Shown here piece by piece: positions 1 through 64,000 of a stretch of 64,000 bases of DNA. Where the stretch lies: IMG/VR virus record IMGVR_UViG_3300045988_083782; one strand, given 5' to 3'. This stretch comes from a virus. Below the pieces are notes generated by a model. That model was given only the letters and a program-made list of their open reading frames with translations. It ran no database searches and was not told the DNA's origin. How positions within the stretch are numbered: the first letter of the stretch is position 1; the number at the start of each line of letters is the position of its first letter. A program made the position numbers and the translations under genes.

Positions 1-352
1 TGATTCTTCCTGTAGGGAAATCTTCATCAACGACAATAACTGGTAGATTCGAATTCTGTGCAATGACTTTAGCCATAACAGTCTTTCCGGTACCTTTAAC
101 ACCAGAAAGCATTACGCCAGTTGATAATTTATCAGTTTTCTCAAAGTAAGTATTTACACGTTTAATGAAGATTTTATCTTCATCTGTAGAATACACTTTA
201 GAAGGCAAGTTTAGTGAACCATCCTCTTCAAAGTAAGACATACCTTCATACCGATTATACTTTAGATTATAGACTTTGCCATGCTCTAATTCATAATCTA
301 ATCCTTTGGGTTTACTAATAATCTTATCACCTAGTTTAATAAATTCTGCCAT
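1..352 (-). CDS. AAA+ ATPase, N-terminal part (gene continues past window edge)
   Basis: Reverse translation from ATG (rc of 350-352) reads MAEFIKLGDK...STGVMLSGVKGTGKTVMAKVIAQN with a Walker A motif. The frame is open to position 1. Confidence 0.55.
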   Translation of the reverse strand, partial: MAEFIKLGDKIISKPKGLDYELEHGKVYNLKYNRYEGMSYFEEDGSLNLPSKVYSTDEDKIFIKRVNTYFEKTDKLSTGVMLSGVKGTGKTVMAKVIAQNSNLPVIVVDEDFPTGRI

Positions 353-358
353 AATTTG

Positions 359-748
359 TTATTTTTTTGAAAGTTCGTTGACCATCTCGTCAACTTGTTT
401 CTGATTACGGACTAAAAACAACTTATAGTCCTTGTTTTCTTGTTTTAAATAATACTTAAAGATCTTCCATCTTAACGGAAAACTATCCGTTACAAGACCT
501 TTACATTCTATGATAAAGTTTTTTCCAACAAAATCGGGAAGATAAGTCATAGCTCTTACCTTTTCTCCATTATATTCAAACTTTGGAATAAGCTCAAAGT
601 GAGTAGATTCATATTCTGCATCTATTCCAGCTTCTTTAAGCTTTTTGTAGGTATAAGTTTCGAGTTTACTTCTAAACTTTATACCATCATATATATTTGG
701 AGTAGCATTACGTACTTTTCCCTACGATTTCTTCTTACTTTTATTCAT
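359..748 (-). CDS. PD-(D/E)XK-type nuclease (endonuclease I / resolvase-like) with in-frame TAG at codon 9
   Basis: ATG at 748 reads MNKSKKKS-TAG-GKVRNATPNIYDGIKFRSKLE...YLPDFVGKNFIIECKG. The E..PD..ExK motif order fits this nuclease class. The TAG is rc of 722-724 and is in frame with track ORF 359-550. Confidence 0.5.
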
Positions 749-977
749 AACTAATATGAGTGTATGAAATATTTTTGTGAATAAGATATTCTGGTTCCTT
801 TTTAGCAATATTATTAATTGCCTTAGCTACACGTCGAGTATCTTCTTGAAGTGAAGACAGCATATATGCTAAATATAATTTCGGAAAGAACCGAATAATA
901 AAAGGAACAAACACAAAAATCTCAAGTAATGCTAATAGAAACGCTGCTAAGGTTAAGTATAAAATAAATGCTGTCAT
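741..977 (-). CDS. small hydrophobic membrane protein
   Basis: 78-aa ORF with an N-terminal hydrophobic stretch, tightly packed between neighbouring genes. Confidence 0.4.
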   Translation of the reverse strand: MTAFILYLTLAAFLLALLEIFVFVPFIIRFFPKLYLAYMLSSLQEDTRRVAKAINNIAKKEPEYLIHKNISYTHISYE

Positions 978-1951
978 ATTTTTTTCTTTTTTAGTTCTTT
1001 ATCTAGCCATTGGCTAACTTCTTGGAATGATGTACTCTTAATAGAATCAGAGACATCTTTAGAGTGAAATTTCTTATGCATTAACATGACTTCTAAGTCA
1101 TATTGTTTACCTATTTTACGACTATACTTAACACCAGCTTTATCTCTATCAAATAGTACGATAATACGCTTAAATCGCTTCTTTAGGTCCTCTAAGACTA
1201 CATTAGGTATAAATGTGGATTCACTTGATGGAGATATAGCACTATATCCCATTTCATGCAAACACATTACATCCTTCATACTCTTAGTAATAAACAGTAT
1301 ATCACCAGAATCTGGCAATTGTTTAAAACCTTGAATATCCATTTCGGTTAAGTTATTACGCCATTTCGTATACTTATCTCCTAATGGTCTATATATCTTA
1401 AAGTTGTTATATACCTTATAGGCATACATAGGATTTTCATTCTTGTAAACTCCTTTAACAATACCATTACATAAATAGTATTTAATACTAAATACATCAT
1501 ATTTCTTTAGTGTATCTAGGGAAATATTAAACTGAGCCCAGTAATTGATATCAATTTGTGTAAAGTCTTGCCTTACGATACCAATTACTGTCTCTGTTGA
1601 CGGTATATATTGCTTAGAGCTAACGAGTTTTGTTTTGTTGGTAATCTTTAGTTTGTCTACTATATCCTTTAGGATTTCATTGTAATCTGTAATACCAGTA
1701 TATAATGAAACAAACTTTATTACATTACCACATTCACCTGTTCCATGATCCTTAAATAAGAGTTGTTTGGTACGCTTACTATAATATATTCCAAATGAAG
1801 GATTCTTATCCTTTCTAAATGGACTATTATAGATCATACCTACTTTAAAGCTACCAATATACTGAGCATATATGTCATACTCAGTTACTTTAGATAGTAT
1901 ATAATCTAAAGTAATATTAGTAGGTAGTTTTACTCTTTTTTTATCGTACAT
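974..1951 (-). CDS. DNA primase (TOPRIM type)
   Basis: 325-aa ORF with NSPFRKDKNPSFGIY and GECGNVIKF primase-like N-terminal motifs and a TOPRIM-like IIVLFDRDKAG. Confidence 0.7.
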   Translation of the reverse strand: MYDKKRVKLPTNITLDYILSKVTEYDIYAQYIGSFKVGMIYNSPFRKDKNPSFGIYYSKRTKQLLFKDHGTGECGNVIKFVSLYTGITDYNEILKDIVDKLKITNKTKLVSSKQYIPSTETVIGIVRQDFTQIDINYWAQFNISLDTLKKYDVFSIKYYLCNGIVKGVYKNENPMYAYKVYNNFKIYRPLGDKYTKWRNNLTEMDIQGFKQLPDSGDILFITKSMKDVMCLHEMGYSAISPSSESTFIPNVVLEDLKKRFKRIIVLFDRDKAGVKYSRKIGKQYDLEVMLMHKKFHSKDVSDSIKSTSFQEVSQWLDKELKKKKI

Positions 1952-1952
1952 G

Positions 1953-2351
1953 TTATTTCTTTAATAAAGATAATTCCCTATCTAGTACTTTTCTGAAAAC
2001 AGCTTCATCATCAATTGAACAAACTCCACCATGTAGTGCATCATCACTAGGACTATATGGTTTAATTGTACGTATATATTTGTCTTCTTTACCACTTAAT
2101 GAAAAGCTCCACACTTCTCCTCCACGGATATCATATGATTCTTTGTAGTATAATAGATCTCTTTCATAGTCAAAACCTTTAACTAGAAACAATCTATTGA
2201 AATTAATATCTACTACATATGTATTAGGTTTAATATCCTTAATATTAGGTATAATTAAATCTAACAGATCACTAATCATATAGTGTAAATGATCAAATCT
2301 ATTTTTATTTCCAATTTTAGTTAATTCTTTCTCTAAGAAACTTTTTTTCAT
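1953..2351 (-). CDS. hypothetical protein
   Basis: 132-aa ORF directly abutting the primase gene. Confidence 0.5.
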   Translation of the reverse strand: MKKSFLEKELTKIGNKNRFDHLHYMISDLLDLIIPNIKDIKPNTYVVDINFNRLFLVKGFDYERDLLYYKESYDIRGGEVWSFSLSGKEDKYIRTIKPYSPSDDALHGGVCSIDDEAVFRKVLDRELSLLKK

Positions 2352-2639
2352 TATCAGTAAGTTCTCGCTCTCGCTTAATCTTTCTGAATTTACGTAATTT
2401 TCTGATAGTCATAACTATAGATTTTAATGTGATATGCAGAGAAACCAATCTCTGCATACCTAAACTAACTAATAGGAATCCAACCTATGTAATCATTGAT
2501 CCAATGATTAATATAACTAACATCGCAACTCTGGTCTACACGTGTACGGCGTGAGTACACTCGATTGAACATGATTAGTTATACTCGCTATCGCACTTGC
2601 GTATAGTTAGTCGATTAACGCGCTAATCTAAAAAATATC

Positions 2640-3443
2640 TTAATCCTCTTCCTCTACATCATCATTAAACAAACGGGAAATACTCCGCAGTTTGTGTGCA
2701 GCATCTCCTGTGGTTAAACATTCACCTCTGCCGATATAAATATCTTGTTTGGTTTCTGTATATTTAACTGAAGCAGATGCTCCCATACAGGGATCTACGT
2801 AGAATTTAGCAGCTCTGAATTTGAACATCCAGAATCTAAACATCCACGAAGATACTGAAGTTAGAATTAATGGTTTAATTAGAGTTTCCTCTGGCTTCTT
2901 TACCATTACTTCTACATGCAACAAGTCAATATCTTCACCTCTATAGGATCCAACGTTTTTAGTATCTGTATAAACAGAAATACCAATTCTATAACCTTGA
3001 TCCTCTAGATAATCAACAAGTCGCATTACTGTATAAGCTCTGATCATTAATGATTCAGAGCTACACCAGGAATTTTCACAAATACAAACATGTAAATTAA
3101 TAAACTTACCTTGTCCAGCACCGTGATTTCGTATACGTTTTTTCATGGCAGGCATCCGTTCTAAGAACCGATCATAATTCATATCATCGCCATCAAATTC
3201 GTCATACTTATATTTCTTTCTTGAACCTCCAAGAAATAAATCTTCTTCGATTTTCTTAAGATTATCTAGACCTTCTTTGTAAGAAAACTTACTTTCTAGA
3301 ATCTTTTCTCTAGATAGACCTACCCATTCTGGATCGTTTCGTCTATCCATTTCTTCCCATATATTCAGTCGACCGGTTTCTTCAACTTTGTCGGCTTCAA
3401 TATAGAACTGTTCTACACTTGGTAACTTAATAGATAAATTCAT
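2640..3443 (-). CDS. hypothetical protein translationally coupled to the upstream AAA+ ATPase
   Basis: 267-aa ORF whose start overlaps the stop of the 3443-4732 gene. Confidence 0.5.
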   Translation of the reverse strand: MNLSIKLPSVEQFYIEADKVEETGRLNIWEEMDRRNDPEWVGLSREKILESKFSYKEGLDNLKKIEEDLFLGGSRKKYKYDEFDGDDMNYDRFLERMPAMKKRIRNHGAGQGKFINLHVCICENSWCSSESLMIRAYTVMRLVDYLEDQGYRIGISVYTDTKNVGSYRGEDIDLLHVEVMVKKPEETLIKPLILTSVSSWMFRFWMFKFRAAKFYVDPCMGASASVKYTETKQDIYIGRGECLTTGDAAHKLRSISRLFNDDVEEED

Positions 3444-4732
3444 TATGCTGCATATTTAACTTGATAACGATCATTAGTTGATAGTGGATTGTTTAAACGA
3501 TCAAACACAATTCGTTTTTCATTATCAGACCAGTTAATAATTAATCGGTCTTTCCAATCAGCAAAATAGTTATTCTTCATTGTATGACCTGCTTGAATCA
3601 TACGAGTAGAAGCAATACGGCGTAACTGTTCATCTTTAATGATGCAACGAAGTGAGTTAACATAACTAACAACCTCTTCATCATATTGAGATTCAAACTT
3701 GTCAGAGTAATTAACATCAATAATACCTCCAACAAATCGGTCAATAGTTGATGCATCTAACTGGTTATTAGCTACATACTGACGATCAGCACCATTACCA
3801 AATGTATTTGAAGTAGCAATAATAATGCACTCCGGATGACGATGAACAAGACCTGTTGTAGTCTCAATTTCACCATTCGCTAGAGCGGCATTACATACCT
3901 GTGCTACAGCAGGATCCAATGCAGTAAACTCGTCAATAAGAATTACAGACGGTTTATTATAATACTCGCTGAATTTCGTACTTTCTCGTTCCGGATACTT
4001 ATATCCTACAAACTCAGTTGCAGAAGTACCGATACCACAAGAAATACACAAGTAAGGAAGATTAAGTTGTTTTGCTACATTACGAGCAATAGTTGATTTA
4101 CCACAACCTGCTGGTCCTACCATCCAAATGTTTGTTACACCAGATTCGATAGTCTTAAGTAGTTTTTCTTCAGGTTCAAGTTTAGCAAAGTCAATAGCTT
4201 TTGCTTTAAATTCTTCCTCTGCTTTACGCTTTTCTTCCTCTTTCTTCTTTCTTTCTTCTTCCTGTTTCTCAGCTTCTTCCATAGCTTTTTTCAATTCTTC
4301 GAGTTTAGACTGTAAATCACTATAACTACGTAACTGGATACCTGATTTAGAAGTTTTATATTCAGTTCCACTTTCACTACGTAATGTGAATTTGTATTCT
4401 CCTTTTGTTACATTCTTATCTACAGCAACAACAAGAAAGAATCCTGTAGGATTTACTCGTATAGATTTTCCTTCTTTGTCTTTAATACTACTATTAATAG
4501 TAGCAAAGATAGTATCACCTACTTTTAAATCTTTTATTGATGTTTTACTTTTTGCATCAATAAAATCATCACAGTTAGGTTTTTCCTTTCTGGAGTTAGG
4601 TTTTTTCTTTCTGGTAGGAGGAGTAGGATCTCCCGATCCATCTTCTCCATTAGTTGGTGTAGTACTAGCTTCTTCAAAAGGAGCGTTCCCTTGAAAAGTA
4701 GTTACATTACATAGTTTTTCAATCTCAATCAT
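3443..4732 (-). CDS. AAA+ ATPase (MoxR / AAA_5-like) with Lys/Glu-rich coiled region
   Basis: Walker A GPAGCGKST, Walker B VILIDEF and sensor IIATSN are present. I chose the start at MIEIEKLCNV (4732), because the longer track ORF start would overlap tRNA-like element 4773-4897. Confidence 0.65.
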   Translation of the reverse strand: MIEIEKLCNVTTFQGNAPFEEASTTPTNGEDGSGDPTPPTRKKKPNSRKEKPNCDDFIDAKSKTSIKDLKVGDTIFATINSSIKDKEGKSIRVNPTGFFLVVAVDKNVTKGEYKFTLRSESGTEYKTSKSGIQLRSYSDLQSKLEELKKAMEEAEKQEEERKKKEEEKRKAEEEFKAKAIDFAKLEPEEKLLKTIESGVTNIWMVGPAGCGKSTIARNVAKQLNLPYLCISCGIGTSATEFVGYKYPERESTKFSEYYNKPSVILIDEFTALDPAVAQVCNAALANGEIETTTGLVHRHPECIIIATSNTFGNGADRQYVANNQLDASTIDRFVGGIIDVNYSDKFESQYDEEVVSYVNSLRCIIKDEQLRRIASTRMIQAGHTMKNNYFADWKDRLIINWSDNEKRIVFDRLNNPLSTNDRYQVKYAA

Positions 4733-4772
4733 GATATGATAAAATTTGTAAATAATTCGATAAATAAAAACG

Positions 4773-4897
4773 TGGAGAGAGTAGTGGAATCGAACCACTC
4801 CCTGTTTAAGCATAATTTACTCAATTAATGAATTAAACTGTCCTAAATATGATACAGATTTTTTATAATCTTATCGCACCTTGCAGACGCACTCTCT
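4773..4897 (-). ncRNA. elongated tRNA-like RNA 1 (about 125 nt)
   Basis: On the minus strand the acceptor AGAGAGT/ACTCTCT pairs 7 of 7 and the T-arm is AGTGG-TTCGATT-CCACT. There is a D-arm with GG at positions 18-19 and an anticodon-like stem AGATT/AATCT with only a 6-nt ATAAAA loop. A 56-nt insertion sits at the variable-loop position. Confidence 0.4.
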
Positions 4898-4916
4898 CGT
4901 TGCCGTTATTCTTCTA

Positions 4917-5570
4917 TTAGAACGGCAATTGATTAGGGTTTGAATCTTCTCCTGAAGTAAAATCATTTGTAGTAAATGAATTAACAGAAGAAGTACCCAT
5001 AGCATTCAGTGTAAGTGAAGTAGCCAAATTTGTTACTGTCTTTTCACTGTCTGCTGTTACCGGTTTTGTGAATTGGTCAATACCTAATTCAACAATAGCG
5101 GATGCAGAACCTTCTGGTAATACCATAGGTTCGATAAATGTATACTTTGCATACGAAGGCAAAGTAGTATAACCATCTTTATTATAAACTACTTTAACAC
5201 GTAAGAGCTTGGACTTGTCTGCATTATTAAGATATGTTACTACCTCGTTTGCAAATTCTTCAAAGCTAGTACCATTAAAGACTAGTTCTTCATTCTTATA
5301 GAAACAAAGCAAAATCTGCATCATACGCGAAAACTGAGTATCTTCTTTTGCTTGAAGCTGTTCGTCAGTCATACCTTCGAACTTAGTAGGCTTCCACTCT
5401 GTTTGCGTAAGAGTTGCTCCTTCCTTCTCGAAAGTGATTTCCAAGAAATCTTTTCCGGTAGGAGATTTGGCTACTCTTGCTGATTTTAATGTTACGTTTT
5501 CGATAATTCCTGTAGGAATAAACTTTACATCTTTCTTTGCTATTGTTAAGGCTCTTTCTTTACTATACAT
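4917..5570 (-). CDS. putative single-stranded DNA-binding protein
   Basis: 217-aa ORF next to the Sak4-like ATPase. The C-terminal tail ...SGEDSNPNQLPF resembles the acidic ...PF tip of bacterial and phage SSBs. Confidence 0.45.
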   Translation of the reverse strand: MYSKERALTIAKKDVKFIPTGIIENVTLKSARVAKSPTGKDFLEITFEKEGATLTQTEWKPTKFEGMTDEQLQAKEDTQFSRMMQILLCFYKNEELVFNGTSFEEFANEVVTYLNNADKSKLLRVKVVYNKDGYTTLPSYAKYTFIEPMVLPEGSASAIVELGIDQFTKPVTADSEKTVTNLATSLTLNAMGTSSVNSFTTNDFTSGEDSNPNQLPF

Positions 5571-5586
5571 GTTCTTTCTAATTTAT

Positions 5587-6327
5587 TTATTCTGGTAAAA
5601 ATATTTTATCCCAATGAACGGTTACTTCATTGTTTTCATTGCTATCTGCAATTGCTATTTTCTGTCCTCTAAGATGTGGAGCTCGTGCCTCTCTTACTGA
5701 GTTATCGCCACCTTCGAACGAAATTATAGTTTCATTCTTTTTACGGTATACATAACCTACAGCATCAGCTTCCCCGCAGACAATATCACCTAAACGTCCA
5801 ACAAGGTCAATAGCCATTTCTGTGAGCTCTTCTCCATCTTTATTGATCATCTTATCTTTAGTATGACCAATTAGGATAAAGTTATCACATAGTTCCTTGA
5901 ACATATTAATAACTTTCTTTACAGCTTCTCTAATATAGAGATATCCAGCACCATTAGGTAACTGTCTAACATCTTCTCCTTTGAATGATTTACCCATTGG
6001 AGTTTGTCTATATAGAGATGCTGCAAATGGTAAACATATCTCCTCTAAACGAGTAGCATTATCAATTGCAATATACTTGTAAGGTCTCTTACCAGTCTCT
6101 GCAATCTTCTGTCTAATAGCATTTGCGATTTCTCCAAGATCATTGACTGTTCTAGCCTGAATTGAGAGGGCTTCGAGAAACTCGGAGCCACCCTCTAAAT
6201 CGACTATAAGACAGCCATCTAACTTAGAAATCAATGTAGTTTTACCAGATTTTGGTTTGCCAAATAAGATCAGAAATCTAGGATTCTGCACCTTTGGCGC
6301 ATTCTTTTCAGTAGGTAGTACTAACAT
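5587..6327 (-). CDS. RecA-fold ATPase, Sak4 / AAA_24-like
   Basis: 246-aa ORF with Walker A FGKPKSGKTT. Size and the adjacent SSB-like gene fit phage Sak4-type recombination ATPases. Confidence 0.6.
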   Translation of the reverse strand: MLVLPTEKNAPKVQNPRFLILFGKPKSGKTTLISKLDGCLIVDLEGGSEFLEALSIQARTVNDLGEIANAIRQKIAETGKRPYKYIAIDNATRLEEICLPFAASLYRQTPMGKSFKGEDVRQLPNGAGYLYIREAVKKVINMFKELCDNFILIGHTKDKMINKDGEELTEMAIDLVGRLGDIVCGEADAVGYVYRKKNETIISFEGGDNSVREARAPHLRGQKIAIADSNENNEVTVHWDKIFLPE

Positions 6328-6353
6328 ATTTGTTTTGTTAGATACTGCTTTAC

Positions 6354-6402
6354 GTTATCTGAAAGAATCTGAAAAAGTTATCTGAAAGAATCTGAAAAAG
6401 TT
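6354..6402. repeat. tandem 23-bp direct repeat carrying four ATCTGAAA boxes
   Basis: GTTATCTGAAAGAATCTGAAAAA occurs twice in tandem. ATCTGAAA starts at 6357, 6367, 6380 and 6390, giving spacings of 10, 13 and 10. The repeat lies upstream of the 5587-6327 gene. Confidence 0.8.
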
Positions 6403-6418
6403 GAGTAAAGTAGTATAA

Positions 6419-6919
6419 TTAAAGATTAATTACGGTTGTAGTTTTGTTTACCACCATGATGAAATTCAGAACGAATTTTCTTTGATATGATGATAGATTT
6501 TCCAAACAATAAACATTGTTACGCTTCGGGATGATTGTATTACCAACCTGAACATACGAGTCATATTCTCGTACCGGAAGTCCTCCGATTTTATAGTCAT
6601 ACCCACGAGGTAGATTACGCATCTCTGCATAATCGTGCAATTTCTTCAATGCACGTTCAAAATCCGTTGCAAGGTTATAATTACAACAGTTATTATTAAA
6701 CGGACACATACATTTAGATACGTGATAGCGCGGATTACATCCAAAGCCTACACGTTCTCCCGGACCGATATACTGATAACTTGTTTCAGTCTCAGGTCCA
6801 TCAATACCATCGATAGTCAATTCAGGATATGAATTATTCAGTTGATTCAACAAATACTGTTTGTATACGCCACGAGCGTCTGCTTTTTTATTCGGAAGTG
6901 TAATTGTAAAAGATTTCAT
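6419..6919 (-). CDS. hypothetical Cys-rich protein
   Basis: 166-aa ORF containing a CMCPFNNNCCNYN cluster. Confidence 0.45.
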   Translation of the reverse strand: MKSFTITLPNKKADARGVYKQYLLNQLNNSYPELTIDGIDGPETETSYQYIGPGERVGFGCNPRYHVSKCMCPFNNNCCNYNLATDFERALKKLHDYAEMRNLPRGYDYKIGGLPVREYDSYVQVGNTIIPKRNNVYCLENLSSYQRKFVLNFIMVVNKTTTVINL

Positions 6920-6957
6920 TTCAGCCTAATTTTAAAGTAAATAAATAATTTCTTGCG

Positions 6958-7884
6958 TTATTTTTCGACTAAGTTACCATATTTCAATTCATTCTCGAAT
7001 TCTAGTATGAATGGTTCTCCATCTCTTACTTTAAGAAAATGAAGATACACTTTGTCTTTTACAGGTAGACGGTCTATACCATAAGCTGTTATATTTAACA
7101 ACTCTGGTCGAGATAGAGCTGTCACATAGTCGCTAGCCTGAAAAATAGCATCAGATGCTGCAAGATCACTACGCATTGGATAATGCATAGAAGGGTTGTT
7201 AATACGATCCGGTTGTTCAATATTTCGATTCATCTGTGAAATCTGTATAATACTCGTATTAGAAAGCTTCTTTTTACGAATAAACATTTTCTGTAAATCG
7301 ACAATAGTACCTCTTTCAGATTCACCTTGGCCCTCTACAAGCAGGGCATGGTCAAGTATAACTATAAGCCATTTGCCTTTAGCTATGTTCTCGTGAAAGT
7401 AGTCAATAGTTTTTTCCATGTTCTCTACAGTACTTGGCGTATCAATATAATATATTGGATACTTTTTGATCTTATCTGCAACTTCTTCAATTTTATTGAA
7501 TTCAGTATTAGATAGACTTTGATCAGAACTATAGAGTTCTGCTGTAGTCTTTCTCAGTTTATTACTGAGCTTTCTACCTACCTGTCTGTAAGATAACATT
7601 TCATAACTAAAAGATAGTATAACTATTTCCTGATCCGGATTTAAATCAATTAAGTCAGTTTCAAGCGTATTTGCAAATGCAGATTTACCACTACCACTGC
7701 CTCCAGCTATAGTAACAATCATATTTGGCTCAATACCACCACAACATACTTTATTAAATTTATTCCACCTAGTCTTAAGTGGAACAATCGTTTTGTCTTT
7801 TCTCTTGCGAATGTATTCTAATGATTCATCAGCTACTTCAGAGATAGACCTGAATGGTAAAGTATTAAAGGATTTTTGTTCCAT
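6958..7884 (-). CDS. DnaB-like replicative helicase (RecA-fold domain)
   Basis: 308-aa ORF with Walker A TIAGGSGSGKS and Walker B-like LIVILDHALL. Confidence 0.6.
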   Translation of the reverse strand: MEQKSFNTLPFRSISEVADESLEYIRKRKDKTIVPLKTRWNKFNKVCCGGIEPNMIVTIAGGSGSGKSAFANTLETDLIDLNPDQEIVILSFSYEMLSYRQVGRKLSNKLRKTTAELYSSDQSLSNTEFNKIEEVADKIKKYPIYYIDTPSTVENMEKTIDYFHENIAKGKWLIVILDHALLVEGQGESERGTIVDLQKMFIRKKKLSNTSIIQISQMNRNIEQPDRINNPSMHYPMRSDLAASDAIFQASDYVTALSRPELLNITAYGIDRLPVKDKVYLHFLKVRDGEPFILEFENELKYGNLVEK

Positions 7885-8431
7885 ACTGAACCTCCTTTGC
7901 TTGTTGTGATAGTTGCATTTCCTCCTCGTAACACTCCCACTCGTGTTGAGTGAGCCATTTCCACATCGTCTTCATATAACCTAACTTACCAGAAGTTACT
8001 TTATTGTCAATCTCCCACTTCAGACATCCTAATAGGTAGTCATGCATAGCTCTTGATTTTCCAATAATTTTATTATACTCTTTACGACATTTGTTTACAT
8101 TAGCCCTTAAGAATCCTTTAGTTCCATCAGGTCTTATAACATAAACTGGAAATACTTCATAGAATTCATCAAACATACTTTCTTTATCACTTTTAGTGAC
8201 TTCAGCAAGTTGTTCAGATGCTCTATAAATTTTATTATCGTCAGTTATGGTCTCTACGATAATGTTACGTTGAATTAAATCTTGTATCTCTTCGTCACTT
8301 ACTCGGCTGAGAAGTTCGTGAACGTCTTGATGATTATTTTGATTTTCGCTCAATACAAGATTAATAAATACTAACTGATTTATTGATATGTTGAATTTCT
8401 TCAACAGAGATGTATCTAATTCTAGTATCAT
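7865..8431 (-). CDS. hypothetical protein of the replication module
   Basis: 188-aa ORF overlapping the helicase start and lying downstream of the polymerase gene. Confidence 0.5.
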   Translation of the reverse strand: MILELDTSLLKKFNISINQLVFINLVLSENQNNHQDVHELLSRVSDEEIQDLIQRNIIVETITDDNKIYRASEQLAEVTKSDKESMFDEFYEVFPVYVIRPDGTKGFLRANVNKCRKEYNKIIGKSRAMHDYLLGCLKWEIDNKVTSGKLGYMKTMWKWLTQHEWECYEEEMQLSQQAKEVQYGTKIL

Positions 8432-8486
8432 AAAAGTTTCACTTTATGACATTTATCTAGATTCTGATACAGTATGATAAGTTATG

Positions 8487-10622
8487 TTAAAATAACGATA
8501 ACTGTCTTGGTTTTAAATCTTCGATTATCTTATAGCATTCTCTTAAATAATATCTATAATTAATCTTACGATCTTCTATTGGTTTATCATCGAACATATT
8601 TAGTAGAGTAACACCAGATGCCGTAAGCATATTCTGATACTGTTTAGTATCAGGTACTAAAGGTGGATTATACGGATCTTTACCTTCTTGAATTAAACTC
8701 CAATATGCCATATCTGATAATTCGCTTGGATTCCAAGCATAGTGTTCTCCTATTCCTTTCCATTTCCATAAATATGCACCATCTGTAGATGCATAGAAAC
8801 GATTCGTTCGCTGTATTTCTTGATTCATGTATTCAACATGCCACTGTTTACCAGTCTTTTCAGACATCAAGAATTTCTTAATATCTGTGCAACCTTTAAC
8901 AGTGTCTTCAACAGGAATTCCATCTACAAAATACTTTATAATAGCTTCAGGTATGATTTTAGGTGATAAACCCTTACCTAGTAATACTTCGGTAATAAAC
9001 ATTCCTTTAGTTTTTATATAGTCTTTGCGAATTTCATCCATATTTCTGTATGTTTCTCCTTTTGCATTCGTAGCTCCATACTTAATATGATCTCCTGTTT
9101 TAGGATCCATTACTGCTGTAAAATCTCTGAATTCATGCTTTTTCTTAGCATAACCTTCTTTTACTGCAATATAGTCATTGATCGCATATTGATACATAGC
9201 CTCAAAACGATCTTCTTCTAATGTTAGTTTAGTTAATTGTTCCCACTCTCTACATACGATGTTTACTTTATCATATACAGATTTCTTAAGTAAGACAAAT
9301 AAACCATCAGTATTTGCTTGTACTATTCGGCACCCTAGCTCTACTAATTTCTCTGCTAACATTAATAACAATAACTGTCCATTAATACGTATTTGCATTA
9401 CTGCAAATGGACTATAACAGAAGTTATGTTCATTTTGAAGATTACCACTCAAACCATTAAGTGCTAACTTCAATGTACTATCTTTAATTTTATCTCCGTT
9501 ATGTTTAGCTTCTATTCTTTCAGATCTAATCTGAGAATATACTTCTAAGAATTCTGGACCTAAATGTTTAGGATAAAATCCATATTCTATCAACATACTT
9601 GGATATAGTGACGCTACGTCAATATCGATAAGCATTTCATCTTCTGCTGGAATTATTATTTCAGGATCATTCTTAGAATGAATCCCACCAACTCCAACAG
9701 TATATCTCAATCCACCAAATACAAAGTTCTTTTCATAACCTTTTCTGCCAGGAGAAACTACTTGAGTTTTCATTTCATCTAGTATAGATTTAAGTATAGG
9801 ACTATCGTATTTAATAAAAGGTAATATAACATCTTTCAGTGGTATATAGGCTTGAGGAGATCTTAAGTCTTTAATATCCCACCATGTTAAGCCTGTCTTT
9901 TCAAGATATTTGTGAGTTAGAATTTTCATTCCAATATTCACTCCATCTTTACTAAGAACTTTTACACCATACTCGTCTTCAATAGCTAATCGCAAATCAA
10001 TATCTTTCTTACACCTATCAAGTAATGCAGAAGTAGATTCAATATCATTGATATTATAATCTATCATACTGTCAAAATCTTCAATAGGCAAAGGCTTACT
10101 CCAATCACATACAAATTCCTGTACATTCTTGTATTGCATAGTAACCTGAATTTCTTTCAAGCCTACTCTAAGTTTATTAGAGTAAAGCATAGTGAGAATA
10201 TCAAAGCTATCAAACCATACTTGATATTTCCATCTTTTCCATTTTTCTATATTCTCTCCAGAGTTGGTAATCTCTCTACTTAGATTGAATATAGAATTAG
10301 TAATTACAGGTACAGGATTTTCAGCAAGTACATGTTCATACTCTATAATGTAATTGATGACAGGATTATCATAATGTAAATTGTTATAACCGCAGAATAT
10401 TTTATCTGAGTCGATACTACAATTCGTAGTATAGTTATCATTCCATGAAACAGGCAAATTTACTTGTTTAAAGAACGATATAAGTTCAGATAACTGATTT
10501 TTACGAGGAGATATTTCAAACTTATGTATTTCTTTTGTTTCTGTATTAATAGCAGAACAATGAAAGATATTTTGAAATACTTCGATATCATATACAAATA
10601 CGGTTTTACCTCTGATTTGCAT
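8487..10622 (-). CDS. polB: family B DNA polymerase
   Basis: 711-aa ORF. Exonuclease motifs are VYDIEVF, YNNLHYDNPV and YNINDIES. Polymerase motifs are DVASLYPS, KLALNGLSGN and QANTDGLFV. Confidence 0.85.
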   Translation of the reverse strand: MQIRGKTVFVYDIEVFQNIFHCSAINTETKEIHKFEISPRKNQLSELISFFKQVNLPVSWNDNYTTNCSIDSDKIFCGYNNLHYDNPVINYIIEYEHVLAENPVPVITNSIFNLSREITNSGENIEKWKRWKYQVWFDSFDILTMLYSNKLRVGLKEIQVTMQYKNVQEFVCDWSKPLPIEDFDSMIDYNINDIESTSALLDRCKKDIDLRLAIEDEYGVKVLSKDGVNIGMKILTHKYLEKTGLTWWDIKDLRSPQAYIPLKDVILPFIKYDSPILKSILDEMKTQVVSPGRKGYEKNFVFGGLRYTVGVGGIHSKNDPEIIIPAEDEMLIDIDVASLYPSMLIEYGFYPKHLGPEFLEVYSQIRSERIEAKHNGDKIKDSTLKLALNGLSGNLQNEHNFCYSPFAVMQIRINGQLLLLMLAEKLVELGCRIVQANTDGLFVLLKKSVYDKVNIVCREWEQLTKLTLEEDRFEAMYQYAINDYIAVKEGYAKKKHEFRDFTAVMDPKTGDHIKYGATNAKGETYRNMDEIRKDYIKTKGMFITEVLLGKGLSPKIIPEAIIKYFVDGIPVEDTVKGCTDIKKFLMSEKTGKQWHVEYMNQEIQRTNRFYASTDGAYLWKWKGIGEHYAWNPSELSDMAYWSLIQEGKDPYNPPLVPDTKQYQNMLTASGVTLLNMFDDKPIEDRKINYRYYLRECYKIIEDLKPRQLSLF

Positions 10623-10643
10623 ATAAATTAAAGATTAGTTTAG

Positions 10644-10756
10644 ATCCCGTAGAAGGATTCGAACCTTCGTCTTAAACCTTATTAGCTCAGTCGGATTTTA
10701 CAAAGACTACTACCTTGCTATACAGCTATATATGTCTAGCAGCTAAGTGTACGGGA
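10644..10756 (-). ncRNA. elongated tRNA-like RNA 2 (113 nt)
   Basis: On the minus strand the acceptor TCCCGTA/TACGGGA pairs 7 of 7 and the T-arm is GAAGG-TTCGAAT-CCTTC. A second closing helix CTTAG/TTTAAG encloses an insert of about 80 nt. I found no canonical anticodon arm. Confidence 0.4.
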
Positions 10757-10803
10757 AACATCTCGTTTTTCCTAGAACGAGAAAACTACGTCTAAAGATA
10801 AAT

Positions 10804-11022
10804 TTATGAAGTTTGTAATTCTAGTAGAAATAAATCTATCCTAGAATCATCATAGTAACAATCATACTTTGTGTTTCGTAGATTGTTTGTGGCATCTGGG
10901 TACAAGCGATATGCTTCTGCAAATACTGCTTGCCCTAATCGTACTTGTCCATTTACTTTTATGGACTTCTCTGCATTCCTTTTAATCATAATGCAGTCAA
11001 CTTGATCTGGATTACGCGGCAT
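10804..11022 (-). CDS. hypothetical protein
   Basis: 72-aa ORF overlapping the stop of the upstream gene. Confidence 0.35.
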   Translation of the reverse strand: MPRNPDQVDCIMIKRNAEKSIKVNGQVRLGQAVFAEAYRLYPDATNNLRNTKYDCYYDDSRIDLFLLELQTS

Positions 11023-11626
11023 GTTTATATATATAATAACGTGGATAATCTTTCTTTATACCTTCTTGTGTATATATACGAATACTTGCAAAGTCTTCCC
11101 ATTTCTGTTCTAACTTGTCACGAAGTCCCTCTCCGATACGTCTAAGTTCCTCTACGCTCTTATTACTAGGGTTACTACTAAAAGCATACGGAAGCTTATT
11201 GCGATCTAATCGGTATACTACTAACCAATTAGTCTTTTCCTTCTTCTTTCGGGACTCTTGCGTCTTTTTAAAGCGAAAATCCTTCTGTTGCTCAATGATC
11301 TCCTTGATTCGTTTTTCATGAAGTGCGCGAGCAGTTTGTTGTTTAAGCAATCGGTTTTCCTTACCGTATACTTGTGCAACTAGTAAATTGTGTTTATTAC
11401 TAAACGGCAATTTTTCATAACGTTCTGACTTCGGAGCCTTCTTAGTAAGCTCTTTCTTTACTGGTGTCGTAAACGTTAGTTCATCAAGTACTGGATGACG
11501 AAGCATATAATGACGATTATTACTATCTCTCACTTTTTGTTCCTGATTAGCTTTCTTACTTGCTAAACCTTGTTCTGTCCAATAATTGATATATGTATTA
11601 TTCTTCACTTGAAATGTTTTATTCAT
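11012..11626 (-). CDS. hypothetical basic protein
   Basis: 204-aa ORF preceded by the conserved start-proximal motif. Confidence 0.5.
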   Translation of the reverse strand: MNKTFQVKNNTYINYWTEQGLASKKANQEQKVRDSNNRHYMLRHPVLDELTFTTPVKKELTKKAPKSERYEKLPFSNKHNLLVAQVYGKENRLLKQQTARALHEKRIKEIIEQQKDFRFKKTQESRKKKEKTNWLVVYRLDRNKLPYAFSSNPSNKSVEELRRIGEGLRDKLEQKWEDFASIRIYTQEGIKKDYPRYYIYKHAA

Positions 11627-11655
11627 TTTTTGATAAATTTAAATAGTTTGTAATA
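11627..11655 (-). promoter_or_regulatory. conserved start-proximal motif (TTTAAA..TTATCAAA-ATG family)
   Basis: The sense strand reads TATTACAAACTATTTAAATTTATCAAAAA immediately before the ATG. Confidence 0.45.
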
Positions 11656-11698
11656 AGTTTGTTAAGGGCGATTTCTCGCCCTTTTTTGTAATTGCTAC

Positions 11699-12205
11699 TT
11701 ATGCAGCAAGGCACATTGGTGCCTCGGAGAGATCAACCTCCATCTTACTATTGAACTCTTTAACTTTCTTATCGAGTTCGTTGATCACTAACTGACATTC
11801 AGCCTGACGGGCTTTGATGTAGTTGTGCGTTAACACTTCTGTTACCGGCAGTTTACGTTTCCCTTTCTTAGCCTTCTGAGTTGGATTGATAGTATTTACA
11901 AATCCAAGACGAACGCTATATTCTTTCATGGCAGATAGACGATAGATATTAACTACATTAGCATCCGGAGATAACTCCTTCAGTTTCATCCCCATATTTA
12001 CACATTGGATACGTAGTTTAACTATTACCTGCTCTTCATAAAGCTCTTTGATTTTCTCAAGTAGGTTTTTCATATCGTAATTACGACTGAACCCTTTCTT
12101 GATTACATTCTCAGTATTTATGATACGCCAATATTTGTTTATATCAGCAGTTAATTGGTCACGTTTTGCTATTAAATAGTCTACTTTTACTATATTGTTA
12201 TTCAT
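11699..12205 (-). CDS. hypothetical protein
   Basis: 168-aa ORF. Confidence 0.5.
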   Translation of the reverse strand: MNNNIVKVDYLIAKRDQLTADINKYWRIINTENVIKKGFSRNYDMKNLLEKIKELYEEQVIVKLRIQCVNMGMKLKELSPDANVVNIYRLSAMKEYSVRLGFVNTINPTQKAKKGKRKLPVTEVLTHNYIKARQAECQLVINELDKKVKEFNSKMEVDLSEAPMCLAA

Positions 12206-12594
12206 TTGATTTCTTTTATATTTAGTTGATACTTATGTTGATTAAATATACTAGAAACCGTCACCTGTTGTGCTCGCATCTAAATCGATCTAGCAGCACA
12301 CTTCTTCTTCTCGTGGCTTTCCTTATTATACGTCAGTTACGGCGTACGTATTGCGAGCGTGTAGAAAGTAAATTTAAGAAGCCTCGACCCATCGTCTTGA
12401 GGCTCTTAAAATTTACAGAATTTGTGCTTTATCTTTGTTACTCTGTATTTCATATACTTCATACATCATCCATATACTTCTTACTTTGTTACTTAGATAT
12501 TGCAGAAATTTTGTTCAATTTTAAGTGTATAATAAAGCGTTACATCTGCTTAACGCTTAAAACTTGAACGAATTGTTGTTTTAGATTGTAGATA

Positions 12595-13131
12595 CTACTT
12601 TTCCTCGATATAAAGATCTACTGGAATACATCCTCCACCTAGATCAATTCCGATTGTAGTCTTACCTACTCTCCGGTAATTTGTCCCTTGGTCTTTACAG
12701 CTATTGTTGTCAGGTTGCCGTAATTCACCTCCACGTTTGAGTTTATATTCGCCTTCCGTTACACCTAGAATAGCGTTTAAAAACAATCTGTCCACGACGT
12801 AATCATAGTTCTTACTGTCAATAGCATGATCTACAATCTCGTCCTTAATTGCATCCCGGAATCTACTCGAAGCCGGTGTATACCGAGCAAGTGCATCTCT
12901 AATAAGAAACGCTAGATCCGAAAATGACATAGTTCTTTTATGACCATAGCGGAAAAGCCATGCCCACCAAGTATCTGGAACAGATCTGAAAGTTGTCGAC
13001 CCATCATCTTTGATAACTACAGATGCTGCTTTTTCTCCATTTACAAGAACTAATTCACCAATGCGCGGATCCTCTAAGAGTAATCGAAGTAGTTTTTTAC
13101 GGGATTCAGAAATTAACTGTACTCCTTTCAT
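12595..13131 (-). CDS. hypothetical protein (terminates at TAG)
   Basis: 178-aa ORF whose stop is TAG (rc of 12595-12597). The next in-frame stop is TAA at 12550-12552. Confidence 0.5.
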   Translation of the reverse strand: MKGVQLISESRKKLLRLLLEDPRIGELVLVNGEKAASVVIKDDGSTTFRSVPDTWWAWLFRYGHKRTMSFSDLAFLIRDALARYTPASSRFRDAIKDEIVDHAIDSKNYDYVVDRLFLNAILGVTEGEYKLKRGGELRQPDNNSCKDQGTNYRRVGKTTIGIDLGGGCIPVDLYIEEK

Positions 13132-13138
13132 AGCCTAC

Positions 13139-13675
13139 TTACTCCTTCAATCCGAGTGACCGGTAATATTCGTCGTTGTTCGTTACAAGAATTTTGTTGA
13201 TGTCGTCATAAGCCGAAGACCAGCCAACAATCTCTTCCAAGAGATCATCTGCTTTCTTCTTCTCGATCTTGTTCAGCTTAGTAACAACATCAGTCAGGCG
13301 ATTGAGATCCCGGAAGAACGTAGTTTCCTTGGTATCTTCCATTTTCTTAATAGCAGCCGTAACGGTTTCCATAGATACTTCTTTAAACTCACACGGAGCA
13401 AGCGGGAACTGCAAGGTAGTATCACCATTCAGAGTAATAACCATACCGTTTTCATCCGGAAGTGGATCGAGTTTAGCAGAAGTAATGTCAATCATTTTGA
13501 TTGAATATTTCCGTAAGGGCTTAGTAAGCCGTAAGAGACCTTCACGTACTTTGTCATTGTGACTCAGGTCCATATTGTCAGCTTCGATGCAACACAAAGT
13601 TTGACCAATAAGATTCCAAGTAGCCAGAATAGCCCGGTACTTGTTCATGTCGAAATTAGAATTGTTAGTTGCCAT
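13139..13675 (-). CDS. hypothetical protein
   Basis: I chose the start at MATNNSNFD (13675). The track ORF extends to 13753. Confidence 0.5.
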   Translation of the reverse strand: MATNNSNFDMNKYRAILATWNLIGQTLCCIEADNMDLSHNDKVREGLLRLTKPLRKYSIKMIDITSAKLDPLPDENGMVITLNGDTTLQFPLAPCEFKEVSMETVTAAIKKMEDTKETTFFRDLNRLTDVVTKLNKIEKKKADDLLEEIVGWSSAYDDINKILVTNNDEYYRSLGLKE

Positions 13676-13753
13676 AATTTTTTGTTCCTTTCTTGATTTA
13701 TACCCTTTTTGATGGGGTGGATTAATAACTAGTTTTACTTTTAAAATTCGCAT

Positions 13754-15763
13754 GTTACTCTTTTCTCTTCAATTCAGTTAGTCTGCTCAGTCTCTTAGAG
13801 CCGCTTTAAAAAAGCTATGAAAGTAGACAGATGGAATTGGTCAATTCAATGACTTAGAGTAACACTACGCATCCAAAATCTGTAAATGTTTGATAATTTT
13901 GGTAATTTCTATTGCCGTAAAAATATCGAAAACAAAAATAAGATATGTAATGTCACTGTATAATAGCTGTGACACATGCCCGGATCAGACCTTCTTTTTA
14001 CTGTAGCTGATCAATCAATACGAAACAGTTTTTTGTGCCTAGTTCATATCACTATTAGATGCAATATAAACAACTTATCATCAATTCAACGAATCTCCAA
14101 GTATATTAGCATTACAACAATCTAAGCGATTGAGGGACTTTTTATCTAAAAGTTGCAAAACTCACAAGCTGTCCGATTTTTCAGGACACCCACTTGACCT
14201 TATCAGGGATTCTTTATTTATAGTACTCGAATACTTAGGATTTCCACCTAATCAGCCTTAATGGAGGCCTCAGCGTTCTCTTACATATAATGTTGCGCAT
14301 TATACTTTACGAGTTTCTTATGTCAGCGTAACGGTTGGTACTCAAAGAGTAAGGAATTACTCAAATTAGTTCTTTACAAATTCATCTATACTCGTAAGTA
14401 TAAACTTCATGCAGGTGATTTACTAACAATACTCTTTAATGCTTTAAGTTAAACATGTTCATTCTCTCCTTATTTGGTATAGCTGTTCGTTTCAGCGTAG
14501 GCACTCTCCAACGAGTTCTTACAATCCTTATGTTACCTCACATACAGGAACGCTCGTCAGGGCAATACACAGAATTGCTTCTGCTTCGTGTCGGCCCCTT
14601 ATGATCTCTTGCTTCGCTTCATACTGGATGTATGCGCTGCTCACTTGAGAAAACTTAGTTAAAGATACTTTGCTTACTTTGTCTGAAATTCATACGTAGT
14701 TCCAGTCCTACGGTCTCGCATTTCCTCTTACAAATATAATCCTTATACTAATCAGATTATACACAATTCAGACTTATTGCGGCCTCAAATCGCAAGTTAA
14801 GATTATATCCCTGTTGCAAAGCACTCTAGGGTTTTATAGTGACATCACTTAACATAGTCACTCTTTGCAGTTAAATACTTCAAATCACTTTGCCCTAATG
14901 GACAATACAGTGTTGCAACTGTAAGTATGAGCTGTAGACACGCAATTTACTTCTCAGACGCTAACTCTAGGTTCACATCATTACGTATAGGTTTGGCACC
15001 TAATCCGGGTAACCTGTCATACACACTATCTAACAACGATAGTCTTGCATATGGGCCATAGCCACTCAGCCATGTCAATTTCTAGTGCTAATTTAACTTC
15101 AAAAATTCTACCTTCAGATGTATTACTTTAAATCTACCTTGTAGACTCACTTCCAATTAAATGATTTCAATCCAACGAGGTGCTATTACTCCTCTTATTA
15201 AACTATATAGACAGTATAGTCTAATATTTCATTAGTCAACGTGATAATACAGAAACACTGTAGTAGTATATGCTTTATGCTCTTACACCTAAGTAAGTGG
15301 GCAAAGGAGGGTTTGGAGCCAATCCTTAGAACGTTAGTCAGTTCATGATTACAAACATCTTTTTTTGTGACCACTCGTGTTATCGTTCCTTCTTGATTTC
15401 ATCTTTGAGTTGATCCACGAACGATTACGGAAGTTAACGATACTCCCTGCTTTGTTTAGTCTCTGCAATCTGCTCACTGCATATCACTGCGTCTTCAGTC
15501 ACCAATCCGGTTCTCACTATGGGTTATGCACGCTCTCCCATTTTCCTATTATATTCTTCATGTAGATAAGTAATCAATCTACTATAATAGGTTATCATAC
15601 TATAGTTATAACTTGTAGTGGTAGCTACTTATTAAACATTTCAGTATCATGTATTACTTATAATCTATCTGCAACTGATCAGGTCTAAACAGAATGTCGT
15701 AGCATTTACGATGCCCTTCGAATGTAATTCTATAGCTCTTATATACCGCTTAATTACTCTCTA
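13754..15763. other. 2-kb ORF-free block, probable structured non-coding RNA or regulatory region
   Basis: Only one ORF of 60 aa or more (15377-15565) occurs in any frame. A 180-nt sample on the minus strand has TAA and TGA as well as TAG in all three frames. Composition is less AT-rich than typical spacers, and many short hairpins are present. Confidence 0.6.
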
Positions 15764-16150
15764 TTAGCGGTCGCCGTTTCTCTTCGGGCTAAGATTTAAT
15801 CCAAGTTGTGGATTAGGAAGCGGCATAAGCCGATTAAGCAATTTTGTTGTCTTAATAGTATTTTCTACATAAACCTCCTTTTCTACTTCTTTTGTTATAT
15901 ACTCTAGACGTGTCTCAACATCTTTTGTTATGGTCACAGTAGCATCTGCGGATGTTTCTCCTACAGTTACTTTGTCAGTTCTGAGATCAATATTCAGAGC
16001 TAGGTTCTTTCCATTGTTAGGTACGTCTACCACACGAGGAATAACCATTTCTCCGGCTTGAACTGCCTGACTTGGGGTAAATGGATCATATCCAATAAAC
16101 CCTCCGAAAATTACTGCAAATGCAGCAATTGCCAAATTTCTGAGCTTCAT
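15764..16150 (-). CDS. secreted or membrane-anchored protein
   Basis: 128-aa ORF with an N-terminal signal/anchor sequence MKLRNLAIAAFAVIFGGFIG. Confidence 0.5.
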   Translation of the reverse strand: MKLRNLAIAAFAVIFGGFIGYDPFTPSQAVQAGEMVIPRVVDVPNNGKNLALNIDLRTDKVTVGETSADATVTITKDVETRLEYITKEVEKEVYVENTIKTTKLLNRLMPLPNPQLGLNLSPKRNGDR

Positions 16151-16161
16151 TGATTGATGCT

Positions 16162-17655
16162 TTATTCGGCATACGCGGATTTGTCAACGTAATTAGTAAG
16201 ACGATTAACCGGCGCGTTGTACAGTTTACTGATTTCTGCAATCTTGTCTTTCAGGATAGATTCAGAATCACCGTACGCAGCGGATAATTTCTTATAAACG
16301 TTGTCGCCATTGACGGTTTCAAAGGGCTTTTTGTCCTCGTCTACAATCTGGATTTTCTTTTCCTTCTTGAGAACACCGTCAAGAACGTTCTGCTGCAATC
16401 CCAACTTAATATTATGAGTTACGATTACTAAGTTATTAGCAACACCTGTTTCAGTTGCTGCAATGTCTAAACGTCCTTTAGCTTTTTCATTCCACGATGC
16501 ACATTGTTTTTCAACATGACGACTGATAAATACTTTTACCAGCTGTGAAATATTTTTATCATCTGCTGTAGGATTCCAAGCCTTCAACAGAGCATGAGGT
16601 GCAAGAACAGTATGCTCAGAATTGAGACTACCATACATTGCACTGGTTACGGCATCAAGTGCGCCGTTCCAGGAGCTACCAACTTTAAGCATAATGAATG
16701 CAAGAATCTGTGCCGGAAGAGAATCTTCCATGCTATAAGCTACACGACACCATTCAATTGCTTGGTTGATCTTTCCAAATACACTTTTGTTCGTAGTTGA
16801 CTGAACAAGAATTGCACGAAGGACCTTCTCCTTCTCTGATTCTTCCATATCCTTATTCGGTTCAGGAATTGCTGCTACCTCTGTACGGGCTCTAGCATCG
16901 GCTTTTGCAGCTTCCTTAACCTCTTTAGGAATGTTAGAACCAGTGAAGTCAATTACCATCTGCTGATCATTCTTTTTGTCAGGCAACGCTTTCAGTTCGA
17001 TACCCCACATAGCTTTAGCTTCCTCTTGCAAGGCGTTAAATACATCGCGGTTAACACGAACACCGAACGTTTGCATGTCTGCTTCTACCTGAGCTCCGTA
17101 CAAAAGGATTTCAGACATCAACAGACCACGATAGTACGTTTTAGCAGCTTTACGAGCGGGTTCGCTGAGAGTATCGTCTTTGACGAATTCATCTGCAAAC
17201 ATCTTCATCAACGTAATACCGCTATCATGACTAATGCGGTCATTGCCTCCGGCTTCTAACAGACCCTTACCAATGTCTACCGGTTTGTTTTTAGGATCCT
17301 CTACTTTGACTTCCGGAGCGGGGACTTCAACCTTTGTTTCCTCAGGTTTCACTTCCTCGGCTACAACAGTTTCAACTTTCTCAGCCTTCGGTTTGATATC
17401 AACCTTAGGCTTATCTTTTGCTGCGGCTTTTTCCTGTTTTTTATCTTTTGCTTTCTCAGCCTTCGGTTTCTCTATTTTCGGAGTTTCCGGAGCTGGAGTT
17501 GGTGCCGGCGTAGGAGCAGGCTCTTCTACAGGTTTTTCCACTTTAGTTTCTACTTTTGTAGTTTCTACTTTATTAGTAGGTTCAGCTGTTGCTACTTTAG
17601 TTGCATTTGCTTTCTTAGCAGCTAATGTTGCTGCTTTCTTTCTGTTCTTAGACAT
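16162..17655 (-). CDS. hypothetical protein with Lys/Pro/Glu-rich low-complexity N-terminus
   Basis: 497-aa ORF with PAPTPAPTPAPETPK and KVE repeats followed by a globular C-terminal part. It is preceded by the start-proximal motif. Confidence 0.6.
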   Translation of the reverse strand: MSKNRKKAATLAAKKANATKVATAEPTNKVETTKVETKVEKPVEEPAPTPAPTPAPETPKIEKPKAEKAKDKKQEKAAAKDKPKVDIKPKAEKVETVVAEEVKPEETKVEVPAPEVKVEDPKNKPVDIGKGLLEAGGNDRISHDSGITLMKMFADEFVKDDTLSEPARKAAKTYYRGLLMSEILLYGAQVEADMQTFGVRVNRDVFNALQEEAKAMWGIELKALPDKKNDQQMVIDFTGSNIPKEVKEAAKADARARTEVAAIPEPNKDMEESEKEKVLRAILVQSTTNKSVFGKINQAIEWCRVAYSMEDSLPAQILAFIMLKVGSSWNGALDAVTSAMYGSLNSEHTVLAPHALLKAWNPTADDKNISQLVKVFISRHVEKQCASWNEKAKGRLDIAATETGVANNLVIVTHNIKLGLQQNVLDGVLKKEKKIQIVDEDKKPFETVNGDNVYKKLSAAYGDSESILKDKIAEISKLYNAPVNRLTNYVDKSAYAE

Positions 17656-17682
17656 TTTGATAATGTTTTTTAAATTGTTAAT
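17656..17682 (-). promoter_or_regulatory. conserved start-proximal motif
   Basis: The sense strand reads ATTAACAATTTAAAAAACATTATCAAA immediately before the ATG. Confidence 0.5.
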
Positions 17683-17726
17683 TACTCTAGTTATTTAAAT
17701 GATGTTGCCCGTATTTATAAATACAT

Positions 17727-18122
17727 TCAACTATCATCTATATAACCACATTTTTCTCTCACTGTAGGTAATCCTTCTGTTTCAGCGATAGAGTTGTCAC
17801 TTTCTAATAATATAGGCTCCTGACTCACAGAGTCTTGTTCAGCTAATTCTGCATTCCATACAACGGATGTAGAATTACTCTGTGTGGGATGATTAGAAAT
17901 CTCTACTGCTACTACAGCTTTCTCAGGAGTTTCCATTAATTTCTTAATGTGTTTTACTCCTGCACCTACAACTAAGCCTAATACTAGTAACATAATAGCT
18001 CTAGTAAAGACTTTTGGGTCCTTCATGCACATCGCGATTACATAAAGAACGACTATTGCAAAGAGCAATAATCCAACTACATTTGCCATAATTTGTAAGT
18101 ATTGGTTATTTATAATCTTCAA
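17727..18122 (-). CDS. membrane protein, candidate anti-sigma partner
   Basis: 131-aa ORF with two hydrophobic helices. Its start overlaps the sigma-factor gene stop by 17 nt. Confidence 0.45.
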   Translation of the reverse strand: MKIINNQYLQIMANVVGLLLFAIVVLYVIAMCMKDPKVFTRAIMLLVLGLVVGAGVKHIKKLMETPEKAVVAVEISNHPTQSNSTSVVWNAELAEQDSVSQEPILLESDNSIAETEGLPTVREKCGYIDDS

Positions 18123-18657
18123 AAAGTTGTCTTAGTTTTGCTCTTGCCTTATTGAGACACGTTTTCACGGTTGCCTCAGGAATAGCAAGCTCTTCGGATA
18201 TTTGATGGTAAGACTTCCCATCTAGGCGAGCATAGATAAGATCCCTATACTTCTTACGAAGCAATGGAATACATTTCATAATAACTTCTACATTCTGACT
18301 TAAAATCATCTGTTCTTCAGGGCTCTTTGTATTAGAATCAAGTTGACCAGTATATTCATCATCATCAATATAGTTGTTAAGTTGCTCTTTTTTAGTTCTT
18401 CTTATATAGTCAATTGAAGTATTAACAGCAATTGTTTTTAACCACATTTCAAATGAAATATGACTTACATAAGTTTGAAGCTTCTCGTAAACCTTTGTAA
18501 ATACTACTGATGTTAAATCATCTGCTACATCACTGTTTTTAACAATGTTATAAATAGTAAACCAAATAGTTTTATTATACTTTTGATATAACTTTGAGAA
18601 TGCTTTCTCAGAACCGTCTCTAGCTTGCTCTACTAAAAGTTTTTCTTCCTCTTTCAT
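18106..18657 (-). CDS. sigma-70 family (ECF-like) RNA polymerase sigma factor
   Basis: 183-aa ORF. The region 2-like segment is DDLTSVVFTKVYEKL..WLKTIAVNTSIDYIRR. The region 4 HTH is SYHQISEELAIPEATVKTCLNKARAKLR. Confidence 0.7.
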   Translation of the reverse strand: MKEEEKLLVEQARDGSEKAFSKLYQKYNKTIWFTIYNIVKNSDVADDLTSVVFTKVYEKLQTYVSHISFEMWLKTIAVNTSIDYIRRTKKEQLNNYIDDDEYTGQLDSNTKSPEEQMILSQNVEVIMKCIPLLRKKYRDLIYARLDGKSYHQISEELAIPEATVKTCLNKARAKLRQLFEDYK

Positions 18658-18706
18658 AGTGCTAGATTATAGTGATATGCGGTCAACCCAATGACCGCAT
18701 ACCGTA

Positions 18707-19225
18707 TTAGAATGGTACTTTCTCGATGTTATCGATTCTCCACTCTGTAATTGCTCTCTTGCGGGCCCAATATAAATCTTGGATCCATTTACCGTATAGG
18801 AGCAATGTAGATTTGTCAATTGACTCTACAGACATAATCATACTATATCCAATTCGTAATCGAACTACTTCTGTCTTACTTTGCGTAGCAATAGTAGATA
18901 ACATATAGTTGAATAAGTTTCTTTCGAGCCAATCAATAATGTACTTAATAGTACGATTATTGCGACAAGTTAAATTAAGACCTGCAAGCAATGCACCGTC
19001 ACCATTATTAACATGCATAAGTCCATACCATGTTTCTCCCTCTTTCCATCTGCCAGTAAATACTGGAAATGGTGTTACTGTATTTTGGTCAATAACAATA
19101 GGTACACTAGCTGGATAATACTGACATTCTGCATTCAAGCGCTTGTTAATTTCTTTCTTTAACTCGTCAAAAGTAATTTGAGTATCTTTATACATACACA
19201 AATTTGGAGGTACTTCTGTATTCAT
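18707..19225 (-). CDS. hypothetical protein
   Basis: 172-aa ORF. Confidence 0.5.
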   Translation of the reverse strand: MNTEVPPNLCMYKDTQITFDELKKEINKRLNAECQYYPASVPIVIDQNTVTPFPVFTGRWKEGETWYGLMHVNNGDGALLAGLNLTCRNNRTIKYIIDWLERNLFNYMLSTIATQSKTEVVRLRIGYSMIMSVESIDKSTLLLYGKWIQDLYWARKRAITEWRIDNIEKVPF

Positions 19226-19680
19226 TATTGTGCCATTTTAGTACGACGTATAATTTCCTTCAAAATAGTACCTACCTGCGACTTAGAATACCTTGTATTC
19301 TTAAGTAGATAGATTGTGAATTTTGGTTCCCAATTGTCTTTATACAAAGACAAATATTCTTTGTATGTGCTAACCCATTCGTTGAATTGTTTGTCACTAT
19401 ACTCGACATTCTTGTTAACCTCTTTCTCAAATCCAGACTTTTCGATTGATTCGCTGATACTGGGTAATTCGTAGATATAATCATTAGGATTACAAATAAT
19501 ATCCTGAATTTCAGGATCATTTGGACCTAATACTACAACTTCACCACTTGGAGATGCCATTTTATTCAATAGCACTCCGCTCACAATGTTTAACATCGGA
19601 GCAGTTCCGACTACACGGATTAATACGTTTGTTGTTGCTCCTTGAGCAATATACAAACCTGCTTTTGTTAATTCGACCAT
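19225..19680 (-). CDS. hypothetical protein
   Basis: 151-aa ORF with start and stop coupled to its neighbours. Confidence 0.5.
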   Translation of the reverse strand: MVELTKAGLYIAQGATTNVLIRVVGTAPMLNIVSGVLLNKMASPSGEVVVLGPNDPEIQDIICNPNDYIYELPSISESIEKSGFEKEVNKNVEYSDKQFNEWVSTYKEYLSLYKDNWEPKFTIYLLKNTRYSKSQVGTILKEIIRRTKMAQ

Positions 19681-19683
19681 ATT

Positions 19684-19881
19684 TTACTCTTTATAGAATT
19701 GATTTGCTACAAATAACGCATCATTCATTGACAAATTGAATTTGTCTTTAACTTTAGTTGCAAACGATGTTTTACTAGAACTTGATTGCATTAGTTCAAG
19801 CATCTTTTCCTTTGCACCTGGAGTATTGAATCTCACCCAACGAGTGACTTCAATTGCTGGCTTTTGTGTATTTACTTCCAT
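19684..19881 (-). CDS. hypothetical protein
   Basis: 65-aa ORF in a tight gene array. Confidence 0.4.
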   Translation of the reverse strand: MEVNTQKPAIEVTRWVRFNTPGAKEKMLELMQSSSSKTSFATKVKDKFNLSMNDALFVANQFYKE

Positions 19882-20162
19882 TTCTGTTGATTTTCTAAAA
19901 TAGTATTATATACTTCATTCCATTTACTATAATCAGGGTCATTTGGACTGAATAAAGTTAGAAATCCAGTATTCTCAAATAAGTGCACTATTCGAGCTAC
20001 AGAATGTCTGTGCATATTCTTGGCAGCACTTTTCTTGCGCCATTCATATGGTACAAACCTAGTATACACATAATTAACAAACTTTGTCAACACTCTGTGT
20101 TGACGTAGAGCAATATACCATTCTGATGGCATACGATCTTTAATTGCGTCTTTTACACCCAT
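19872..20162 (-). CDS. hypothetical protein
   Basis: 96-aa ORF. Confidence 0.45.
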   Translation of the reverse strand: MGVKDAIKDRMPSEWYIALRQHRVLTKFVNYVYTRFVPYEWRKKSAAKNMHRHSVARIVHLFENTGFLTLFSPNDPDYSKWNEVYNTILENQQKWK

Positions 20163-20217
20163 ACGCTTTTCATTTTTATTGATTAAAAATTTAATAATAC
20201 TTTATAGATCAAATAGG

Positions 20218-20442
20218 TCATAAATTTACTGCTCTTCTGCTGACATTAGAAATTATTTCATAAGCTATAAAGGGAGAAATCATCCCTATTCCGTGCAATC
20301 TATGAATTTCTTTTTTAATATCGCAAAGTAATGATAAATCGTCTATAGTGTTACAATAACTATTACTAATACAGCTCATTGCTTTACTAGTAAGATCTCC
20401 TTGTCTATATTTCTTACCATGTTTTTTCTTACCTCTTGCCAT
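20218..20442 (-). CDS. hypothetical basic protein
   Basis: 74-aa ORF. Confidence 0.4.
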   Translation of the reverse strand: MARGKKKHGKKYRQGDLTSKAMSCISNSYCNTIDDLSLLCDIKKEIHRLHGIGMISPFIAYEIISNVSRRAVNL

Positions 20443-20443
20443 A

Positions 20444-20536
20444 TTACATATGATTTAGTAAATCAGTAATGATATACCATTCAATGAATATAACAATACC
20501 TAAAAACAGTAAGATAAGATATTGATACCATTTCAT
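20444..20536 (-). CDS. possible 30-aa transmembrane peptide
   Basis: Reads MKWYQYLILLFLGIVIFIEWYIITDLLNHM. Its stop abuts the next ATG. Confidence 0.3.
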   Translation of the reverse strand: MKWYQYLILLFLGIVIFIEWYIITDLLNHM

Positions 20537-20573
20537 AGTTTCTGTATTATTATGATTTAACAAGTTAAAGGAA

Positions 20574-20639
20574 GGACAAAGGGTGGGATTCGAACCCACC
20601 ATCTCTATTTCTAGCGTATTACCACAATACTACTTTGTC
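20574..20639 (-). ncRNA. truncated tRNA-like RNA 3 (66 nt, no anticodon arm)
   Basis: Acceptor GACAAAG/CTTTGTC pairs 7 of 7, followed by U8 A9. The D-arm is GTAT-TGTGGTA-ATAC and the T-arm is GGTGGG-TTCGAAT-CCCACC. A CTA-GAAA-TAG mini-hairpin replaces the anticodon arm. Confidence 0.45.
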
Positions 20640-20953
20640 TTATTAAGTTCTAATATTTTACAGGGTCGAGAGCTTACAACAACACCTAACCAATTTATTA
20701 CACGCAGGGATATGACGTGGCTTTTTACGGCATTAGCTTAGCCGTTTGACTATTCTCAAGCACTCAGGCGAGTATAGTCAGATACGAAAGTTTTGCCAGT
20801 TATTGGCTTTATTGACCTATTCATTCTCTTCTTATCGCTGTCAAAAACCATAATGCCCCAGGTTTATACCGTTCAAAGATTTAAGAACTTGAAGCACGGT
20901 ATCACACTATCAAAAACTCTAGTTCTATTTCCTTAGTAGCTTTTAATAAAGCG

Positions 20954-21066
20954 TGGAGCATGAGGGGGTCGAACCCTCGTCCAAACGACGAATCAAATGA
21001 CCTAACAGTCAATGTGAATAGGCAGTTAACCAAAACTACCTACTCTAATATAAACAAATACTCTCC
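20954..21066 (-). ncRNA. elongated tRNA-like RNA 4 (113 nt)
   Basis: The T-arm is GAGGG-TTCGACC-CCCTC. Acceptor GGAGAGT/ATGCTCC has 5 Watson-Crick pairs, 1 GU and 1 mismatch. There is a D-like hairpin GGTAG-TTTTGGTTAA-CTGCC, and I found no canonical anticodon arm. Confidence 0.3.
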
Positions 21067-21471
21067 TTGTTACATATGTTAGTCCAAAAAATTATTAATT
21101 AGGGGCACATGTAACTCGCACAAAGCATAGATAATATTCATTTAAGATTTTGAAAATTCTGTCTGTATACGGCGCTCAGAATCCTACTCAAGAGCAGAAG
21201 AGCTATACTCGTAAGGGTACAAAGACCACTCAGACTCAAATTGATTTTGTGCTCCTTTATCGTCATTAGACTAGTATCAGATAATCTCTTATCATACGTA
21301 GTACAAGACCATTGTATTCGATACAAAAAGCGCACATGGCAAATTTTTCTTTACTTACTCTTAGTAGATATATATCTACACATGCTGTTAATTCAGCTAA
21401 TCCTAGGATAACTATGTCTATTTTGGACTTATTGACACTGCCTGCTGATCTCGTTCAATCCAATTCAGATA

Positions 21472-21496
21472 AGTAGCCTCTACAAGAGAGGCTACT
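21472..21496 (-). terminator. 10-bp hairpin downstream of the lipoprotein gene
   Basis: AGTAGCCTCT-ACAAG-AGAGGCTACT lies 28 nt past the stop of 21524-21997. The U-tract is weak. Confidence 0.45.
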
Positions 21497-21523
21497 CGAG
21501 TATTTTAATGTAAATAGTTAATG

Positions 21524-21997
21524 TTACCAGTATAATCCGGCAGCATTACAATAGCTTTCACCTTTCGGGTAAGCTTTGTTGAGATTACGAATCTCAGAAC
21601 GTCTTTGTTCACAAAGTTCAGACGCTTCTTTCTCTTTCTGTTCACGGAATGACATCAGTTTCTTACGGTGTTCTTCCGTATCCTTGTCACCGGCAGCATA
21701 CGCGCGATTTTCCTCAGTTTGCAGTTTCAGATACTTGACTTCAAGCTCACCTGTTTTTCTCTTGTAACGAGCCTCGATGGCTGTACGACTCTGTGAGTAT
21801 TCATCAATAATAAGCTGACGTTTTGCTTCATCTTTAGCAAGCTGTTCACGTTCTGTAGCCATCTCCTGTTTTGCAGCTTCTACTGCATTCTTTGAAGGTG
21901 ATTTGAACGAATCTGCTGCGCCGCAAAAAGTTTCAGGGTTAAATTCTTCACACAACAACACTGTTGTCATTAGACAGAAAGATAAATTTGTTTTCAT
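21524..21997 (-). CDS. putative lipoprotein with coiled-coil body
   Basis: 157-aa ORF. The signal peptide with lipobox-like TTVLLC is followed by a charged helical sequence. Confidence 0.5.
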   Translation of the reverse strand: MKTNLSFCLMTTVLLCEEFNPETFCGAADSFKSPSKNAVEAAKQEMATEREQLAKDEAKRQLIIDEYSQSRTAIEARYKRKTGELEVKYLKLQTEENRAYAAGDKDTEEHRKKLMSFREQKEKEASELCEQRRSEIRNLNKAYPKGESYCNAAGLYW

Positions 21998-22022
21998 ACT
22001 TTGATAGTTTTTAATTGTTAAT
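21998..22022 (-). promoter_or_regulatory. conserved start-proximal motif
   Basis: The sense strand reads ATTAACAATTAAAAACTATCAAAGT before the ATG. Confidence 0.45.
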
Positions 22023-22421
22023 AATATAGTTATTTAAACGAAATTCAAAAAGAAGACTACTCTACTTATTTCTAATACTTATTCGTAGATAACCCTTTTC
22101 CTTCTCCTGACCCTATTATAGGGTTGACCGTTGTATAGTCCATAGTACTCTAGCTCACGCTTGTGGCTTCCTTTAGGGGTTTGGTATATTTGTAGTCTTC
22201 GGGGGACTGGTTCACCATTTACTAACATTTAGTTGAGTAAAAAACCTACAGTCTATCTGGCGGAAATCCTGTAGTTCAAAAATTGTAAACTGTAATCCGA
22301 TCATTGATTGCAATTCTGCAAAGCACTTCTACGGTCATACGGATCCATTTTACGGATCTTTTTAGTTGAACGTTTTCGTGCCTGAGCTTTCTGAGAAAGC
22401 TTTGAGCCTGGATATGAGTCC

Positions 22422-22847
22422 TTAAAGGTTTTTCCCATTTTTGTCAGTAGTAAGAATCGTTAATAATCCTTTTGCCAATTTACTGTAATAAGCACCATGT
22501 AAGTCCATACCTATAACATGATCTCTTTTAGACATTGGTCCTGTGGCAAGTGCTTGCAGTATAGGCATCTCAATCAGATTACTGGTAACACATTCTAGAA
22601 ATCTGTTTGTGATGTCTGCACTGTGAAAATCAATCAATTCATTGACTGCTTTCAAAGCTTTGATAAACTTACTGTCTTCAATGTCTGTGCAAGCTCTTAC
22701 ACATTCACCTCCTGGCAGTAAATCTTCATCACTTAGTACATTAATACCAATTGTACTGACATTTAGCATTTCTGCTAATTTAGCCCCAAGCTCTGTTACT
22801 TGGTCTTCGCTAATCCTGTTAGGAACAGCAATAATAATTAATTCCAT
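22422..22847 (-). CDS. hypothetical protein
   Basis: I chose the start at MELIIIAVPN (22847), which is directly preceded by the conserved motif. The track ORF starts at 22907. Confidence 0.5.
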   Translation of the reverse strand: MELIIIAVPNRISEDQVTELGAKLAEMLNVSTIGINVLSDEDLLPGGECVRACTDIEDSKFIKALKAVNELIDFHSADITNRFLECVTSNLIEMPILQALATGPMSKRDHVIGMDLHGAYYSKLAKGLLTILTTDKNGKNL

Positions 22848-22870
22848 TTTGATAATGTAATTTAAGTTAT
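22848..22870 (-). promoter_or_regulatory. conserved start-proximal motif
   Basis: The sense strand reads ATAACTTAAATTACATTATCAAA before the ATG. Confidence 0.45.
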
Positions 22871-23107
22871 TTACTTGGAAATATTCTTTCCGATTTGATG
22901 CACACAATACTCGTGTTCATGATATTTCTGATGACAACGAGTGCAGTAAATTCTCTGCTTTAACTTCTTTCCATCAACATTCTCAGGATCAAAGTCATTA
23001 ATCCAAGCATGACCATGCCTTGCACAGTATGCTTCTTTACTTTTCTGAATACTAAAATAAGATTTAATCCATTTCAGTACAGATTTTAATTTGTTTGGTT
23101 TATCCAT
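22871..23107 (-). CDS. small Cys/His-rich (zinc-binding?) protein
   Basis: 78-aa ORF with CARHGHAW...CTRCHQKYHEHEYC. Confidence 0.45.
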   Translation of the reverse strand: MDKPNKLKSVLKWIKSYFSIQKSKEAYCARHGHAWINDFDPENVDGKKLKQRIYCTRCHQKYHEHEYCVHQIGKNISK

Positions 23108-23493
23108 TTTACATAATATTTAAAATTTTAATGTTAATACTAATTTGATGACGTCTACTATTCTGCACCATAGTAGAATGTTAATAAAGACAACTCTTTG
23201 TCTTGGTATTATGCAGATACCACGTTTGCTACATACACTAACTTATTAAGCATGAAATCTTGTAACTAATTAATCTTAACTCCCACTAAGCACTTTTAAA
23301 GTTATGCAGAAATCACGTGGAAATGAAATCTTACTAACTACCTGATTTTTACGTCCGCACGATCATAAGTATAGATGTAATAACTCTTTGCACGTCACGA
23401 TACATCTACGTGAACAGTGACTGATCTGAGTTTCTAATATACTTACTTACGCCCCACAGGTTTGTCATTTTCTGATGATTTAAAGTAATTTAA

Positions 23494-23513
23494 AGAGAGA
23501 TCGCTATCTCTCT
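23494..23513 (-). terminator. hairpin just after the stop of 23521-23922
   Basis: AGAGAGAT-CGCT-ATCTCTCT forms a perfect 8-bp stem, followed on the minus strand by TTAAATT. Confidence 0.5.
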
Positions 23514-23520
23514 TATGAAC

Positions 23521-23922
23521 TTAGAAATTTAAGCGAATATTATCCGCAAATCTATCGTCTTGTCCAATTATCCAATCACGGATTGTGTGAAATTCTTCAA
23601 CAGTAACCCACTTATTTAATATACATGGAGCACTGCCTACAGCATCTTTAGCTTCTTCTAATCCTAAGCCAAATGCATCTCGTATTAGTTTAACAAAGAC
23701 TATTCTATCACACTTTGGTGGAATAATAAGTACTTTATACTTGACATTACTAGATGATGAATTAGAATCTTTTTTGTTCTTTGTTTTTATAAGAGTACCA
23801 ATAAACTCTGATGAACCGTAACCTTCAATTTTATCTAGATTGTCTAAAGCAGTAATAAGCATATCTAATGTTATGCCTTCTTTATGCAACTGTTCAAGTG
23901 CATATCTTGTAATTATATCCAT
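23521..23922 (-). CDS. protein with ribosomal L7/L12 C-terminal-domain-like region
   Basis: The C-terminal VFVKLIRDAFGLGLEEAKDAVGSAPCILNKWVTVEEF parallels bacterial bL12 [38 protein letters not shown]. The N-terminus resembles that of 26044-26661. Confidence 0.6.
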   Translation of the reverse strand: MDIITRYALEQLHKEGITLDMLITALDNLDKIEGYGSSEFIGTLIKTKNKKDSNSSSSNVKYKVLIIPPKCDRIVFVKLIRDAFGLGLEEAKDAVGSAPCILNKWVTVEEFHTIRDWIIGQDDRFADNIRLNF

Positions 23923-23945
23923 TTTGATAATGTTTAAAGTTAATA
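23923..23945 (-). promoter_or_regulatory. conserved start-proximal motif
   Basis: The sense strand reads TATTAACTTTAAACATTATCAAA before the ATG. Confidence 0.45.
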
Positions 23946-23988
23946 CTGAATACAGCTATTCTCACGAACCGCTGTATATAATCTGAAC

Positions 23989-24432
23989 TTAATTCAAATG
24001 AGCCGAATCTGTTTTGTGAATTACATTTTTCTGTATTTCCGAGCCCCAGATGACATTCTTATACAAGTCTGGATTAGCTTCATACTCCTGAACAATCTGT
24101 TCAATTGTAGATTCTGTACCAATCTTCATAAGAACTGCAATTAATGCAGCTTCCGGCATAGCCATAAATACTGAGTCTTTCCTTTGCGACTCTTTTGTAA
24201 GTTTACGAGCCTCTAATACCTCCTGTACAGTTGGCATTTTAATAGTGTCTCGTTTAATGACCGGTTCAACAGTCATAACTTCGTCCTGTTCCTGATGGAA
24301 CATGTTGTTGATTTTGCGATTTACTTCACCTGATTTTCCCCATTGTAGTCCTAAAAATACAATAGCTCCAATCACGATAATAATAAATGCCCACAAACCT
24401 GCCCACTTATATGGGCTTCTTTTTTCATCCAT
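23989..24432 (-). CDS. membrane-anchored hypothetical protein
   Basis: I chose the start at MDEKRSPYKWAGLWAFIIIVIGAIVFLG (24432), which is preceded by the motif. Confidence 0.5.
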   Translation of the reverse strand: MDEKRSPYKWAGLWAFIIIVIGAIVFLGLQWGKSGEVNRKINNMFHQEQDEVMTVEPVIKRDTIKMPTVQEVLEARKLTKESQRKDSVFMAMPEAALIAVLMKIGTESTIEQIVQEYEANPDLYKNVIWGSEIQKNVIHKTDSAHLN

Positions 24433-24460
24433 CTTTGATAATGGTTTTAAATTGTTAAAC
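24433..24460 (-). promoter_or_regulatory. conserved start-proximal motif
   Basis: The sense strand reads GTTTAACAATTTAAAACCATTATCAAAG before the ATG. Confidence 0.5.
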
Positions 24461-24703
24461 TTTATTGAACTTATCAAGCACAATACTTGTGCTCTTTTCT
24501 TTGATCTTGATTAGATGATTTAAAGCTTTCATAGCCCTCCGAATGTACTTAATTTCTTCATCAGTAAGTTCCATGAATTCACTTTCCTTATTGTGTTGAA
24601 TTAAGTTATTTAGATTACTATATACTAATGCATATCTACCACCTATTAGGTTTCGTTTGCACTGCATCCAAGATCTTGAATTCCAAACATGCTGCTTATT
24701 CAT
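24455..24703 (-). CDS. hypothetical protein
   Basis: 82-aa ORF. Confidence 0.45.
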   Translation of the reverse strand: MNKQHVWNSRSWMQCKRNLIGGRYALVYSNLNNLIQHNKESEFMELTDEEIKYIRRAMKALNHLIKIKEKSTSIVLDKFNKV

Positions 24704-24993
24704 AGGCTATCACGATGTTCACGAAGCCAATCAGAAATATTCATCCAATACTTAAGTCCTTCTTCAGTACGACCCCAAGGAAACATTCTATTTAACCATA
24801 TATATCCATTTCCATTCCATTCTTTGTATTTACAATCATAATTCTCTGGAAAGAAAGTAGGATAATATATTAAAGAATATTCTAAGAATTTACTTAGAAC
24901 CTTAAAGTGCAACAAAGTATGTAATAGACTATACGGCATATTTACAATTAAATCATGCCTTAATTGCTGTTTTCTTTTTTTTGTTAGTTTCAT
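24700..24993 (-). CDS. hypothetical protein, paralogue of 24990-25274
   Basis: 97-aa ORF sharing MPY..LH.LL...L and W.N....W....EG...W.NI with its neighbour. Confidence 0.5.
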   Translation of the reverse strand: MKLTKKRKQQLRHDLIVNMPYSLLHTLLHFKVLSKFLEYSLIYYPTFFPENYDCKYKEWNGNGYIWLNRMFPWGRTEEGLKYWMNISDWLREHRDSL

Positions 24994-25274
24994 AAGCCTC
25001 GTTTTATTTTTATGGCAGCTTGTTCAAAGATATTTACCCAAAATTCTCTTCCTTCAGGAGTGTATTTCCAATAGAATGCACTATTTAGCCATACTAATGG
25101 ATTGTTACTACATGTATAGTAAATGCTACTAAAAAAGTCAGCTTTAGTAGAAAGTACATTATTACAGTACAAACCTAATGCTTTGTTTTTTAGAAGTACA
25201 TGTAATATTACATATGGCATATATACTAACAATTTGTGTTTATACTCCTTTCTGGTTAGTTCCTTTCTTTTCAC
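24990..25274 (-). CDS. hypothetical protein, paralogue of 24700-24993
   Basis: 94-aa ORF forming a tandem duplicate with its neighbour. Confidence 0.5.
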   Translation of the reverse strand: MKRKELTRKEYKHKLLVYMPYVILHVLLKNKALGLYCNNVLSTKADFFSSIYYTCSNNPLVWLNSAFYWKYTPEGREFWVNIFEQAAIKIKRGL

Positions 25275-25561
25275 TTGATTGTATCTCCTATGAATTTATT
25301 GAAATAAATATAGTCCTTAACAAGTATAACATAATCTACTCTTAATTCATTCTCGTGTATATACGGATTGTATAATTTCAATTTGTATGTATTATCCTTG
25401 TTTTCTTTTCCTACTATTATACAATTCTTATAGGTATTCTTCATCTCAATATAATTATACACTTTCGGATGACGATCGTGTAAATATATAAGACCTAGAG
25501 TAATAATAAGAATCAGTATAATTGTAGTACTAATATTATTCAGGATATAACTCCCTTTCAT
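25271..25561 (-). CDS. membrane-anchored hypothetical protein
   Basis: 96-aa ORF with an N-terminal TM helix. Confidence 0.45.
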   Translation of the reverse strand: MKGSYILNNISTTIILILIITLGLIYLHDRHPKVYNYIEMKNTYKNCIIVGKENKDNTYKLKLYNPYIHENELRVDYVILVKDYIYFNKFIGDTIK

Positions 25562-25773
25562 AGTGGTTCTACATTTAATCCAAGATGTTGCAATTTATTA
25601 ATAGCAGTCTCACTATCAACAGTTAAAGTTATTTCTTCTCCTGCTTGTAGTTTAGACATCATAAGAGTATAACCAAAGTTAGAGATACCAGCAGTTGCAT
25701 GTTGGTTAAATACTTTGATCGGCTCGAGTCTGTTTTTACAGTCTCCAATTTTGATTTTGATAATCTTTTCCAT
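25558..25773 (-). CDS. hypothetical protein
   Basis: I chose the start at MEKIIKIKIG (25773). The track ORF starts at 25821. Confidence 0.4.
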   Translation of the reverse strand: MEKIIKIKIGDCKNRLEPIKVFNQHATAGISNFGYTLMMSKLQAGEEITLTVDSETAINKLQHLGLNVEPL

Positions 25774-25908
25774 AATATCTGTATATTTATAATTATAAAT
25801 GTTTACAAATAAAAATAGCAATACCTACTTCACAGTAGCATTTGCTATTAAGAGTTCTCCTTCTATCGAGTTAATAAAACGAATACATACAATCACGCTT
25901 GATTGTAG

Positions 25909-25990
25909 TGCTAGTTCAAGGATTCGAACCTCGATGGATTCCTCCACATTCTCAATGAGAATGCGCGTCTACCAATTCCGCCAAACTAGC
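25909..25990 (-). tRNA. type II Leu-like tRNA with non-canonical anticodon loop
   Basis: The 82-nt cloverleaf starts with acceptor GCTAGTT/AACTAGC and discriminator A. The D-arm GGCGGAATTGGTAGACGC is typical of tRNA-Leu. The variable arm is TGGA-GGAA-TCCA and the T-arm is CGAGG-TTCGAAT-CCTTG. The anticodon stem CATTC/GAATG carries loop TCATTGA, giving C33 and a nominal anticodon ATT. That stem can also extend to 7 bp. Confidence 0.55.
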
Positions 25991-26043
25991 ATATGCTACT
26001 GCTATAAAAATAACAGTAGCTAAATTAATTTTTTTGTCTTGAC

Positions 26044-26661
26044 TTACTTTTCAAACCACTCTTTAGCAGCATGATCTATACTGTAATATTTGTCCAGTGT
26101 ATATATAATCATACAGTCATCCCAAAATTTACTAGGAACTTTGGATATTATCTTAGCAAAGATAGTCTCGCAGTCTTTTAATGTAAATAGACGGTTAATA
26201 TTTTTTCCACGTATATTAACATTGATACTTTGCATAAAAAGATTTGAGAATCTACAGGTATTCTGCATAATATTATATATATCCGCTTCAGTAATACCTG
26301 TCCATATAGGTAAACGGATGTATAGATGGTATTTTCCCATACTACTTGAATTCTTTATGTAACGATAAGCTGTATTAGTAATATAATTTTCCAAATCAGC
26401 CTCTGTTTTAGCTGCTAGCTTTGACATAAATTCATATGCCTTTGTTCTGCCAGAGTTGTAAGTATTAGAGTCAAGTACAGTTTGTTGATGTAACTCTTCT
26501 TCATATATTACACCATCTAACAATATCTCTATAGCCTGCTCAGGTGTCAAGATATTGTCTCTCGTCTGATTCTCGATCGCTTTAACCAGACTCTTAATGT
26601 GTTCCTTTGAAATACCTTGTTCTATAAGGCAATTCAATGCGTAATTTGTTATTCGTTTCAT
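26044..26661 (-). CDS. hypothetical protein (N-terminus related to 23521-23922)
   Basis: 205-aa ORF. MKRITNYALNCLIEQGIS parallels MDIITRYALEQLHKEGIT. Confidence 0.5.
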   Translation of the reverse strand: MKRITNYALNCLIEQGISKEHIKSLVKAIENQTRDNILTPEQAIEILLDGVIYEEELHQQTVLDSNTYNSGRTKAYEFMSKLAAKTEADLENYITNTAYRYIKNSSSMGKYHLYIRLPIWTGITEADIYNIMQNTCRFSNLFMQSINVNIRGKNINRLFTLKDCETIFAKIISKVPSKFWDDCMIIYTLDKYYSIDHAAKEWFEK

Positions 26662-26685
26662 ATTTTGATAATATTAAATTATAGG
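26662..26685 (-). promoter_or_regulatory. conserved start-proximal motif
   Basis: The sense strand reads CCTATAATTTAATATTATCAAAAT before the ATG. Confidence 0.4.
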
Positions 26686-26693
26686 CTTTCGCC

Positions 26694-26912
26694 TTACCTA
26701 AAGATAGCTTCAAATATACATTTGATTAGAGCGTATACTCCTAATAAAAAAGGAGCAGCACAAATAATTACTGCAAAGGTTTCCCATAGAAGCTCTAATA
26801 TCTCTTCTAGGATAGACTGTTTGTTGTCTTTGTTCTCTTCCATATCACTTTGAATTAAATTGTATTTTACATCTAAAACCTGAACACAAATACACGAGTT
26901 TTCATATATCAT
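26694..26912 (-). CDS. small C-terminally membrane-anchored protein
   Basis: 72-aa ORF. The real start may be the internal MEENKDNK at 26843. Confidence 0.35.
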   Translation of the reverse strand: MIYENSCICVQVLDVKYNLIQSDMEENKDNKQSILEEILELLWETFAVIICAAPFLLGVYALIKCIFEAIFR

Positions 26913-27682
26913 TGTGTTGATATAATAGTTAGATACCTAAAGAAATTTGACACTTATTGTTCAGTTAGTGTCAGACTGTCAAGCACCTCATTAAGCATAT
27001 CGAGGTAATAGCTTATTCCCATCTATACTTGCTTTGGTTAGTTGCTACTAAAGGATGCACTCACAGCGAACCTAACTGTGTCCTTACCATATGGTTTTAC
27101 TATTATAATCTATTAATGTGCATTTTACACCTAAAACTTAAAACTAAAGGAATTCTCTACTCTGGCATTATGACCCTAGGGATCAATGTTGTAGTAGCTA
27201 AGTATTTATGTGGATAGTCCACAACCTTTAGATTCACATAAGAAACTGGTGCCCTCAATGTCTTGGGAAGTTATTGAGTTTTTTAGAGTGAGATACACAT
27301 TAGGCAAAGCTCTCGAGTTTGTACGTGAGAGAGTACACAGATTTATAAAGGTCTTATATGCCCTTTTGACCTATAAATTCAATATAAGGCTTTGTAATTT
27401 CATCAAAAGCCTTTAGAAAACTTCCAGTATTTCACTATGACTGCATTTCACATAGTGTTACTTGAATCTCGCTCAAGTGCAAAGTTCTAATCTCGTAGAA
27501 CACAATATAGACTATTATTCTCTGGTCTATAAGCAGATAGTAACAAGCTCTTCGCTTCGGTGGTCTATGTTACCTAACCACGCTAAGACTTACATAGATT
27601 TTCACTATCGCTTAGTTTTCTATTAAATGATCATGATTATGAAAGTTTAGAGTATATACGCTTTCAACTTTTTAAATGATAC

Positions 27683-27886
27683 TTAATGTAAGAATTTCCA
27701 ATCCCAATTTGTATAAGGTTGAATATCAGCGTAATCATTTTCGTTATTACTTCCTGATACTAATGTATATACATATTCTGGACTGATTTCTTTCAATTCG
27801 GATATCACTTTTTCTCCTATTTGAAAGTTAGGAACTGTCATTATAGGAATGTAAGTAACTAATGATGTTGCTATTGATACTACCAT
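27683..27886 (-). CDS. hypothetical protein
   Basis: 67-aa ORF. Confidence 0.4.
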   Translation of the reverse strand: MVVSIATSLVTYIPIMTVPNFQIGEKVISELKEISPEYVYTLVSGSNNENDYADIQPYTNWDWKFLH

Positions 27887-28102
27887 GATTATATATGATT
27901 TAAATTAAATAAAATCAAATAAATTGGAATTGGAATACTCGTAGGTATCCAAAAAAGTGCTATGTCGACATATAGCTATTGTGAGGAACGTAGAGAACAA
28001 GAGCCATATATTGAGTTGTCAACATTTTTTGCGTTTGTCGATAATGTTAAAAGGTGTGGAGTGAAAGACAGTCTTACCCACTCACTCACACACCTAAATT
28101 TT

Positions 28103-28819
28103 TTAACGTCTACGATTGTTACCGCTTTGAGAATTGTTTTTGTTGCGCACGTTTGCTCTATCCGCAAATTCAGAACCGCCGTCGTTGTTATTGCCACGTT
28201 TACGGGCTTCTTTTTCGGCTTTCTCTTTTTCTTCTTCTAAATAATCGTCGTACGTTTGCCACACAGCAAAACCGAATTCGTCGTCAAACTTCGTGTTTTG
28301 TTTGTAGCGGTTACGAGCTTTTCGTACAGCATTTTCTACTGGTTCGTCGTCGTCGTTGCAAAGCAAAACAACTGTAACTTGGTCAAAAAGTTTAACTTTC
28401 CCGTCGTCGTCCAATATAACGTCGCCCGTTTGAAAATTACCGTCGTCGTCGTCTCGTGTATAGCGCATAATGTACTCAGAGCCGGAAATATCACTAACCG
28501 GTACATTTTCCTTACACAAGTGAATCATTGGATAATCACGTTCGTTTTCTTCTTTGTCCTCGTTTTCTTCGACGATTTCGCGAAACATTTCGACAAGTTC
28601 CTCGTTTTCAGGAAATAATACCGTATGAAAAACGTTCGGAAACATAGATTTATTTAACACATTAGCATTAAATATCCTACGTCCTTTAGCGTCTTTCTTT
28701 ACAAGTTCTTTTTTTTCTGAACTGCTTGCGGTTTCTTCAACGGCTTTAATATAAACCGCTTGCGAAACACTGGAATTTTGCAAATCTACCATCCTTGCGT
28801 CTACGATTCTTGTTAACAT
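28103..28819 (-). CDS. acidic hypothetical protein with atypical CG-rich composition
   Basis: 238-aa ORF with runs of CGTCGTCG (Asp-rich) and a basic RGNNNDGG...NNRRR tail. Confidence 0.55.
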   Translation of the reverse strand: MLTRIVDARMVDLQNSSVSQAVYIKAVEETASSSEKKELVKKDAKGRRIFNANVLNKSMFPNVFHTVLFPENEELVEMFREIVEENEDKEENERDYPMIHLCKENVPVSDISGSEYIMRYTRDDDDGNFQTGDVILDDDGKVKLFDQVTVVLLCNDDDEPVENAVRKARNRYKQNTKFDDEFGFAVWQTYDDYLEEEKEKAEKEARKRGNNNDGGSEFADRANVRNKNNSQSGNNRRR

Positions 28820-28950
28820 AGCTTTGAAAGGGAAGAATTTTTACCCTCTGTTTAGATACCTACGGATGTTCCTCCCATTACTATATCCCGGGGAGTGATT
28901 TATGTGCAGGTCTCCCCACACACAAAATAACTCGTAAAAATTTTTTTATA

Positions 28951-29217
28951 TTAGAAAAATCCATAATCTACTACTCCAAAAGGTAAATAGTCACAAGGAA
29001 CAAAATATAGTGTCACATCAAAATCATTGAGTTTATAAGTAAAGGAACTAACTCCTAATTTAGGATTACTCAATAACGCTTTTATAAGTGCACTATCAGC
29101 ATAACAGTATATCATCCTTGGTAATTCTAAATTTTGCTCTGCTTTTTCATGTAATTTATTAGTTATGTCATCTACTACTGTACTAAGTAATTCTTTACCT
29201 TTAATTAATTTTATCAT
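28951..29217 (-). CDS. hypothetical protein (first gene of the minus-strand arm)
   Basis: 88-aa ORF. Confidence 0.45.
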   Translation of the reverse strand: MIKLIKGKELLSTVVDDITNKLHEKAEQNLELPRMIYCYADSALIKALLSNPKLGVSSFTYKLNDFDVTLYFVPCDYLPFGVVDYGFF

Positions 29218-29476
29218 ATCAATCTTGGTTGGTTACACATATAAAACGTAGTAAAGTAGATGGTATATCTACACATTAACAAGCATTAACTATTATATAA
29301 AAGGCAATAAGTAAATAGTTAAAAACTGTTAATTATAGTACAAGTTAGTACAACCTAAGTAAGAACTTATACGTTTATAGGGGAGTAAGAGGGGTTAGTA
29401 ATTACATAGTATATACATACTAATTAACTAATAATCTACTCTTACTTTACTAATTACTTTATAATAATTATATACT
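29218..29476. promoter_or_regulatory. divergent strand-switch region
   Basis: 259-nt AT-rich spacer between the first minus-strand and first plus-strand genes. Confidence 0.5.
29437..29452 (+). promoter_or_regulatory. 16-nt motif TACTCTTACTTTACTA (copy 1)
   Basis: An identical 16-mer occurs at 60840-60855. Both copies lie 25-46 nt upstream of a plus-strand ATG that follows a gap. Confidence 0.4.
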
Positions 29477-29698
29477 ATGGCAAATAAGATATTAAATACT
29501 AGTAAGAGACGACCAATTGCATATCCGGGTAAATATGTAGATGTAAATGGTAAAGACTTTTTCTTAGCAATGGAGACAGATCAAAGTAGCTGTAAAGGGT
29601 GTGCTTTCCTGAATACAGGATGTGATGCAAATAGAACTGCTTACTGTACTCAGGGTTATATTTTCAAAGAAGTAATTTTAGATTTAAATAAAAAGTAA
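29477..29698 (+). CDS. small Cys-rich protein, paralogue of 29698-29910
   Basis: 73-aa ORF with CKGCAF...GC...YC. Confidence 0.5.
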   Translation: MANKILNTSKRRPIAYPGKYVDVNGKDFFLAMETDQSSCKGCAFLNTGCDANRTAYCTQGYIFKEVILDLNKK

Positions 29699-29910
29699 TG
29701 TACATATACGATAAAGAGTTAGCTGAGATTATTAAGAATAATATACCAGTTGAGATAAATAGTAAACAGTACTTAATTGAAGCTAATAAGTCTGGTAGTT
29801 GTGATGGCTGTGCATTTGGTGATCTAACAAAGTGTCCTTCTAGAGCTGTGCATTTTTGTTGCTCAAATGGTGGCAATATCCTTAAAGAAGTGAAACATAC
29901 TAAGAAATAA
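29698..29910 (+). CDS. small Cys-rich protein, paralogue of 29477-29698
   Basis: 70-aa ORF with CDGCAF...C...FCC. Confidence 0.5.
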   Translation: MYIYDKELAEIIKNNIPVEINSKQYLIEANKSGSCDGCAFGDLTKCPSRAVHFCCSNGGNILKEVKHTKK

Positions 29911-29925
29911 TACGTTTATAATTAC

Positions 29926-30291
29926 ATGGAAGATAAAATACTAGAAACAGTTGTAAACAACTTGGAATATACATTTGAGAAAGATGTATTAGTTAAGCCT
30001 TTAGAACCAGTAATGGTTAAGAAAGATATCACTACACAGATTCCAACAGGTGAGAAAGATGAAGATGGATTTGAGAAGTATGAAACTAAGACAGAGACTA
30101 AAGATGTTGAATCTGAATTCTTAAAGGGTGTGGTACTTGCGTTACCTACTTGTCTAACTACTCCTGAAGAGTCTACATATAAGGTTGGAAGTACTATAGT
30201 ATATAACAAGAAGTTTGCAAAAGACTTTGATTTATATAAGAATAGTCAGTTGGTTAAACCTTACGACGTGATTGCCGTAGTTAATAAATAA
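29926..30291 (+). CDS. hypothetical protein
   Basis: 121-aa ORF. Confidence 0.5.
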   Translation: MEDKILETVVNNLEYTFEKDVLVKPLEPVMVKKDITTQIPTGEKDEDGFEKYETKTETKDVESEFLKGVVLALPTCLTTPEESTYKVGSTIVYNKKFAKDFDLYKNSQLVKPYDVIAVVNK

Positions 30292-30340
30292 TGACACAAA
30301 ATTAAATTGTGTTTTTCATAAAATAAAAATTAATTATTTA

Positions 30341-30370
30341 AAGGTAGCTTTCAAGGCTACCTTTTATTTT
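30341..30370 (+). terminator. rho-independent terminator
   Basis: AAGGTAGC-TTTCAAG-GCTACCTT forms an 8-bp stem followed by TTATTTT. Confidence 0.7.
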
Positions 30371-30443
30371 ATCTATACTTTAAATGTTAAAATGTGTTAA
30401 CTAAAATTAACATCATTGTTACACCTCCGTTTTATAGTCAGTT

Positions 30444-30521
30444 ATGGAAGACATACTAGTAGTACTGTTATGTGCTCTTATGATCACACTAGCAGTCAAA
30501 GGTTTAAATAAAAAAGATTAA
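30444..30521 (+). CDS. possible 25-aa hydrophobic peptide
   Basis: Reads MEDILVVLLCALMITLAVKGLNKKD. Confidence 0.3.
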   Translation: MEDILVVLLCALMITLAVKGLNKKD

Positions 30522-30525
30522 TAAT

Positions 30526-30903
30526 ATGAATAGTTATAAAGTAATTAAATCATTTGCAGCAGCGCGTAAAGGTGATATGCTTGAGCCTAATGAAAAAGGT
30601 TTGTTGGTTCTTAATGTTCAGGATAAATTCAGTAGTAGATTTGTTGCTGTAGATGAAGATACCGCAAATGAATTGGTTGAGAAAGGTTACTTGCTTGAAA
30701 TGAAATCATCTAACAATGATACTAGACTTGAAGCTATCAAAGATTTCTGTGATACAATGCTTCAGAAATATGATAGTGATTTAGATGAAGTATTGAGTAA
30801 GTATAATGAAGGTCTTATCCCTACTTGTGTTAAAGTAGAAGCAGAGACTGTTTATTATAATATGACCAAATTGCTTGATAAAATTAAGGAATTAGCAAAA
30901 TGA
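30526..30903 (+). CDS. hypothetical protein
   Basis: 125-aa ORF. Confidence 0.5.
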   Translation: MNSYKVIKSFAAARKGDMLEPNEKGLLVLNVQDKFSSRFVAVDEDTANELVEKGYLLEMKSSNNDTRLEAIKDFCDTMLQKYDSDLDEVLSKYNEGLIPTCVKVEAETVYYNMTKLLDKIKELAK

Positions 30904-31277
30904 ATAAACTGGTAAAGCAAGTCAATAAGACTGACCTTTACAAAGAATTCCTTACTTCTCTAAATGGAGTATTGCAACTTACTGACAGGGAGCTAGAACT
31001 TATGACTACTTTGGTCGAGCTAGACGTTAATTACGAAAAGCTCCCTGGTCATAGTAAGAATGTAATTAATACAGAGAATAGAAAATATATCAGACAAAAA
31101 CTTGGAATTACTCCAGACAATTTAAGTCGATATATAGGGAGATTCAAAGAAAAAGGTCTGTTAGTGCAAGGAAAAGTGGAGGATGAAATTACTGTTAATA
31201 AGGCAATTATACCCGAAATAATTGGTGATAGAGTTCAAATCACTTTAATATTAAGATTGAAAAATGAAACAAATTGA
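30900..31277 (+). CDS. putative winged-helix DNA-binding protein
   Basis: 125-aa ORF with an HTH-like segment ITPDNLSRYIGRFKEKGLL. Confidence 0.4.
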   Translation: MNKLVKQVNKTDLYKEFLTSLNGVLQLTDRELELMTTLVELDVNYEKLPGHSKNVINTENRKYIRQKLGITPDNLSRYIGRFKEKGLLVQGKVEDEITVNKAIIPEIIGDRVQITLILRLKNETN

Positions 31278-31665
31278 AGTTAAACCAGGAACTATATTCT
31301 TAGGTAAAGAATATAAATGGTATGAAAAGATTTGGTCATTTATTACTAGAAAAAAGTTAGATTATAATAAGTTTTACGTATTCGACGAAACAATGTCAAT
31401 GATTGGTAATCCAAGAACATCTCGCCTAGTACTGTTAGAACCGAAGAAGAAATACTCTAACAAAGAAGTAACCAAATTACGGTTACTTAACCGTCTAGGT
31501 TGGATAGACAGAGCTGAAGATGTTTTAGCTACTATTAATACTATCAGACCAAATACAGTAGATGGCAATAAAGGATTAAATCAATTACTTACTAATAGAT
31601 TCTACAATATTAGACATCTTTCTGATGAAAAAGAATACATAGAATATATACCAGCAACTAAGTAA
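31264..31665 (+). CDS. hypothetical protein
   Basis: 133-aa ORF. Confidence 0.5.
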   Translation: MKQIEVKPGTIFLGKEYKWYEKIWSFITRKKLDYNKFYVFDETMSMIGNPRTSRLVLLEPKKKYSNKEVTKLRLLNRLGWIDRAEDVLATINTIRPNTVDGNKGLNQLLTNRFYNIRHLSDEKEYIEYIPATK

Positions 31666-31874
31666 GAAATATAACCTACCACATCAAGTAATAGAAGTAA
31701 TATGTAATCATCCTTTTATGTTTGCTAATAAGGTAATCTCAGATGAAGAAGATACTAGAACACTGATGTTCTCTTACTTAGGTAAGATAAAGATTAAGAA
31801 GAAGTATGAAGACGATAAGAAGAGTGAAAGTAAAAGACCTAAATTAGGATCTGCGGACACAGCTAGTTGAGTTA

Positions 31875-32072
31875 ATGGTCTATTACAAAATGTCTTATCC
31901 TATAGGCTTACATAAAGAATGTGAGATACAATTAGATGATAAAAGTAATAGGATAATTACTCCTGATGAAGAATACCATCTTGATGATTACACTTACTGT
32001 TACTTATATATGTTAAGTAATGAAGTAATAGCAAATATATATAGAAGATTAAATGAAGAAAACGAAGGCTAA
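31875..32072 (+). CDS. hypothetical protein
   Basis: 65-aa ORF. Confidence 0.4.
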   Translation: MVYYKMSYPIGLHKECEIQLDDKSNRIITPDEEYHLDDYTYCYLYMLSNEVIANIYRRLNEENEG

Positions 32073-32517
32073 AATAGTTGCATACGATCCTGAGATATAT
32101 CCGGTGTATTTATATGTTGGTACAGTAGAATGTTTGAATGAAGCTAATAAGTTGTTTGATGGTTATGATACAATGCAAGATGCTTCAAATGATCAAAATT
32201 CAGGAGATATCGTAGTATCAAATGATAATGTAGATGGCATAACAGTATGTGTTAGAGAAAAGAAAACAGGAGCAGTTGGCTTACTTGTTTTGATTAATAC
32301 TAAATTAGCTGAGAACACGGTATCTGAAGTAGTTCCCCATGAATCAGTTCATGTCGCAGACGGTATATTCGATTACTTGGGAATAGTTAAAAGTAATTAT
32401 GAAGCAGGTAATGAACATTATGCTTACTTAGTTGGTTGGGTTGCAGGAAGAATTAGTAATTACTTAATTAATTACACAAATAAAGAAAATAATAATGGAA
32501 CAGACAATGAAATTTGA
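32053..32517 (+). CDS. hypothetical protein with HExxH-like motif
   Basis: 154-aa ORF with VVPHESVHVADG. Confidence 0.4.
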   Translation: MKKTKAKIVAYDPEIYPVYLYVGTVECLNEANKLFDGYDTMQDASNDQNSGDIVVSNDNVDGITVCVREKKTGAVGLLVLINTKLAENTVSEVVPHESVHVADGIFDYLGIVKSNYEAGNEHYAYLVGWVAGRISNYLINYTNKENNNGTDNEI

Positions 32518-33151
32518 AGAACCAGTATTGAAATTTAAGAAACTTAATTATGTTGAAGGAGTGGATGAAAATAATACTCCAATTATCAAAGAATCTAACG
32601 GTGTATTACCTGTTAAAGCTCACGCAACAGATGCAGGCTATGATCTTACGGCTACTAGGTTAACACAGGAGTTAGACGAAGCTAACAAAGTAATTCTAGT
32701 ATATCATACTGATGTTGCAGTAGAGATCCCTAGAGGATATGTAGGTCTACTTATGATGCGTAGTTCTGTAGCAAAGAGATCAATGATGCTGACTAATTGT
32801 GTTGGTGTAATTGATGAAGGATACAGAGGTGAACTGATGATGAAGTTTAAACTTACTACTGATGCATTGCCTAGAGTATACCAGATTGGTGAGAAGATTG
32901 GTCAGCTTGTAATAGTACCTTGTTTCCATGGAGAACCAGTATTTGTAGATGAACTAAGTAATACAGATAGAGGTGAAGGTGGCTACGGTAGCACTGGAAA
33001 CACAGTAGAAGATAAAGGTACAGATTTGATTTTAGAACCAGAAAAACTGCAACACAATGAACATAACACAGGAGAGTCTACAACAGGAGATAATGTATTA
33101 TCAGCAGATAATTCAGAAGTATCGAATGAATCCGGAGTATGTGAATCCTAA
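32495..33151 (+). CDS. dut: dUTP diphosphatase with C-terminal extension
   Basis: 218-aa ORF with dUTPase motifs AGYDL, GVIDEGYRGEL and DRGEGGYGSTG. Confidence 0.8.
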   Translation: MEQTMKFEEPVLKFKKLNYVEGVDENNTPIIKESNGVLPVKAHATDAGYDLTATRLTQELDEANKVILVYHTDVAVEIPRGYVGLLMMRSSVAKRSMMLTNCVGVIDEGYRGELMMKFKLTTDALPRVYQIGEKIGQLVIVPCFHGEPVFVDELSNTDRGEGGYGSTGNTVEDKGTDLILEPEKLQHNEHNTGESTTGDNVLSADNSEVSNESGVCES

Positions 33152-33223
33152 CTGCTCTTTAGATAATGCAATTGAACTAGTAGATAGACTTACTAGAGAG
33201 TTTTATTTAAATACTAGGAAGAT

Positions 33224-33316
33224 ATGATAATCATAACAGAAAGCATGATGTATTTATGGATTGCTATGATAATAGGTTGTGGATTATTCTACTTATGTAA
33301 TAAAATACTAAAATAA
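33224..33316 (+). CDS. possible 30-aa transmembrane peptide
   Basis: Reads MIIITESMMYLWIAMIIGCGLFYLCNKILK. Confidence 0.3.
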   Translation: MIIITESMMYLWIAMIIGCGLFYLCNKILK

Positions 33317-33321
33317 ACAAT

Positions 33322-33639
33322 ATGAAAAATATAATTGACGGTAAATTAAAAGTATGTATTACTGGTGACAATATGGAAAACATACAGGTAAGAGAACTAG
33401 AGAAAAAGTGCGGTTTCTATATTGATGAAACATACATTGCTGAAGAAGACGGAGAAGTACTTATCGATGGAGAACTAGTTCCGTTTAAAGCAGGTGATAT
33501 ACTAGCAATATATGGTACATGGGTTAGAGGTAACAGCGATAGATTAGAGTATCAAACAGTTGTTATTCCTAGTACAGATCAGTTAGCTATTTCGTTAAAA
33601 AAGACTATAAAAAAGACTGTTAATGAAGCTGCTTCATGA
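33322..33639 (+). CDS. hypothetical protein
   Basis: 105-aa ORF. Confidence 0.5.
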   Translation: MKNIIDGKLKVCITGDNMENIQVRELEKKCGFYIDETYIAEEDGEVLIDGELVPFKAGDILAIYGTWVRGNSDRLEYQTVVIPSTDQLAISLKKTIKKTVNEAAS

Positions 33640-33696
33640 AGAAAATCCACCAATTGAAGAGGATTTTAACCCCTGAAGTGATAAAGATAGAGCCGT

Positions 33697-34224
33697 ATGA
33701 AGCTATTTGACATACTTGGAGGTAAAGTAGTAATACATTCAGATGCTTTAGGTATCCCATGCTTTAAAAAGGTGTGGGATGCTGACAAACCTGATAAAGA
33801 GCATGCTACTAATATAATCAGTTACATTGTATTAAAGAATAAATGGGATAGTCCATATGTACTTAGTTCTGATAAAGAGAATATTGAACCAAGGCTTAAG
33901 AAACAACTACTAGGTGATGCTAATTATAAGCTGACTACAGATGAAATACAATGTGAAAAAGAATTCATAGGATTTCAAAATACTAATACTTTACAGATGC
34001 TAACTAATATGCGTTTGAAGTTAGATAGTATTAGTAAGTACTATAGAGATTCACTAGATGAAATACTAGACGAGAAGAAGATTAAAGATATTCTAGCTGG
34101 TATGACAAGCGTAGGTAATGTCTATAAATCATTAGACTTACTTGAGAAAGCAGTTAAGAGTGAAGAGTTATCTAGTACTAAAGTAAAAGGTAATGCTGAG
34201 ATTAATCCTTATGAATTAAATTAA
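33697..34224 (+). CDS. hypothetical protein
   Basis: 175-aa ORF. Confidence 0.5.
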   Translation: MKLFDILGGKVVIHSDALGIPCFKKVWDADKPDKEHATNIISYIVLKNKWDSPYVLSSDKENIEPRLKKQLLGDANYKLTTDEIQCEKEFIGFQNTNTLQMLTNMRLKLDSISKYYRDSLDEILDEKKIKDILAGMTSVGNVYKSLDLLEKAVKSEELSSTKVKGNAEINPYELN

Positions 34225-34245
34225 TTTGTTTAAAAAAAACATTAC

Positions 34246-34464
34246 ATGGAAACTAGTATAAAGTTAAGCGTTTTATTGAGTATTAACACTGAAAATAATA
34301 TGAAGAACAATTTTACAATGCCAGATGTAGTTCTGGATCTTACAGACGAGAATAAAGATATTTTTGAAGCTATTGCAGAATGTGAAGCTAAACGCCAAGA
34401 TCTATTGCATTCTCCGTGGTATAAGAGAATCTTTAAACCTGTAAAACGTAGTTTGAAGAAATAA
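34246..34464 (+). CDS. hypothetical protein
   Basis: 72-aa ORF. Confidence 0.4.
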   Translation: METSIKLSVLLSINTENNMKNNFTMPDVVLDLTDENKDIFEAIAECEAKRQDLLHSPWYKRIFKPVKRSLKK

Positions 34465-34528
34465 CTATTCAATAGTAAAGTTATGACTAGACATAGCTTG
34501 AGTGTCTTAAAAGAAGTCAAGCATACAT

Positions 34529-34603
34529 TCTCCTATGGTGTAATGGTTAGCACAGGAGGCTCTAACCCTCTTAGTCTGAGTTCGAATCTTAGTGGGAGTA
34601 CCA
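34529..34603 (+). tRNA. suppressor tRNA, Gln-type body, anticodon CUA (reads UAG)
   Basis: Hand-folded cloverleaf of 75 nt. The acceptor is TCTCCTA/TGGGAGT (6 pairs, U1-U72 mismatch). The D-arm is GTGT-AATGGTTA-GCAC. The anticodon arm is GGAGG-CTCTAAC-CCTCT with CTA at positions 34-36. The T-arm is CTGAG-TTCGAAT-CTTAG, and A73 and CCA are encoded. ATGGTGTAATGGTTAGCAC is typical of tRNA-Gln. Confidence 0.8.
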
Positions 34604-34739
34604 ATAAATATTGAAGATGAGCGCGCATCAACGTAACCACCTAAGTCACTTACTATTTGATCCAATAGTAAACACAGCTAATGATGGTCCTAATCGTAAG
34701 TAGGCACTTTTATAGAGTTAAGTGGTATAACTCTATTAT

Positions 34740-34812
34740 GGCGGGATGTAGCAGTTGGTAGCTAGTCAGGCTCATAACCTGAAGGTCGTTGGTTCGAGTC
34801 CAACTCCCGCAA
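34740..34812 (+). tRNA. initiator-type tRNA-Met (anticodon CAU)
   Basis: The 73-nt cloverleaf closely parallels bacterial tRNA-fMet. It has a 1-72 mismatch (G-A), an A11-U24 pair in the D-stem TAGC/GCTA, the loop CTCATAA, AGGTC in the variable loop and the 3' strand TCCCGCA-A. Confidence 0.75.
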
Positions 34813-34817
34813 CATTT

Positions 34818-34841
34818 AGGGAGGTTAAATACCTCCCTTTT
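34818..34841 (+). terminator. rho-independent terminator after the tRNA pair
   Basis: AGGGAGGT-TAAAT-ACCTCCCT followed by TTT. Confidence 0.65.
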
Positions 34842-34860
34842 CAATTCGGAAAAGAAGATA

Positions 34861-36945
34861 ATGGAAGACAGATAGATAGTAAGCAAGATTGATTTTTATA
34901 AGCCTATTAAGAATAGCAATAAGTTCAGAAAGCCAGCTCTATAGTACATAGAGACTGGCTCTTATTGTTCCTACCCTAAGAATACTACAGAGTATTTTCA
35001 ATTCTGGGATAAGGAAATTAGATATTGTATAGATGGTTATACTGCTGAAGACGGTGATTGGATAAGCGGGTATAACTATTTTTATTTGAACTATTGTCCT
35101 ATCTCTAGAGTAGTGTATGAAACATATACAGATAGATTTGGCAATCAAAAGAAACGCAAAGTAAAGAAAGTAGAATTTGCTGATTTCTGGGATTATGATT
35201 ACTATTACTTTACTGCTATATAGGAAGCTGAAGAATCAGGTACACATATGTGTGTATTAAAAGCCAGACGTCGTGGTTACTCCTTTAAAGGTGCAGCTAT
35301 GGCTTGCCGTAACTATTATCTAATACCAGATAGTAAGACATATATATATGCATCAAATAAACAGTATCTTACTGAAGATGGTATTCTTACTAAAGCGTGG
35401 GACTACATGGACTTTATTGATAAGAATACAGCTTGGGGTAAGAAAAGATCTGTTAATACTTAGATGCGTAAACGTGCAGCTGTTAATGTTAAAGACGAGT
35501 ATGGTAATGAAATAGAATTGGGTTACAAATCTGAAATCATTGGTGTTACTCTAAAAGACAATCCTGACGTAGTACGTGGTAAATCAGGTAAGCTTATCTT
35601 ATTTGAGGAAGCAGGTTCATTCAGTGAATTAGGTGCAGCATGGCAGATTGCTAGACCTTCTGTAGAACAAGATGGTGTAGCGTATGGTCTTATGTTAGCA
35701 TTTGGTACTGGTGGTGACCCTTCTTCAGCATTTGATACACTGAAGGACATGTTCTATAATCCTAAAGGCTATAATTGTTTAGGCTTCTAGAATATATGGG
35801 ATGAAAACCCAGGAGATAAACCGTGTGGATTCTTTGTGCCACAGTATACTAATATATCTGACATGGACGATAATGGCAATCGTCTGTATATGGATGTAGA
35901 TGGTAATACTTTGCATAAAAAGTCAATAGACAGAATATTAGACTTACGTAGAGATGTAATAGAAAATGCTACTAGCACTACAGCTGTAGATAGATATGTA
36001 GCAGAGCGACCTATTACACCTGCTGAAGCAATGCTCGAATTTAATGGTAACATCTTCCCTAAGAAAGAATTACAAGCACATTTAGCTATGATTCGTACCA
36101 ATCGTAGTCTACAAAATCACAAACAAGTAGGTGACTTGGTGTTTGGTGATGATGGCTTACTTAAGTGGATACCTAAGAAGAGAGGCGACATTACTAAATA
36201 TCCGTTAAGTAAAGATGATGACCCTACTGGTTCAATAGTAATATGGGAACACCCAGTATAGGACGCACCTGTTGGATTGTACATAGCGGGTATGGACCCG
36301 TATGACCATGATTAGGCTGGTACTAATTCATTAGGCTCTATGTTCATTTACAAGCGATTCTAGAGCTTTGAAGAATATTATGATATAATTGTTGCTGAGT
36401 ATACTGGAAGGCCTTCTACAGCAGAGGAATACTACGAGAATGCACGTAAACTATTGCTTTACTATAATGCTAGATTGATGTACGAAAATGAACGTAAAGG
36501 CATATTCCCATACTTTACTGCTAAACATTGTGATTACTTACTAGCAGATCAACCTGATATCATTAACGACATTGTTGGTAACTCAAAAGTATAGCGTAGA
36601 AAGGGTTGCCATATCAATAAGTAGATTAAGGACTGGGGTGAAGGTATGATAAAAGATTGGCTTAACGAAGAGTATGCTCCAGGCAAAAAGAACTTAACCA
36701 AGATACTATCAGAACCGCTATTGGAAGAACTTATAGGTTATAATGACAAAGGAAATTTCGATAGAGTGTGTGCGTTAATATAGCTAATGATTTATAAAGA
36801 ACAACTACATAATTTAGTTGTTAAAGAAAAGACTAAAGAGAATAGGAATAGGATATTATTTGATGGGCCAATATTTGCGCAACAGTGGTCAGATGAACCA
36901 AGTATGCCTAACCTATTTAATGATTCAAATACGTATACGTTTTAA
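34861..36945 (+). CDS. terL: terminase large subunit (11 in-frame TAG read as sense)
   Basis: A single frame runs from ATG 34861 to TAA 36943-36945 (694 codons). It links track ORFs 35248, 35464 and 35836 and untracked pieces. ATPase-region ARRRGYSFKG, KLILFEEAG and nuclease-region GMDPYDHD are present. All interruptions are TAG. Confidence 0.8.
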
Positions 36946-36947
36946 TT

Positions 36948-39449
36948 ATGAATAACATTAACATATTTCCTGCATAGAAAGTACCTATGTCTAAAAAGAC
37001 CAAGGAATGGAAAGAAAGCTGCGTGGATTATATTATTGGTCACAGTGCCTCTTCCAGAAATGGTAATAGTAGGAGTAGGGAAGAAGAGATGCAGACATAC
37101 TATGATCTGTATAATAGTATATACAATGAAAAAGATCTAAAGTATGTTACTAACCCATTTAAACAAGATGATGGGTTTCCTGCAACTGCTTAGGATTATA
37201 ATATTATTAAACCAAAGATAGATCTATTACTTGGAGAAGAGACTAAGCGCCCATTCAACTTTAGAGTAGTAAGAACTAGTGATATTGCTACTAGTGATCT
37301 ATAGGATAAAGCTAAACAATTACTTATTGATTATGTATAGGCATCTATTATGTCTAAACTTGGTCCCGAAGAGTAGGCTAGATATCAAGAGGCTTTACAG
37401 TCTGGTGAGATAATGACACCTGAGTAGATACAGAAATACTTAACAAAAGATTATAAAGATATTGCAGAAATTGCAGCACAACATAGTCTAAACTATTTGA
37501 AGCAGAAGTTAAATGTTACACATGAATTCTTCAAGGGGTGGAAGGATGCATTGATAGCTGGAGAAGAGATTTACTATGTAGGGGTAATTAATGGGGAACC
37601 TTATGTTGAAAGAGTAAATCCACTAAGTTTCAGTTATGAACAATCTGCTGATTTAGAATTCATTCACGAAGCATCTTGGTGCTGTCGTAAAATGAATATG
37701 TCTGCTACTGAGATCTATGACAGATTCTATGATAAAATGTCAGAGAAGTAGTTAAACGAATTGCTGGATATGATGGATGATGGTACCAGAGGAGGACTTA
37801 ATCCACAGGTTCGTAAGACATCTTTAGACTATCCGCATATTAAAACTAGAACTATTAATGGTTTTAGTTCTAACCCATTTCAAAATGCAGATAATATCAA
37901 TGTATGGCATTGTTGTTGGAAATCGTTTAAGAAGATTGGATTTGTTACTATCTTTAACCCTGAAACTGGGGCAGAAGAGGAATTTGAAGTAGATGAAAGT
38001 TATAAAGTTACAGGTAGGGAAGTTAACGTAGAATGGACATGGATTATCGAAGTATGGGAAGGATACAGAGTTGGAGAAGACCTATATATAGGTATACAGC
38101 CAGTTGAGTATCAACATATCTCAGCTGATAACCCTAATTCGCAAAAACTGCCTTATACTGGCGTAGTATACAACAATACCAATAGTTCTCCTAGGTCCTT
38201 AGTTAGTATGATGAAACCATTACAGTATATGTATATTGTAATATGGTATAGACTTGAGCTAGCAATGGCTAGAGATAAAGGTAAAGTAGTAACTATGGAT
38301 ATTACTTAGATACCTAAAAGCATGAATATTGATGTAGCAAAGTGGATGCATTACTTAGGAGCTTTAGGTGTTAACTTTGTAAACCCATATGAAGAAGGTT
38401 GGGATATACCTGGTAGAGAAGGTGGTAAGCCATCACAGTTCAATCAGATTACCGCATTAGATCTTACTATGGCTAATACTATTGATCAATACATTAACCT
38501 GATGGATAAGATTGAATCAATGGTATCCGAGATTACTGGTGTTACTAAACAAAGAGAAGGAGCAATTTCATCTAATGAATTAGTAGGTAATGTTGAAAGA
38601 TCTGTAGTACAATCCGCTCACATTACTGAACCGTTATTCTGGGTTCACAATCAAGTAAAGAAAGAAGTATTAAGTATGTTACTCAATACTGCCAAGTTTG
38701 CATGGAAAGATGGCGATAAGAGATGTATACATTATGTATTAGATGATGCTACACGTGCATTCTTGACTCTTAATGATGACTTCTTCTATGAAGATATGGA
38801 TATCTTTTTGGATGATTCTACTAAGAATCAGCAACAGTTAGAAGCACTTAAACAGCTTATGCAGCCTGCTATGCAGAATGGTGCTAGTCTATTAGATATC
38901 GCCGAAATCATTACAATGGATAACATTAATATGATTAAGAATCGCTTAGAAGACATTGAACAGAAGCGTATGGAACAGCAGCAAGCTTTGGAAGAGCAAC
39001 AGGCTCAGAGAGAACAGCAGATGATCCAAATGCAGAATGAAGTTAAGGAAGAGGAATTGATGATAAAAGAAGCAGAGATGGATCTTGAAAAGTATAAGAT
39101 AGATTCAGATAACGCTACTAGGATTACAGTTGCTCAACTTCAGGCTTACAGAGGATTAGAAGATCAAGATTAGAATGATAATGGTATTCCAGATACTATG
39201 GAAATCGCTGCACAAGCTTTAGCTGAACGTAAACAGGCATCTGAAGAAGCTGGTAAACAATTTGAATTCAATGCTAAACTTCGTGAACAATAGATGAAGA
39301 AAGAGATTGAAGACAAGAAGATTCAGCTTGAAAGAGAGAAATTAACAGCTGCTTAGAAACTACAAAAACAAAAGGATGAAGCGGCTATGCAAAGAGAAAA
39401 ACTTAAAGCAAAGACATCCCTAAAAAATAAAGTAGTAGGAGAGAAGTAA
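36948..39449 (+). CDS. portal protein (11 in-frame TAG)
   Basis: A single frame of 833 codons links track ORFs 36987, 37497, 37761 and 38322. The position right after TerL, the size and the Gln/Glu-rich C-terminal tail fit a portal. Confidence 0.65.
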
Positions 39450-39862
39450 TGGAAAAACTAGATCAATAGATAAGTGTAGTAAATAATAGATTATTACTAC
39501 CTTTAAAAGTAAATGGTAAATCTGTATACTTCTTAGTAGATACTGGCGCTTCTATTGCTTTAGTGGATATAACAAAAACTAAAGAATTAGGATATAAACT
39601 TGGCAGTAAACTATCTTCTACTATTGTAGGAGCTGGTGGAGAAGCATCAGAAGTTTATCATACTAAAGATTTAGACGTAGATTTAAATGGTCATAAGTTG
39701 TATCAGTTTGTAGCTACTAATATAGATAATATAAAGAAGTCTATTAAACAAAATACAGATTATGAAATATTTGGTATACTTAGTCTGAAACAGATGCAAG
39801 ATATTGGTATGATTATCGATACTGCATCCGGTAATATTTACTTTAAAGAAAAGGAGAATTAA
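39449..39862 (+). CDS. retropepsin-like aspartic protease (1 in-frame TAG)
   Basis: Reads MEKLDQ-TAG-ISVVNNRLLLPLKVNGKSVYFLVDTGAS, with the D-T/S-G-A active-site signature. The ATG overlaps the portal TAA. Confidence 0.55.
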
Positions 39863-39864
39863 TT

Positions 39865-40395
39865 ATGGCATGCGGAAATAATTATTATGTTTACAAACAT
39901 AGTACTCCTAACAATAAAGTATACATCGGAATAACTAAGTAGAATCCAAACCGTAGATGGAGAAATGGGCATGGATATAAAGATTCTCATCTATTTTTCA
40001 ACGCTATTATTAAATACGGATGGTTAAATATAACACATGAAATACTAAAGGAAGGTTTATCTTTTGAAGATGCGTGTAAATATGAAAAATATTACATAGA
40101 TTTATATAAATCTAACGATAGAGAATTCGGTTATAATTTAACTAAAGGAGGCGGAAGAAAGTCAGACCAGATCAATAAAACTGAATTTATCAAAATTGGT
40201 ACTGGTAAAAATAAAGGGAAAGAAATATTAGTATATAATGTTAACGGTGAATATATTGGTGAATTTATATCATCATATCAAGCAGCCAAGGTATTAAATT
40301 GCGATTAGGGGCATATTCGTAAATGTTGTCAACATAAAGAAGGGAGAACTAAACATAAAGGTTACATTTTTAAATATAAGGAGGAAATACAATGA
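39865..40395 (+). CDS. free-standing GIY-YIG homing endonuclease (2 in-frame TAG)
   Basis: YVYKHSTPNNKVYIGIT is followed by R..NGH and a YEKYYI..Y region. The C-terminal part is a DNA-binding-like segment SYQAAKVLNCD.GHIRKC. Confidence 0.65.
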
Positions 40396-40478
40396 GTTGC
40401 GGAGGAAAGAAATCCAGCTCTACCAAAGGTAAAGGTGGAAAGAAAAGCAAATAATATTAGTAATTAAAATTAAACAAT

Positions 40479-40712
40479 ATGGAATGGGTGAAAGGAACAG
40501 ATAAACAAGAATACATTGATGAATTACTTAAGTCTGGATTTGTAGATAGCGGTATAACTGCAATCATAGATGTTGATGATATGAAGTATTACGAACAGCT
40601 TGAAACTACTCTTTATCACCCAGAATTCCATATATTTGTAGACATTTACACCAAACACGCTACTATTAGAACAACAAAAACATATCTTGGCAAAGAATAT
40701 TTTGAACAATGA
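40479..40712 (+). CDS. hypothetical protein
   Basis: 77-aa ORF. Confidence 0.4.
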   Translation: MEWVKGTDKQEYIDELLKSGFVDSGITAIIDVDDMKYYEQLETTLYHPEFHIFVDIYTKHATIRTTKTYLGKEYFEQ

Positions 40713-40750
40713 ATAGATAGGCATTTAAACAAAGAATACAATAGTATAAG

Positions 40751-42067
40751 ATGTATAAAGAACAGAATCCAAATACATCTTATATAGACTGGAAGAATTT
40801 ATAGAAGTATGAAGATGGTGGAGAAGTAGGTGGTAAAAAAGAACCACCTTATCCTTCTTTCTATAATGGTCGTAGAGTAAATAGATGGACAGGTGAACCT
40901 CTAGCTACAGGTGCGGTTAAAGCTGCTTTTGACATAGAGGATGCCGCTAATCTTACTCCTGTGGGCGATGCCATTACTGTCAAAGATATGTCTCAAGCAG
41001 TATTAAACAAAGACTGGGCTGGTTTAGGTATTGCATCATTGGGTCTTATACCAGTAGTAGGAACTGGATTAGGCAAAGTTATTACTAGAGGTGTACGTGG
41101 AATTGCTAAGAATATTGAAAGAGAGTCTACAGATGCTGTTCGTAGATCAGTGCCTACTGTTAATAAGGATAGATTTACTAGACAGTTAAATAAAGTAATA
41201 GAGAAAATGCAATAGGAGAAAAGTTCATTGCGTGATCCTAATTACAAAATCTCAGACATTAGTGATGCTAACAATGCTAGAAATGAAGTACTAGGAGATT
41301 TAAATAAAGAGTATTTTGATAAAGCTAGAGCAGTAGATGCTCAATATGGTACAGACTACGAGAATACTTATAAGAAAATACTTGATGCTTATAATGATCC
41401 AGTTGAATACATGCAAAATACTCCTTATGTGAAATATGAAGATCTAGGAATAGACAATTAGGGTAAAATTAACTTTGCTCCAGATGATGAAAGAGCATTT
41501 GAAATAGCTGTAGAAAACAGTCCTGCAAAACTAAAAGACTATGTAGTAACAGCTGGAAAAGACAATGCTACTAAAGGAACTATTTACCATGAAATGTCTC
41601 ACTTAGTTGATGGTATGTAGAATCCAGGAGGTACTTTTGATATTAAAGATAACAAGCTGTTGTGGGAAGCAGGCAAAGAAAAGCATTTCAAATTATTTAA
41701 AGAATACAATAATGCAGTCAGTAATGCTGAAAAGATATCTGAGTATAATTATAGGTATCTCACTAATCCTTTTGAAATGAAAGCATTTGTAAATACTGCT
41801 AGAAGTGATATGGCCTAGTTAGGCATACTTAATAAAAGAACATAGAGTGCTACTAAGGAACAGATTAATAGTTATCTACAACACCCTGAAGCACATGGTT
41901 CATTAAAGAAATTATTTAAATTACATAAAGACCCTGATCAATTTTACAAAATGTTTAATGCTATGCCATATCTTGGATTAACTGGTCTTGGAGTATATAA
42001 TCTTTACCAATACGATACTAAGAACAATGGACAGTATATACCCAATATATCCGATACCAACTTATAA
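40751..42067 (+). CDS. hypothetical virion-module protein with HExxH motif (several in-frame TAG)
   Basis: A single frame of 438 codons links track ORFs 40961 and 41228. It contains GTIYHEMSHLVDG. Confidence 0.5.
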
Positions 42068-42242
42068 AAGTGGTGGTATCCATATAAAGAAGAAAAACAG
42101 GGGCAAATTTAATGCTTTAAAGAAAAGAACAGGAAAATCTACTGAAGAGTTAACTCACAGTAAGAATCCCCTAACAAGAAAAAGAGCAATCTTTGCACAG
42201 AATGCGAAGAAATGGAATAAAGGTAGAAAAAAGAAAAAATAA
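42027..42242 (+). CDS. small very basic protein
   Basis: Reads MDSIYPIYPIPTYKSGGIHIKKKNRGKF...KGRKKKK. It overlaps the end of the previous gene in another frame. Confidence 0.35.
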   Translation: MDSIYPIYPIPTYKSGGIHIKKKNRGKFNALKKRTGKSTEELTHSKNPLTRKRAIFAQNAKKWNKGRKKKK

Positions 42243-42254
42243 AACAATATAGTT

Positions 42255-43442
42255 ATGGAAAAAAACACATTGAATGGATTTGAAGTATTTAGTAGTTTCA
42301 ATCCTAATGTAGGTAAAAATTCTGATGATATTGACATAGATCCCAGCAAGATTGAAGAGTCTTTTGAAGAGATGTCTGACGAAGAGTTAGAGCAAGTAAA
42401 AAATATTGCTAAACAAAAGAAGACTCCTAAAATCGAAGATGATGAAGAGGAAGAAGTAATAGAGGACGAAGAGGATACTGAAGAAAAGGAGGAACCTAAG
42501 AAATCTAAGAAAGCTTCTAAACAAAAAGAAAAAGAAGTTGAAGAGGAAGAGGAAGAGGAAGACGAAGAAGATGACTCTGATGATGACAATGAAGAAGGAG
42601 ATGTATAGGTTACTTCTTTCTTCAAAGCATTAGCTGAAAAGATGAACTGGGAAATTGACGATGAAGACGAAGTTCCTCAAACAGCGGAAGAGTTAATTGA
42701 GTACTTCCAAGAAGTAATTGAAGAAGCATCTGTACCTACTTATGCTAATGAAGAAGTAGCTAAGTTAGACGAATTTGTAAAGAATGGTGGAGATATTCGT
42801 GATTACTTATCTATTGACGCTCCTCTGGATTTGGATGACATTGATATTGAAGATGATGAAGTAAATCAGAAAGCTGTACTTAAAGAATTCCTTAAAGAGA
42901 AAGGATTCAATAGTAAACAGATTGAGAAGAAACTGACTAAATATGATGAAGCTGGTATTCTTTCAGATGAAGCTGAAGACGCTTTAGAGGCTCTTAAAGG
43001 CATTAGAGAAGAAAAGAAACAACAGCTATTGGAGGATCAGAAAAAGCAGGCAGAGACTGCTAGAAAGAACCAACAGGCATTTTTTGACAACGTTGTCAAG
43101 GAAATAAAAGGCCTAGATAATATACGTGGTATTGCTATTCCTGCAAAGGATAAACATGTTCTGCTGGAATACATATTTAGACCTGAAGCTGATGGCAAAA
43201 CTAGATACCAAAAGGATTATGCTAAGAGTATCAAGAACTTGATCGAGTCAGCTTATTTTACTATGAAGGGTGATACATTGCTAGACATAGCTAAAAAAGA
43301 AGGTAAAAAGAAAGCTATAGACAGTTTCAAGAACTCATTGAAGAATAATAGTGGTATCAATAAGAAATCACAGAAACAAGTAAAATCATCGGAAGATGAT
43401 ACTTCATTATGGTCATCCTTTACACGCAAACTTCGTGTATAA
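42255..43442 (+). CDS. acidic scaffold-like protein (1 in-frame TAG)
   Basis: Track ORFs 42255 and 42642 are in one frame joined by TAG 42606-42608. The sequence has Glu/Asp runs and helical content, and the gene lies immediately upstream of the capsid gene. Confidence 0.5.
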
Positions 43443-43478
43443 TGATATTAATAAATAAATAAAAATTACTAGTATTTT

Positions 43479-44948
43479 ATGGATAATAATATTCTTAATA
43501 ATTTAGTACTATACAAAGGCAAAAGATTTTCTGATCTGATTGACACAAATAAGATCTCTTATGCTTCACAGCAAAGTCCTTATCAGGTATCTACTGTATT
43601 GTCTTATGTATTTGGTACAAAAGACAATGGTTATAGTACTTCTTTAGACATGCTTACCGGTGGTCTTGGAAACGTAATGACTATCGACAAAGCATCTTGG
43701 GAATGGCCTGTAATGATTGATGCAGATAGAGCTGTAACAATTAGAGATGCAAAATGGCAGGGAGAAGCTATCAGCGCTACTTCAACAGCTGGTTTAGGTA
43801 ATACACCTATCATGTTGTGGTTAGAAGAGAACATGTTTGCTTCTGGTGCTATTCTTGAATTTGATAACAAAGAATTCCAGGTACGTGTTTCTGGAGCTCC
43901 TTATCAGGATGGTAACCTGTGGGTTTATACTTGCTTTGTAGCAGATGGTAAACCTTCTTCTTATATTCCTGCTGATCTGTTAACAGCTGGTTGTCAAGTA
44001 TCTCGTCTTGCTTCTGCTTACGAAGAGTACTCAGAAGAAGGTGATATCCTGAACTACAGCACTCACTTCAAGATGCGTAACTACCTGACTACTATTCGTA
44101 TCAACTACGATATCACAGGTTCTGCTTATTCAGATGTAATGGCAATTGCTCTGAGAGATCCTGCAACAGGTAAAACATCTTATTTGTGGGCTGACTATCA
44201 GGAATGGCTTGCACTTCGTGAATGGTATAAGAGAACTGAAAGAATGTTGGTTTACATGAAGAGTAATGTAAACAAAGATGGTTCTTGTAACTTGAAGGGT
44301 ACTAACGGTCGTCCGGTATTTATTGGTGCTGGTCTGCTCGAACAGATTGCTCCGTCTAACAGACGTTACTATACTCGTCTTTCTGCTGAACTGTTGGAAG
44401 ATTTCTTAGCTGACCTGTCTTATAACTGTCTTGGTACTAACGAACGTAAGTTTGTTGCTTTGACTGGTGAAATGGGTATGCGTGAATTCGACCGTGTATT
44501 GAAAGAAAAAGCAACAACTATGAACTTGATCGATACAGTATTCGTAACAGGTTCTGGTGATAACTTGACTTTCGGTGGTCAGTTCAAGACTTATAAGATG
44601 ACTAATGGTATCGAATTGACGTTGAAATACTTCCCGTTGTATGATGATACTACTTATAATCGTCAGTTGCATCCGGTTACTCTGAAACCGCTGGAATCAT
44701 ATCGTATGACATTCCTGGATCTGGGTAGACGTGATGGTGAAGCTAACATTGTTAAGGTAGTTCGTAAAGACCGTGAATTCGTTACTTGGTATACTGGTGG
44801 TGCTGTTGCTCCGTCTGGATATGCTAAATCTAAAGATACTCTGAGATCTAATGGTAAGGACGGTTATACTGTATACTTCCTTGGTGAAATGGGTATCATG
44901 CTGAGAGATCCTAGAGCTTGTGGTGAGCTGATCATGGAGGCTGAGTAA
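43479..44948 (+). CDS. major capsid protein (no TAG)
   Basis: An uninterrupted 489-aa ORF follows the scaffold-like gene and is followed by a strong terminator. Codon usage is visibly shifted toward CTG, CGT, GGT and CCG, suggesting high expression. Confidence 0.6.
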   Translation: MDNNILNNLVLYKGKRFSDLIDTNKISYASQQSPYQVSTVLSYVFGTKDNGYSTSLDMLTGGLGNVMTIDKASWEWPVMIDADRAVTIRDAKWQGEAISATSTAGLGNTPIMLWLEENMFASGAILEFDNKEFQVRVSGAPYQDGNLWVYTCFVADGKPSSYIPADLLTAGCQVSRLASAYEEYSEEGDILNYSTHFKMRNYLTTIRINYDITGSAYSDVMAIALRDPATGKTSYLWADYQEWLALREWYKRTERMLVYMKSNVNKDGSCNLKGTNGRPVFIGAGLLEQIAPSNRRYYTRLSAELLEDFLADLSYNCLGTNERKFVALTGEMGMREFDRVLKEKATTMNLIDTVFVTGSGDNLTFGGQFKTYKMTNGIELTLKYFPLYDDTTYNRQLHPVTLKPLESYRMTFLDLGRRDGEANIVKVVRKDREFVTWYTGGAVAPSGYAKSKDTLRSNGKDGYTVYFLGEMGIMLRDPRACGELIMEAE

Positions 44949-44975
44949 GCAAAGTAAATAAATAAAACAAAGTAA

Positions 44976-45006
44976 GGGGAGCTTGGCTAGTGCTCCCCAA
45001 GCTTTT
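44976..45006 (+). terminator. rho-independent terminator after the capsid gene
   Basis: GGGGAGC-TTGGCTAGT-GCTCCCC followed by AAGCTTTT. Confidence 0.7.
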
Positions 45007-45035
45007 ACTAACTTGATAATCTAATATTAAATATT

Positions 45036-45788
45036 ATGGAAATAATCGTTAGAATTGTAAAACAGAATCCTTGGACAAACCTTACTAAATGGAGTAAGTG
45101 TTTTGATTATATAGGCTCATACTGGACTAGATCAGGAAACTTATACACAGGATTAACAGCTGAAGACGCTGAAAGATTAGAAAAAGAATTAAGATACGAA
45201 CCGGGTACATTATCACCAAGTAGTTCTTTCTGGGAAACATATGCAATCAAAGTAGGTAAGAACGACACTATTTTGAGAACAGAAAAACCTGAAGATGAAC
45301 TTAAATATCTGTTCCTGAAAGGACACAAAAGAGTTGCAGATGGTCTTAACAAACAGAATGCAGCTACAGATTACTTGCTGATTAATGCTACTAGTGAAGC
45401 TGAAGAGACTAACAAGTTCAATAAGATTAAGCGTGAGGCTTATAGAGAACTTGATAAGATGTCTATCGAAGATATGCGTAAGTGTTTACGTCTGTATGGT
45501 ATTAAATCAGATAACCTTTCTAATGAACTTGTTGAGGCTAAGATGAATGAACAGATCGAATTGTCTCCGAATAAGTTTATGTTGAAATGGGTTAACAATC
45601 CTAATAAGGAAACTCAGTTCTTGATTGAGAACGCTCTTTCTAAGAACATCCTTAGACGTAACCGTACACAATACTTCTACGGTACAGAAATGATTGGAAA
45701 TGGAATTGATGATGCTATTGCTTATCTGAATGATAAGAAGAATCAGGATATTAAGATGTCCATTCTCCAAGAAACAAAATCTAAGTAA
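45036..45788 (+). CDS. hypothetical structural-module protein
   Basis: 250-aa ORF with no TAG. Confidence 0.55.
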   Translation: MEIIVRIVKQNPWTNLTKWSKCFDYIGSYWTRSGNLYTGLTAEDAERLEKELRYEPGTLSPSSSFWETYAIKVGKNDTILRTEKPEDELKYLFLKGHKRVADGLNKQNAATDYLLINATSEAEETNKFNKIKREAYRELDKMSIEDMRKCLRLYGIKSDNLSNELVEAKMNEQIELSPNKFMLKWVNNPNKETQFLIENALSKNILRRNRTQYFYGTEMIGNGIDDAIAYLNDKKNQDIKMSILQETKSK

Positions 45789-45790
45789 AT

Positions 45791-46483
45791 ATGACAATAA
45801 AGGATTTACATATTGCTTTTAAAACTGGTGCTGATAAGAATGAAAAGGCAGTTGCGTTTGGTGGCTGCCCAGCATTCACACCAGAAGAAATTGATCAATT
45901 CCTGATGCAGGGATATGTTGAAGTATTATGCAATAAGTTTACTGGATCTAATACTAGACAGGAAGCATTTGAAGGTAGTGTCAAAAGAATAGCAGATTTA
46001 GAAAGATTAGTAAAAACTGATAATGCTGTAGCTGTTACTTTTGACTCTAGTTCTAATGTACTTACTATGTCTGATTTCTTTAAAGATTCAAGCAATACTA
46101 ACAACAGATTGTTCTTTGTAAATGCTGTATTACACTTTGGCAATAATCAGGCAAATGTAGATCTAGTAGATCATAAAACAGCTGATAGGTTCCGTAAAAC
46201 TTATAATAACGATCCCTGGATTCCAACACCTAAGGCTACTATTGCTGATAACTAGTTAAAGATATATATAGATACAACTAGCATGAAAGCTCCTTATACT
46301 GTTGACATTACTTATGTTAAATATCCTGATAAGATCAATTATAAAGAATATAATAAGGATATTACAGAAGTACCTGAATACGTATTATATGAAGCAGTAA
46401 ATAGAGCTGTAGTAATTGCTCTGGAAAATATTGAGTCTAGGCGTACAGAAACTAAGCTACAAATAAATAATTTACAAGAATAA
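45791..46483 (+). CDS. hypothetical structural-module protein (1 in-frame TAG)
   Basis: Track ORFs 45791 and 46283 share a frame joined by TAG 46253-46255. Confidence 0.55.
46456..46481 (+). repeat. 26-bp direct repeat, copy 1 (3' end of 45791-46483)
   Basis: GCTACAAATAAATAATTTACAAGAAT is repeated exactly at 46496-46521. Confidence 0.85.
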
Positions 46484-46495
46484 TATATTGTAGTT

Positions 46496-46521
46496 GCTAC
46501 AAATAAATAATTTACAAGAAT
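46496..46521 (+). repeat. 26-bp direct repeat, copy 2 (runs into the homing-endonuclease ATG)
   Basis: Exact copy of 46456-46481. The last bases form the ATG at 46520. Confidence 0.85.
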
Positions 46522-47260
46522 GGATTACACTAAGTTTTTAATAGATGATAATTATTCTGTAGATTATGTCATTTACAGATTTAAAAATAATGTAAATGGA
46601 AAAGTCTATATAGGACAAACTACTAAAAGTTTACATAAACGAGTAATCTAGCATTTAACTAATAGTAGACCTACTACAAAAGCTCATAAAACTTATTTTC
46701 ATAACGCGTTGAACAAATACGGAATTGAAAATTTTAGTTTGGATATTATTGAGCGTTGTTCTTCGCAAAAAGAACTAAACGAAAGAGAAATATATTGGAT
46801 CGCTTATTATAAATCTACTGATAAAAAATATGGATACAATATAGATTCTGGAGGAAATCTAGGAAAGTCTACATCTAAGTTAAGTAAAGAACATAGACAA
46901 GCATTACTTGCTGCTAATCTTGGAAAACAAAGATCTAAAACTACTAAATAGAGACTTAAACAAGTTCATAAATAGTTATGGGAAGATCCTGAATTTAAAG
47001 CTAAACATATTGGTAATATTTTAAAAGTGGCAGGAATAAATAAAAAACCTGTATATCAATACGATTTAGATGGTAAGTTTATAAAGGAATGGCAATGTAT
47101 TTCTGATGTACAAGAAGCTCTATATGGAAATAAAAGAAACGGAAACATGACTAGAAATATTATTAACAGCAATAACAAAAATATGTTGGGTTTTATGAAA
47201 AATATGTCCATTTGGTCATTTACTTCACCAGCGGAAAGGAGGGCTTATCAGCGCACGTGA
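46520..47260 (+). CDS. free-standing GIY-YIG homing endonuclease (3 in-frame TAG)
   Basis: YVIYRFKNNVNGKVYIGQT, R...H and YNALNKYG are followed by a NEREIYWI region. It also has NUMOD-like KEHRQALLAANLGKQRS and C-terminal PVYQYDLDGKFIKEWQCISDVQEAL. The frame links track ORFs 46709 and 47027. Confidence 0.7.
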
Positions 47261-47261
47261 A

Positions 47262-47975
47262 ATGCAAGTAGAGTTCGAAAGACGAATTACATTGATGAAT
47301 CCAGACTTTGAGTTGAAAGAAAAACTCACTTCTGATACTATCTTTTCTTTCTTAAATGCCTATACTGAAAGATATGTAAGAATAAATTACTTACAAGAGG
47401 ACTAGGTATTAGATGGAACTAGAGCTCAGAAGAAGAATGCAGATGCATTGAAAGGATTGATTGTAAGAGGTCTTTATGAAGTAGATACTAAAGACGCTAA
47501 TAATACTGATAAAGTATCTGATAGAGTCAAATTACCTGAAGACTACTTCCTGTATATCAGAAGTAACAGCATGATCTCTAAAAACTATAAAATAGAAACT
47601 GAGATCAGCAATCCAACAGATTATGTTATTACTCCTAATAAGACTATTAGAGAGGATGATGTAGAGAAGATAATCTCTACTTATTATAACAAGGCAATTA
47701 TGCTTAATCCGTATGTAGTGCTTAATGCTGGTAATAATGCTGATACACAGAAAAGTATTTACATTAATATTATACATGATGAATATACTGTAATTAAGAA
47801 GCTTGATTTAGTATATTATCGTAAACCAAAGAAATTTGATGTAATTGGCGTTGATGGCGTTAATGTATTAAATAAATGTGAATTACCTGATAACGTACAT
47901 ATGGAGATTGTAGAAGGCGCAGTAGAAATGTTTATTACTGAGGCTAGATATCGTCTTAACATGAAACAAGACTAA
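47262..47975 (+). CDS. hypothetical structural protein, distant paralogue of 47978-48703 (1 in-frame TAG)
   Basis: ATG 47262 is in frame with track ORF 47448. The C-terminal pattern ..Y.RKP.K.D is shared with the next gene. Confidence 0.5.
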
Positions 47976-47977
47976 TT

Positions 47978-48703
47978 ATGAAATACATTGCCCTGCAAGA
48001 AGCATTTGAATTAGAGATTAATAAGTTAGATGATAACTTAAGTAAACCTACTACAAATACTACTGAATACTTTTTAAATGCTGGTCTAGATAAGTTCTGG
48101 AAGACTCGTTACTCTGCTATGAATTATAAAAGAGAAGGGTTTGAATAGACTGAAAAGCGTATTGATGATCTTCGTACTTTAGTACAAGAAGAATCATTTG
48201 AAGATGCTGCTATTACTACAGTAAATCCTTCACTATATACAGTGACATTACCAGAAAACTATGTACTGTTACTTGGTGATACTGCTGGTATACAGCCTGC
48301 TGATGGAGTAGAGATACCTTGCTGGGAAAAAGATGAAGAAGGTAATTATATAGTACATTATACAGATACTATAGAAGGTACCATAGAAACTGTAGATAGA
48401 ATCAAAGAGAATTCACTATCAGAGTATCATCTACATTATACTAAAGCTAGACCTATTAAGTTGATCGCTAGAGACTTAATTAAACTATATACGGATGGTA
48501 AATATAAAGTAAGTAAATATACTATTAGTTACATCCGCAAACCAAACAAAATAGATATTCACAAAGAACCATTTGCTGAATATACAGATATGCCTGAACA
48601 TACATAGTTAGAGATAGTAAAGTTAGCAGCTTAGCTATACTTAGAGAATCAGGCTAATCCAAGATACCAGTCATATAACAATGAAGTTAATGTGATGGAA
48701 TAA
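47978..48703 (+). CDS. hypothetical structural protein (3 in-frame TAG)
   Basis: ATG 47978 is in frame with track ORF 48242 and continues past TAG 48605 to TAA 48701. Confidence 0.5.
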
Positions 48704-48808
48704 AGAATAAGCGCTTACTAACGTGGAAATCTGAAATAATGAAAGTAGAAGGTAAGCATGTTAAACAAGAAAGCGCTTAATTAATGTTTAACTAAACAAA
48801 TATAAACT

Positions 48809-49792
48809 ATGATTACAAGAGTTGATACCGTACTTATCGGTAAAAATTGTCCTGCTTCTTATACTACAGCTGACGATTTGGCTGCTGGTGATGTTGCAAT
48901 GTTTGACCAAGATAGAAAAATCATCAAAACAGCTGCTGATGCGGTAAAAGCTAGTGCGTTGTATATCGGTGTAGCACAGGATAAAGTAACTGTAACTAAA
49001 CCTGATGGTACTACTGAACAAAAAGCTAACATTGAATTTTCTAATGCAATTCAGAAAGACTCTAAACCGTCTGCTGTAATTGGTACTTATGTTGCTCCTG
49101 TTCAGGAAAAGATTGTTATTACTTTGACGAATGCTACAATCGTTGCTGGAAACCGTTACGTTCTTCGTATTGTTTACAAAGACATGTTTGAAGATCCGGG
49201 ACAGTTTACTCACACTTACGAAGTATTTGCTGAATCTGCAACTGCTGCTGATCTGGCTACTGCTATCGTTAAGAAGATTAATAAACACGCTAATCGTCGC
49301 GTTTAGGCATCTGCTTCTGCTGCTGTTATTACTTTAACTGCTATGGAAAAAGATGACAACGAAGGTGTATATTCTATCAATGAATATAGCGTTGTATCTA
49401 TGGACGCTAGCTTGTATGAAACAATTCCGGGCGCTTTATTGAGCAACTACCCGAAAGCAGTTGCTGGTGCAACTATTGTTAAAACTCCAGGTAACCCAGG
49501 TAAAGGTTATTGGAAACAAGTTAGAGACAGAGAAGCACGTCAGATGGGTTACAAAGGACATGTATTTACAGGTGCATATCCTGAAGTAGAACAGGTTAGA
49601 AAAGTAGTTGCTGGTGATACTTATGACTATGCTACTATTGAAAATGATAACTTGTATCTGAGCAATGATAACCAGTATATTAAGACTACTCCGATCTTGA
49701 CTGAATTATATGTTAAGGCTGGTACTCTTAATAACTCTGTACTTGCAAAAGGTTTGCAAGCATTTATCAGCGGTGTTGCTCCGTCTGTATAA
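48809..49792 (+). CDS. virion structural protein (1 in-frame TAG)
   Basis: Track ORFs 48809 and 49343 share a frame joined by TAG. A strong terminator follows. Confidence 0.55.
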
Positions 49793-49815
49793 TATTAAAT
49801 TTCAGTGTACCGTAA

Positions 49816-49850
49816 AGGGGGTTGGGGGTAAAACCCTGACTCCCTTTTTT
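49816..49850 (+). terminator. rho-independent terminator
   Basis: G-rich compound hairpin AGGGGGTTGGGGGTAAAACCCTGACTCCCT followed by TTTTTT. Confidence 0.65.
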
Positions 49851-49861
49851 ATTTAAGTAAT

Positions 49862-50407
49862 ATGGAAATAACTAAAACAGAAACAACAATTGAGATCAAG
49901 CTGAAGTCAGCCATGAATGTAACAGCAGTATATGTAGATAACTTAGATAACTTTAAGAATGCTTATTCAACTGTAGTTACTAATCATACTCAAGCAACTG
50001 TAAAAGAATTTGGTAGTGTAACTGAAATCAGTATACCATTTGAAGAAGGTACTTCTACAAGTGCATTTACTGTTACTATTAGTACTGCTGATGGAGTATA
50101 GGAAGTTGGTTTTTACTACGATAAAGATCAATTATATTATGCAGAGATTGATGTTCTAACTAATCATTGTAATACTTGTTTAGATAAACAGTAGAAAGAA
50201 AGAATGACATTGTTTATACTTAAGAAAGATCTGTTAGAATATGCAGAGCAGAATAATATGATAGACAATGCTGTTAACTTCTACATAGACTTAGACAGAA
50301 TGCTAAATTTAAGTAAGCTATCTAGATCAGTAGATACTTATAATACTGTAATTAGAGGTTGTAATAAACAGTGTAAATGCTGTTGTAATGGATCTTGTGC
50401 AATATGA
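49862..50407 (+). CDS. hypothetical protein with Cys-rich C-terminus (2 in-frame TAG)
   Basis: Track ORFs 49862 and 50204 are in one frame. The protein ends CNKQCKCCCNGSCAI. Confidence 0.5.
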
Positions 50408-50631
50408 ATAAAGACACATATATAATCGGTGCAGGTCTAAATTATGAAACTAAAGTAAATCTAAACTATAAGAAATGGTATATGCTTAATTTCGTATGTG
50501 CTGAGCATATAATGTAGTTATTAGATGATTCTAGGAGTAGTAATCTTTCATATGAATAGATTGAAAGACTTAGAGCTCACATTAAAAAACTAATAAGATA
50601 TGACTATAGACGAACTTTACCAGTTAGTTAA
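50404..50631 (+). CDS. hypothetical protein (2 in-frame TAG)
   Basis: An ATGA overlap joins it to the previous gene. It has 75 codons ending at TAA 50629. Confidence 0.35.
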
Positions 50632-51319
50632 GTAGATTCAGGCACAAGTAGAACTTAATACACTTGCAGTTCAAAGTATATCTAATCAGCTTAATACCTA
50701 TACTCCATTATCACAATTCTATAATGTGAATAATAAAGTAAATGGTTATGATGCTACTCTAACTGATATAGCTAACAAGGTAGCCACATTGTCTTTAGAT
50801 CTATCTAAAGTGAATAAACTATCTACTATGCTAGACACTAATATCAAGAATGCAGCCATAGATGACATACTATAGTTTGATGGTGATAGGTGGACTAATG
50901 TTAAAGCAAGTGGAATTGTAGGTGGTGGTGGAGTTAACAAACTAGAAGATTTGTCAGACGTTAGAATAAGTAACAAATTAGATAAACAATCTCTAGTATG
51001 GGACAATACTACTAGTAAATGGATCAACTATACTGTATCAAGCGGTGGTGGAGGAGAAGGTGGAGGATTAGATGTTACTGCTATGTGGCAAGAATTAGCT
51101 AAAGCAGACTCTAGTAAAACTATAGATCCAAGCCACATTACTGGATTTGTACAGTCTACAAATGGAACTGCTACTAATCTAACAGTAAATACTTTAACTA
51201 CTAGTGGAAATGTAAGAATGACTAACGGTAGTAAACAGCTTAGCTTGACTACTTCTGGAGTAAGTGTTAATGGAGATCTTACTTCGACTGGAGAAATAAC
51301 AGCATACAAACTAGCGTAA
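50600..51319 (+). CDS. tail-fibre-associated protein (2 in-frame TAG)
   Basis: ATG 50600 is in frame with track ORF 50951. It has Gly-rich linkers and ends GEITAYKLA, a motif family repeated in the fibre gene. Confidence 0.5.
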
Positions 51320-51322
51320 AAA

Positions 51323-54300
51323 ATGAATAGAAATAACATATATACAGTTAATCCATTATATAATGGTTCTACTACTTAGACTACAGAAGATGGTTCTGTA
51401 CAAAGTGGTGGAACCACTATTATTTACCAATAGGGTGGTGGAACTGGTCTAACAGATGCTTAGAAATAGAAACTAGATGGTATTTAGGAAGGAGCTGAAG
51501 TAAATCAGAATGCTTACTCAAAAGTAAGATTAAATGGTTCTGATGCTTTAATAGTAGAAGCAAAGAATAAAACTGATATACTTAACATGTCAGGAGTATA
51601 TCCTATTGCTATTGCTATTAATGACAATGGAGGACTTGATTTTACAGTATCATCAGACCAATCTAATACTAATTCTGTAGTAACACAAGCATAGTTAAAA
51701 GCTGCTCTAGATTAGTTAGAAAAAGATCAGTATTGGAAAGTAGATGCAGATGGTAAGTTATATACTGAATTAGATGTATATTCTCACAAAGAAATCTCAG
51801 CGTATGGAGCTGGTACTGGTGGAGGAGGTACAGGTGGTGCAGGTGCATTATATGAATGTGCCGATGTACTTAGAGATGGTGATAAAGTAAAAGGAGCAGA
51901 AGTAGGCTCTGTATTATCATACAATGGTACACACTGGTATGCTATTCCACAATCAGCAATTGTTCCAGATCTTAGTGGTTACGCTACTAAATCATATGTA
52001 TCATAGGAGATTAATGACCTAATAGGTGGAGCTCCTGGTACATTAGATACTTTAAAAGAGATTGCAGAAGCATTAGGCAACGATCCTAACTTTGCAACTA
52101 CTATTACCAATATGATAAACAATATTGGTCTTAGAGTAGATGACATAGAAGCTAGAGTAGTATCTCTAGAAGATATGTTTGAATGGGATAAATCTGCTAG
52201 TGCTAGCGATTCATCTCTTTGGCGTATTAAGGCAAAGAGAGATTTATTTGGAGTAGGAGAAATCTCAGCGTATGGGTATTCAGCAGGCACAGTACCAACT
52301 GGTGCACAATACTTATATGAATTAAAGGATGTACAACTAACAGATTTAGCTACAGGTCAATTACTACAGTATAATGGAAGTAAGTGGGTAAACATAGATA
52401 AGAATGCAGTAGGTCTTAATGAAACAGAATTAGGTAGATATCTTACTAATAATAACTATGCTAAGAAAACTGATATTACTTGGGCTAACTTACTAAACAA
52501 ACCTACTACTTGGGCATGGGCTGATATTACTGGTAAACCTACTACATTAGCTGGATATGGTATTACAGATGCTGTAATTAGTTCTAGATAGGTATTAGCA
52601 GGTAATGGATTAACTGGTGGAGGAGCATTAACCTCTGATGTTACTTTATCATTAAATACTATTGGAACTGCTGGTACATATACTAAAATAACTACAGATC
52701 AATATGGTAGAGTAGTATCTGGTACTATACTATCTGAAGGTGATATACCTACTTTACAAATAAGTAAGATTAGTGGGTTGTAGTCTGCATTAGATAGTAA
52801 ACTCAATATAAGTGATTTCAATACTTGGTTTACTATTAATAGAGATACATCTGGTAATATAGTTAGTATATAGGCTAATTACAATCTATTCTCTGTGGGA
52901 GAAGTATCTGCATATGGATTAGGTGGAACTCAACCTTCTATTACCACATTAGCTGGATTAGATGATGTTAATATTAGTAACCCACAAAATAAGTAGGCAC
53001 TAATATATGATTCTGCATCAGGTAAATGGATAAATGGAGCAAGTGTTGGAGGAGGTAATATATCTCTTAATGGTACTGTTTATACAGCAGTGGATGGACT
53101 TATTACTTTACCTAATTTATATGAAAAAGTTGCAGGAGGTACTTCTTCTCAATTCCTCAAAGCAGATGGGAGTGTAGATGGGAATAGATACTGGGAATAC
53201 AGTCATGTGTCTGTTCCAGAATCTATAGACTTTACATATCATGATGGAAAGCTACGATTAATACAGAATAATTCTGGTACATCCGTTGGACCAACTATGT
53301 ATTGGGGAGGTCTATCTGCAATTAGTAATTACAATGGTTTTCAGCTTGTAGTATATGGAGGTACTACTGAAGCGTATTATATCAGAAAAACAGCTGATAA
53401 TAATACTTGGAGTGATTGGTCATAGCTAATAACATCTAGAAATTATGAAGGTATTGTAGGTAATAAGTTTGTATTAAAAGCAGGTGACACTATGACCGGA
53501 CGTCTTACTGCGCCTTTTTTTAGAGCGAACAATATGATCTCTGTCGGAGTTCCTGTAGAACAATTATCTTCGTCTAGAGCTGAATTAAACATAATCACAT
53601 TAACAAATAATCCTTGTGATATATGGATGGGAGCTAATAATCAAAGACATTGGTCTATTACAGCTAGAGATTCTACCGAAAATTATCAATTAGGTATATA
53701 CAATAGTAAAGTATCTAGTTGGAACGCTATCTTTAGAGACAATATTAATGACTTTTATGTTAAGACAGAAGTACGTGATACTTTCTTGGTCTTACCGACA
53801 ACAGGTGGTGGTTATAATGAGGGCATTAGAATAGGAAATGCTTCAAACGGATGGTCTAATATTCAATTCGGATCTCAAAATGCTTGGAACGGTAAAGTTG
53901 ATGGGCAATGGATTATAGGAAGAAATCCGGTGAAGTATTTCCAGATTTGTCTAGCTGGAACTGAAACTGCCAACACTTCAAAACCGGGTAAAGGAATCTC
54001 CATAGATATTAATGGTTATCTGGATACTGGTTATATCCGTCCTAATATAGATACTGAATATAAAGCGAATTATTTCTATGCTTCAGATGATAGTTTCATA
54101 AGAAGAACTACTTGGAATTACGCTCTAAACTGTTTAAACCAAAATCAATTAACTTTAGACCTTTCAAGCCTTGATTCTAATAAGTGGTATCCCTGTACTA
54201 TCAATGCTCCGGCTTACGGAGGAACCCCATTGAGAATCACTATATTTAATGGTCTTAGAGGTAATAAACCATCGTGGGCATCACACTCTTCCGGATTCTC

Positions 54301-55942
54301 TTTGTTACTGGATTATTATGTGACGGGTTCCGGTTGGGGAACGTTAAGTGCTGTTTCTAAGTTAGATTGGTATCATGGATCTTATGGTGGGGAAACTGCT
54401 TTTGGCGGTAGACAACAAAACACGATGGGATCTGCTGAGATTGTTTATTTGCGTGGTGGAGGTGTCTATTATTATAGAACTACTAATCACGGACAGTTAA
54501 CTGTTCATCCAAATGGGTATTCTTGGGCTAGCGGATCTTATACGTATAGTGCGGCAGTAAAAACCTCACAAGATAATTCTCCAATGGAGAAAACATTTGA
54601 TCAGGTATATTGGGCACCTGCAAATCTAAGAACAACAAGAAATTTATGGGGACAACCTTTTAATGGCACAAGCGATGTATCTGGAGCTTTGCAATATGTG
54701 ACTACCATTAATGCTTCTAGCACTATCTATACAGGTGGTGATATTATTGCTTACAGTAGACTGTTTTGTGGAGGTTATTTATATGTTCATAGAAACGCAC
54801 ATAGTAGTAGTGCAGCTCCTGCTATATCCTTAGCAATCGGAGACACTGATACCGGATTTAATTGGTATTCAGATGGTGCTGTACAGATTTATTCTAACGG
54901 GTCTGCTGTAGGAATGTGGACAGGTAGTGAGTTTAGATATGGTCACGGGTATTTTAAACAAGCTAGTGGAAACGACTATTCTCAATTAGGTATAATGGTC
55001 AACGGTAACGGTACTGCCAATACTATTAAACCTGGAATCGGTTTTCACCAACCAGGAGTATTTGCAGGATCTATAAGAATGAATGATGGTTCTACATTTG
55101 GACTCTATGCTCAGGGTGGTAGTGGTCTAGCAAACCTTAGTTTGAATGGATGGTATACAAATTTCGGTTATATAAATGGTGACGGAATACACCTTTCATC
55201 AGGTTGGCTTAGGACTGTTGGGGCTACAGGCTGGTATAATGAAACCTATGCTGGTGGTATGTACATGGCAGATGGTACTTGGATAAGAACTTATAACGGT
55301 CGAAAGTTCTATGTTGATAATGCAGAGGTAGATGCTATATTAACTCAGGGAGGTTTTAGAAGCAATGGCAATAGTCAAGTTGGCTTACAAATTGATGGTT
55401 CTGAATCTACTAGGACTATTATCTATGGAAAAATTGGTTCTACTGTAAATTCAGTAGTTGCCAGATATGCTGTAAACTGGTATTCTGAATGGGCACGCTT
55501 TGATGTACATCGAGGAGGAGGAACAGATATTCTAAAATTTAGCTGGAAACATAATGATACAGAATTAATGTATCTAGGTATGGGAGGTTATTTCCAAGTT
55601 AACGGTACTATTGTTTCTACAGGTGAAGTTACAGCATATTCTGATATAAGACTTAAAACCAATATTAAACCTCTAGATTATAAGGGAAGGTTAGCTCCTA
55701 AATGGTTTATCAAAGATAATAAGCCTAGTATTGGCTTCATTGCACAAGAGGTGTAGGCTTTATACCCTGAACTTGTTAAAGTAAACACAAGTACTATAGA
55801 GAATTACCTGAGCTTAAACTACGGTGCAATTACCGCAGTTCTCTCAGCTCAAGTAAATAAAGTAGAGGATGAAGTAGAAGTACTTAAAAATAGAATCAGA
55901 TAGCTTGAGAATGAAGTTGCTCTGTTAAAACAGAAACCTTGA
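51323..55942 (+). CDS. long tail fibre: constant N-terminal part plus currently expressed C-terminal module with S74-type chaperone end (15 in-frame TAG)
   Basis: A single frame runs from ATG 51323 to TGA 55940-55942, linking track ORFs 52112, 53090 and 53492. It has repeated GE[IV][ST]AYG motifs. The C-terminal SDIRLKTNIKPL...GFIAQEV is typical of the intramolecular chaperone peptidase domain of fibres and spikes. Confidence 0.75.
53153..53185 (+). repeat. 33-bp inverted repeat, left copy (inside the fibre ORF, encodes FLKADGSVDGN)
   Basis: TTCCTCAAAGCAGATGGGAGTGTAGATGGGAAT has its exact reverse complement at 58575-58607. Confidence 0.95.
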
Positions 55943-58574
55943 TCTCTAGCTCTCTTACTTTGTTTTTCAACGTAGTTACTTCATCTTCAACATGATTCAA
56001 CTATGCGGACAATACAGCAGTACATCCATTGTAGTTCAGAGATAAATATGGGCGATTCTTATCCTAGCCTAATACTAACTCTGGATACAATGCTTGTACT
56101 TCTTGTGCTATAAAACCTATTGATTGCTTACCATCCTTTACATAGTGTCTAGGTATAAGTCTTCCTCTATAGTTTAATGTATGTATATTACTTTTTAATC
56201 TAGCATCTGAGTATGCAGTTACCTCACCAGATGCAACCACACTGCCAGTTACTGATAGAGTACTTCCAGTAATTGTTACAACATAACTTCCTGTAGTATT
56301 GTTTACATCTCCATTTCTTCTACCTATATACATGTTTCCATCCTAATTAGAGTATATTCCCCATGTATAACTACGGTTAGCTAAATTAATTCCTATGTGA
56401 TTAGTGTTGTATAGCTTTATACCACAATAATGACCGCCAATACCCCAAGATCTGTAACCAGAGTTATATAACACTTTATTATTGTATACCTAAACCATAT
56501 CAGAATCAGTCATATAGATCCCACCTCCATAAGATTGAGAGTACCATCCGGTAGCACCGTCTGTACGTATCCAAGACGAAGCTCGAATATCACCAGATAC
56601 ATTTAATTTATAATCAGGACTAATTCCTCCAATTGCAACATTACCACCTCCATTACACATCTGTAAATGTTGACCTGATTTATGCTGTAAGTACAATCTA
56701 GAGTTCCAGTTATTTATCTCAGAAGAACATCCTCCGTCATTACCAGAATTATCAGTTTCTATACAAATATTTCTACTTTTTAAACCAATACTTGAAAAGA
56801 AGGTTTGCGCTGACCAATTGACGCCATCTTTATTACTATTATAAGCAGTCCATACTTCATAGTTTGTACCATAAGAAGTCCCATTAGAATTTTGGGTGCT
56901 TATACCAAATCTAGGTGTCCCATTTCTAATAAAATGTAAGGCACACATTGGAAGTACATCACCACCTGAGTATCCATTAATCCATAAGGTATCAGACCAA
57001 GGTCCTCCAAAACCAATACCAGTCATAGCAACTCTTAACCCCATGTGTTGAGAGAAATAAGTTTGCGGATTAGCTTGCGTTCCACCATTATATCTAGTAG
57101 GTAAATACGTAGCATACCCATCTATATTTCCAGTAATTGTATTCTTAGAGGTCAAGTTGGTAAATACCGCAGCTCCATTTGTTCTTATACTCCAATAAGC
57201 TTCCGCAGCTCCATCAGCAGAGCAAAGGTCTTGACAATATACCCATCCGGAATTCCCCGAAGATCCTATATACAGATTATGATTTAAAGAACAAACTCTT
57301 TGCCCATATATTATCGCACCAAAGATTTTACCAAATTGCCATGTTTCAGTACCTAAGAAAGAATTGCCTGAAGAAGATCCTTGCTCAAATGGAATTAATC
57401 CGGGTTTTGCTGTTCGTATCCAATCCGTATCAATATTTCCAACTTTACCCATTCCATAGTATCCATTCTTGTTTATAGCTCTGATGTAGTTATCATCATA
57501 TCTATTCATAGAAGTCTTAGGAACAAGTACAGCTCTTGATAGTCCTGTTTCTGCTGTTATAATAGATATACTAAATGAATTAATGACATAATGATTTGTA
57601 GTATTCTGACCACCAAATATTTGATATAAAAATACTTTAGGATAATGCCATTCATAAGTTAAACTCCCTAGTAATATACAACATCTACCTGCATTATCAT
57701 CGTAAGCAACTCTAACATCTCCACTAAATTCTCCATTAACTTGATAACTATAATTATAATAACCTGGACTAGCTGTATAATTATAAAAACTTACAGTTAT
57801 TTCAGAGCTACCTTTATTATCGTATTCATAAAGCATTATCTTATACACAGCCATAGTATTACTCCAAGTAATAGGCAATACTATCTTTATAGTTCCGGTC
57901 ATAGTACTACCGGTTCCATCAAACATAGAACCATTCCCAAAATAATTTGCTACAAATTTACCTCCTGACATATTTTGTGTAGACAAAACATCTGCGCTAA
58001 ATTTATTGCTTATAATCCAAGGAGCTTCAAACCATTCACCGCCTTGATTACCCATAAGTATTATTCCAGCTGTTGCACGATAAGCATCAAAATCAGTGTA
58101 AACAAATGCTACTTGTTGTGATCCATTTGCAGCAGAAAATACTAGTTTAGGAGGAGCAGAAAGAGATGGAGGATTGACAGCATCTGCTGAAATGAATAGA
58201 GAACCAGTCATGGTATCTCCAGTTTTTCTCACATACAATCCATCTGCATAATCTTTATCTAATACCATCTTCCATCCATTCCAAGAAGTGCCTATGCCTG
58301 TACGAAAACGAAGGTTAGCATTAGGATTATTTGTAGACGATGGTCCCGCTAATTGCCATGTTACATAGTCTACATTTGACCATCCACTTACAGATATACC
58401 ACTCCACCAAGTACCAGAAGGCATATCGTTTAGATTAAAGAAAGTGCTAATAGTTCTAGATTCAAAGTCTGTGGGAGCTGGGAAAGATTCTCTTCTATCA
58501 ATAACATGTAGAGAATTACTAACATTAGATTCTAAGACTTTATTCTAATTACCATTATATGCTAAGGCATACAA
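53186..58574. other. putative invertible tail-fibre segment (two convergent alternative C-terminal modules)
   Basis: The segment is bounded by the perfect 33-bp inverted repeat. It contains the 3' 2.76 kb of the plus-strand fibre gene and a startless minus-strand module. No recombinase gene was seen in the window. Confidence 0.55.
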
Positions 58575-58607
58575 ATTCCCATCTACACTCCCATCTGCTT
58601 TGAGGAA
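55896..58607 (-). CDS. alternative tail-fibre C-terminal cassette, no start codon in present orientation (5 in-frame TAG)
   Basis: The minus frame is continuous from the repeat (FLKADGSVDGN-LYALAYNGN...) through track ORFs 56490-58424 and 56064-56333 to TGA (rc of 55896-55898). It ends with SDARLKSNI...GFIAQEVQALYPELV. An in-frame TAA lies 11 codons upstream of the repeat, with no ATG, GTG or TTG between. Confidence 0.65.
58575..58607 (-). repeat. 33-bp inverted repeat, right copy
   Basis: Exact reverse complement of 53153-53185, in the same reading frame relative to its module. Confidence 0.95.
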
Positions 58608-58869
58608 CTAAGTTAAACAAATATAAATATGTATAAAATATTAGAAAATATAAGTAGTAGAGATCTATTAGAACACATATATGTAATGTAGTTATAGATA
58701 CTAAATAAACTAAATAAAATGGATGATGATGGTAAAGAATTTGCCTTAAATCTATTAGCTGATTTAATAGGTTCTAAGATAGTAGAGCGATAGGATTCTG
58801 TAATATTTGATTCTATCAATACTACAACTCGTAGTTAATTACGTTAAATATACATAAATTATATTAATA

Positions 58870-59313
58870 ATGGAAAGAAAATAGATTATACAAGAGCTTA
58901 AACAGTACTTTAGTATTAAAGAACTAGTATGCCCACATGTATATAGTAAGTTTGGTGAGACAGCTTGGATGTTCTTATCAACCCCTTTACTTCATACTCT
59001 ACTAGTAATACGTAGAGATATATTACAGAAACCTATGACAATAAACAACTCATCTAACTATGCACAAAGAGGTCTAAGATGCAACATGTGTTAGATAGTA
59101 AAGAGTAAGAATTCAGCATACTTGTCTGCACACGTATTAGGAGAAGGATGTGATTTCACATCGCCTAATGTATCTGCTGAAGATATTAGAAATTTAATTG
59201 CAGAGAATGAAGACAAATTGCCTTATAAGATTAGATTAGAGAAAGATGTGAACTGGGTTCATGTTGATTGCTATGATAATTCAGATAATAAAATAAGTTA
59301 CTTTAAAGCATAA
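58870..59313 (+). CDS. endolysin, peptidase M15 (VanY / L-Ala-D-Glu peptidase-like) (2 in-frame TAG)
   Basis: ATG 58870 is in frame with track ORF 59122. Zinc-ligand pattern SAHVLGEGCDF and NWVHVD are present. Confidence 0.65.
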
Positions 59314-59338
59314 TAATAACTGCTCCCAACTCGTAATC

Positions 59339-59351
59339 GGGGGGGGGGGGG
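59339..59351. repeat. homopolymeric G13 tract followed by A6
   Basis: CGGGGGGGGGGGGGAAAAAA lies in the 54-nt spacer between the endolysin gene and 59368-59628. Confidence 0.9.
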
Positions 59352-59367
59352 AAAAAATACTCCGAAT

Positions 59368-59628
59368 ATGAAAAACAATATACAAAATGCAAATGGTGTA
59401 GACAACTCACTACAAGTAAGTCGTCTAAATGATGTCACTGGTACTAACTTCAAATTAGATGGAGATAGACCTTTCTTAATTAAGAATATTACTGATTCTA
59501 ATATAACATGTACTGTTAGATTGGCTAATATGAATACAACTGTTAGTACTGTATTCTATCCTGGATGGAATCCTGAATTAGTTGTAGAGATTGTTGGTGA
59601 AGTAACTGGTTTACAATATGGGAACTAA
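59368..59628 (+). CDS. hypothetical protein
   Basis: 86-aa ORF. Confidence 0.5.
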   Translation: MKNNIQNANGVDNSLQVSRLNDVTGTNFKLDGDRPFLIKNITDSNITCTVRLANMNTTVSTVFYPGWNPELVVEIVGEVTGLQYGN

Positions 59629-60598
59629 TATTGCTATAGGTAACTTAATAGGTAAGCACAATACTGATACACAGAAAATAAACTTTCCTTTCTCTAATTC
59701 CCTTGTAGATTATTGGAATTTTGGAGGGAAATCCAATTTTGATAAGGATAGAACAACTGTAACAGGACTGTTAGGCAACGTACTAACAGCATATAACTTT
59801 GGATGGAGTTTAATGTCAGGGTATGGAGGGTATAATGAAAATTACTTAAAGTACAAAAAGGCTGCTAATGTATTCGTAACAGATGATCATAGTATTACTA
59901 TAATGAATTTTGTTCCGGCCAATACTTTTGTCGCTTACCAATATGATACTGATCATATAAAAGCTACTAAAGTAAGAGTAACTGGATTAACTGCAACGGA
60001 TCAGCTTACTTATGAATATCGTCCTTCCGATGTAGGTAGTCGTGCAGTATTCCCAATTCCTGAAGATGGAGAATACGACTTACCCGAAAGTATTCAAAGT
60101 AGTTCTGGAACTCCGGGATATAGTGTTGGTTTTGCAGTTAGAAATGCGTTGACTAAGAATGTAACAATTGAGCAAATTCCTCTATATGAAGGAGCTATTG
60201 TTACGGATGGTGTTGATGATTATCTAAAGCTTGATAAAGTAGGGTATAAGGTGGGTACTATAATTATAAAATTTAAACCTATTAATATAAAACCCAATAT
60301 TGTTAATTCTATATTAAATATTCATACAGATGAAGTAGCTTTACAATATGATACTTCTGGTGTTATTAGCAGCAATTTTACAGCATATAAAAATTATGAA
60401 GAATATGGTGTTGGAATATTTAATGTAGATAAAAATGCTATAACTCCTCTTACATTAGGCTGTAAATTAAGTAATTCAGGTAGTCCAATGGAATACTGTA
60501 ATATGGCTCTTTATAGTATTGCTATTTACGACAGAACTCTATCTGATCAAGAAGTACAAGAAGTTATCAACTTTATGAATAAAGATAATAAATCATGA
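59618..60598 (+). CDS. hypothetical protein with LamG/concanavalin-like C-terminal signature
   Basis: 326-aa ORF. The ending ..MALYSIAIYDRTLSDQEVQEVINFM resembles the terminal strand of LamG-type lectin folds. Confidence 0.45.
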   Translation: MGTNIAIGNLIGKHNTDTQKINFPFSNSLVDYWNFGGKSNFDKDRTTVTGLLGNVLTAYNFGWSLMSGYGGYNENYLKYKKAANVFVTDDHSITIMNFVPANTFVAYQYDTDHIKATKVRVTGLTATDQLTYEYRPSDVGSRAVFPIPEDGEYDLPESIQSSSGTPGYSVGFAVRNALTKNVTIEQIPLYEGAIVTDGVDDYLKLDKVGYKVGTIIIKFKPINIKPNIVNSILNIHTDEVALQYDTSGVISSNFTAYKNYEEYGVGIFNVDKNAITPLTLGCKLSNSGSPMEYCNMALYSIAIYDRTLSDQEVQEVINFMNKDNKS

Positions 60599-60819
60599 AA
60601 TACGTAATTACAACAGTAGATTGGTGTAAACAGCATAACATCAAATTAGGAGAAGAAACCAGATATTCATTAGATGGTAAACATGTAATACTACATTATG
60701 ATCTAATTAAACCGGTATTACTAGGATCTGATGTAGTTGATATATACGAACACGATAGTGCAGAGTTAAGAGATATACTTAGTAGTAGTGAATGGTCTAA
60801 ACAAGAAAGTATATTGTAA
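60595..60819 (+). CDS. hypothetical protein
   Basis: 74-aa ORF. Confidence 0.45.
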   Translation: MKYVITTVDWCKQHNIKLGEETRYSLDGKHVILHYDLIKPVLLGSDVVDIYEHDSAELRDILSSSEWSKQESIL

Positions 60820-60839
60820 TAAATGTTAATTATTATATA

Positions 60840-60855
60840 TACTCTTACTTTACTA
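60840..60855 (+). promoter_or_regulatory. 16-nt motif TACTCTTACTTTACTA (copy 2)
   Basis: Identical to 29437-29452. It lies 46 nt upstream of ATG 60902. Confidence 0.4.
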
Positions 60856-60901
60856 TACGTTAGTAATTAGTACTAATACATATTATTTAAAAGTATACAG
60901 T

Positions 60902-61120
60902 ATGAAAGTATATGTAGTAATTGCTACAGAACTTATAGAAGGCATTGACGAAGTAGACAGTATATGGTTTACTGAAGAAGATGCTTATGAAAGAGTAGAC
61001 CAATTAGAATCGGATGAAACTGTTAATTGGGACTACTATGAAGTAAGAGCTATGGAAGTACATGGCAAACAGCATTTAAAAGTAATAAGCAAAGTAACAG
61101 AAGACAATGAAGGAAAATAA
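60902..61120 (+). CDS. hypothetical acidic protein
   Basis: 72-aa ORF. Confidence 0.45.
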   Translation: MKVYVVIATELIEGIDEVDSIWFTEEDAYERVDQLESDETVNWDYYEVRAMEVHGKQHLKVISKVTEDNEGK

Positions 61121-61595
61121 AAAGAGTACTGAAAAACAGGAAGAAGTTAAAGAGAATGTAATCAAAGCTAGTAGATTTGAAGTTGAACAATTACTTAATC
61201 CGTTTATTGGTAATATTAAGATTACTAATCTTAGTAAAGAAGATAAAATCAAAGTAATTAAACTTAAACTTGAGTTATCAAAAGTAACTAAAGAAATTGA
61301 AGACTTTAGAAAGACTACTGTTGAAAGTCTTGATAAACCTGAAAACTTTGATAAATTGAAAGAAGCGGCTGAGAAAGAAGGAGCTTCAGAGGAAGATAAG
61401 AAAGCTTACAAAGAAGTAGAAGCTGCATATAACATGAAGTTCTCAGAAGTAGCTATTCCTTACTACAATACTTATATTGATATTAAAGCTGATCATATTT
61501 CAGAAGATGCTTTCTTCTCTATTGTAGAAGACAATAATATGGATATGGCAGTATTCAGTTATGAACAACTGTATAAACAATTAGTAAATAAATAA
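61107..61595 (+). CDS. hypothetical protein
   Basis: 162-aa ORF. Confidence 0.5.
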   Translation: MKENKKSTEKQEEVKENVIKASRFEVEQLLNPFIGNIKITNLSKEDKIKVIKLKLELSKVTKEIEDFRKTTVESLDKPENFDKLKEAAEKEGASEEDKKAYKEVEAAYNMKFSEVAIPYYNTYIDIKADHISEDAFFSIVEDNNMDMAVFSYEQLYKQLVNK

Positions 61596-61596
61596 T

Positions 61597-62655
61597 ATGG
61601 CAGCACTAGGTTAGACTAATATTAGTACTACTCTTGTAGGTAATACCTTAGGCATTAGCACACATAATGTTTCACAGTTATGTACTAGTGACAAGATTAA
61701 CATACTAAGTGGTCGTAAACCTGTGAAGCAGCCTTATAGTAATGTAGATGGTGTATAGAATTGGTGGAAGGCAGCAAACGGTAACTGGGGGATAAAACTC
61801 CCAGAAACCGGAAGCTCTACAGCATTACCACCAATTGGTCAACCTATGGCAAGGTGGCAACATGATAAACCAACTGGAGGTCCTAGTGAACCTTTTAGAT
61901 TAGGAGATTTCCGTGGTTATGATCATAATGCACCAGCTATCTTTAGTATGCACCCAGATCCAGGATTGTATCCAAATACTGAATTCAGGTGCTCTATATT
62001 ACTTAAGCAGAATGCACAGGTTCCATTAAATGAAATAGCAGATATTAAAAGAGGTTACATTGGATGTATTATACGTCATCAATCTACTGGACAGCTTAGG
62101 TTTAGAACTCTAAATAAGTCTGTTATGGAAATGCAACAGCAAGAATATGTAGTCACATTAAATGTTCCTAACTGGCCAGATGGTAAAGTAGATGTATATA
62201 TGGTTTGCTCTTTTGCAGAAGCATCTGAACAATCTTATGATAGTGTCAATACTACTATAATGTCACTCAATCAAAATGATTTAGAGACAGCACACATGGT
62301 GAAAACAATTGCTAAACCTGAACCTAACAGCTTTAAATTTGAATACAAAGTTGTTAATGAATTTGCAAACGAATATCACTTAGAGTGTACATTTACATCT
62401 ATTAAAGGTGCGTGGGAGAAAGCTCGCTTTTCAGTTATGCTTTCATCAGATCCTCCGGGAGCATTTTTAGGTGGTATGGGTGAATCACTATCTCCTGCTC
62501 CAATTGGAGAAATGTTATCACAAGGAGAATCATACACATTCAATTCACAATCATTTACTCGTGTATAGACTTCTTCAAATAACTATGTGAATTATACAGC
62601 CAGATACTTAGGAGATGACTATCAATCTGGTTCTATTATATTTAGAGCAAAATAA
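61597..62655 (+). CDS. hypothetical protein, paralogue of 62880-63911 (3 in-frame TAG)
   Basis: ATG 61597 is in frame with track ORF 61846 and continues past TAG 62566 to TAA 62653. The shared motif is GDFRGY[DN]HN. Confidence 0.55.
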
Positions 62656-62656
62656 T

Positions 62657-62737
62657 ATGATAGTAATTAAAGGAAACTTAACAATTGAAAGAGACAAGCT
62701 CAGAGAACTTCTTCTGAGACAAGCTCAGAAGAGTTAA
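62657..62737 (+). CDS. 26-codon ORF MIVIKGNL... containing a triple-arm hairpin element
   Basis: It is homologous at its 5' end to the ORF starting at 63925 (MLVIKGNL...). Confidence 0.3.
   Translation: MIVIKGNLTIERDKLRELLLRQAQKS
62693..62733 (+). repeat. S / S-prime / S triple-arm element, copy 1
   Basis: ACAAG-CTCAGAG..TCTTCTGAG-ACAAG-CTCAGAAGA. The second hairpin, CTTCTGAG-ACAAG-CTCAGAAG, is a perfect 8-bp stem. Confidence 0.7.
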
Positions 62738-62879
62738 CTACAGAAATAGTAGCGTACGCTAATCTCAATGAATATGACATTACCGACGCTACTATTTTAG
62801 TTGGAGATATAACAGCTGAAAAGCTGCACGGGTTAGTATTAGTTACAGGTGAAGTAGCCCAAATAGAGGAGGGCACGAT

Positions 62880-63911
62880 ATGACATCAAATGGTATTATA
62901 TCAGCTCCTGTAACTATTACTGATATTAAAAATACTATAGGCTTAAACTCAACAGGATTGTGGGATCTAGTAACTAGAGCAAGAACTGGTGGAGTGAACA
63001 GCCGAGCGTTTAATACAGGAGATGGTTATTTGATAAAAGATGCCAGACCTTTCTGGAATATATACTCAAATGAATCACCAGGTGAATGGGCTCCATAGAA
63101 AGAAGCAGAGGGGCCACTTACATTTAGAATGAAAATGGATTCAAATGGTAAACTTAGAGCTTCAATGGGTGACTTCCGAGGTTATAATCATAATTCTTCA
63201 GCACCTACTGTTGGTGGAGGAGATTATCACTTTACTCAAGGTGCAGGTTCTGGTTCATTAGTAAGAGAATTTACTTTCAAGCCTATGCTTGGAAGTTATA
63301 ATTGGAGAAAGGTAGCAGGAGCTACTTTATATAGAGCTGCAATTAAAGGTGATAATATTGGAACAGTATATGGTACTCCAGTAGAAATAAGTAGTGAAGC
63401 TAAAACTATAAGTATTACTTTAACTATAAATACAAACAATGCAGCTACATATAATTATAGTTTATATGTTTACATAGGTAGTGGTACAGTAAATGATTTT
63501 AACTCTCTAGGGTATGTACCAGATGTTGGTAGTATGCGAATTATTATTGATCCTAAACCAGTAATTACAGCAGCAGTTGCAGTAAAAGAAAGTGGTAGTT
63601 ATAGGTACAATGTGTTTTCTATGGCTGAAGGCGTTACTTCTAACAATACTACGAGATTTAGTGGTACGTACAGATTAAATTCTGGAGTATCTACAGATGG
63701 TAAATTACTTACTAAGATTACTTATAAGTGGGGTAGTACTGAAGCTGGAAATGCAGGAAGTTTAGATGTAACTAGTTTCAACTATAGAGAAGGACCTTCT
63801 TATCTTAGAAGCTATCCTGCTGGAGATAATGTAGAAGCATTTACTGCTGATCCTAGTAGAGTACCTACTGGCTTTGAAACAAATTATCAAGCAACCTTCT
63901 GGTACGGATAA
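62880..63911 (+). CDS. hypothetical protein, paralogue of 61597-62655 (1 in-frame TAG)
   Basis: Track ORFs 62880 and 63129 share a frame joined by TAG. GAGGAGG lies 7 nt upstream of the ATG. Confidence 0.55.
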
Positions 63912-63924
63912 AAATAAAAATACA

Positions 63925-64000
63925 ATGTTAGTAATTAAAGGGAATTTAGTTATAAAGCAAGTTCGGAATAGTAACAATTCCGAAAGCAAGTTCGGAATAG
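63925..64000 (+). CDS. ORF MLVIKGNL... (runs off window) containing triple-arm element copy 2
   Basis: The frame is open from ATG 63925 to the window end. Confidence 0.3.
   Translation, partial: MLVIKGNLVIKQVRNSNNSESKFGI
63957..63998 (+). repeat. S / S-prime / S triple-arm element, copy 2
   Basis: GCAAG-TTCGGAAT-AGTAACA-ATTCCGAA-AGCAAG-TTCGGAAT. Both possible hairpins are perfect 8-bp stems. Confidence 0.7.

Follow-up and report, generated by a model that had tools for sequence, protein, structure and literature searches.

Apart from the ribosome, few RNAs are both large and intricately folded, and those classes that are known have often brought unusual biochemistry to light. Among them, GOLLD (RF01998) is about 800 nt long. 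GOLLD and ROOL (RF03087) form RNA-only multimeric assemblies (PMC12286853), and the only bacterial RNAs that go beyond the 581-nt ROOL RNA in length and complexity are ribosomal RNAs, GOLLD and group II introns (PMC5737381). A survey of the intergenic regions of IMG/VR by Fremin et al. (2023) yielded 8,495 unnamed short candidates with a mean of 67 nt (PMC10690425). Among the crAss-like phages, Suoliviridae is the largest group of the human gut, and phages of the Delta group have TAG recoding and group I introns (PMC7886860). In the searchable literature, crAss-like phages are discussed for their introns, inteins, recoding and polymerase switching, and no non-coding RNA or non-coding region is mentioned for the Delta group or Suoliviridae.

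The stretch of DNA analysed here (64,000 nt; hereafter the window) is, by DNA similarity, from a crAss-like phage of the Delta group in the family Suoliviridae. Its longest ORF-free interval, positions 13754-15763, is referred to as the gap, and we consider it reasonably probable that the gap is the gene locus of a large, multi-domain structured non-coding RNA conserved across Suoliviridae. Like GOLLD and ROOL, the predicted RNA is large, multi-helical, conserved and phage-borne, is encoded near tRNA-type genes, has many conserved unpaired nucleotides and is of unknown function. Unlike them, it is carried by virulent crAss-like phages of Bacteroidota and has no covariance-model match, and unlike ROOL (about 580 nt, PMC5737381) it has a conserved core of ~1.65 kb, which is a candidate for a single RNA. 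A search with Rfam 15 gave nothing in the gap of the window at the gathering score or at E values up to 10, and nothing in the gaps of ten diverse relatives at the gathering score; the families without a match included GOLLD, ROOL, OLE, HEARO, introns, RNase P, tmRNA and rRNA. The comparison with GOLLD and ROOL had been proposed in the initial annotation of this DNA, and the lack of a match indicates that the RNA is a member of neither family; it is a new RNA class, unlike any family catalogued in Rfam 15. ARAGORN and Rfam found no tRNA or tmRNA inside the gap and, as had been noted before, there is no T-arm-like motif on either of its strands. With group I and group II introns and RNase P the predicted RNA shares the size class, several helical domains and invariant unpaired nucleotides. 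Unlike introns, however, it has no Rfam match, no intron-encoded protein and no interrupted host gene, and its location is fixed. The candidates of the IMG/VR survey come from the same data source and from the same kind of evidence, namely covariation in phage intergenic DNA, and single hairpins of the present locus may be among the 8,495; the text of that survey (PMC10690425) mentions neither crAss-like phages nor an element of kilobase scale.

The gap had been described as an exception in a normally tightly packed arm. This description is only partly right. The plus-strand late arm seems gappy only because TAG is a sense codon there (long-ORF coverage rises from 50% to 82% with TAG as sense), and in the minus-strand arm, which uses the standard code, the gap is the largest of three genuine non-coding islands. 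The genetic code of the phage switches for the late genes. The arm of the gap also encodes a permuted tmRNA, tRNA(s), a Hatchet ribozyme, RAGATH-7 and RAGATH-9 (Rfam, ARAGORN). The RAGATH and Hatchet RNAs lie on the same strand and arm as the gap in the window and in the relatives alike, showing that this phage lineage carries many structured RNAs. They resemble the gap RNA in being structured RNAs from that strand and arm, but they are only 130-210 nt each, are 6-13 kb away and have no match inside the gap. A tRNA-Leu or tRNA-Arg gene lies 1-1.5 kb downstream of the gap in relatives. The features discussed below are summarized in Table 1.

Table 1. Features of the gap and its surroundings in window coordinates; a sense position p (p = 1 at window position 15763) corresponds to window coordinate 15764 - p
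Feature	Position	Strand	Basis or remark
Probable whole ORF-free interval between the 128-aa and 178-aa genes, 2,088 nt	13676..15763	-	
Upstream gene, 128 aa, always adjoining the RNA	15764..16150	-	no known family
Downstream gene, 178 aa from the second ATG, always adjoining the RNA	13139..13675	-	no known family
Conserved structured core, ~1.65 kb, sense positions about 71-1725	14039..15693	-	conservation profile, RNAalifold
Domain A, four covarying helices followed by invariant GAGAACCG	15506..15649	-	model R1
Domain B, self-closed and multi-helix, holding the most conserved core hairpin	14932..15080	-	model R3
Domain C, five hairpins in series	14038..14200	-	model R2, 48 matches
Near-invariant core hairpin GGAUUAGGUGCCAAACCUAUACGUAAU, motif for retrieving homologues	14980..15006	-	
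Second copy of the core hairpin module, GAUUAGGUGGAAAUCCUA, conserved in all lineages	14236..14253	-	direct repeat D5, alignment consensus
Hairpin across the upstream gene's stop codon, ACCGCU...AGCGGU	15745..15771	-	by eye, alignment
Small hairpin with UUGAAU loop, between core and downstream gene	13840..13853	-	
Motif TATATAAGAGCTATAG just 5' of the core	15730..15745	-	
Inverted copy of TATATAAGAGCTATAG with two mismatches, so that the pair brackets the RNA	13805-13820	+	
Two further ORF-free islands, both with RNA genes	20163-21523; 26662-27961		minus-strand arm

The longest ORF within the gap in all six frames has 62 aa, as the initial annotation had stated, and this is the level of shuffled sequence (73 +/- 17). 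Each minus-strand frame contains 58-59 stops, of which 18-26 are TAA and 18-26 are TGA, and when TAG, TGA or TAA was read as sense, singly or in pairs, no frame of at least 110 aa appeared. The earlier claim that TAG recoding rescues no gene is thus borne out for any recoding. In the 180-nt sample (14461-14650) cited for that claim, non-TAG stops do occur in every minus frame, although frame 2 has TGA only, without the TAA that had been reported for all three. The interval, given before as 2010 bp between minus-strand genes, is ORF-free, but its length is probably 2,088 nt, because the downstream gene is expected to start at the second ATG (13675), as in close relatives; 13754-15763 lies inside this longer interval. 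The G+C content of the gap (0.364) exceeds that of nine ordinary short spacers (0.309), consistent with the remark that it is less AT-rich than spacers, and that of coding sequence is 0.354. Against three other Uncouvirinae groups, the mismatch rates in the gap were flat over the codon phases (0.37-0.44; 0.40/0.40/0.37), whereas the flanking genes had the signature of coding sequence, with 0.51-0.64 at third and 0.33-0.40 at second positions. Stop codons are found throughout all frames of the gap in about 20 lineages.

From the lack of an open frame and of codon-phase bias in the sequences, we reject the gap as a protein-coding gene, either recoded or recently decayed. The wider proposal of a decayed protein gene, a gene in an unusual code or a degenerate self-splicing intron would suit a phage group that has TAG recoding and group I introns (PMC7886860) and a window whose late arm is TAG-recoded. 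However, it has to be set against the frames that no recoding opens, the missing third-position excess, the stops in all lineages of a sequence under purifying selection (see below), the absence of an intron-model match in any lineage, and the flanking ORFs, which are complete and separate in all lineages. We regard it as hardly credible, and this includes the degraded gene that the initial annotation had listed among its options.

An ORF-free gap of 2.05-2.5 kb was present at the same syntenic position in every relative examined. These relatives came from four subfamilies and included more than 240 public contigs, with about 20 lineages that were less than 97.5% identical. All ten GenBank genomes (from Uncouvirinae, Bearivirinae, Boorivirinae and Loutivirinae) have it, unannotated, in the same place and within this size range, and 33 IMG/VR loci found via the flanking protein have gaps of 2,086-2,196 nt. 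The gene order upstream of the gap is a sigma-factor-like gene, a gene of ~460-570 aa and a gene of ~120-140 aa; downstream there are two genes of ~180 aa, and the DNA polymerase gene follows a few kb on. The flanking proteins have diverged too far for an alignment of them to retrieve distant loci. With a degenerate motif taken from where the gap is most conserved, at least 120 stretches were matched in a viral collection and at least 120 in a metagenome collection. Almost all of the matches listed were on human-gut contigs of about 50-104 kb, and those listed from the metagenomes were all on contigs the size of a genome. In the collection of bacterial and archaeal genomes, six of the 20 motif matches were also accompanied by domain A (described below), and the contigs of all six, which had been binned into MAGs unrelated to one another, were either phage-sized or tiny and of low coverage; no RNA locus was found on real bacterial chromosomes among the 20 matches checked for domain A. 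ΦcrAss001, which belongs to Steigviridae, lacks the RNA: its genome shows no gap of this kind, and two of the RNA models found nothing in it.

The gap is also conserved no less than the genes beside it, and in close relatives it belongs to the segments that have diverged least. In the comparison with the three other Uncouvirinae groups, its DNA was 58-61% identical, versus 50-57% for four flanking genes. Among close relatives, the core showed 0.4-1.15 differences per 100 nt, compared with 2.5-4.4 in the adjacent gene for a 497-aa protein and up to 32 in flanking DNA. The 497-aa protein was found by tblastn in Uncouvirinae and Bearivirinae only, and patches of the gap were still found by blastn in Loutivirinae and Boorivirinae; the blastn check against crAss-like genomes, proposed earlier, thus revealed gap DNA that is kept even across subfamilies. 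These comparisons indicate that the gap is under purifying selection as nucleic acid and not as protein, and that the RNA locus, found without exception in the Suoliviridae sampled, changes more slowly than the surrounding proteins, which implies that the phage depends on it.

Conserved blocks fill nearly the whole gap without obvious spacer-like breaks. Within the core, they alternate with lineage-specific insertions and deletions, as is common where peripheral stems vary. Unpaired stretches that do not vary, among them GAGAACCG, AAACACG and UAGUGU, are spread over the whole core, and compensatory changes are visible by eye (for example, AUGGG...CCCAU versus GUGGG...CCCAC). Separate covariance models were used for three domains, which lie in the 5' (A), middle (B) and 3' (C) parts of the gap (Table 1). 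For domain A, with a seed of nine lineages and 21 pairs, model R1 gave 93 full-length matches of 66-149 bits, exactly one per locus. Among 49 distinct sequences, 95.5% of its paired positions could pair, versus 35-54% when one side was slid by 1-3 columns, both sides had changed in 18 of the 21 pairs, and the covariation was 0.515 versus at most 0.10. Model R3 of domain B was seeded from five Uncouvirinae only and recovered 65 loci spanning all lineages; the corresponding values were 94.8% paired versus 26-43% slid, both sides changed in 31 of 47 pairs, and a covariation of 0.322 versus at most 0.07. Domain C (97.1% paired versus 33-49% slid; both sides changed in 26 of 36 pairs; covariation 0.491 versus at most 0.10) was recognisable in the Uncouvirinae-like and Loutivirinae-like lineages. 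Model R2 did not recognise it in Boorivirinae or cr6_1, where it has diverged or been replaced. None of 500 shuffles reached the covariation observed in domains A, B and C.

Since alignments made with covariance models are biased towards the structure of the model, we also carried out a conservative cross-group test, in which 20 non-redundant full-length copies were aligned with plain MAFFT, which is blind to structure, and a structure derived from six rows was scored in the other 14. The six-row structure was 63% paired in both independent groups, compared with 35-42% for all slides from -3 to +3, and 23 helices with 133 pairs, at sense positions 117-1722, were validated individually. These results demonstrate that at least three separate predicted domains, with about 23 helices over ~1.65 kb, have been kept by compensatory changes. 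Note that the folding energy of single sequences was no better than that of shuffles (z = -0.97 and -0.22 for the sense strand, -1.79 for the antisense strand). An all-against-all helix search in a global alignment of 17 sequences gave 71 helices versus 6-21 in the null, and was too noisy for a structure. A long-range helix in an early prediction, 269-273:825-828, was dropped, since the closing helix of domain B, with which it is incompatible, has better support.

The paired positions also reveal the strand. G-U or U-G pairs outnumbered A-C or C-A combinations by 61 to 0 in domain A, 196 to 7 in domain B and 91 to 8 in domain C (348 versus 15 in sum), and the RNAalifold energy was -454 for the sense and -404 for the antisense strand. 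Because G-U is tolerated so much more than A-C, the folded molecule must be read from the minus strand. The pairing pattern establishes a predicted molecule that is single-stranded and has the minus-strand polarity of the window, the same as the flanking early and middle genes. The existence and the strand of a structured RNA are thereby demonstrated as far as comparison of sequences can do so, and the suggestion of one or more large structured RNAs in the initial annotation is upheld by the covariation in three domains, the cross-group validation and the strand-specific G-U pairs.

This polarity argues against an element of double-stranded DNA, such as a replication origin, a packaging site, a genome end or a non-autonomous mobile element with inverted repeats. 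A long non-coding stretch within the arm of the replication genes, a motif of ~16 nt inverted at both of its edges, and 'TTATCA' motifs conserved in the 3' part of the gap are all what such an element could leave. However, double-stranded DNA has no need of compensatory changes in more than 100 short helices, and the position of the gap is fixed in all lineages and it is never found elsewhere, hence it is not mobile. Repeats in the gap are limited to short two-copy matches, without tandem arrays, iterons, or long inverted or terminal repeats, in accordance with the earlier description of the sequence as non-repetitive, and the GC skew is monotonic across the gap, with inflections at about 29 kb and 56 kb. 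With no repeat arrays, a G+C content above that of spacers and no inflection of the skew, the sequence leads us to reject a replication origin or genome terminus, both of which had been offered as options before, and we consider a DNA element of any of these kinds very improbable. As for the edge motif itself, TATATAAGAGCTATAG had 10 matches in the window versus 4.3 +/- 2.2 expected, a weak enrichment. A terminal stem between its two inverted copies was considered and rejected, as by eye it was inconsistent across lineages and the 5' copy is missing in one lineage.

Domains A, B and C occur once per locus and are colinear in the lineages where they were found, with distances of 506-658 nt from A to B and 1416-1603 nt from A to C. 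We tentatively propose that a single RNA molecule makes up the whole core, which measures about 1.65 kb and may extend to 1.9 kb; we regard this as possible rather than as established. Alternatively, the gap might be a linked cluster of independent small or medium structured RNAs of about 100-250 nt each. In such a cluster one would expect units that fold by themselves, and indeed domain B has a terminal helix that closes it, domain A consists of local hairpins in a row, and no long-range helix is proven by covariation. Single lineages have also lost or replaced modules, as Boorivirinae and cr6_1 did with domain C, and cr4_1 and L116 with part of domain B, and several separate small RNA genes lie on the same arm. 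However, each module is present once per genome and never by itself elsewhere, and the modules keep a constant order at similar distances; the total length is kept within 2.05-2.5 kb across the family; the conserved blocks leave no obvious spacer-like breaks; and there are no conserved promoter-like or terminator-like signals between the modules. Both arrangements are possible, because the inter-domain long-range helices are conserved but nearly invariant, so that covariation is silent on them, and because domain B is self-closed. We favour the single RNA, since the modules are never apart, their order and spacing are fixed, the length is constant, and spacer-like breaks and internal signals are missing; the cluster appears rather unlikely to us.

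The most conserved hairpin, GAUUAGGUGCCAAACCUA, has a second copy, GAUUAGGUGGAAAUCCUA, ~750 nt downstream; the conserved hairpins include two modules of the form GAUUAGGUG...CCUA. An extra module of ~85 nt on the 3' side is present in some Uncouvirinae and in cr6_1, and the lineage of the window is without it.

We also considered that the gap could be a giant structured spacer or leader acting in cis within a polycistronic mRNA, where it would control the processing, stability or translation of the flanking genes. The gap is on the same strand as both neighbours, with no recognisable terminator before or after it, and conserved hairpins lie at the stop codon of the upstream gene and immediately ahead of the start codon of the downstream gene, as would befit such a leader. 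The hairpin at the stop codon is kept with other sequences elsewhere (UCGCA/UGCGA, AGUGG/CCACU and UACGG/CCGUA, as judged by eye, without statistics). The UUGAAU-loop hairpin is 100% paired in all three lineage groups, with four compensatory pairs, and may be part of the control region of the downstream gene rather than of the RNA. A scan of the gap for promoters and terminators of the E. coli type gave counts at chance level, with a consensus that is unsuited to Bacteroidota or phage polymerases. On the other hand, to our knowledge no bacterial or phage leader comes near this core in size: it spans 1.65 kb and includes dozens of conserved helices, together with many unpaired nucleotides that are invariant. 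Moreover, the flanking proteins evolve much faster than the RNA, which would be unusual for a mere regulator of them. A role in cis is therefore improbable, and the preferred reading is the gene of a structured RNA with a function of its own.

If this reading is correct, one long transcript (roughly 1.65-1.9 kb) would hold domains A, B and C and would be produced along with the neighbouring genes or beside them. The RNA would act in trans in early to middle infection, as an RNA or an RNA-protein particle, in the manner of GOLLD and ROOL. By analogy with these two, an RNA-only multimeric assembly is one possible way for a large phage RNA to work. Our leading guess, which is speculative, is that the RNA takes over or protects the machinery of translation or RNA metabolism; we guess at translation because the tmRNA, tRNAs, Hatchet and RAGATH RNAs are on the same arm and the code is switched late. 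Equally speculatively, it would act on the translation machinery and on RNA of the host or the phage, and might do so as a ribozyme or as a scaffold that assembles itself.

[quoted passage not shown] A ribozyme, or an RNA or RNA-protein machine that assembles itself for host takeover, would then fit the size of the molecule, its unpaired nucleotides that never vary and its repeated hairpins. Current annotation is blank over this locus, which is fixed in every sampled member of Suoliviridae. With the predicted RNA, structural work has a concrete target, as will genetics when a phage of Suoliviridae is in culture, and the family has a sensitive nucleic-acid marker. The finding strengthens the view that crAss-like phages are unusually rich in RNAs, and it is a warning that large RNA genes may be concealed where a phage genome is unannotated over a long stretch.

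The flanking proteins had no match in PHROG, Pfam or PDB sequences, and no paralogy was detectable between the two 178-aa genes. For the neighbouring 497-aa protein, the AlphaFold model was poor (pLDDT 56.7) and Foldseek found no match (best E 0.33). The protein has a lysine-rich tail and contains a 149-residue region rich in Lys, Glu and Pro, which is predicted to be disordered.

Copies of the large RNA from relatives differ in part of their architecture. In the alignment of the RNA-locus copies (A2), other Uncouvirinae and cr6_1 (loci L011, L012, L027 and L040) have on the 3' side an additional conserved module, ~85 nt long (columns ~2930-3025), that is absent from the window. The module holds CUGAUGAG and GAAA, a combination that recalls the core of the hammerhead ribozyme, and none of the Rfam ribozyme models matches it. 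For part of its length, the RNA copy of another relative, L059 (IMGVR_UViG_3300045988_037133), is about 96% identical to that of cr4_1 (Loutivirinae), and over the remaining length it is about 80% identical to Uncouvirinae. This pattern of identity suggests recombination between the subfamilies inside the RNA locus.

The RNA locus is bracketed by a 16-nt motif, TATATAAGAGCTATAG, and its inverted copy (see the table), each adjoined by an AAGCGG element. The motif is only weakly enriched in the whole window (10 matches; 4.3 expected); possible roles for it are promoter, terminator or protein-binding site. Downstream of the large RNA, a 204-aa ORF (13139-13753, minus strand) probably starts at an internal ATG at 13675, giving 178 aa; the upstream ATG is missing in the close relatives L008-L010. 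The two small hairpins upstream of this gene are kept with compensatory changes in all lineages, and they are probably control elements for it.

Positions (nt of the window) and strands of the elements at the RNA locus and elsewhere on the same arm
Element	Position	Strand	Remark
16-nt motif	15730-15745	-	one edge of RNA locus
Inverted copy of motif	13805-13820	+	other edge; two mismatches
Small hairpin	13840-13853	-	UUGAAU loop
Other small hairpin	~13693-13706	-	followed by repeated AAUCAA
tRNA-like element	20575-20639	-	
Permuted tmRNA, phage-encoded	20665-21045	-	ARAGORN and Rfam tmRNA_permuted; in ORF-free island 20163-21523
RAGATH-9	22050-22210	-	
Hatchet ribozyme	23340-23479	-	
tRNA-Asn	25908-25990	-	ARAGORN; unusual anticodon ATT
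RAGATH-7	26948-27146	-	in third ORF-free island, 26662-27961 (1,300 nt)

The tag peptide predicted by ARAGORN for the tmRNA is GKTFVSDYTRLSA. The Rfam tmRNA_permuted model scores 36.3 bits here, below its gathering score of 47, and 48.6 bits in the relative L012 (1267-1592), where RAGATH-9 adjoins the tmRNA. RAGATH-9, the Hatchet ribozyme and RAGATH-7 share their strand and arm with the large RNA.

The standard code applies on this minus-strand arm (1-29000). In the late genes of the plus-strand arm (29001-64000), TAG is a sense codon: stop-free frames of at least 150 aa cover 50% of that arm with TAG as a stop and 82% with TAG readthrough. Readthrough of TGA has no effect on this coverage. 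Many of the gaps that the late arm seems to contain are thus artefacts of this recoding.

In ΦcrAss001, the longest stretch without annotation measures about 900 nt (L185 42965-43871; record 95964-96870) and adjoins a TROVE (Ro60-like) gene, Gp96. Since Ro proteins bind Y RNAs, this stretch may encode a partner RNA.

Follow-up and report, generated by a model that had tools for sequence, protein, structure and literature searches.

A glutamine-type amber suppressor tRNA at the boundary between standard and recoded genes of a crAss-like phage

Results

Gene content and the code boundary

The window (the whole stretch of DNA that was analysed, 64 kb in length) represents a crAss-like phage, to whose genome no phage record in GenBank exceeded approximately 77% nt identity. 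The features on which this account depends are as follows.

359–34464, strand not assigned: standard-code block, encoding primase, DnaB-like helicase, AAA ATPases, ECF sigma factor, dUTPase and small ORFs
34246–34464, + strand: TAG-free ORF of 72 aa, the final one in the standard code ahead of the tRNA
34529–34603, + strand: amber-suppressor tRNA, Gln-type (ARAGORN, Rfam RF00005, direct reading, same-slot homologues with compensatory changes)
34611–34736, + strand: conserved structured spacer RNA between the two tRNAs (conservation, covariation)
34617–34628, 34650–34671 and 34689–34704, + strand: spacer RNA helices H1, H2 and H3, the last with loop AUCGUAAG
34705–34708 with 34721–34724, + strand: stem A of an H-type pseudoknot in the spacer RNA
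34712–34719 with 34729–34736, + strand: stem B of the same pseudoknot
34740–34813, + strand: initiator-type tRNA-Met, anticodon CAU (ARAGORN; Rfam, 59 bits)
34818–34838, + strand: terminator-like hairpin (8 bp followed by TTTTC), 22 nt short of the TerL ATG
34861–36945, + strand: TerL, with which recoding begins (11 in-frame TAG versus 13 CAA plus CAG)
36948–39449, + strand: portal gene (11 in-frame TAG)
34861–63911, + strand: recoded late block (21 plus-strand genes, 68 in-frame TAG)

TAG was absent in frame from all 53 tabulated genes of the standard-code block (0/252 Gln-type codons) but frequent in the late block (68/317), and reached 11/24 Gln-type codons in TerL, a gene with 75% aa identity to a stretch of cr60_1 (NC_055891) that carries the annotation terminase large subunit. 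ORFs in the standard-code block ended in TAA (42/55), TGA (12/55) and, once, TAG, and all 21 plus-strand late genes terminated in TAA or TGA; an additional, minus-strand gene (55896–58640) contained six TAG. The last TAG-free gene, for which no family match was found, ends at 34464 and TerL starts at 34861, supporting the placement of the suppressor tRNA exactly at the code boundary, directly upstream of the recoded block as had been proposed from the sequence. Between the end of the tRNA and the first ATG of the TerL ORF lie 257 nt, the 258 nt given originally differing by counting convention. For annotation, the consequence is that the window needs translation under code 15 from TerL onward.

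The suppressor tRNA gene

ARAGORN called a tRNA of 75 nt at 34529–34603 on the plus strand, with anticodon cta at position 34, and the Rfam model RF00005 scored it at 55.0 bits (gathering score 29; E=4.2e-9 in the 64-kb window). The covariance-model alignment comprised a full cloverleaf (model positions 1–71 of 71) and placed CUA (34562–34564) at positions 34–36, within the anticodon loop CUCUAAC, so that the two methods agreed on the complete cloverleaf and on the anticodon that the original prediction had claimed. Its two further details, an encoded CCA and a U1·U72 mismatch, were both read directly in the sequence: the acceptor strands are TCTCCTA and TGGGAGT, in which U1 (34529) faces U72 (34599) above six pairs (2–7:66–71), and A73 (34600) precedes CCA (34601–34603). 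Direct reading also found U8, G10, G18G19, U33, A37, T54-T55-C56, A58 and G53-C61, together with a 5-bp anticodon stem, an 8-nt D-loop containing GG, a 4-nt variable loop and a canonical T-loop (TTCGAAT). The minimum free energy fold of the tRNA alone was not a cloverleaf, which is common when tRNA sequences are folded without their modifications and did not count against the gene.

Identical or related CUA tRNAs occupied the same slot in 50/64 related phage loci, and identical copies were present in IMG/VR contigs. Where the homologues differed at 2:71 and 3:70, the changes were compensated on both sides. In cr60_1, for example, the slot ahead of TerL holds a gene that matched the window tRNA at 65/73 nt, and the spacer RNA and tRNA-Met come after it as they do in the window. 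The cr60_1-type homologues have G2-C71 and C3-G70 in place of C2-G71 and U3-A70; RefSeq labels the cr60_1 gene (KNV49_gt02) tRNA-Gln. The occurrence of related CUA tRNAs in one slot, combined with compensated changes at 2:71 and 3:70, confirms that the gene is real rather than a chance match, and the evidence supports its description as a functional-looking amber suppressor.

Between near-identical flanks, the slot held many different CUA tRNAs and homing endonucleases, the tRNAs including a 91-nt type with a long arm. U1, A73 and CCA were conserved across at least eight different tRNA bodies, and the U1·U72 mismatch was retained across tRNA types. Exchange of CUA tRNAs in the slot together with adjoining homing endonucleases would reveal by what means a code switch persists and spreads, and the conserved 1:72 mismatch may explain recruitment of a host synthetase.

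A position near TerL is nevertheless common rather than obligatory: 14/64 recoded relatives had no CUA tRNA within approximately 10 kb of TerL, indicating either that the slot tRNA is not the sole route to TAG decoding or that the gene lies elsewhere in those genomes. These relatives, and literature reports of Sup-CTA in only 40–52% of code-15 phages, are what one would expect were the gene an inactive relic, with UAG read by some factor of the host or by a tRNA whose gene lies elsewhere. Such a relic is barely credible, however, in view of the high covariance-model score, the fully intact tertiary-interaction nucleotides, the compensatory nature of the substitutions, and the filling of the slot by different functional-looking CUA tRNAs even after replacement of the tRNA body.

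The amino acid inserted at TAG

The reading of late-gene TAG as Gln is supported by codon alternation in relatives, and not by the D-arm. Columns containing TAG were analysed across 75 distinct portal sequences of relatives, and TerL was treated likewise. CAA also occurred in 55/64 and CAG in 50/64 of the portal columns; in TerL the corresponding figures were 50/86 and 32/86. Gln codons made up 2300 of approximately 3880 non-TAG codons at the portal columns, the commonest alternatives after them being Glu and Lys codons (plus Asn in TerL), while His, Tyr, Ser and Leu codons each contributed less than 1% in portal. Since CAA is two mutations away from TAG, mutational proximity does not explain the alternation between them. 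Codon context showed a weak purine bias after TAG (75% versus 57%, p approximately 0.04).

The original prediction had assigned the D-arm to the tRNA-Gln family. This stands insofar as the D-arm, TATGGTGTAATGGTTAGCAC, is identical in Bacteroidales tRNA-Gln(UUG), but not as a statement of specificity: 101 of 120 bacterial matches to the D-arm 20-mer were Patescibacteria tRNA-His(GUG) and 15 were tRNA-Gln, although all matches in contigs labelled Bacteroides, Bacteroidales or Bacteroidota were tRNA-Gln(UUG). Because Patescibacteria tRNA-His has the same D-arm, it is not diagnostic alone, and it was rejected as an isotype marker. In the suggested comparison with Bacteroidota tRNA-Gln, chromosomal Bacteroides/Bacteroidales tRNA-Gln(UUG) had U1 and A73, as well as the D-arm, in common with the suppressor, with 48–54/73 positions identical across four such genes.

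Could the tRNA carry an amino acid other than Gln (pyrrolysine, His, or one of Glu, Lys, Tyr, Trp, Ser and Leu)? ARAGORN labels it tRNA-Pyl, but this label stems from the anticodon only. A tRNA-Pyl has a 6-bp anticodon stem, a very short D-loop lacking G18G19, a 3-nt variable loop and an atypical T-loop, from which the tRNA here departs in its canonical G18G19 and T-loop, its 5-bp anticodon stem and its 8-nt D-loop. For His there is the predominance of Patescibacteria tRNA-His among the D-arm matches; against it, A73, T at position 1 and the lack of G-1:C73 mean that the tRNA fails His identity, and His codons are rare at TAG columns. Glu and Lys have in their favour that their codons are next commonest at those columns, where Gln codons nonetheless account for the bulk already given. 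Taken together, an identity other than Gln is highly improbable.

Charging by glutaminyl-tRNA synthetase (GlnRS) has to be considered against the fact that an amber suppressor necessarily has A36 in place of G36. Of the E. coli GlnRS identity set (PMC9976931), G10, U35 and A37 are present, whereas G73, A72, G2-C71, G3-C70, G36 and U38 are missing; position 38 is C, and U1 is retained but faces U72 where the E. coli set has a weak U1-A72 pair. In E. coli, amber suppressors derived from other tRNAs become glutaminylated, with U35 and the 1:72 pair among the GlnRS determinants (PMC9976931). Bacteroides/Bacteroidales tRNA-Gln(UUG) likewise has A73, and is variable at 3:70, so the E. coli G73 rule may not hold in the host. 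The U·U at 1:72, weaker than U-A, may suit GlnRS and not GatCAB; a host that took the indirect route through GluRS and GatCAB would be poorly served by a tRNA without the U1-A72 pair. No aminoacyl-tRNA synthetase, release factor or amidotransferase was found in a scan of 29 standard-code proteins (of 55 ORFs).

A structured spacer RNA and tRNA-Met

The interval between the two tRNAs, a pseudoknotted RNA of approximately 125 nt, was kept in 146 loci, in approximately 45 distinct versions, with invariant joiners (CAACGUAA, CCUAAGUCAC and ACACAGCU) connecting its helices. In an anchor-padded alignment (a MAFFT and RNAalifold version misaligned the 3′ part), 96% of cells were paired and 22/26 pairs had changed on both sides, values that 0/500 shuffles reached, with slid controls 28–41% paired. 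G·U pairs identify it as an RNA of the plus strand. A permissive Rfam scan of 34200–35000 returned no family matching the spacer RNA, and, by eye, the core motifs of hammerhead, hairpin, pistol and twister-sister ribozymes and of the T-box did not fit it. A proposed GAAG:CUUC pairing was rejected, one side being invariant while the other varies freely. Scanning of bacterial genome contigs for the spacer RNA gave 43 matches, 41 of them chance; 32 matches in a scan of viral contigs with CAACGTAANNNNCCTNAGTC, in which the gap was one base too long, were likewise chance and were excluded.

The initiator-type tRNA-Met begins approximately 1–3 nt past the pseudoknot of the spacer RNA. It has a G1·A72 mismatch and A11:U24, and from end to end shares approximately 84% identity with the E. 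coli cluster of three tRNA-Met genes between mltA and amiC (metZWV). The suppressor tRNA, the spacer RNA and the tRNA-Met together form a conserved RNA cassette of three parts.

The hairpin that follows, at most a putative terminator, was the best plus-strand match of the terminator scan, although terminator-like sites were not enriched in the region (6 found versus 6.8 expected) and this one was conserved in near-identical relatives only.

Discussion

Relation to known systems

Suppressor tRNAs of this kind are already in the literature (Yutin 2021, Borges 2021, Peters 2022), the finding being a rediscovery of an established feature of gut crAss-like phages: suppressor tRNAs and TAG-to-Gln recoding of late genes were described by Yutin et al. 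2021 (PMC7886860), and Peters et al. 2022 (PMC9523058) report metaproteomic evidence for code 15 in crAss-like phages. The window tRNA resembles the Sup-CTA of code-15 crAss-like phages in phage order, in anticodon and in the restriction of TAG-to-Gln recoding to late genes. That recoding licenses late genes has been hypothesized before (Borges et al. 2021, 10.1101/2021.08.26.457843), and the code-change module of those authors follows the same logic, with standard-code-compatible machinery directly upstream of a recoded late module. That module, however, consists of a suppressor tRNA plus a phage aminoacyl-tRNA synthetase and/or release factor, whereas at this boundary only RNAs are present, with no synthetase or release factor found among 29 standard-code proteins; the RNAs precede TerL and the entire structural block rather than a lysis cassette, and the change is from TAG to Gln rather than from TGA to Trp.

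With E. coli supE (glnV), the phage tRNA shares a tRNA-Gln body and a CUA anticodon in which C34 and U35 are kept. The acceptor ends differ, supE having U1-A72, G2-C71, G3-C70 and G73 where the phage tRNA has U1·U72, C2-G71, U3-A70 and A73; moreover, supE is a chromosomal point mutant, whereas the phage tRNA serves a genome in which TAG is systematically a sense codon. Despite the loss of G36, supE is charged by GlnRS, and it inserts Gln at UAG in competition with release factor 1.

Decoding, timing and the host

Very probably, then, the gene encodes a functional, Gln-charged amber suppressor of a TAG-recoded (code 15) crAss-like phage, required for its late genes. It would descend from a tRNA-Gln of Bacteroidales type that acquired a CUA anticodon. 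Once transcribed and processed at its ends, it would most likely be charged with glutamine by host GlnRS, the mismatched U·U at 1:72 plausibly helping an enzyme that must open this pair to accept a tRNA without G36. The charged tRNA would compete at UAG with release factor 1 of the host, whose standard code is assumed from the literature, and would insert Gln at at least 68 in-frame TAG of the late genes. Undecoded, UAG would truncate late proteins, so expression of those genes would require the suppressor. The proposal that its position upstream of TerL licenses late translation thus survives as a requirement, argued from truncation, but the position itself is not obligatory, as the 14/64 relatives indicate.

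A role as a timing device is conjectural. It is quite possible, if somewhat short of probable, that the tRNA is instead a decoding accessory, transcribed in common with TerL on the plus strand and released by RNase P and 3′ processing, the timing of late genes then depending on transcription (with the phage ECF sigma factor as one possible agent) and recoding serving another purpose. Both genes are on the same strand, the 22 nt from hairpin to TerL ATG leave no space for a separate promoter, and cr60_1 has no terminator-like site on that strand after its tRNA pair; the closeness of the hairpin to the ATG and its absence from cr60_1 suggest that tRNA and TerL may be co-transcribed. The ECF-type sigma factor gene (18106–18657) belongs to the standard-code block. 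Scans for sigma-70-type and Bacteroidota-type (TTTG...TAnnTTTG) promoters gave counts at or below shuffle expectation and found no motif in the stretch that separates the tRNA from the last standard-code ORF, but these scans cover neither the phage nor the host promoter types and an absent match says little. Equally, the standard-code operon upstream could have the tRNAs at its 3′ end, and the hairpin, followed as it is by a T-run, might truly terminate transcription. An accessory of this sort is compatible with decoding, disputing only the licence by prior expression.

A different purpose, put forward in the literature (PMC7886860; PMC12386605), is damage to the host, in the service of anti-defence or takeover, through read-through of its UAG stops, use of TAG by the phage being secondary. 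The phage is nearly without TAG stops (1/55 upstream ORFs, 0/21 late genes) and would in consequence be immune to its own suppressor. As the main selected role this is unlikely, since TAG constitutes 21% of late Gln-type codons, and nearly half of those in TerL, which makes decoding essential to the phage itself; host damage is, in any case, compatible with a decoding role.

The RNA cassette

Beyond the suppressor as a decoder, one may read the cassette as a unit in which a swap-prone CUA tRNA, in a slot that homing endonucleases visit, and an initiator-type tRNA-Met are joined to a new class of phage RNA controlling the code switch, with U1·U72 an adaptation to GlnRS. This is conceivable, though on balance doubtful. 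The U·U would, on this reading, let host GlnRS accept a tRNA without G36, and the spacer RNA would gate how the tRNAs on either side are processed or released or, alternatively, would act in cis on RNA polymerase, carrying transcription into the late operon. Literature on slot swapping, retention of U1·U72 and the spacer RNA yielded no earlier description of any of them, which is not proof of absence; the middle RNA of the cassette, at least, looks undescribed. It offers a candidate, open to testing, for the regulatory link still wanting in the model that recoding times late genes.

An analogy, and only that, is offered by the tRNA cluster of phage T4, in which small stable RNAs of approximately 130 nt and unknown function, known as species 1 and 2 (rnaC/rnaD), are processed along with the tRNAs. 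These, like the spacer RNA, are structured RNAs of some 130 nt lying between phage tRNA genes, although those of T4 are not linked to a code switch. As in T4, the spacer RNA would be freed by tRNA-processing enzymes.

A CUA tRNA at a code boundary

An intact, conserved tRNA with anticodon CUA marks the boundary between a TAG-free block of genes and a TAG-rich late block. ARAGORN called four RNA genes in the window, including:

34529-34603, + strand, CUA tRNA, 75 nt, anticodon cta at position 34
34740-34813, + strand, tRNA-Met (cat)

The Rfam tRNA covariance model matched the former over its full length (34529-34600, 55.0 bits, gathering score 29, E=4.2e-9), and the anticodon loop CUCUAAC places CUA at positions 34–36, in agreement with the original prediction. 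The ‘tRNA-Pyl’ label is simply ARAGORN's name for a CUA anticodon. Direct reading gave acceptor strands TCTCCTA and TGGGAGT, and therefore U1 opposite U72 with pairs 2-7:66-71 intact, then A73 followed by CCA; G10, G18G19, U33, A37, T54-T55-C56, A58 and G53-C61 were all present. Both the encoded CCA and the 1:72 mismatch had been anticipated, as had the distance to the large terminase gene (TerL): its first ATG, at 34861, lies 257 nt past the tRNA, against 258 nt predicted.

Megablast of 33500-37500 recovered solely crAss-like phages of human faeces, at 72–78% identity, the top match being cr60_1 (NC_055891; Crassvirales, Suoliviridae, Buchavirus). [quoted passage not shown] Window G+C was 34%. 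Reading through TAG, rather than TGA or TAA, doubled the longest ORF and brought back long genes on the + strand between 34.8 kb and the window end. Products of the standard-code part include a DnaG-type primase, a DnaB-like helicase and AAA ATPases; on the + strand shortly upstream of the CUA tRNA lie genes for a dUTPase, a DUF7399 protein and a protein giving a weak, sub-threshold HTH-like match, together with small unknown ORFs.

Suppressor tRNAs enabling UAG read-through in crAss-like late genes were described by Yutin et al. 2021 (PMC7886860), their wider distribution and a regulatory model by Borges et al. (10.1101/2021.08.26.457843), and their prevalence by Cook et al. 2024; Peters et al. 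2022 (PMC9523058) report proteomic evidence. Given these cases and the RefSeq annotation of the same-slot gene in cr60_1, the amber-suppressor tRNA is already known, and the window copy is an ordinary member of the known crAss-like phage suppressors. In open-access text we found no prior description of a swap-prone slot with homing endonucleases, of a conserved U1·U72, or of a pseudoknotted spacer RNA, each of which is treated below.

TAG stands for glutamine in the late genes

Codon use on either side of the CUA tRNA
53 standard-code genes before the tRNA: TAG 0; CAA + CAG 252
21 late genes on the + strand, TerL onward: TAG 68 (21%); CAA + CAG 249
TerL alone: TAG 11; CAA + CAG 13
Major-capsid-sized gene, 43479-44948 (+), 489 aa: TAG 0; CAA + CAG 11

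The phage shuns TAG as a terminator: the 55 upstream ORFs ended in TAA (42), TGA (12) or TAG (1), and every late gene in TAA or TGA. TerL and portal were recoded in 80/80 related loci retrieved with the portal protein (77–98% identity), the TAG positions varying among them.

Codons at TAG columns in related loci
Portal, 75 distinct sequences: 64 TAG columns; 55 also with CAA; 50 also with CAG
TerL, 75 distinct sequences: 86 TAG columns; 50 also with CAA; 32 also with CAG

After glutamine, the commonest alternatives were Glu and Lys codons (in TerL also Asn); in portal, codons for His, Tyr, Ser and Leu were rare and none for Trp occurred. Since CAA is two substitutions from TAG, mutational proximity does not explain this pattern, and the alignments show TAG to be equivalent to glutamine. 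TAG was followed by a purine more often than were CAA and CAG (75% versus 57%, p about 0.04), a weak bias. Its direction is the one known to favour suppression over termination; the bias is no more than suggestive.

The gene at 43479-44948 lacks in-frame TAG, whereas its neighbours have it. This is consistent with the late gene of highest expression avoiding the suppressed codon.

Identity and charging of the suppressor

The D-arm had been assigned to the tRNA-Gln family. Its 20 nt, searched against 185,579 species genomes, gave 120 matches (among them 101 Patescibacteria tRNA-His(GUG), 15 tRNA-Gln(UUG or CUG) and one other CUA tRNA), so the D-arm by itself is no glutamine signature; the assignment holds insofar as matches in contigs labelled Bacteroides, Bacteroidales or Bacteroidota were all tRNA-Gln(UUG). 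The Bacteroides/Bacteroidales tRNA-Gln(UUG) carrying this D-arm have U1 and A73 in common with the phage tRNA and match it at 48–54 of 73 positions, compared with 44–47 for the tRNA-His genes, whose G1-C72 and C73 are absent from it.

From the E. coli GlnRS identity set (G73, U1-A72, G2-C71, G3-C70, G10, U34/U35, G36, A37, U38; PMC9976931) the phage tRNA retains only U1, G10, U35 and A37. Pairs 1:72 and 3:70 plus U35 are key to glutamine identity, and amber-suppressor forms of tRNA-fMet, tRNA-Trp and tRNA-Ser turn into glutamine acceptors (PMC9976931). The 29 standard-code proteins scanned showed no domain of an aaRS, release factor or amidotransferase, and charging presumably depends on the host. 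GlnRS is known to unpair positions 1 and 72 of its tRNA, as reported by Rould et al. in 1989 and by Jahn, Rogers and Söll in 1991. The U·U at 1:72 would ease such opening, and could offset the lost G36.

A swap-prone slot before TerL

Of the relatives, 64 had 4 kb or more of sequence before TerL; in 48 of these ARAGORN placed a + strand CUA tRNA 146–1930 nt ahead of the TerL ATG, and in 2 more it overlooked a CUA anticodon arm. The other 14 had no CUA tRNA within about 10 kb either side of TerL, in agreement with published Sup-CTA detection rates of 40–52% (Borges et al., 10.1101/2021.08.26.457843; Cook et al. 2024); these relatives (for example L022, L032, L035 and L037-L041) are still TAG-recoded in TerL and portal, and within the same distance lack the core of the spacer RNA described below, except L014, which keeps it.

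At least eight clearly different tRNA bodies occupied the slot, among them:

window type
cr60_1 type
72-nt type, in L003, L005 and L009 (98% TerL identity with the window)
TGGGG... types (several), in which 1:72 is U-A and 2:71 is G-C
91-nt type with a long variable arm, carried by L079 and L081 (6214-6304, + strand)

In near-identical relatives the flanks matched the window almost base for base and the tRNA body differed at about 20/75 positions. The 91-nt CUA tRNA is of type II, with a Ser/Leu/Tyr-like shape and C1-G72; TAG sites in the phages carrying it nonetheless align with glutamine of other phages. A GIY-YIG/NUMOD homing endonuclease gene follows the tRNA in L012 (slot at 6228-7129) and L060, and L014 has an HNH endonuclease in the slot and no tRNA. 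Homing-endonuclease-driven gene conversion is thus a plausible source of suppressor-tRNA turnover.

Across all slot types U1, A73 and encoded CCA were almost universal. Tallied with the register of three tRNA types corrected, 1:72 was U·U in most copies, over several tRNA bodies, and mostly U-A or U·G in the remainder; its recurrence in different bodies makes the mismatch a conserved trait rather than a defect.

A pseudoknotted RNA between the two tRNAs

Both cr60_1 and a Mexican faecal contig conserve the 136 nt that separate the tRNAs, a stretch that contains:

34611-34736, + strand, structured spacer RNA (about 125 nt), flanked by suppressor tRNA and tRNA-Met

This spacer RNA comprises three hairpins and an H-type pseudoknot; its joiners CAACGUAA, CCUAAGUCAC and ACACAGCU are invariant, and it has the loop AUCGUAAG. 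Its invariant core, CAACGTAANNNCCTNAGTCNC, matched at least 120 viral contigs, and the element occurred in at least 146 loci (core matches listed plus earlier loci), in at least about 45 distinct versions. When 28 distinct, mutually related versions were aligned by anchors to an explicit model of this architecture, 96.1% of cells were paired, 22/26 pairs were altered on both sides, and the covariation score was 0.656, versus 0.189 in shuffles, 0/500 of which reached it. Sliding partners by 1–3 columns lowered pairing to 28–41% of cells. Because complementarity was used to place the two pseudoknot helices, their 100% pairing is in part built in; helices 1–3, placed by position alone, covary equally clearly, and a plain MAFFT alignment analysed with RNAalifold gave double changes in 10/14 pairs. 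G·U pairing points to an RNA of the + strand. No Rfam family matched the element, even at E up to 10.

Only two true copies were found in bacterial genome assemblies, both on contigs of about 100 kb (a Sphaerochaeta sp. MAG contig, L380, 100,100 bp; a Bacilli MAG contig, L393, 100,654 bp), probably crAss-like phage genomes mis-binned into MAGs. Among the matches listed, the spacer RNA was confined to phage-type contigs, the nearest upstream + strand tRNA was a CUA tRNA in 117/146 spacer loci, and a CAU tRNA started about 1 nt past the pseudoknot in 74/146. With tRNAs flanking it so closely, the spacer RNA would be freed by tRNA-maturing enzymes. In two relatives an insertion with no obvious ORF separates it from the CUA tRNA (about 290 nt in L002, about 3073-3360; about 160 nt in L015, about 7227-7390).

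In the downstream tRNA-Met, position 11:24 is A:U and G1 faces A72 as a mismatch. Full-length matches at about 84% identity occurred in every one of 5,426 E. coli genomes (median four places per genome). The best place was a tandem array of three tRNA-Met genes lying between mltA and amiC; these are metZWV, the initiator genes. Judged by its sequence the phage gene is of initiator type, so an initiator tRNA adjoins the suppressor just before the late genes.

Expression and late-gene timing

That expression of the tRNA licenses late-gene translation, as originally predicted, is the hypothesis of Borges et al. (10.1101/2021.08.26.457843), and stands as a hypothesis for this tRNA. The suppressor would be processed out of a + strand precursor transcript, be charged by the GlnRS of the host and compete with RF1 at UAG; charging and competition together would yield full-length late proteins. 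Promoter scans were uninformative, and the only terminator-like hairpin ends just 22 nt ahead of the TerL start codon and has no conserved counterpart in cr60_1; the tRNA is therefore no less likely to be transcribed together with TerL than to be expressed beforehand. Late timing could also be set by transcription, independently of the tRNA, through a phage ECF sigma factor.

18106-18657, − strand, ECF-type sigma factor (Sigma70_r2 + r4_2), in the standard-code block

This protein is a candidate for controlling the transcription of later genes.

Other RNA elements

Three Rfam matches in the early standard-code block exceeded gathering scores; two further RNA calls were made:

23340-23479, − strand, Hatchet ribozyme, 87.5 bits
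22050-22210, − strand, RAGATH-9, 128 bits
26948-27146, − strand, RAGATH-7, 148 bits
20665-21045, − strand, permuted ‘tmRNA*’ (ARAGORN), tag peptide GKTFVSDYTRLSA
25908-25990, − strand, 83-nt tRNA with a long variable region, Rfam 45 bits

No Rfam tmRNA family reached its gathering score at 20665-21045, where the ARAGORN call may be false. The 83-nt tRNA has C33 in an atypical anticodon loop, UCAUUGA, from which ARAGORN reads AUU (‘Asn’) as the putative anticodon; a call of the same type (tRNA-Asn, att, − strand, 83 nt) was obtained in the related locus L011.

Follow-up and report, generated by a model that had tools for sequence, protein, structure and literature searches.

UAG is very probably read as glutamine in the late genes of a crAss-like gut phage that encodes a tRNA(CUA)

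The 64,000-nt stretch of viral DNA analysed here (IMG/VR record IMGVR_UViG_3300045988_083782; hereafter the window) very probably comes from a genome written in two dialects, in which UAG in the late genes is translated as glutamine by a phage-encoded tRNA(CUA), which would make it a translational gate on those genes. The window is part of a phage genome of roughly 100 kb. The phage is a crAss-like phage of the gut (Crassvirales, Suoliviridae) that carries the family marker Crass_capsid and, over the region from the terminase large subunit (TerL) to the capsid gene, shares ~77% nucleotide identity with the RefSeq genomes cr60_1, cr114_1 and cr125_1. These three, with cr53_1, cr109_1 and cr6_1, are the nearest RefSeq genomes, and the existing annotation of all six reads through TAG and places a 'tRNA-Gln' at the same position. 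The phenomenon is genuine, but it has already been thoroughly documented in Suoliviridae crAss-like phages: TAG-to-Gln recoding of the same kind, with late genes in code 15, has been described in the delta group of crAss-like phages (PMC7886860; bioRxiv 10.1101/2021.08.26.457843).

In-frame TAG occurs 76 times in the 9,257 codons of the late block (packaging, virion and lysis genes) and not once in the 8,220 codons of the 46 early and middle genes (Fisher p=1.3e-21; Table 1). As a control, TAG is plentiful out of frame in the early genes (216 in frame 2 and 119 in frame 3), which encode DnaG primase, AAA ATPases, DnaB helicase, DNA polymerase, an ECF sigma factor and others. The 27 late genes terminate at TAA (20) or TGA (7) and never at TAG, as a preliminary description of this DNA had stated for the recoded genes, and their frames contain no internal TAA or TGA. 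That description's counts of in-frame TAG in TerL, portal, tail fibre and endolysin were all reproduced, and the two homing endonucleases, for which it gave 1 to 3 each, carry 2 and 3. It placed the first TAG at codon 5 of TerL, which holds only with the ATG at 34861 as start; within the profile alignment, TAG first occurs at codon 28. Its statement that the upstream plus-strand frames are uninterrupted is correct for the ten middle genes and possibly wrong for an open reading frame (ORF) at 31806-32072, whose codon 14 may be TAG.

Table 1. Features of the window and of its recoded late block
Feature	Position	Strand	Details
DUF1064/Holliday-junction-resolvase-like gene	359..748	-	129 aa; replication module; phrog_190
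Early/replication module	974..29217	-	36 genes, 6,921 codons, 0 in-frame TAG
Middle genes, including dUTPase	29477..34224	+	10 genes, 1,299 codons, 0 in-frame TAG
Suppressor tRNA, anticodon CUA (reads UAG)	34529..34603	+	Rfam tRNA, 55 bits; CCA encoded
tRNA-Met (CAU), partner of suppressor	34740..34813	+	syntenic in cr60_1, cr114_1, cr125_1
Late block (virion, packaging, lysis)	34861-63911		27 genes, 9,257 codons, 76 in-frame TAG
TerL	34861..36945	+	694 aa, 11 TAG, stop TAA
Portal protein	36948..39449	+	833 aa, 11 TAG, stop TAA
Five genes after portal	39449..43442	+	TAG: aspartyl-protease-like 1, GIY-YIG/NUMOD1 homing endonuclease (39865-40395) 2, hyp77 0, hyp452 8, acidic protein ('RecX-like' in relatives' annotation) 1
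Major capsid protein and next gene	43479..45788	+	capsid 43479-44948 (489 aa; Crass_capsid PF23898, E=4.8e-217); second gene 45036-45788 ('RecA protein' in relatives' annotation)
Seven structural/unknown genes and second GIY-YIG homing endonuclease	45791..51319	+	1-3 TAG each; endonuclease 46520-47260, 3 TAG
Tail fibre	51323..55942	+	1539 aa, 15 TAG
Left arm of 38-nt inverted repeat	53148..53185	+	in fibre gene, codons 609-621; SQFLKADGSVDGN
Cassette B (silent alternative fibre C-terminus)	55896..58574	-	892 codons, 5 in-frame TAG
Right arm of inverted repeat	58575..58612	-	in frame with cassette B
hyp69 and endolysin	58629..59313	+	hyp69: 3 TAG, no CAA or CAG
Endolysin	58870-59313	+	147 aa, 2 TAG; phrog_894, E=1.8e-15
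TAG-free island	59368..61595	+	five genes, 720 codons, 0 TAG
hyp352 and hyp343	61597..63911	+	3 TAG and 1 TAG

When the translation tables are compared, as the same description had proposed, ORFs cover 0.56 of 34861-64000 with TAG as a stop and 0.86 with TAG as a sense codon, and the longest one grows from 754 to 1539 aa; reassignment of TGA (coverage 0.60) or TAA (0.68) brings a far smaller gain. The profile matches of TerL (phrog_6681, E=6.8e-156, residues 9-668) and portal (phrog_6547, E=5.5e-167, residues 6-823) each run in one stretch across the TAGs. The idea that the TAGs are true stops, and the late genes pseudogenes, assembly errors or separately expressed fragments, fits the broken ORF track under table 11 but is effectively refuted by these unbroken alignments, by interruptions that are exclusively TAG, by an identical sequence in the independently assembled L146 (same strain, 100% identity), by relatives in which the frames are preserved and the TAGs lie partly elsewhere, and by the matching suppressor tRNA.

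The residues aligned with these TAGs point to glutamine. In seven relatives, the positions opposite the window's TAGs hold Gln 61 times, TAG 58 times, Glu 13 times and Lys 11 times. Gln is thus 12-fold above its 3.4% background, whereas Glu (1.5-fold) and Lys (0.9-fold), the next most common residues, are not enriched. Where a column has a unanimous residue, it is Gln in 20 of 33 cases, and at the 11 portal sites the standard-code relative cr50_1 has Gln at nine. A substitution-profile log-likelihood over the TAG columns is -274 for Gln and -445 for Glu, and no other residue comes closer to Gln than 170 natural-log units. Residues other than Gln make up about half of the non-TAG residues opposite TAG; fast-evolving sites are expected to behave in this way, though this is not proof. 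A paralogue comparison, using the homologous C-termini of the two fibre cassettes described below, sets TAG opposite Gln at two sites and opposite Glu at one.

The suppressor tRNA lies upstream of TerL, at the boundary between the standard-code and recoded blocks. All six recoded relatives carry a tRNA(CUA) in the syntenic position, and cr50_1, in which TerL has no TAG and the portal gene terminates at one, lacks it. The window's tRNA folds into a canonical cloverleaf with a 5-bp anticodon stem, U1, a U1:U72 mismatch and A73; its D-arm, U1 and A73 match Bacteroidales tRNA-Gln. The exact D-arm is shared by 119 tRNAs of bacterial and archaeal genomes, of which 43 are Gln(TTG/CTG) and 73 His(GTG); among the genomes with a checked source organism, every Bacteroidales genome falls in the Gln group. 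The acceptor ends differ between the two groups, the Gln tRNAs having mostly U1:A72 and A73 (29 of 34 scored TTG tRNAs) and the His tRNAs G1:C72 and, in most cases, C73. In the seven phage suppressors, without exception, position 1 is U, position 72 is U or A and position 73 is A. Full-length identity fails to separate the window-type suppressor from CPR tRNA-His. Furthermore, the window-type suppressor lacks the G2:C71 and G3:C70 pairs, which serve as identity elements for GlnRS in the tRNA-Gln of E. coli. ARAGORN's label 'tRNA-Pyl' was rejected: it derives from the anticodon only, and no pyl genes appear in any Pfam scan.

That label, together with the Glu and Lys counts and the single paralogue site with Glu, is what could be cited for UAG being read as another residue (Glu, Lys, Tyr, Leu, Ser, Trp or pyrrolysine). 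We consider this very unlikely given the lead of Gln in likelihood and enrichment and the Gln-like tRNA; moreover, metaproteomics in two other crAss-like phages proved that TAG encodes Gln (PMC9523058). The sequence data therefore support the TAG-to-Gln (table 15-like) reading put forward in the preliminary description, since the aligned residue is overwhelmingly Gln and a CUA tRNA with tRNA-Gln-like features is encoded. Each outcome that the description named as refuting was checked, and none occurred.

We propose that the leftward early and replication genes and the initial 5 kb of the rightward ones, being TAG-free, would be readable by the host's standard translation, and that from TerL onward, past the right edge of the window to the giant virion genes, UAG would serve as a glutamine sense codon; beyond that edge the genes of L146 are still recoded. 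The phage tRNA(CUA), presumably charged by host GlnRS in view of its likeness to Bacteroidales tRNA-Gln, would decode UAG, probably in competition with the host's release factor 1. Until the suppressor accumulates, if its expression is timed as we suppose, late proteins would remain incomplete, so that translation of the packaging, virion and lysis genes would be gated, possibly for a regulatory purpose. TAG is over-represented, relative to CAA/CAG, at the 5′ ends (first 10%) of late genes (19 of 72 versus 28 of 262, p=0.0017), a bias that is consistent with such a gate.

An alternative holds that code 15 is always on for the whole phage, the suppressor being delivered or made at once, that early genes lack TAG through codon bias or mutational history, and that the tRNA acts mainly against the host by reading through host UAG stops, an idea proposed by Yutin et al. 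(PMC7886860). Early genes do fit both codes, as only one of the 36 stops at TAG (TAA 29, TGA 6), and the tRNA, which lies downstream of the standard-code middle genes, could be co-transcribed with them; a TAG also lies inside one replication-module gene. However, the absence of TAG from early and middle genes is far from chance, with out-of-frame TAG common in early genes, which suggests selection against TAG in genes translated first, and the 5′ enrichment in late genes suits a gate. We therefore regard the always-on alternative as improbable, though it retains more weight than the other two, and it and a timed gate are not mutually exclusive.

As a rule, the gate is leaky. The preliminary view that the late block is recoded is correct overall, but recoding is neither strictly confined to that block nor uniform within it. 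In the DUF1064 gene of the replication module, an in-frame TAG at codon 9 (722-724), conserved in L157, must be read through for the full product as called; the product matches phrog_190 (E=1.2e-14, residues 5-106), and the standard-code ORF comprises its last 63 aa only. Conversely, the late block has no TAG in the capsid gene, its neighbour 'RecA protein' or the five genes of the TAG-free island. The first two lack TAG despite 11 and 7 CAA/CAG codons, respectively, and at most one TAG among 35 Gln-type codons (these two genes and 42255-43442) is a significant deficit (binomial p=0.0026). The island begins just past ~59339, the start point of four independent contigs.

The Suoliviridae relatives (cr60_1 and others) have the same gene order, the same tRNA(CUA) and tRNA-Met cassette directly upstream of TerL, TAG in TerL, portal, fibre and lysis genes aligned with Gln, and a standard-code replication module. 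The window nevertheless represents a different species-level genome with different TAG sites, its capsid gene having none where relatives have one or two, and its type of tRNA differs from that of cr114, cr109 and cr6 in the U1:U72 mismatch and the acceptor stem. Among other recoded gut phages are the Lak megaphages (TAG) and Agate and Jade (TGA-to-Trp, code 4) (bioRxiv 10.1101/2021.08.26.457843). These likewise combine recoded late structural and lysis genes with standard-code replication genes and a phage suppressor tRNA, with a proposed part in the timing of lysis and of late gene expression, but they are unrelated lineages, some reassigning TGA instead. Some also encode RF1, RF2 or an aminoacyl-tRNA synthetase as a 'code-change module'; in this phage, the window proteins scanned against Pfam or PHROGs and the precomputed Pfam matches of flanking genes include no release factor, aminoacyl-tRNA synthetase or RF1 inhibitor.

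The supE suppressor of E. coli is a tRNA-Gln with anticodon CUA that competes with RF1 and places Gln at UAG. A purine 3′ of UAG favours amber suppression, including that by supE, and the sense TAGs of the window are likewise enriched in a following purine (57 of 76, versus 162 of 285 for CAA/CAG; p=0.004). However, supE is a mutant tRNA of the host with low efficiency, whereas the tRNA here is phage-encoded and conserved, with at least 76 essential codons dependent on it.

The tail fibre gene holds a putative invertible segment resembling that of Mu G. A constant N-terminal part (codons 1-621) is followed by a variable C-terminal cassette A in the expressed orientation, and cassette B, the sole late 'gene' on the minus strand in the window, lacks its own start codon, and its tail end overlaps that of cassette A; both end in a Peptidase_S74 chaperone domain. 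The flanking 38-nt inverted repeat has a 33-nt perfect core. The Mu G and P1 C segments share this constant fibre N-terminus with two opposed C-terminal cassettes, flanked by short in-frame inverted repeats and observed in both orientations. Mu and P1 use the serine invertases Gin and Cin, whereas no invertase gene adjoins the segment here or appears in the domain annotation covering ~90% of the genome. None of the seven RefSeq relatives examined has the two-inverted-cassette module. This virulent crAss-like podovirus also differs from Mu and P1 in lacking separate chaperone genes, each cassette having its own S74 domain. Both orientations of the fibre segment occur among public contigs, with cassette B in the expressed position in L022.

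The capsid, TerL and portal genes, together with nucleotide similarity to classified members, place the phage in Crassvirales, family Suoliviridae. The capsid gene matches Pfam Crass_capsid (PF23898, E = 4.8e-217), and TerL and portal hit PHROG families of crAss type (phrog_6681 and phrog_6547, respectively). From TerL to capsid, nucleotide identity is about 77% to the RefSeq genomes cr60_1, cr114_1, cr125_1, cr53_1, cr109_1 and cr6_1; genomes classified as Buchavirus, Aurodevirus and Blohavirus match at 76–77%. The window divides into a leftward and a rightward module, as seen from both GC skew and the direction of the genes. A small gene after portal matches retroviral-type aspartyl proteases (Asp_protease_2, E = 8.5e-10; gag-asp_proteas; RVP), and these domain matches make its product a possible prohead protease of unusual type.

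Positions of the features discussed in the text
Feature	Position	Strand	Content or remark
Leftward module	up to ~29.3 kb	-	DnaG primase, AAA ATPases, DnaB helicase, DNA polymerase, ECF sigma factor
Rightward module	from ~29.3 kb	+	~5 kb of small genes including dUTPase, two tRNAs, then TerL, portal, capsid, fibres, endolysin
DUF1064/Holliday-junction-resolvase-like gene	359-748	-	TAG at codon 9
TAG-bearing ORFs treated as non-genes	10698-10952; 18594-19118; 25558-25992; 34242-34649		
tRNA-like hit	20575-20639	-	beside the tmRNA-like element
Permuted tmRNA-like element	20756-21013	-	ARAGORN 'tmRNA*' 20665-21045
RAGATH-9	22050-22210	-	127.9 bits
Hatchet ribozyme	23340-23479	-	87.5 bits
tRNA with long variable arm	25908-25990	-	83 nt
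RAGATH-7	26948-27146	-	147.8 bits
Middle genes	29477-34224	+	
Middle ORF	31806-32072		possible TAG at codon 14
tRNA(CUA)	34529-34603		
tRNA-Met	34740-34813		
Late block	34861-63911	+	TerL onward
Aspartyl-protease-like gene	39449-39862	+	after portal
Capsid gene	43479-44948	+	
Fibre gene	51323-55942	+	constant N-terminus and cassette A
Left repeat arm	53148-53185		fibre codons 609-621
Segment between the arms	53186-58574		5.4 kb
Cassette B ORF	55896-58574	-	
Right repeat arm	58575-58612		
Endolysin	58870-59313	+	
Shared contig start	~59339-59341		between endolysin and the gene at 59368-59628
Five genes after the shared start	59368-61595		720 codons

We repeated the ORF calling with TAG, TGA or TAA read as sense and measured coverage over 34861–64000. 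The standard code yields a coverage of 0.56 and a longest ORF of 754 amino acids; reading TGA or TAA as sense gives 0.60 and 0.68, respectively, with the same longest ORF, and reading TAG as sense gives 0.86 with a longest ORF of 1539 amino acids. Elsewhere in the window these substitutions have little effect. The preliminary description had proposed that the late genes are interrupted by TAG as their sole in-frame stop, and this is what the gene-by-gene census shows: 27 late genes (9,257 codons) contain 76 in-frame TAGs and no in-frame TAA or TGA, and they end with TAA (20) or TGA (7), never TAG. Its counts for TerL (11), portal (11), fibre (15) and endolysin (2) are exact, and the two GIY-YIG/NUMOD1 homing endonucleases carry 2 and 3, within the 1 to 3 it had stated. 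Its further claim that the plus-strand ORFs upstream of the tRNA pair are uninterrupted holds for the ten middle genes, but one additional ORF there may contain a TAG.

The early and middle genes are written differently. No in-frame TAG occurs in the 36 early genes (6,921 codons; stops TAA 29, TGA 6, TAG 1) or the 10 middle genes (1,299 codons; TAA 6, TGA 4, TAG 0), and the contrast between these 46 genes (8,220 codons) and the late module is strong (Fisher p = 1.3e-21). Because TAG is common out of frame in early genes (216 in frame 2 and 119 in frame 3), its in-frame absence is selective rather than an effect of composition. The early and replication genes are thus readable in the standard code, with the DUF1064 gene at the distal end of the leftward replication operon as the one exception. 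Its 129-aa product requires read-through, since the profile match spans residues 5–106, whereas the standard code leaves an ORF for no more than the final 63. A relative (L157) retains this TAG, and the 129-aa product appears in public gene calls. Other TAG-bearing ORFs of the early region, including those listed in the table, were treated as non-genes because no relative has a homologue of them and they lie across real genes or tRNAs. Past the right edge of the window, as followed in an identical strain (L146) and in L157, TAG-bearing genes extend as far as the giant virion genes, including one with 22 TAGs in 1482 amino acids. A reading in which code 15 is in use at all times and serves an anti-host purpose is partly compatible with late-gene suppression; set beside the selective absence of TAG from early frames, it appears unlikely.

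To identify the amino acid at TAG, eleven late proteins were aligned, with TAG marked as X, to orthologues in seven RefSeq Suoliviridae genomes (the six named above and the standard-code cr50_1). Residues facing window TAGs are Gln (61), another TAG (58), Glu (13) and Lys (11), with other residues fewer. Gln thus accounts for 61 of 129 sense residues against a background of 3.4%, a 12-fold enrichment, and for 20 of the 33 columns in which the sense residue is unanimous. The genome cr50_1 has no TAG in TerL, terminates its portal gene at TAG and lacks a tRNA(CUA), and it therefore serves as a standard-code outgroup; its portal protein has Gln at 9 of the 11 window TAG positions. The two fibre cassettes of the window have homologous C-termini, and in these TAG stands opposite Gln at two sites and Glu at one. 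That UAG encodes another amino acid is improbable in view of these alignments, where Glu is the next best candidate: no other residue is enriched more than 1.5-fold, and under the alignment's own substitution profiles the log-likelihood is −274 for Gln and −445 for Glu. The assignment of TAG to Gln made from the sequence alone is accordingly upheld, and Gln at TAG has been demonstrated by metaproteomics in two crAss-like phages (Peters et al., PMC9523058). A CAA at the edge of the expressed repeat arm of the fibre gene, facing TAG in the silent arm, was rejected as evidence: crossover falls in the 33-nt core, so the TAG on the silent side never enters the coding frame.

Broken as they are in the standard code, the late genes have little chance of being pseudogenes: the read-through products of TerL (phrog_6681, residues 9–668, E = 6.8e-156) and portal (phrog_6547, residues 6–823, E = 5.5e-167) each give one unbroken alignment that passes through all internal TAGs instead of stopping there, and orthologues in the seven relatives keep the same frames.

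Just upstream of TerL lie a tRNA with anticodon CUA and a tRNA-Met, both detected by ARAGORN and Rfam. The 'Pyl' label that ARAGORN attaches to the former reflects its anticodon only, and pyrrolysine decoding of UAG is very unlikely: the tRNA has an ordinary cloverleaf architecture (Rfam tRNA 55 bits, 5-bp anticodon stem, normal D-loop) rather than that of pylT, and the window proteins scanned against Pfam contain no pylS- or pylBCD-type domain. A tRNA(CUA), named tRNA-Gln in RefSeq, occupies the same place in six of six recoded relatives and so co-occurs with recoding. The stems of the seven suppressors differ, partly by compensatory changes, and U1, the CUA anticodon, A37 and A73 are common to all of them.

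The D-arm of the window suppressor is identical to that of Bacteroidales tRNA-Gln, and U1 and A73 match, but this D-arm also occurs in tRNA-His of CPR bacteria. A search for the exact 19-nt D-arm in 185,579 species-representative genomes recovered 119 tRNAs. His(GTG) accounts for 73, which have G1:C72 and mostly C73 and, where the source organism could be checked, come from CPR bacteria or archaea. Gln(TTG/CTG) makes up 43 more; all hits that could be traced to a Bacteroidales genome belong to this group, and U1:A72 with A73 is found in 29 of 34 scored TTG tRNAs. Full-length identity to the phage tRNA does not separate Gln from His (means of 50–51 of 72 nt), and the acceptor stem of the phage suppressor differs from that of the host-type Gln tRNA. 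Only positions 1, 72 and 73 are informative, and there the phage tRNAs carry the Gln signature, which supports, short of proof, a Gln identity and a Bacteroidales-type origin for the suppressor. A blastn search of the window and cr109 types against E. coli genomes gave no match, as the query is too short for the 28-Gb database. A tRNA with the same D-arm and anticodon UUA, which would read UAA, is present on a Dysgonomonas MAG contig (L091, JAVBJR010000837.1); its acceptor stem begins GGTTCC, unlike the Bacteroidales tRNA-Gln set, and it may therefore represent contamination or a UAA suppressor.

The best explanation for the window is the published one, recoding by a suppressor tRNA. According to this model, a phage tRNA-Gln(CUA), presumably charged by host GlnRS, would make UAG a Gln codon, so that late genes would depend on the suppressor and early genes would be written for reading by the unmodified host system; the suppressor would act at a particular time and in competition with RF1. 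When the other late and early proteins of no assigned family were scanned against Pfam and PHROG, no release factor, aminoacyl-tRNA synthetase, release-factor modulator or recombinase was found, and the precomputed Pfam hits for the two 10-kb flanks of the window likewise include none of these.

Use of TAG within the late block is uneven. It makes up 21% of Gln-type codons overall and 46% in TerL, whereas none of the 11 in the capsid gene is TAG; with two abundant neighbours of that gene included, the count is 1 of 35 (binomial p = 0.0026). Among late genes, 19 of 72 TAGs fall in the first tenth of the gene, compared with 28 of 262 CAA or CAG codons (p = 0.0017; Mann-Whitney p = 0.0003), and a purine follows 57 of 76 TAGs compared with 162 of 285 CAA or CAG codons (p = 0.004). 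The 5′-end, purine and abundance patterns would be consistent with selection for efficient suppression combined with a gate at which, as long as the suppressor is missing, translation breaks off soon after it starts.

The finding of recoding is correct but already known, in its occurrence, its restriction to late genes, its suppressor tRNA and its Gln assignment, because it has been published for this phage group and is built into RefSeq annotation, which reads through TAG in the relatives as we do here. Delta-group crAss-like phages were reported to recode TAG to Gln mostly in late genes and to carry suppressor tRNAs (Yutin et al., PMC7886860), and the same layout was proposed to regulate late genes and the timing of lysis (Borges et al., bioRxiv 10.1101/2021.08.26.457843). 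Its importance here is mainly for annotation: table 11 shatters TerL, portal, fibres and endolysin, so the late part must be annotated with TAG as Gln. Modest quantitative additions that bear on the 'translational gate' model are the placement of TAG near gene 5′ ends, the purine that follows it, its avoidance in the most abundant virion proteins and the single TAG-bearing nuclease gene in the replication operon.

The fibre gene contains the left arm (SQFLKADGSVDGN) of an inverted repeat of 38 nt, 33 of which form a perfect core. The right arm immediately precedes the minus-strand ORF of cassette B and shares its frame; this ORF has no start codon of its own, and a Peptidase_S74 chaperone domain ends both cassette B and the expressed cassette A. 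From this arrangement, inversion of the segment between the arms would place B behind the constant N-terminus in one continuous frame. The Mu G and P1 C segments likewise use in-frame inverted repeats to set two opposed fibre C-termini behind a constant N-terminus.

Public contigs were searched with the repeat arm and the neighbouring TAG-free gene. The identical strain L146 (run ERR1190631) shows the arrangement of the window (100% identity). In L022 the constant N-terminus (100% identical) is joined to B (99.3%), so that B is expressed; in L024 and L152 the right flank (99.8–99.9%) is joined to A (97.3%), which is silent; and L151 (run ERR1190927) carries the whole segment inverted on one contig, inner junction included. 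Both orientations therefore exist across strains and samples, and a more distant genome, L023, also has the inverted arrangement. Other loci carry a third cassette type, C (L015, L018), mosaic cassettes with swapped C-terminal ends (L020), or single-cassette or deletion derivatives (L011/L019, L021, L015, L148), and in L014 and L025 the sequence ends exactly at the arm end, which in L025 is the contig end. The module was traced in L022, L024, L151, L152, L023, L020, L147 and L148, and both orientations, the third cassette type and the deletion derivatives turn up on public contigs whose flanks are nearly identical. Cassette A is always expressed at 99.7–100% identity (n = 5) and always silent at 97.3% (n = 3). 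Orientation thus tracks the sequence variant of A. Inversion may therefore be an infrequent event on the scale of sequence divergence, and fast switching stays hypothetical.

The Mu G and P1 C segments have an adjacent serine invertase. In contrast, neither the scanned window proteins nor the precomputed Pfam hits for the 10-kb flanks, about 90% of the genome in all, include a Gin/Cin-type serine invertase or any resolvase or integrase domain. Inversion would therefore have to rely on an enzyme of the host, on one not recognised as an invertase, or on recombination over short homologies. None of the seven RefSeq relatives has the motif, and a full-text literature search found no report of an invertible fibre segment in crAss-like phages (Crassvirales). 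We regard a programmed host-range switch of the Mu G type in this virulent crAss-like phage as a serious possibility, although we lean slightly against it. Such a segment, bounded by in-frame repeats of 33–38 nt, would carry two or more interchangeable receptor-binding C-termini, themselves TAG-recoded, and each inversion would bring the other cassette behind the constant N-terminus. Crass-like phages are the most abundant phage family of the human gut, and variation of Bacteroidales surfaces is usually thought to be met by other means. If the switch is real, the fibre segment would matter more than the recoding, as a bet-hedging mechanism of host range.

Four contigs from separate samples (L149, L150, L153 and L155; 100,451, 43,964, 6,343 and 4,673 bp) begin at one position after the endolysin gene, three of them after a poly-G run. 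This shared start points to a physical end of the genome or to an assembly break specific to the site. No TAG occurs in the next five genes.

Structured RNAs also occur in the early module. RAGATH-9, a Hatchet ribozyme and RAGATH-7 lie in intergenic positions and score above the Rfam gathering threshold. The permuted tmRNA-like element matches Rfam tmRNA_permuted over its full length at a score below threshold (36.3 bits against 47, E = 1.8e-5). Similar elements are found in relatives (L002, 7943–8389; L003, 3076–3518; L004, 5093–5542; L008, 5547–6042), and ARAGORN predicts similar tag peptides (GKTFVSDYTRLSA, GNTSYVMDYTRLAA, GNFYVTDYTRIAA, GNNFVTDYTAIGA) for the window and for four of the seven RefSeq genomes (cr60_1, cr114_1, cr125_1 and cr50_1). 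The minus strand also has an odd, type-II-like tRNA with anticodon AUU and C33 (Rfam tRNA 45.4 bits), which ARAGORN calls Asn; its closest comparable counterparts among the relatives are Leu(UAA) in cr60_1 and Cys(ACA) in cr50_1.

What the first reader, a model, noticed from the sequence alone, without database searches (positions are those of the whole stretch)
53153..58607. Candidate invertible host-range switch: a 33-bp inverted repeat inside the tail-fibre ORF brackets two alternative receptor-binding modules
A perfect 33-bp inverted repeat (53153-53185 and 58575-58607) encodes FLKADGSVDGN in frame in both copies. It flanks 5389 bp holding two convergent paralogous fibre C-terminal modules of roughly 900 codons each. 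Both have a GDTMTG.L motif, a GATGWY..Y.GG.YM motif and an S74-type chaperone end. Sequence identity stops abruptly at both edges of the repeat, whereas the modules elsewhere share only patchy similarity. This suggests the repeat is maintained as a crossover site. Inversion would fuse the constant part (51323-53185) in frame to the other module. That is the logic of the Mu G and P1 C segments, and I am not aware of it being described for crAss-like phages. No invertase or recombinase gene is visible in these 64 kb.
Basis: partly seen in the sequence, partly recalled or inferred. Interest (0 to 1): 0.9.

Follow-up and report, generated by a model that had tools for sequence, protein, structure and literature searches.

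The report
Flippable tail-fibre tip in crAss-like phage
A common human-gut crAss-like phage carries two alternative receptor-binding tips for its tail fibre, head-to-head between two identical 33-base inverted repeats, and public metagenomes contain the same 5.4-kb segment in both orientations, so the phage population can change which tip it displays even though its genome has no recognisable invertase gene.

Summary
A perfect 33-nt inverted repeat (53153-53185 / 58575-58607) brackets 5389 nt. That segment holds two convergent fibre C-terminal modules, A (929 codons, fused to the 610-codon constant part) and B (903 codons, with no start codon of its own). Public metagenomes contain both orientations. 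L063 carries the same 5389-nt segment inverted end to end (98.3% identity), with B fused as a 1513-aa fibre and A silent. Two further independent inversion pairs exist (L031/L035 and L019/L065). Silent modules stay intact, with dN/dS about 0.2-0.6. No serine or tyrosine recombinase was found across the roughly 99-kb genome. The repeat also differs between lineages: the 33-mer, a two-substitution allele present in both arms, a 35/44-mer and a 57-mer. The arms always match, and the third inversion pair uses a non-33-mer repeat. I therefore favour inversion driven by homologous recombination over a Gin-like site-specific invertase. The logic resembles Mu G and P1 C, but the locus fails membership of that family. 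Still untested are orientation mixing within one population (only contig breaks at the repeat edge hint at it) and any effect on host range. I found no prior description for Crassvirales.

The parts
51323..53152 (+). Constant N-terminal part of the tail-fibre gene (610 codons), ending ...LPNLYEKVAGGTSSQ
   Evidence: ORF map with TAG read as sense and translation. It is co-linear in all relatives, whichever module follows it.
53153..53185 (+). Left arm of the inverted repeat (perfect 33-mer; 38 nt at 95% from 53148). It encodes FLKADGSVDGN and forms the joint between the constant part and the variable module.
   Evidence: The same 33-mer forms both arms in 10 other two-cassette contigs.
53186..55942 (+). 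Module A, the expressed receptor-binding module in this window (929 codons counted from the repeat; stop TGA at 55940-55942). The Shufflon_N-like stretch is at 55175-55384 and Peptidase_S74 at 55640-55780.
   Evidence: The exact 1539-aa fibre is on record in ~100-kb contigs (P0121).
55896..58574 (-). Module B, a silent receptor-binding cassette (903 codons counted from the repeat; stop at 55896-55898). It has no start codon or N-terminal anchor of its own. The Shufflon_N-like stretch is at 56457-56657 and Peptidase_S74 at 56070-56210.
   Evidence: It is found fused to the constant part in L014 and L063 (P0002, 1513 aa).
58575..58607 (-). Right arm of the inverted repeat (perfect 33-mer; 38 nt at 95% to 58612). 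It is the first 11 codons of the silent cassette and abuts the outer flank.
55896..55942 (.). 47-nt overlap of the convergent 3' ends of modules A and B, the tail-to-tail joint of the invertible segment.
58629..58838 (+). First gene outside the segment (69 codons, 3 in-frame TAG). It starts 21 nt beyond the perfect repeat core and marks the fixed outer flank.
   Evidence: It is called as a 69-aa gene in all relatives.
34529..34603 (+). Suppressor tRNA (anticodon CTA), needed to read the in-frame TAG codons of the fibre gene and both modules.
5587..6327 (-). AAA_24 protein (PF13479). From my own knowledge, not tested here, this is the family of Sak4-type phage single-strand annealing proteins. 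It is a candidate phage-encoded catalyst of short-homology recombination; its role in the inversion is inferred.
   Evidence: (E = 2.1e-26).
359..748 (-). DUF1064 nuclease with a weak resemblance to phage endonuclease I. It is a candidate junction-resolving nuclease; its role in the inversion is inferred.
   Evidence: (PF06356, E = 2.6e-11; PF05367, E = 9e-4, below cut-off).

Best explanation
The locus is a real two-cassette invertible segment inside the tail-fibre gene of an amber-recoded crAss-like phage (Crassvirales, Suoliviridae, Uncouvirinae).

How it is built. The constant shaft (51323-53152) ends in a short linker motif. The 5389-nt segment behind it holds two complete, self-chaperoning (S74) receptor-binding modules arranged tail to tail. 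Only the module next to the constant part is translated. The other has no start codon and begins exactly with a copy of the linker motif, which forms the inverted repeat.

How it works. Recombination between the two repeat arms flips the whole segment and fuses the other module in frame: 1539 aa with A, 1513 aa with B. I infer that the flip is driven by homology. It would be carried out by general recombination functions, either the phage's own candidate set (AAA_24 protein, DUF1064 nuclease, a PD-(D/E)XK-like protein) or host RecA, and not by a dedicated invertase acting on a fixed site. Heteroduplex repair during such events would keep the arms identical. The same short identity island also serves as the left crossover point when modules are exchanged between co-infecting relatives. 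At the population level this gives the phage alternative adsorption specificities, plausibly against phase-variable Bacteroidales surfaces.

Shown: the anatomy, both orientations in nature, intact silent cassettes, arm co-variation, and the absence of a recognisable recombinase. Inferred: the enzymes involved, the rate, switching within one population, and the effect on host range.
For: 1. Three inversion pairs, each bounded by the repeats.
- Window/L030/L068 versus L063: the same 5389 nt, inverted end to end, 98.3% identical, with 79 of 94 mismatches in two patches.
- L031 versus L035: 5089 nt, aligned 1-5089 to 5089-1 at 96.5%.
- L019 versus L065: both flanks co-linear, both modules inverted.

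2. Inverted-state junctions occur at 99.3-99.9% identity to the window (L014 and L016).

3. Both modules are common in both positions across metagenomes.
- B-like: fusions of 1357-1579 aa and silent calls of about 770-850 aa, in clusters of up to 28 members.
- A: about 30 fusion clusters at 90% identity or more, and 881-aa silent clusters of 4, 18 and 50 members.

4. Silent cassettes are intact ORFs of 764-929 codons, and comparisons involving silent copies give dN/dS of 0.20-0.59.

5. The repeat sequence is not fixed, but the arms always match.
- The 33-mer.
- A two-substitution allele of it, present in both arms (L066, L067).
- A 39-mer (L012).
- A 35-nt perfect core, 44 nt at 93% (L019).
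- A 57-mer at the TDTRYVLKTGDTMGG motif (L065).

6. The L019/L065 inversion pair lacks the 33-mer repeat altogether.

7. The FLKADGSVD(G/S)N peptide survives with 7 or more nucleotide changes where it is not the repeat (L019, L048, L052). Protein constraint therefore does not explain the DNA identity.

8. No Resolvase, Phage_integrase, Recombinase or transposase domain was found.
- Window ORFs.
- The rest of the ~99-kb genome. Within that, the 1398-aa protein and the two giant genes rest on precomputed hits or were not scanned.

9. The 24-nt repeat core is absent from 185,579 bacterial and archaeal species genomes.

10. Contigs end exactly at the inner edge of the repeat in assemblies whose k-mer is longer than the repeat. 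L017 and L008 overlap by 55 nt, and L049 comes from a k=99 assembly. This indicates branching at that base within those samples.

11. The repeat is also a mosaic breakpoint. In L063 the constant flank is 83-87% identical to the window, while the segment is 98.3% and the outer flank 98.9%.
Against: - No read-level data were available, so both orientations have not been shown within one clonal population. The contig breaks could also come from co-existing strains.
- No same-sample pair of isomers turned up among the loci retrieved.
- Orientation tends to track allele group. The window-like A allele was expressed in all 4 distinct contigs, and a second A allele was silent in all 3. Flipping is therefore not fast enough to randomise the consensus orientation.
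- The 33-mer boundaries are constant across many genomes and identity stops abruptly, as at the gix and cix sites.
- A recombinase too divergent for Pfam, or a host-encoded one, cannot be excluded.
- 33 nt is near the lower limit for efficient homologous recombination.
- About 80% of related genomes have a single module, and decayed cassettes exist (L032, L052). The second cassette is therefore dispensable.
Confidence: 0.6

Rival explanations
1. It is a classical site-specific inversion switch, as in Mu G/Gin, P1 C/Cin or a shufflon. A dedicated serine or tyrosine recombinase recognises the 33-bp repeat and catalyses the flip. The enzyme would be encoded by the host, by a co-resident element, or by a phage protein too divergent for Pfam.
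For: The anatomy is that of the Mu G and P1 C segments: a constant part, a repeat inside the coding sequence, and alternative C-termini in opposite orientation. The repeat length, 33 bp, is close to the 34 bp of Mu (from my own knowledge). Its boundaries are the same in at least 11 two-cassette contigs, and identity stops abruptly. From my own knowledge, Bacteroidales encode trans-acting master invertases, also mentioned in PMC9881135. The 33-mer and the class-II repeats share a loose core, TCCTYAARRCAGRWG (read directly from the sequences).
Against: No recombinase domain was found across the genome. The repeat core is absent from 185,579 species genomes. Repeat sequence, length and position differ between lineages while the arms co-vary. 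One inversion pair uses a repeat other than the 33-mer. The 33-mer shows no dyad symmetry above shuffles, although that test is underpowered.
Confidence: 0.2
2. It is not a switch. The second cassette is a by-product or reservoir left by recombination between co-infecting relatives. The inversions seen between genomes are rare evolutionary accidents with no adaptive role, and each phage effectively uses one fixed module.
For: Most relatives have a single module. Decayed cassettes exist: L032 is reduced to 72 codons plus an S74 remnant, and L052 carries an in-frame mini-cassette without a partner repeat. Orientation correlates with allele group. Within-population mixing has not been shown.
Against: At least three independent inversions have occurred at low divergence. 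Silent cassettes remain intact, with dN/dS of 0.2-0.6. The arms are kept identical, including a shared two-substitution allele. Silent copies are numerous, in clusters of up to 50 members. Contigs break exactly at the repeat edge.
Confidence: 0.15
3. The minus-strand module is an independent gene, translated from its internal ATG at 58424 (842 aa), so both fibre tips are made at once and no inversion is needed.
For: Gene callers report an 842-aa ORF, and 769-881-aa ORFs in relatives.
Against: The frame stays open for 61 codons upstream of that ATG and starts exactly at the repeat. The same 61 codons are part of the fused fibre in the genomes that express B. The product would lack the 610-aa constant part. 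It lies antisense to the whole late-gene block. The promoter scan was uninformative.
Confidence: 0.03
4. It is an assembly artefact: the inverted arrangement or the second cassette results from mis-joining at a repeat.
For: Short-read assemblers can mis-orient segments between inverted repeats.
Against: The repeat (33 nt) is shorter than the k-mers used (55 to 141), so single reads and k-mers span it. The arrangement recurs in many independent assemblies made with different assemblers, with identical spacing of 5389 nt in the window, L030, L063 and L068.
Confidence: 0.02

Closest known systems
Invertible tail-fibre segments run by Din-family serine invertases: Mu G/Gin, P1 C/Cin, e14 P/Pin, p15B Min
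   Same: A constant N-terminal fibre part, a short inverted repeat (about 33-34 bp) inside the coding sequence, two alternative C-terminal specificity parts in opposite orientation, and one expressed at a time. The outcome is alternative host range in Mu and P1 (PMC9881135 and the references cited in PMC12823448).
   Different: There is no adjacent invertase, or any other recombinase. The repeat is not a hix/gix-type site, and it differs between lineages. Each module carries its own intramolecular S74 chaperone instead of a separate assembly gene (U/U') inside the segment. The modules are about 900 codons long. The phage is a lytic crAss-like podovirus of Bacteroidales with TAG recoding.
Shufflons: R64 pilV/Rci, and the BV01-like Phocaeicola phage tail-fibre shufflon (PMC13596623)
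   Same: The C-terminal specificity part of an adhesin or fibre is swapped by inversion. The BV01-like case is also a gut Bacteroidales phage. Both modules here give a Pfam Shufflon_N hit above the cut-off.
   Different: Shufflons have an adjacent tyrosine recombinase, several small cassettes and short directional core motifs (10 bp in BV01-like phages). Here there are two large cassettes, only two repeats and no recombinase. The Shufflon_N similarity lies in the variable modules (the GATGWY region), not at the crossover.
Flip-flop inversion by homologous recombination across inverted repeats (plastid genomes, herpesvirus L/S segment isomers; from my own knowledge)
   Same: No dedicated site-specific enzyme. 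What matters is identity between the arms rather than a specific sequence, and the arms evolve in concert.
   Different: Those repeats are kilobases long and the isomers are functionally equivalent. Here the repeats are 33-57 nt, lie inside a gene, and the flip changes the protein made.
Diversity-generating retroelements that target crAss-like and other gut phage fibres (PMC12386605)
   Same: Another way for gut phages to vary the receptor-binding end of a fibre.
   Different: DGRs mutate a few codons through reverse transcription. This locus exchanges whole pre-formed modules by DNA inversion, and no reverse transcriptase is present.

Membership tests
Din-family invertase tail-fibre switch (Mu G, P1 C type) | A segment flanked by inverted repeats inside the fibre gene, with a constant N-terminal part and alternative C-terminal parts in opposite orientation | tested here: met
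Din-family invertase tail-fibre switch (Mu G, P1 C type) | Both orientations occur in natural populations | tested here: met
   Between samples. Within one population this was not testable here.
Din-family invertase tail-fibre switch (Mu G, P1 C type) | A serine invertase gene (Resolvase, PF00239) adjacent to the segment | tested here: not met
   No such domain in any window ORF or in the rest of the genome.
Din-family invertase tail-fibre switch (Mu G, P1 C type) | 26-bp crossover sites with two inverted half-sites around a 2-bp core (hix/gix consensus) | tested here: inconclusive
   The 33-mer shows no dyad symmetry above shuffles, but the hix control was not significant either. By eye it is not similar to the consensus. 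The repeat differs between lineages.
Din-family invertase tail-fibre switch (Mu G, P1 C type) | Separate fibre-assembly genes (U/U') inside the invertible segment | tested here: not met
   The segment holds only the two module ORFs, each ending in Peptidase_S74.
Din-family invertase tail-fibre switch (Mu G, P1 C type) | A Fis-dependent recombinational enhancer | not testable with these tools
   No invertase gene exists to hold one, and no assay is available.
Shufflon (Rci type; BV01-like phage shufflon) | An adjacent tyrosine recombinase (Phage_integrase, PF00589) | tested here: not met
Shufflon (Rci type; BV01-like phage shufflon) | More than two cassettes, separated by several short repeats | tested here: not met
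   Only two copies of the repeat were found, even allowing 7 mismatches, and there are two cassettes.
Shufflon (Rci type; BV01-like phage shufflon) | A PilV-type Shufflon_N domain (PF04917) | tested here: met
   Module A scores 34.0 bits and module B 32.0 bits against a cut-off of 27.5. The hit is a structural stretch inside the variable modules, not the constant region.
Homology-driven flip-flop inversion | The arms are identical to each other, while the repeat sequence varies between lineages (concerted evolution) | tested here: met
   The peptide is retained with diverged DNA where it is not the repeat.
Homology-driven flip-flop inversion | Inversion occurs on different repeat sequences | tested here: met
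   33-mer pairs and the class-II repeat pair L019/L065.
Homology-driven flip-flop inversion | Dependence on general recombination proteins (RecA or a phage annealing protein) | not testable with these tools
   Candidate genes only: AAA_24 at 5587-6327, DUF1064 at 359-748, and a PD-(D/E)XK-like 327-aa protein outside the window, which scores below the cut-off.
S74 self-chaperoning fibres and spikes (endosialidase type) | A C-terminal Peptidase_S74 intramolecular chaperone domain | tested here: met
   Module A 37.2 bits and module B 30.2 bits against a cut-off of 22. Both C-terminal regions match PDB entry 6f45.
Crassvirales (Suoliviridae, Uncouvirinae) | A crAss-type major capsid protein and crAss tail ring proteins | tested here: met
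   PF23898 at E = 3e-216 and PF25710. The MCP is 88-91% identical to cr114_1 and relatives, which include the genus Aurodevirus.

The most novel reading that the evidence does not exclude
Abundant human-gut crAss-like phages use an invertase-free, homology-driven flip-flop of complete receptor-binding modules as a population-level host-range switch. A 33-57-nt linker-motif repeat serves both as the inversion site and as the universal joint for swapping modules between relatives. It would be a phage counterpart to the phase-variable surfaces of Bacteroidales.
Probability: 0.5. Interest if true: 0.85.

Novelty: new variant of a known kind. Interest (0 to 1): 0.8.

Why it matters
crAss-like phages are the most abundant phages of the human gut. 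How they keep up with the phase-variable surfaces of their Bacteroidales hosts is an open question (PMC8375218). This locus offers a concrete, testable answer for one widespread lineage, which is present in hundreds of public assemblies.

It would also extend the Mu/P1 paradigm to a strictly lytic phage without an invertase. That would show that a few dozen bases of identity are enough to run a protein-level switch.

Practically, it identifies the receptor-binding modules and their exact exchange joint, which is useful for host prediction and for engineering crAss-like phages. It also warns that consensus assemblies report only one of two possible fibres.

Tried and rejected
- **GenBank phages:** a megablast of the locus found only two short fibre fragments and no close relative.
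- **Second end of contig L006:** an outer-flank pattern meant to locate it found nothing new.
- **Recoded proteins:** I used TAG-free neighbours instead.
- **Promoter and terminator scan (55.5-59.4 kb):** fewer promoter-like sites than in shuffles. It is uninformative, and Bacteroidales promoters are not covered.
- **Dyad-symmetry test of the repeats:** underpowered, because the hix control was not significant.
- **Host site mimicry:** the repeat core is absent from 185,579 species genomes.
- **A corrected reading:** I first read the L019 outer flank as a decayed 33-mer. The L065 comparison shows it is the start of a second cassette class, LTQSST....
- **Same-sample pairs:** I looked for both isomers in one sample among all retrieved loci and found none.
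- **Assembly artefact:** rejected, because the repeat is shorter than the assemblers' k-mers and the arrangement recurs across assemblers.
- **Literature:** five searches and five papers checked gave no prior description for Crassvirales. The library is open-access only.


Full report
**1.
The window has an inverted repeat with arms at 53148-53185 and 58575-58612 (38 nt, 95% complementary). Its perfect 33-nt core lies at 53153-53185 / 58575-58607, with 5389 nt between the arms. No shuffle of the window produced a match. It is the only inverted repeat of at least 22 nt above 90% complementarity in the 64 kb.

The ORFs look broken under the standard code because TAG is read as sense in the late genes. 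The fibre ORF 51323-55942 contains 15 in-frame TAG codons, early genes contain almost none, and a tRNA with anticodon CTA sits at 34529-34603, just before the late block.

Read this way, the + strand gene is 1539 codons: a 610-codon constant part, the repeat encoding FLKADGSVDGN, and the rest of module A (929 codons from the repeat). On the minus strand, module B is open for 903 codons from the repeat (58607) to its stop (55896-55898). That frame opens only 11 codons upstream of the repeat and has no ATG there; the first ATG is 61 codons inside.

Both modules contain GDTMTG, the GATGWY..YGG.YM stretch (which scores as Pfam Shufflon_N) and a Peptidase_S74 chaperone end. They are 41% identical over the last ~280 residues and 28% over the first ~130, and their central ~500 residues are unrelated. 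Only the C-terminal region matches a solved structure, 6f45.

**2. What the phage is.**
The major capsid protein hits the crAss capsid family at E = 3e-216. It is 88-91% identical to cr114_1 and its relatives in Crassvirales, Suoliviridae, Uncouvirinae. Proteins identical to window proteins occur in hundreds of collection blocks, on contigs of 96-101 kb from human gut metagenomes. L030 is 100% identical to the window across the locus.

**3. Both orientations exist in nature.**
A scan of the metagenome collection with the 33-mer returned both junctions expected of the inverted state. L014 has the constant part (99.8%), the repeat, then module B (99.3%). L016 has the outer flank (99.9%), the repeat, then module A (97.3%).

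Searching the protein collection with module B returned P0002, 1513 aa long. That is exactly the predicted constant part plus B. Its contig, L063, has the two 33-mers 5389 nt apart. The whole segment aligns end to end to the window's segment in inverted orientation at 98.3% identity. Of the 94 mismatches, 79 fall in two small patches.

A second pair, L031 and L035, differs by a clean inversion of a 5089-nt segment: 1-5089 aligns to 5089-1 at 96.5%. A third pair, L019 and L065, has a co-linear constant part and outer flank but both modules inverted.

Among 14 two-cassette contigs tabulated, the A-type module is expressed in six and silent in five. It is also silent in L036, L038 and L070.

Across the protein collection both modules are common in both positions. 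For A there are about 30 fusion clusters at 90% identity or more, against 881-aa silent clusters of 4, 18 and 50 members. B-like modules show a similar split.

**4. The silent cassette is maintained.**
Silent modules are intact ORFs of 764-929 codons. Comparisons between expressed and silent copies, and between two silent copies, give dN/dS of 0.20-0.59. Exceptions show what decay looks like. L032 keeps the right arm, but its silent cassette is cut down to 72 codons plus an S74 remnant. L052 has an in-frame mini-cassette and no matching repeat on the expressed side.

About four in five related genomes, sampled without reference to the repeat, have a single module. Next to the outer flank they keep 68-177 nt that match the antisense 3' end of a second cassette. 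This suggests they lost a cassette by deletion; that is an inference.

**5. No invertase.**
Pfam scans of essentially all window ORFs found replication genes, structural genes and two GIY-YIG endonucleases. They found no Resolvase, Phage_integrase, Recombinase or transposase domain.

The rest of the ~99-kb genome was covered through neighbouring loci.
- To the right of the window are tail genes up to Ring_1. These are followed by proteins of 1398, 557 and 576 aa and a 4406-aa giant.
- To the left are an AAA ATPase and three small ORFs. These are followed by a 1482-aa protein.

None of these has a recombinase domain. The 1398-aa protein was not scanned, and the giants rest on precomputed hits. 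The 24-nt core of the repeat is absent from one genome each of 185,579 bacterial and archaeal species.

**6. The repeat is not one fixed site.**
In L066 and L067, both arms carry the same two substitutions (GGG to GGC and GTA to GTG). In L012 the identity runs to 39 nt. In L019 the repeat is a 35-nt perfect core (44 nt at 93%). In L065 it is a perfect 57-mer; both of these lie at the TD(S/T)RYVLKTGDTM(T/G)G motif, 9 codons downstream. In those genomes the FLKADGSVDSN codons have diverged and are missing from the silent cassette.

In every case the silent cassette begins exactly where the repeat meets the same outer flank. L019, L048 and L052 keep the peptide with seven or more nucleotide changes. 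The 33-nt DNA identity elsewhere is therefore not forced by the protein. Because the L019/L065 pair is inverted across the second kind of repeat, inversion does not depend on the 33-mer.

The repeat is also a breakpoint of mosaicism between genomes. In L063 the constant flank is 83-87% identical to the window, whereas the segment is 98.3% and the outer flank 98.9%.

**7. Hints of mixing within samples.**
Contig L017 ends on the last base of the repeat, and L008, from the same assembly, starts 22 nt before it. That is a 55-nt overlap, typical of a branch in a k=55 graph. L049, from a k=99 assembly, starts on the first inner base of the right arm. L006 and L051 also end at a repeat edge.

A 33-nt repeat cannot break such graphs by itself, so two continuations must have been present in those samples. 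For L049, both continuations must be two-cassette genomes. This is suggestive only, because co-existing strains would give the same picture.

**8. Most likely mechanism.**
The flip is best explained by homologous recombination between the two arms. The evidence is the matching but lineage-variable arms, the inversion on two different repeats, the lack of any recombinase, and the use of the same site for exchange between genomes.

The phage encodes candidate recombination proteins. These are an AAA_24 protein (5587-6327), whose family I know as that of Sak4-type annealing proteins; a DUF1064 nuclease (359-748); and, just outside the window, a 327-aa protein with sub-threshold PD-(D/E)XK hits. 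Their involvement is inferred.

I give about 0.95 to "the segment inverts in nature across these repeats". I give about 0.65 to "it serves as a receptor or host-range switch", and about 0.6 to "homology-driven, no dedicated invertase".

The main rival is a site-specific enzyme from the host or an unrecognised phage protein (0.2). Next comes a non-adaptive by-product of module exchange (0.15).

**9. Comparison with known systems, and novelty.**
The logic is that of Mu G and P1 C. Membership of that family fails on the invertase, on the site type, and on the separate assembly genes; here each module has its own S74 chaperone instead.

It is not a shufflon either, since it has no tyrosine recombinase and only two cassettes, although both modules contain a PilV-like Shufflon_N stretch.

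The nearest published case in gut Bacteroidales phages is the BV01-like temperate phage shufflon. That one has an adjacent recombinase and 10-bp core motifs (PMC13596623).

Surveys of programmed inversions list prophage tail fibres, and the recombinase annotations enriched near those loci (PMC9881135). A 2026 method paper reports 16 candidate viral invertons; the example it describes spans about 110 bp between 14-bp repeats (PMC13501310). Five full-text searches found no description of an invertible fibre segment in Crassvirales.

I rate it a new variant of a known kind.

Noticed in passing
window 34529-34603 (tRNA, anticodon CTA); late genes 34861-64000: TAG is read as sense in the late, + strand genes (for example 11 in-frame TAG in each of the two ORFs at 34861-36945 and 36948-39449, and 15 in the fibre gene). 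The early, minus-strand genes are almost free of in-frame TAG. The suppressor tRNA sits directly upstream of the late block.
   Followed up: partly
window 23340-23479 (-), 26948-27146 (-), 22050-22210 (-): Rfam finds a Hatchet ribozyme (87.5 bits), a RAGATH-7 RNA (147.8 bits) and a RAGATH-9 RNA (127.9 bits) in intergenic gaps of the early region, all above their gathering scores.
   Followed up: no
window 20665-21045 (-) and 25908-25990 (-): ARAGORN calls a permuted tmRNA at 20665-21045 that Rfam does not support, so it is probably a false positive. It also calls an 83-nt tRNA with the unusual anticodon ATT, which Rfam does confirm as a tRNA.
   Followed up: partly
window 59314-60813 (ORF 59618-60598, 326 aa): A second variable spot lies just downstream of the fibre locus. 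This block is absent from L007, L010, L012, L013, L021 and L023, and the ORF varies from 317 to 339 aa in others. Four contigs (L033, L034, L037, L039) start about 270-280 nt upstream of it, which suggests assembly breaks caused by heterogeneity.
   Followed up: no
L032 8445-8991; L052 about 6980-7271: These are decayed silent cassettes. L032 keeps the right repeat arm but only 72 codons plus a 145-aa S74 remnant. L052 has an in-frame fusion of the first ~40 codons to the last ~70 codons of a module, and no partner repeat in the expressed gene.
   Followed up: partly
junction window 55828 | 58611 in L003/L011, L020, L021, L023; 55863 | 58614 in L018, L022; 56119 | 58642 in L007: Between the module's stop codon and the outer flank, single-module genomes keep 68-177 nt that match the antisense 3' end of a second cassette. 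The same junction recurs in several genomes, consistent with descent from two-cassette ancestors by deletion.
   Followed up: partly
window 39865-40395 and 46520-47260; L020 16431-16982, L021 16519-17058: Two GIY-YIG/NUMOD1 homing endonuclease genes sit inside the structural module of the window. Relatives carry an extra HNH/NUMOD4 endonuclease gene between tail genes that is absent from the other loci compared.
   Followed up: no
window 18106-18657 (-) and 39449-39862 (+): There is a sigma-70-like protein (regions 2 and 4) among the early genes, and a retroviral-type aspartyl protease-like ORF directly after the 833-aa ORF (which I take to be the portal gene; it was not scanned).
   Followed up: no
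L044 (ERZ28574578 scaffold_89): This contig is 202,035 nt long, about twice the genome length of the phage. It may be a concatemer or an assembly duplication.
   Followed up: no
window 55175-55384 and 56457-56657: The GATGWY..YGG.YM stretch of both modules scores above the Pfam cut-off for Shufflon_N, the constant region of the PilV adhesin. This points to a domain shared between conjugative-pilus tip adhesins and these phage fibre tips (compare the PilV/tail-collar fusion noted in PMC9881135).
   Followed up: partly
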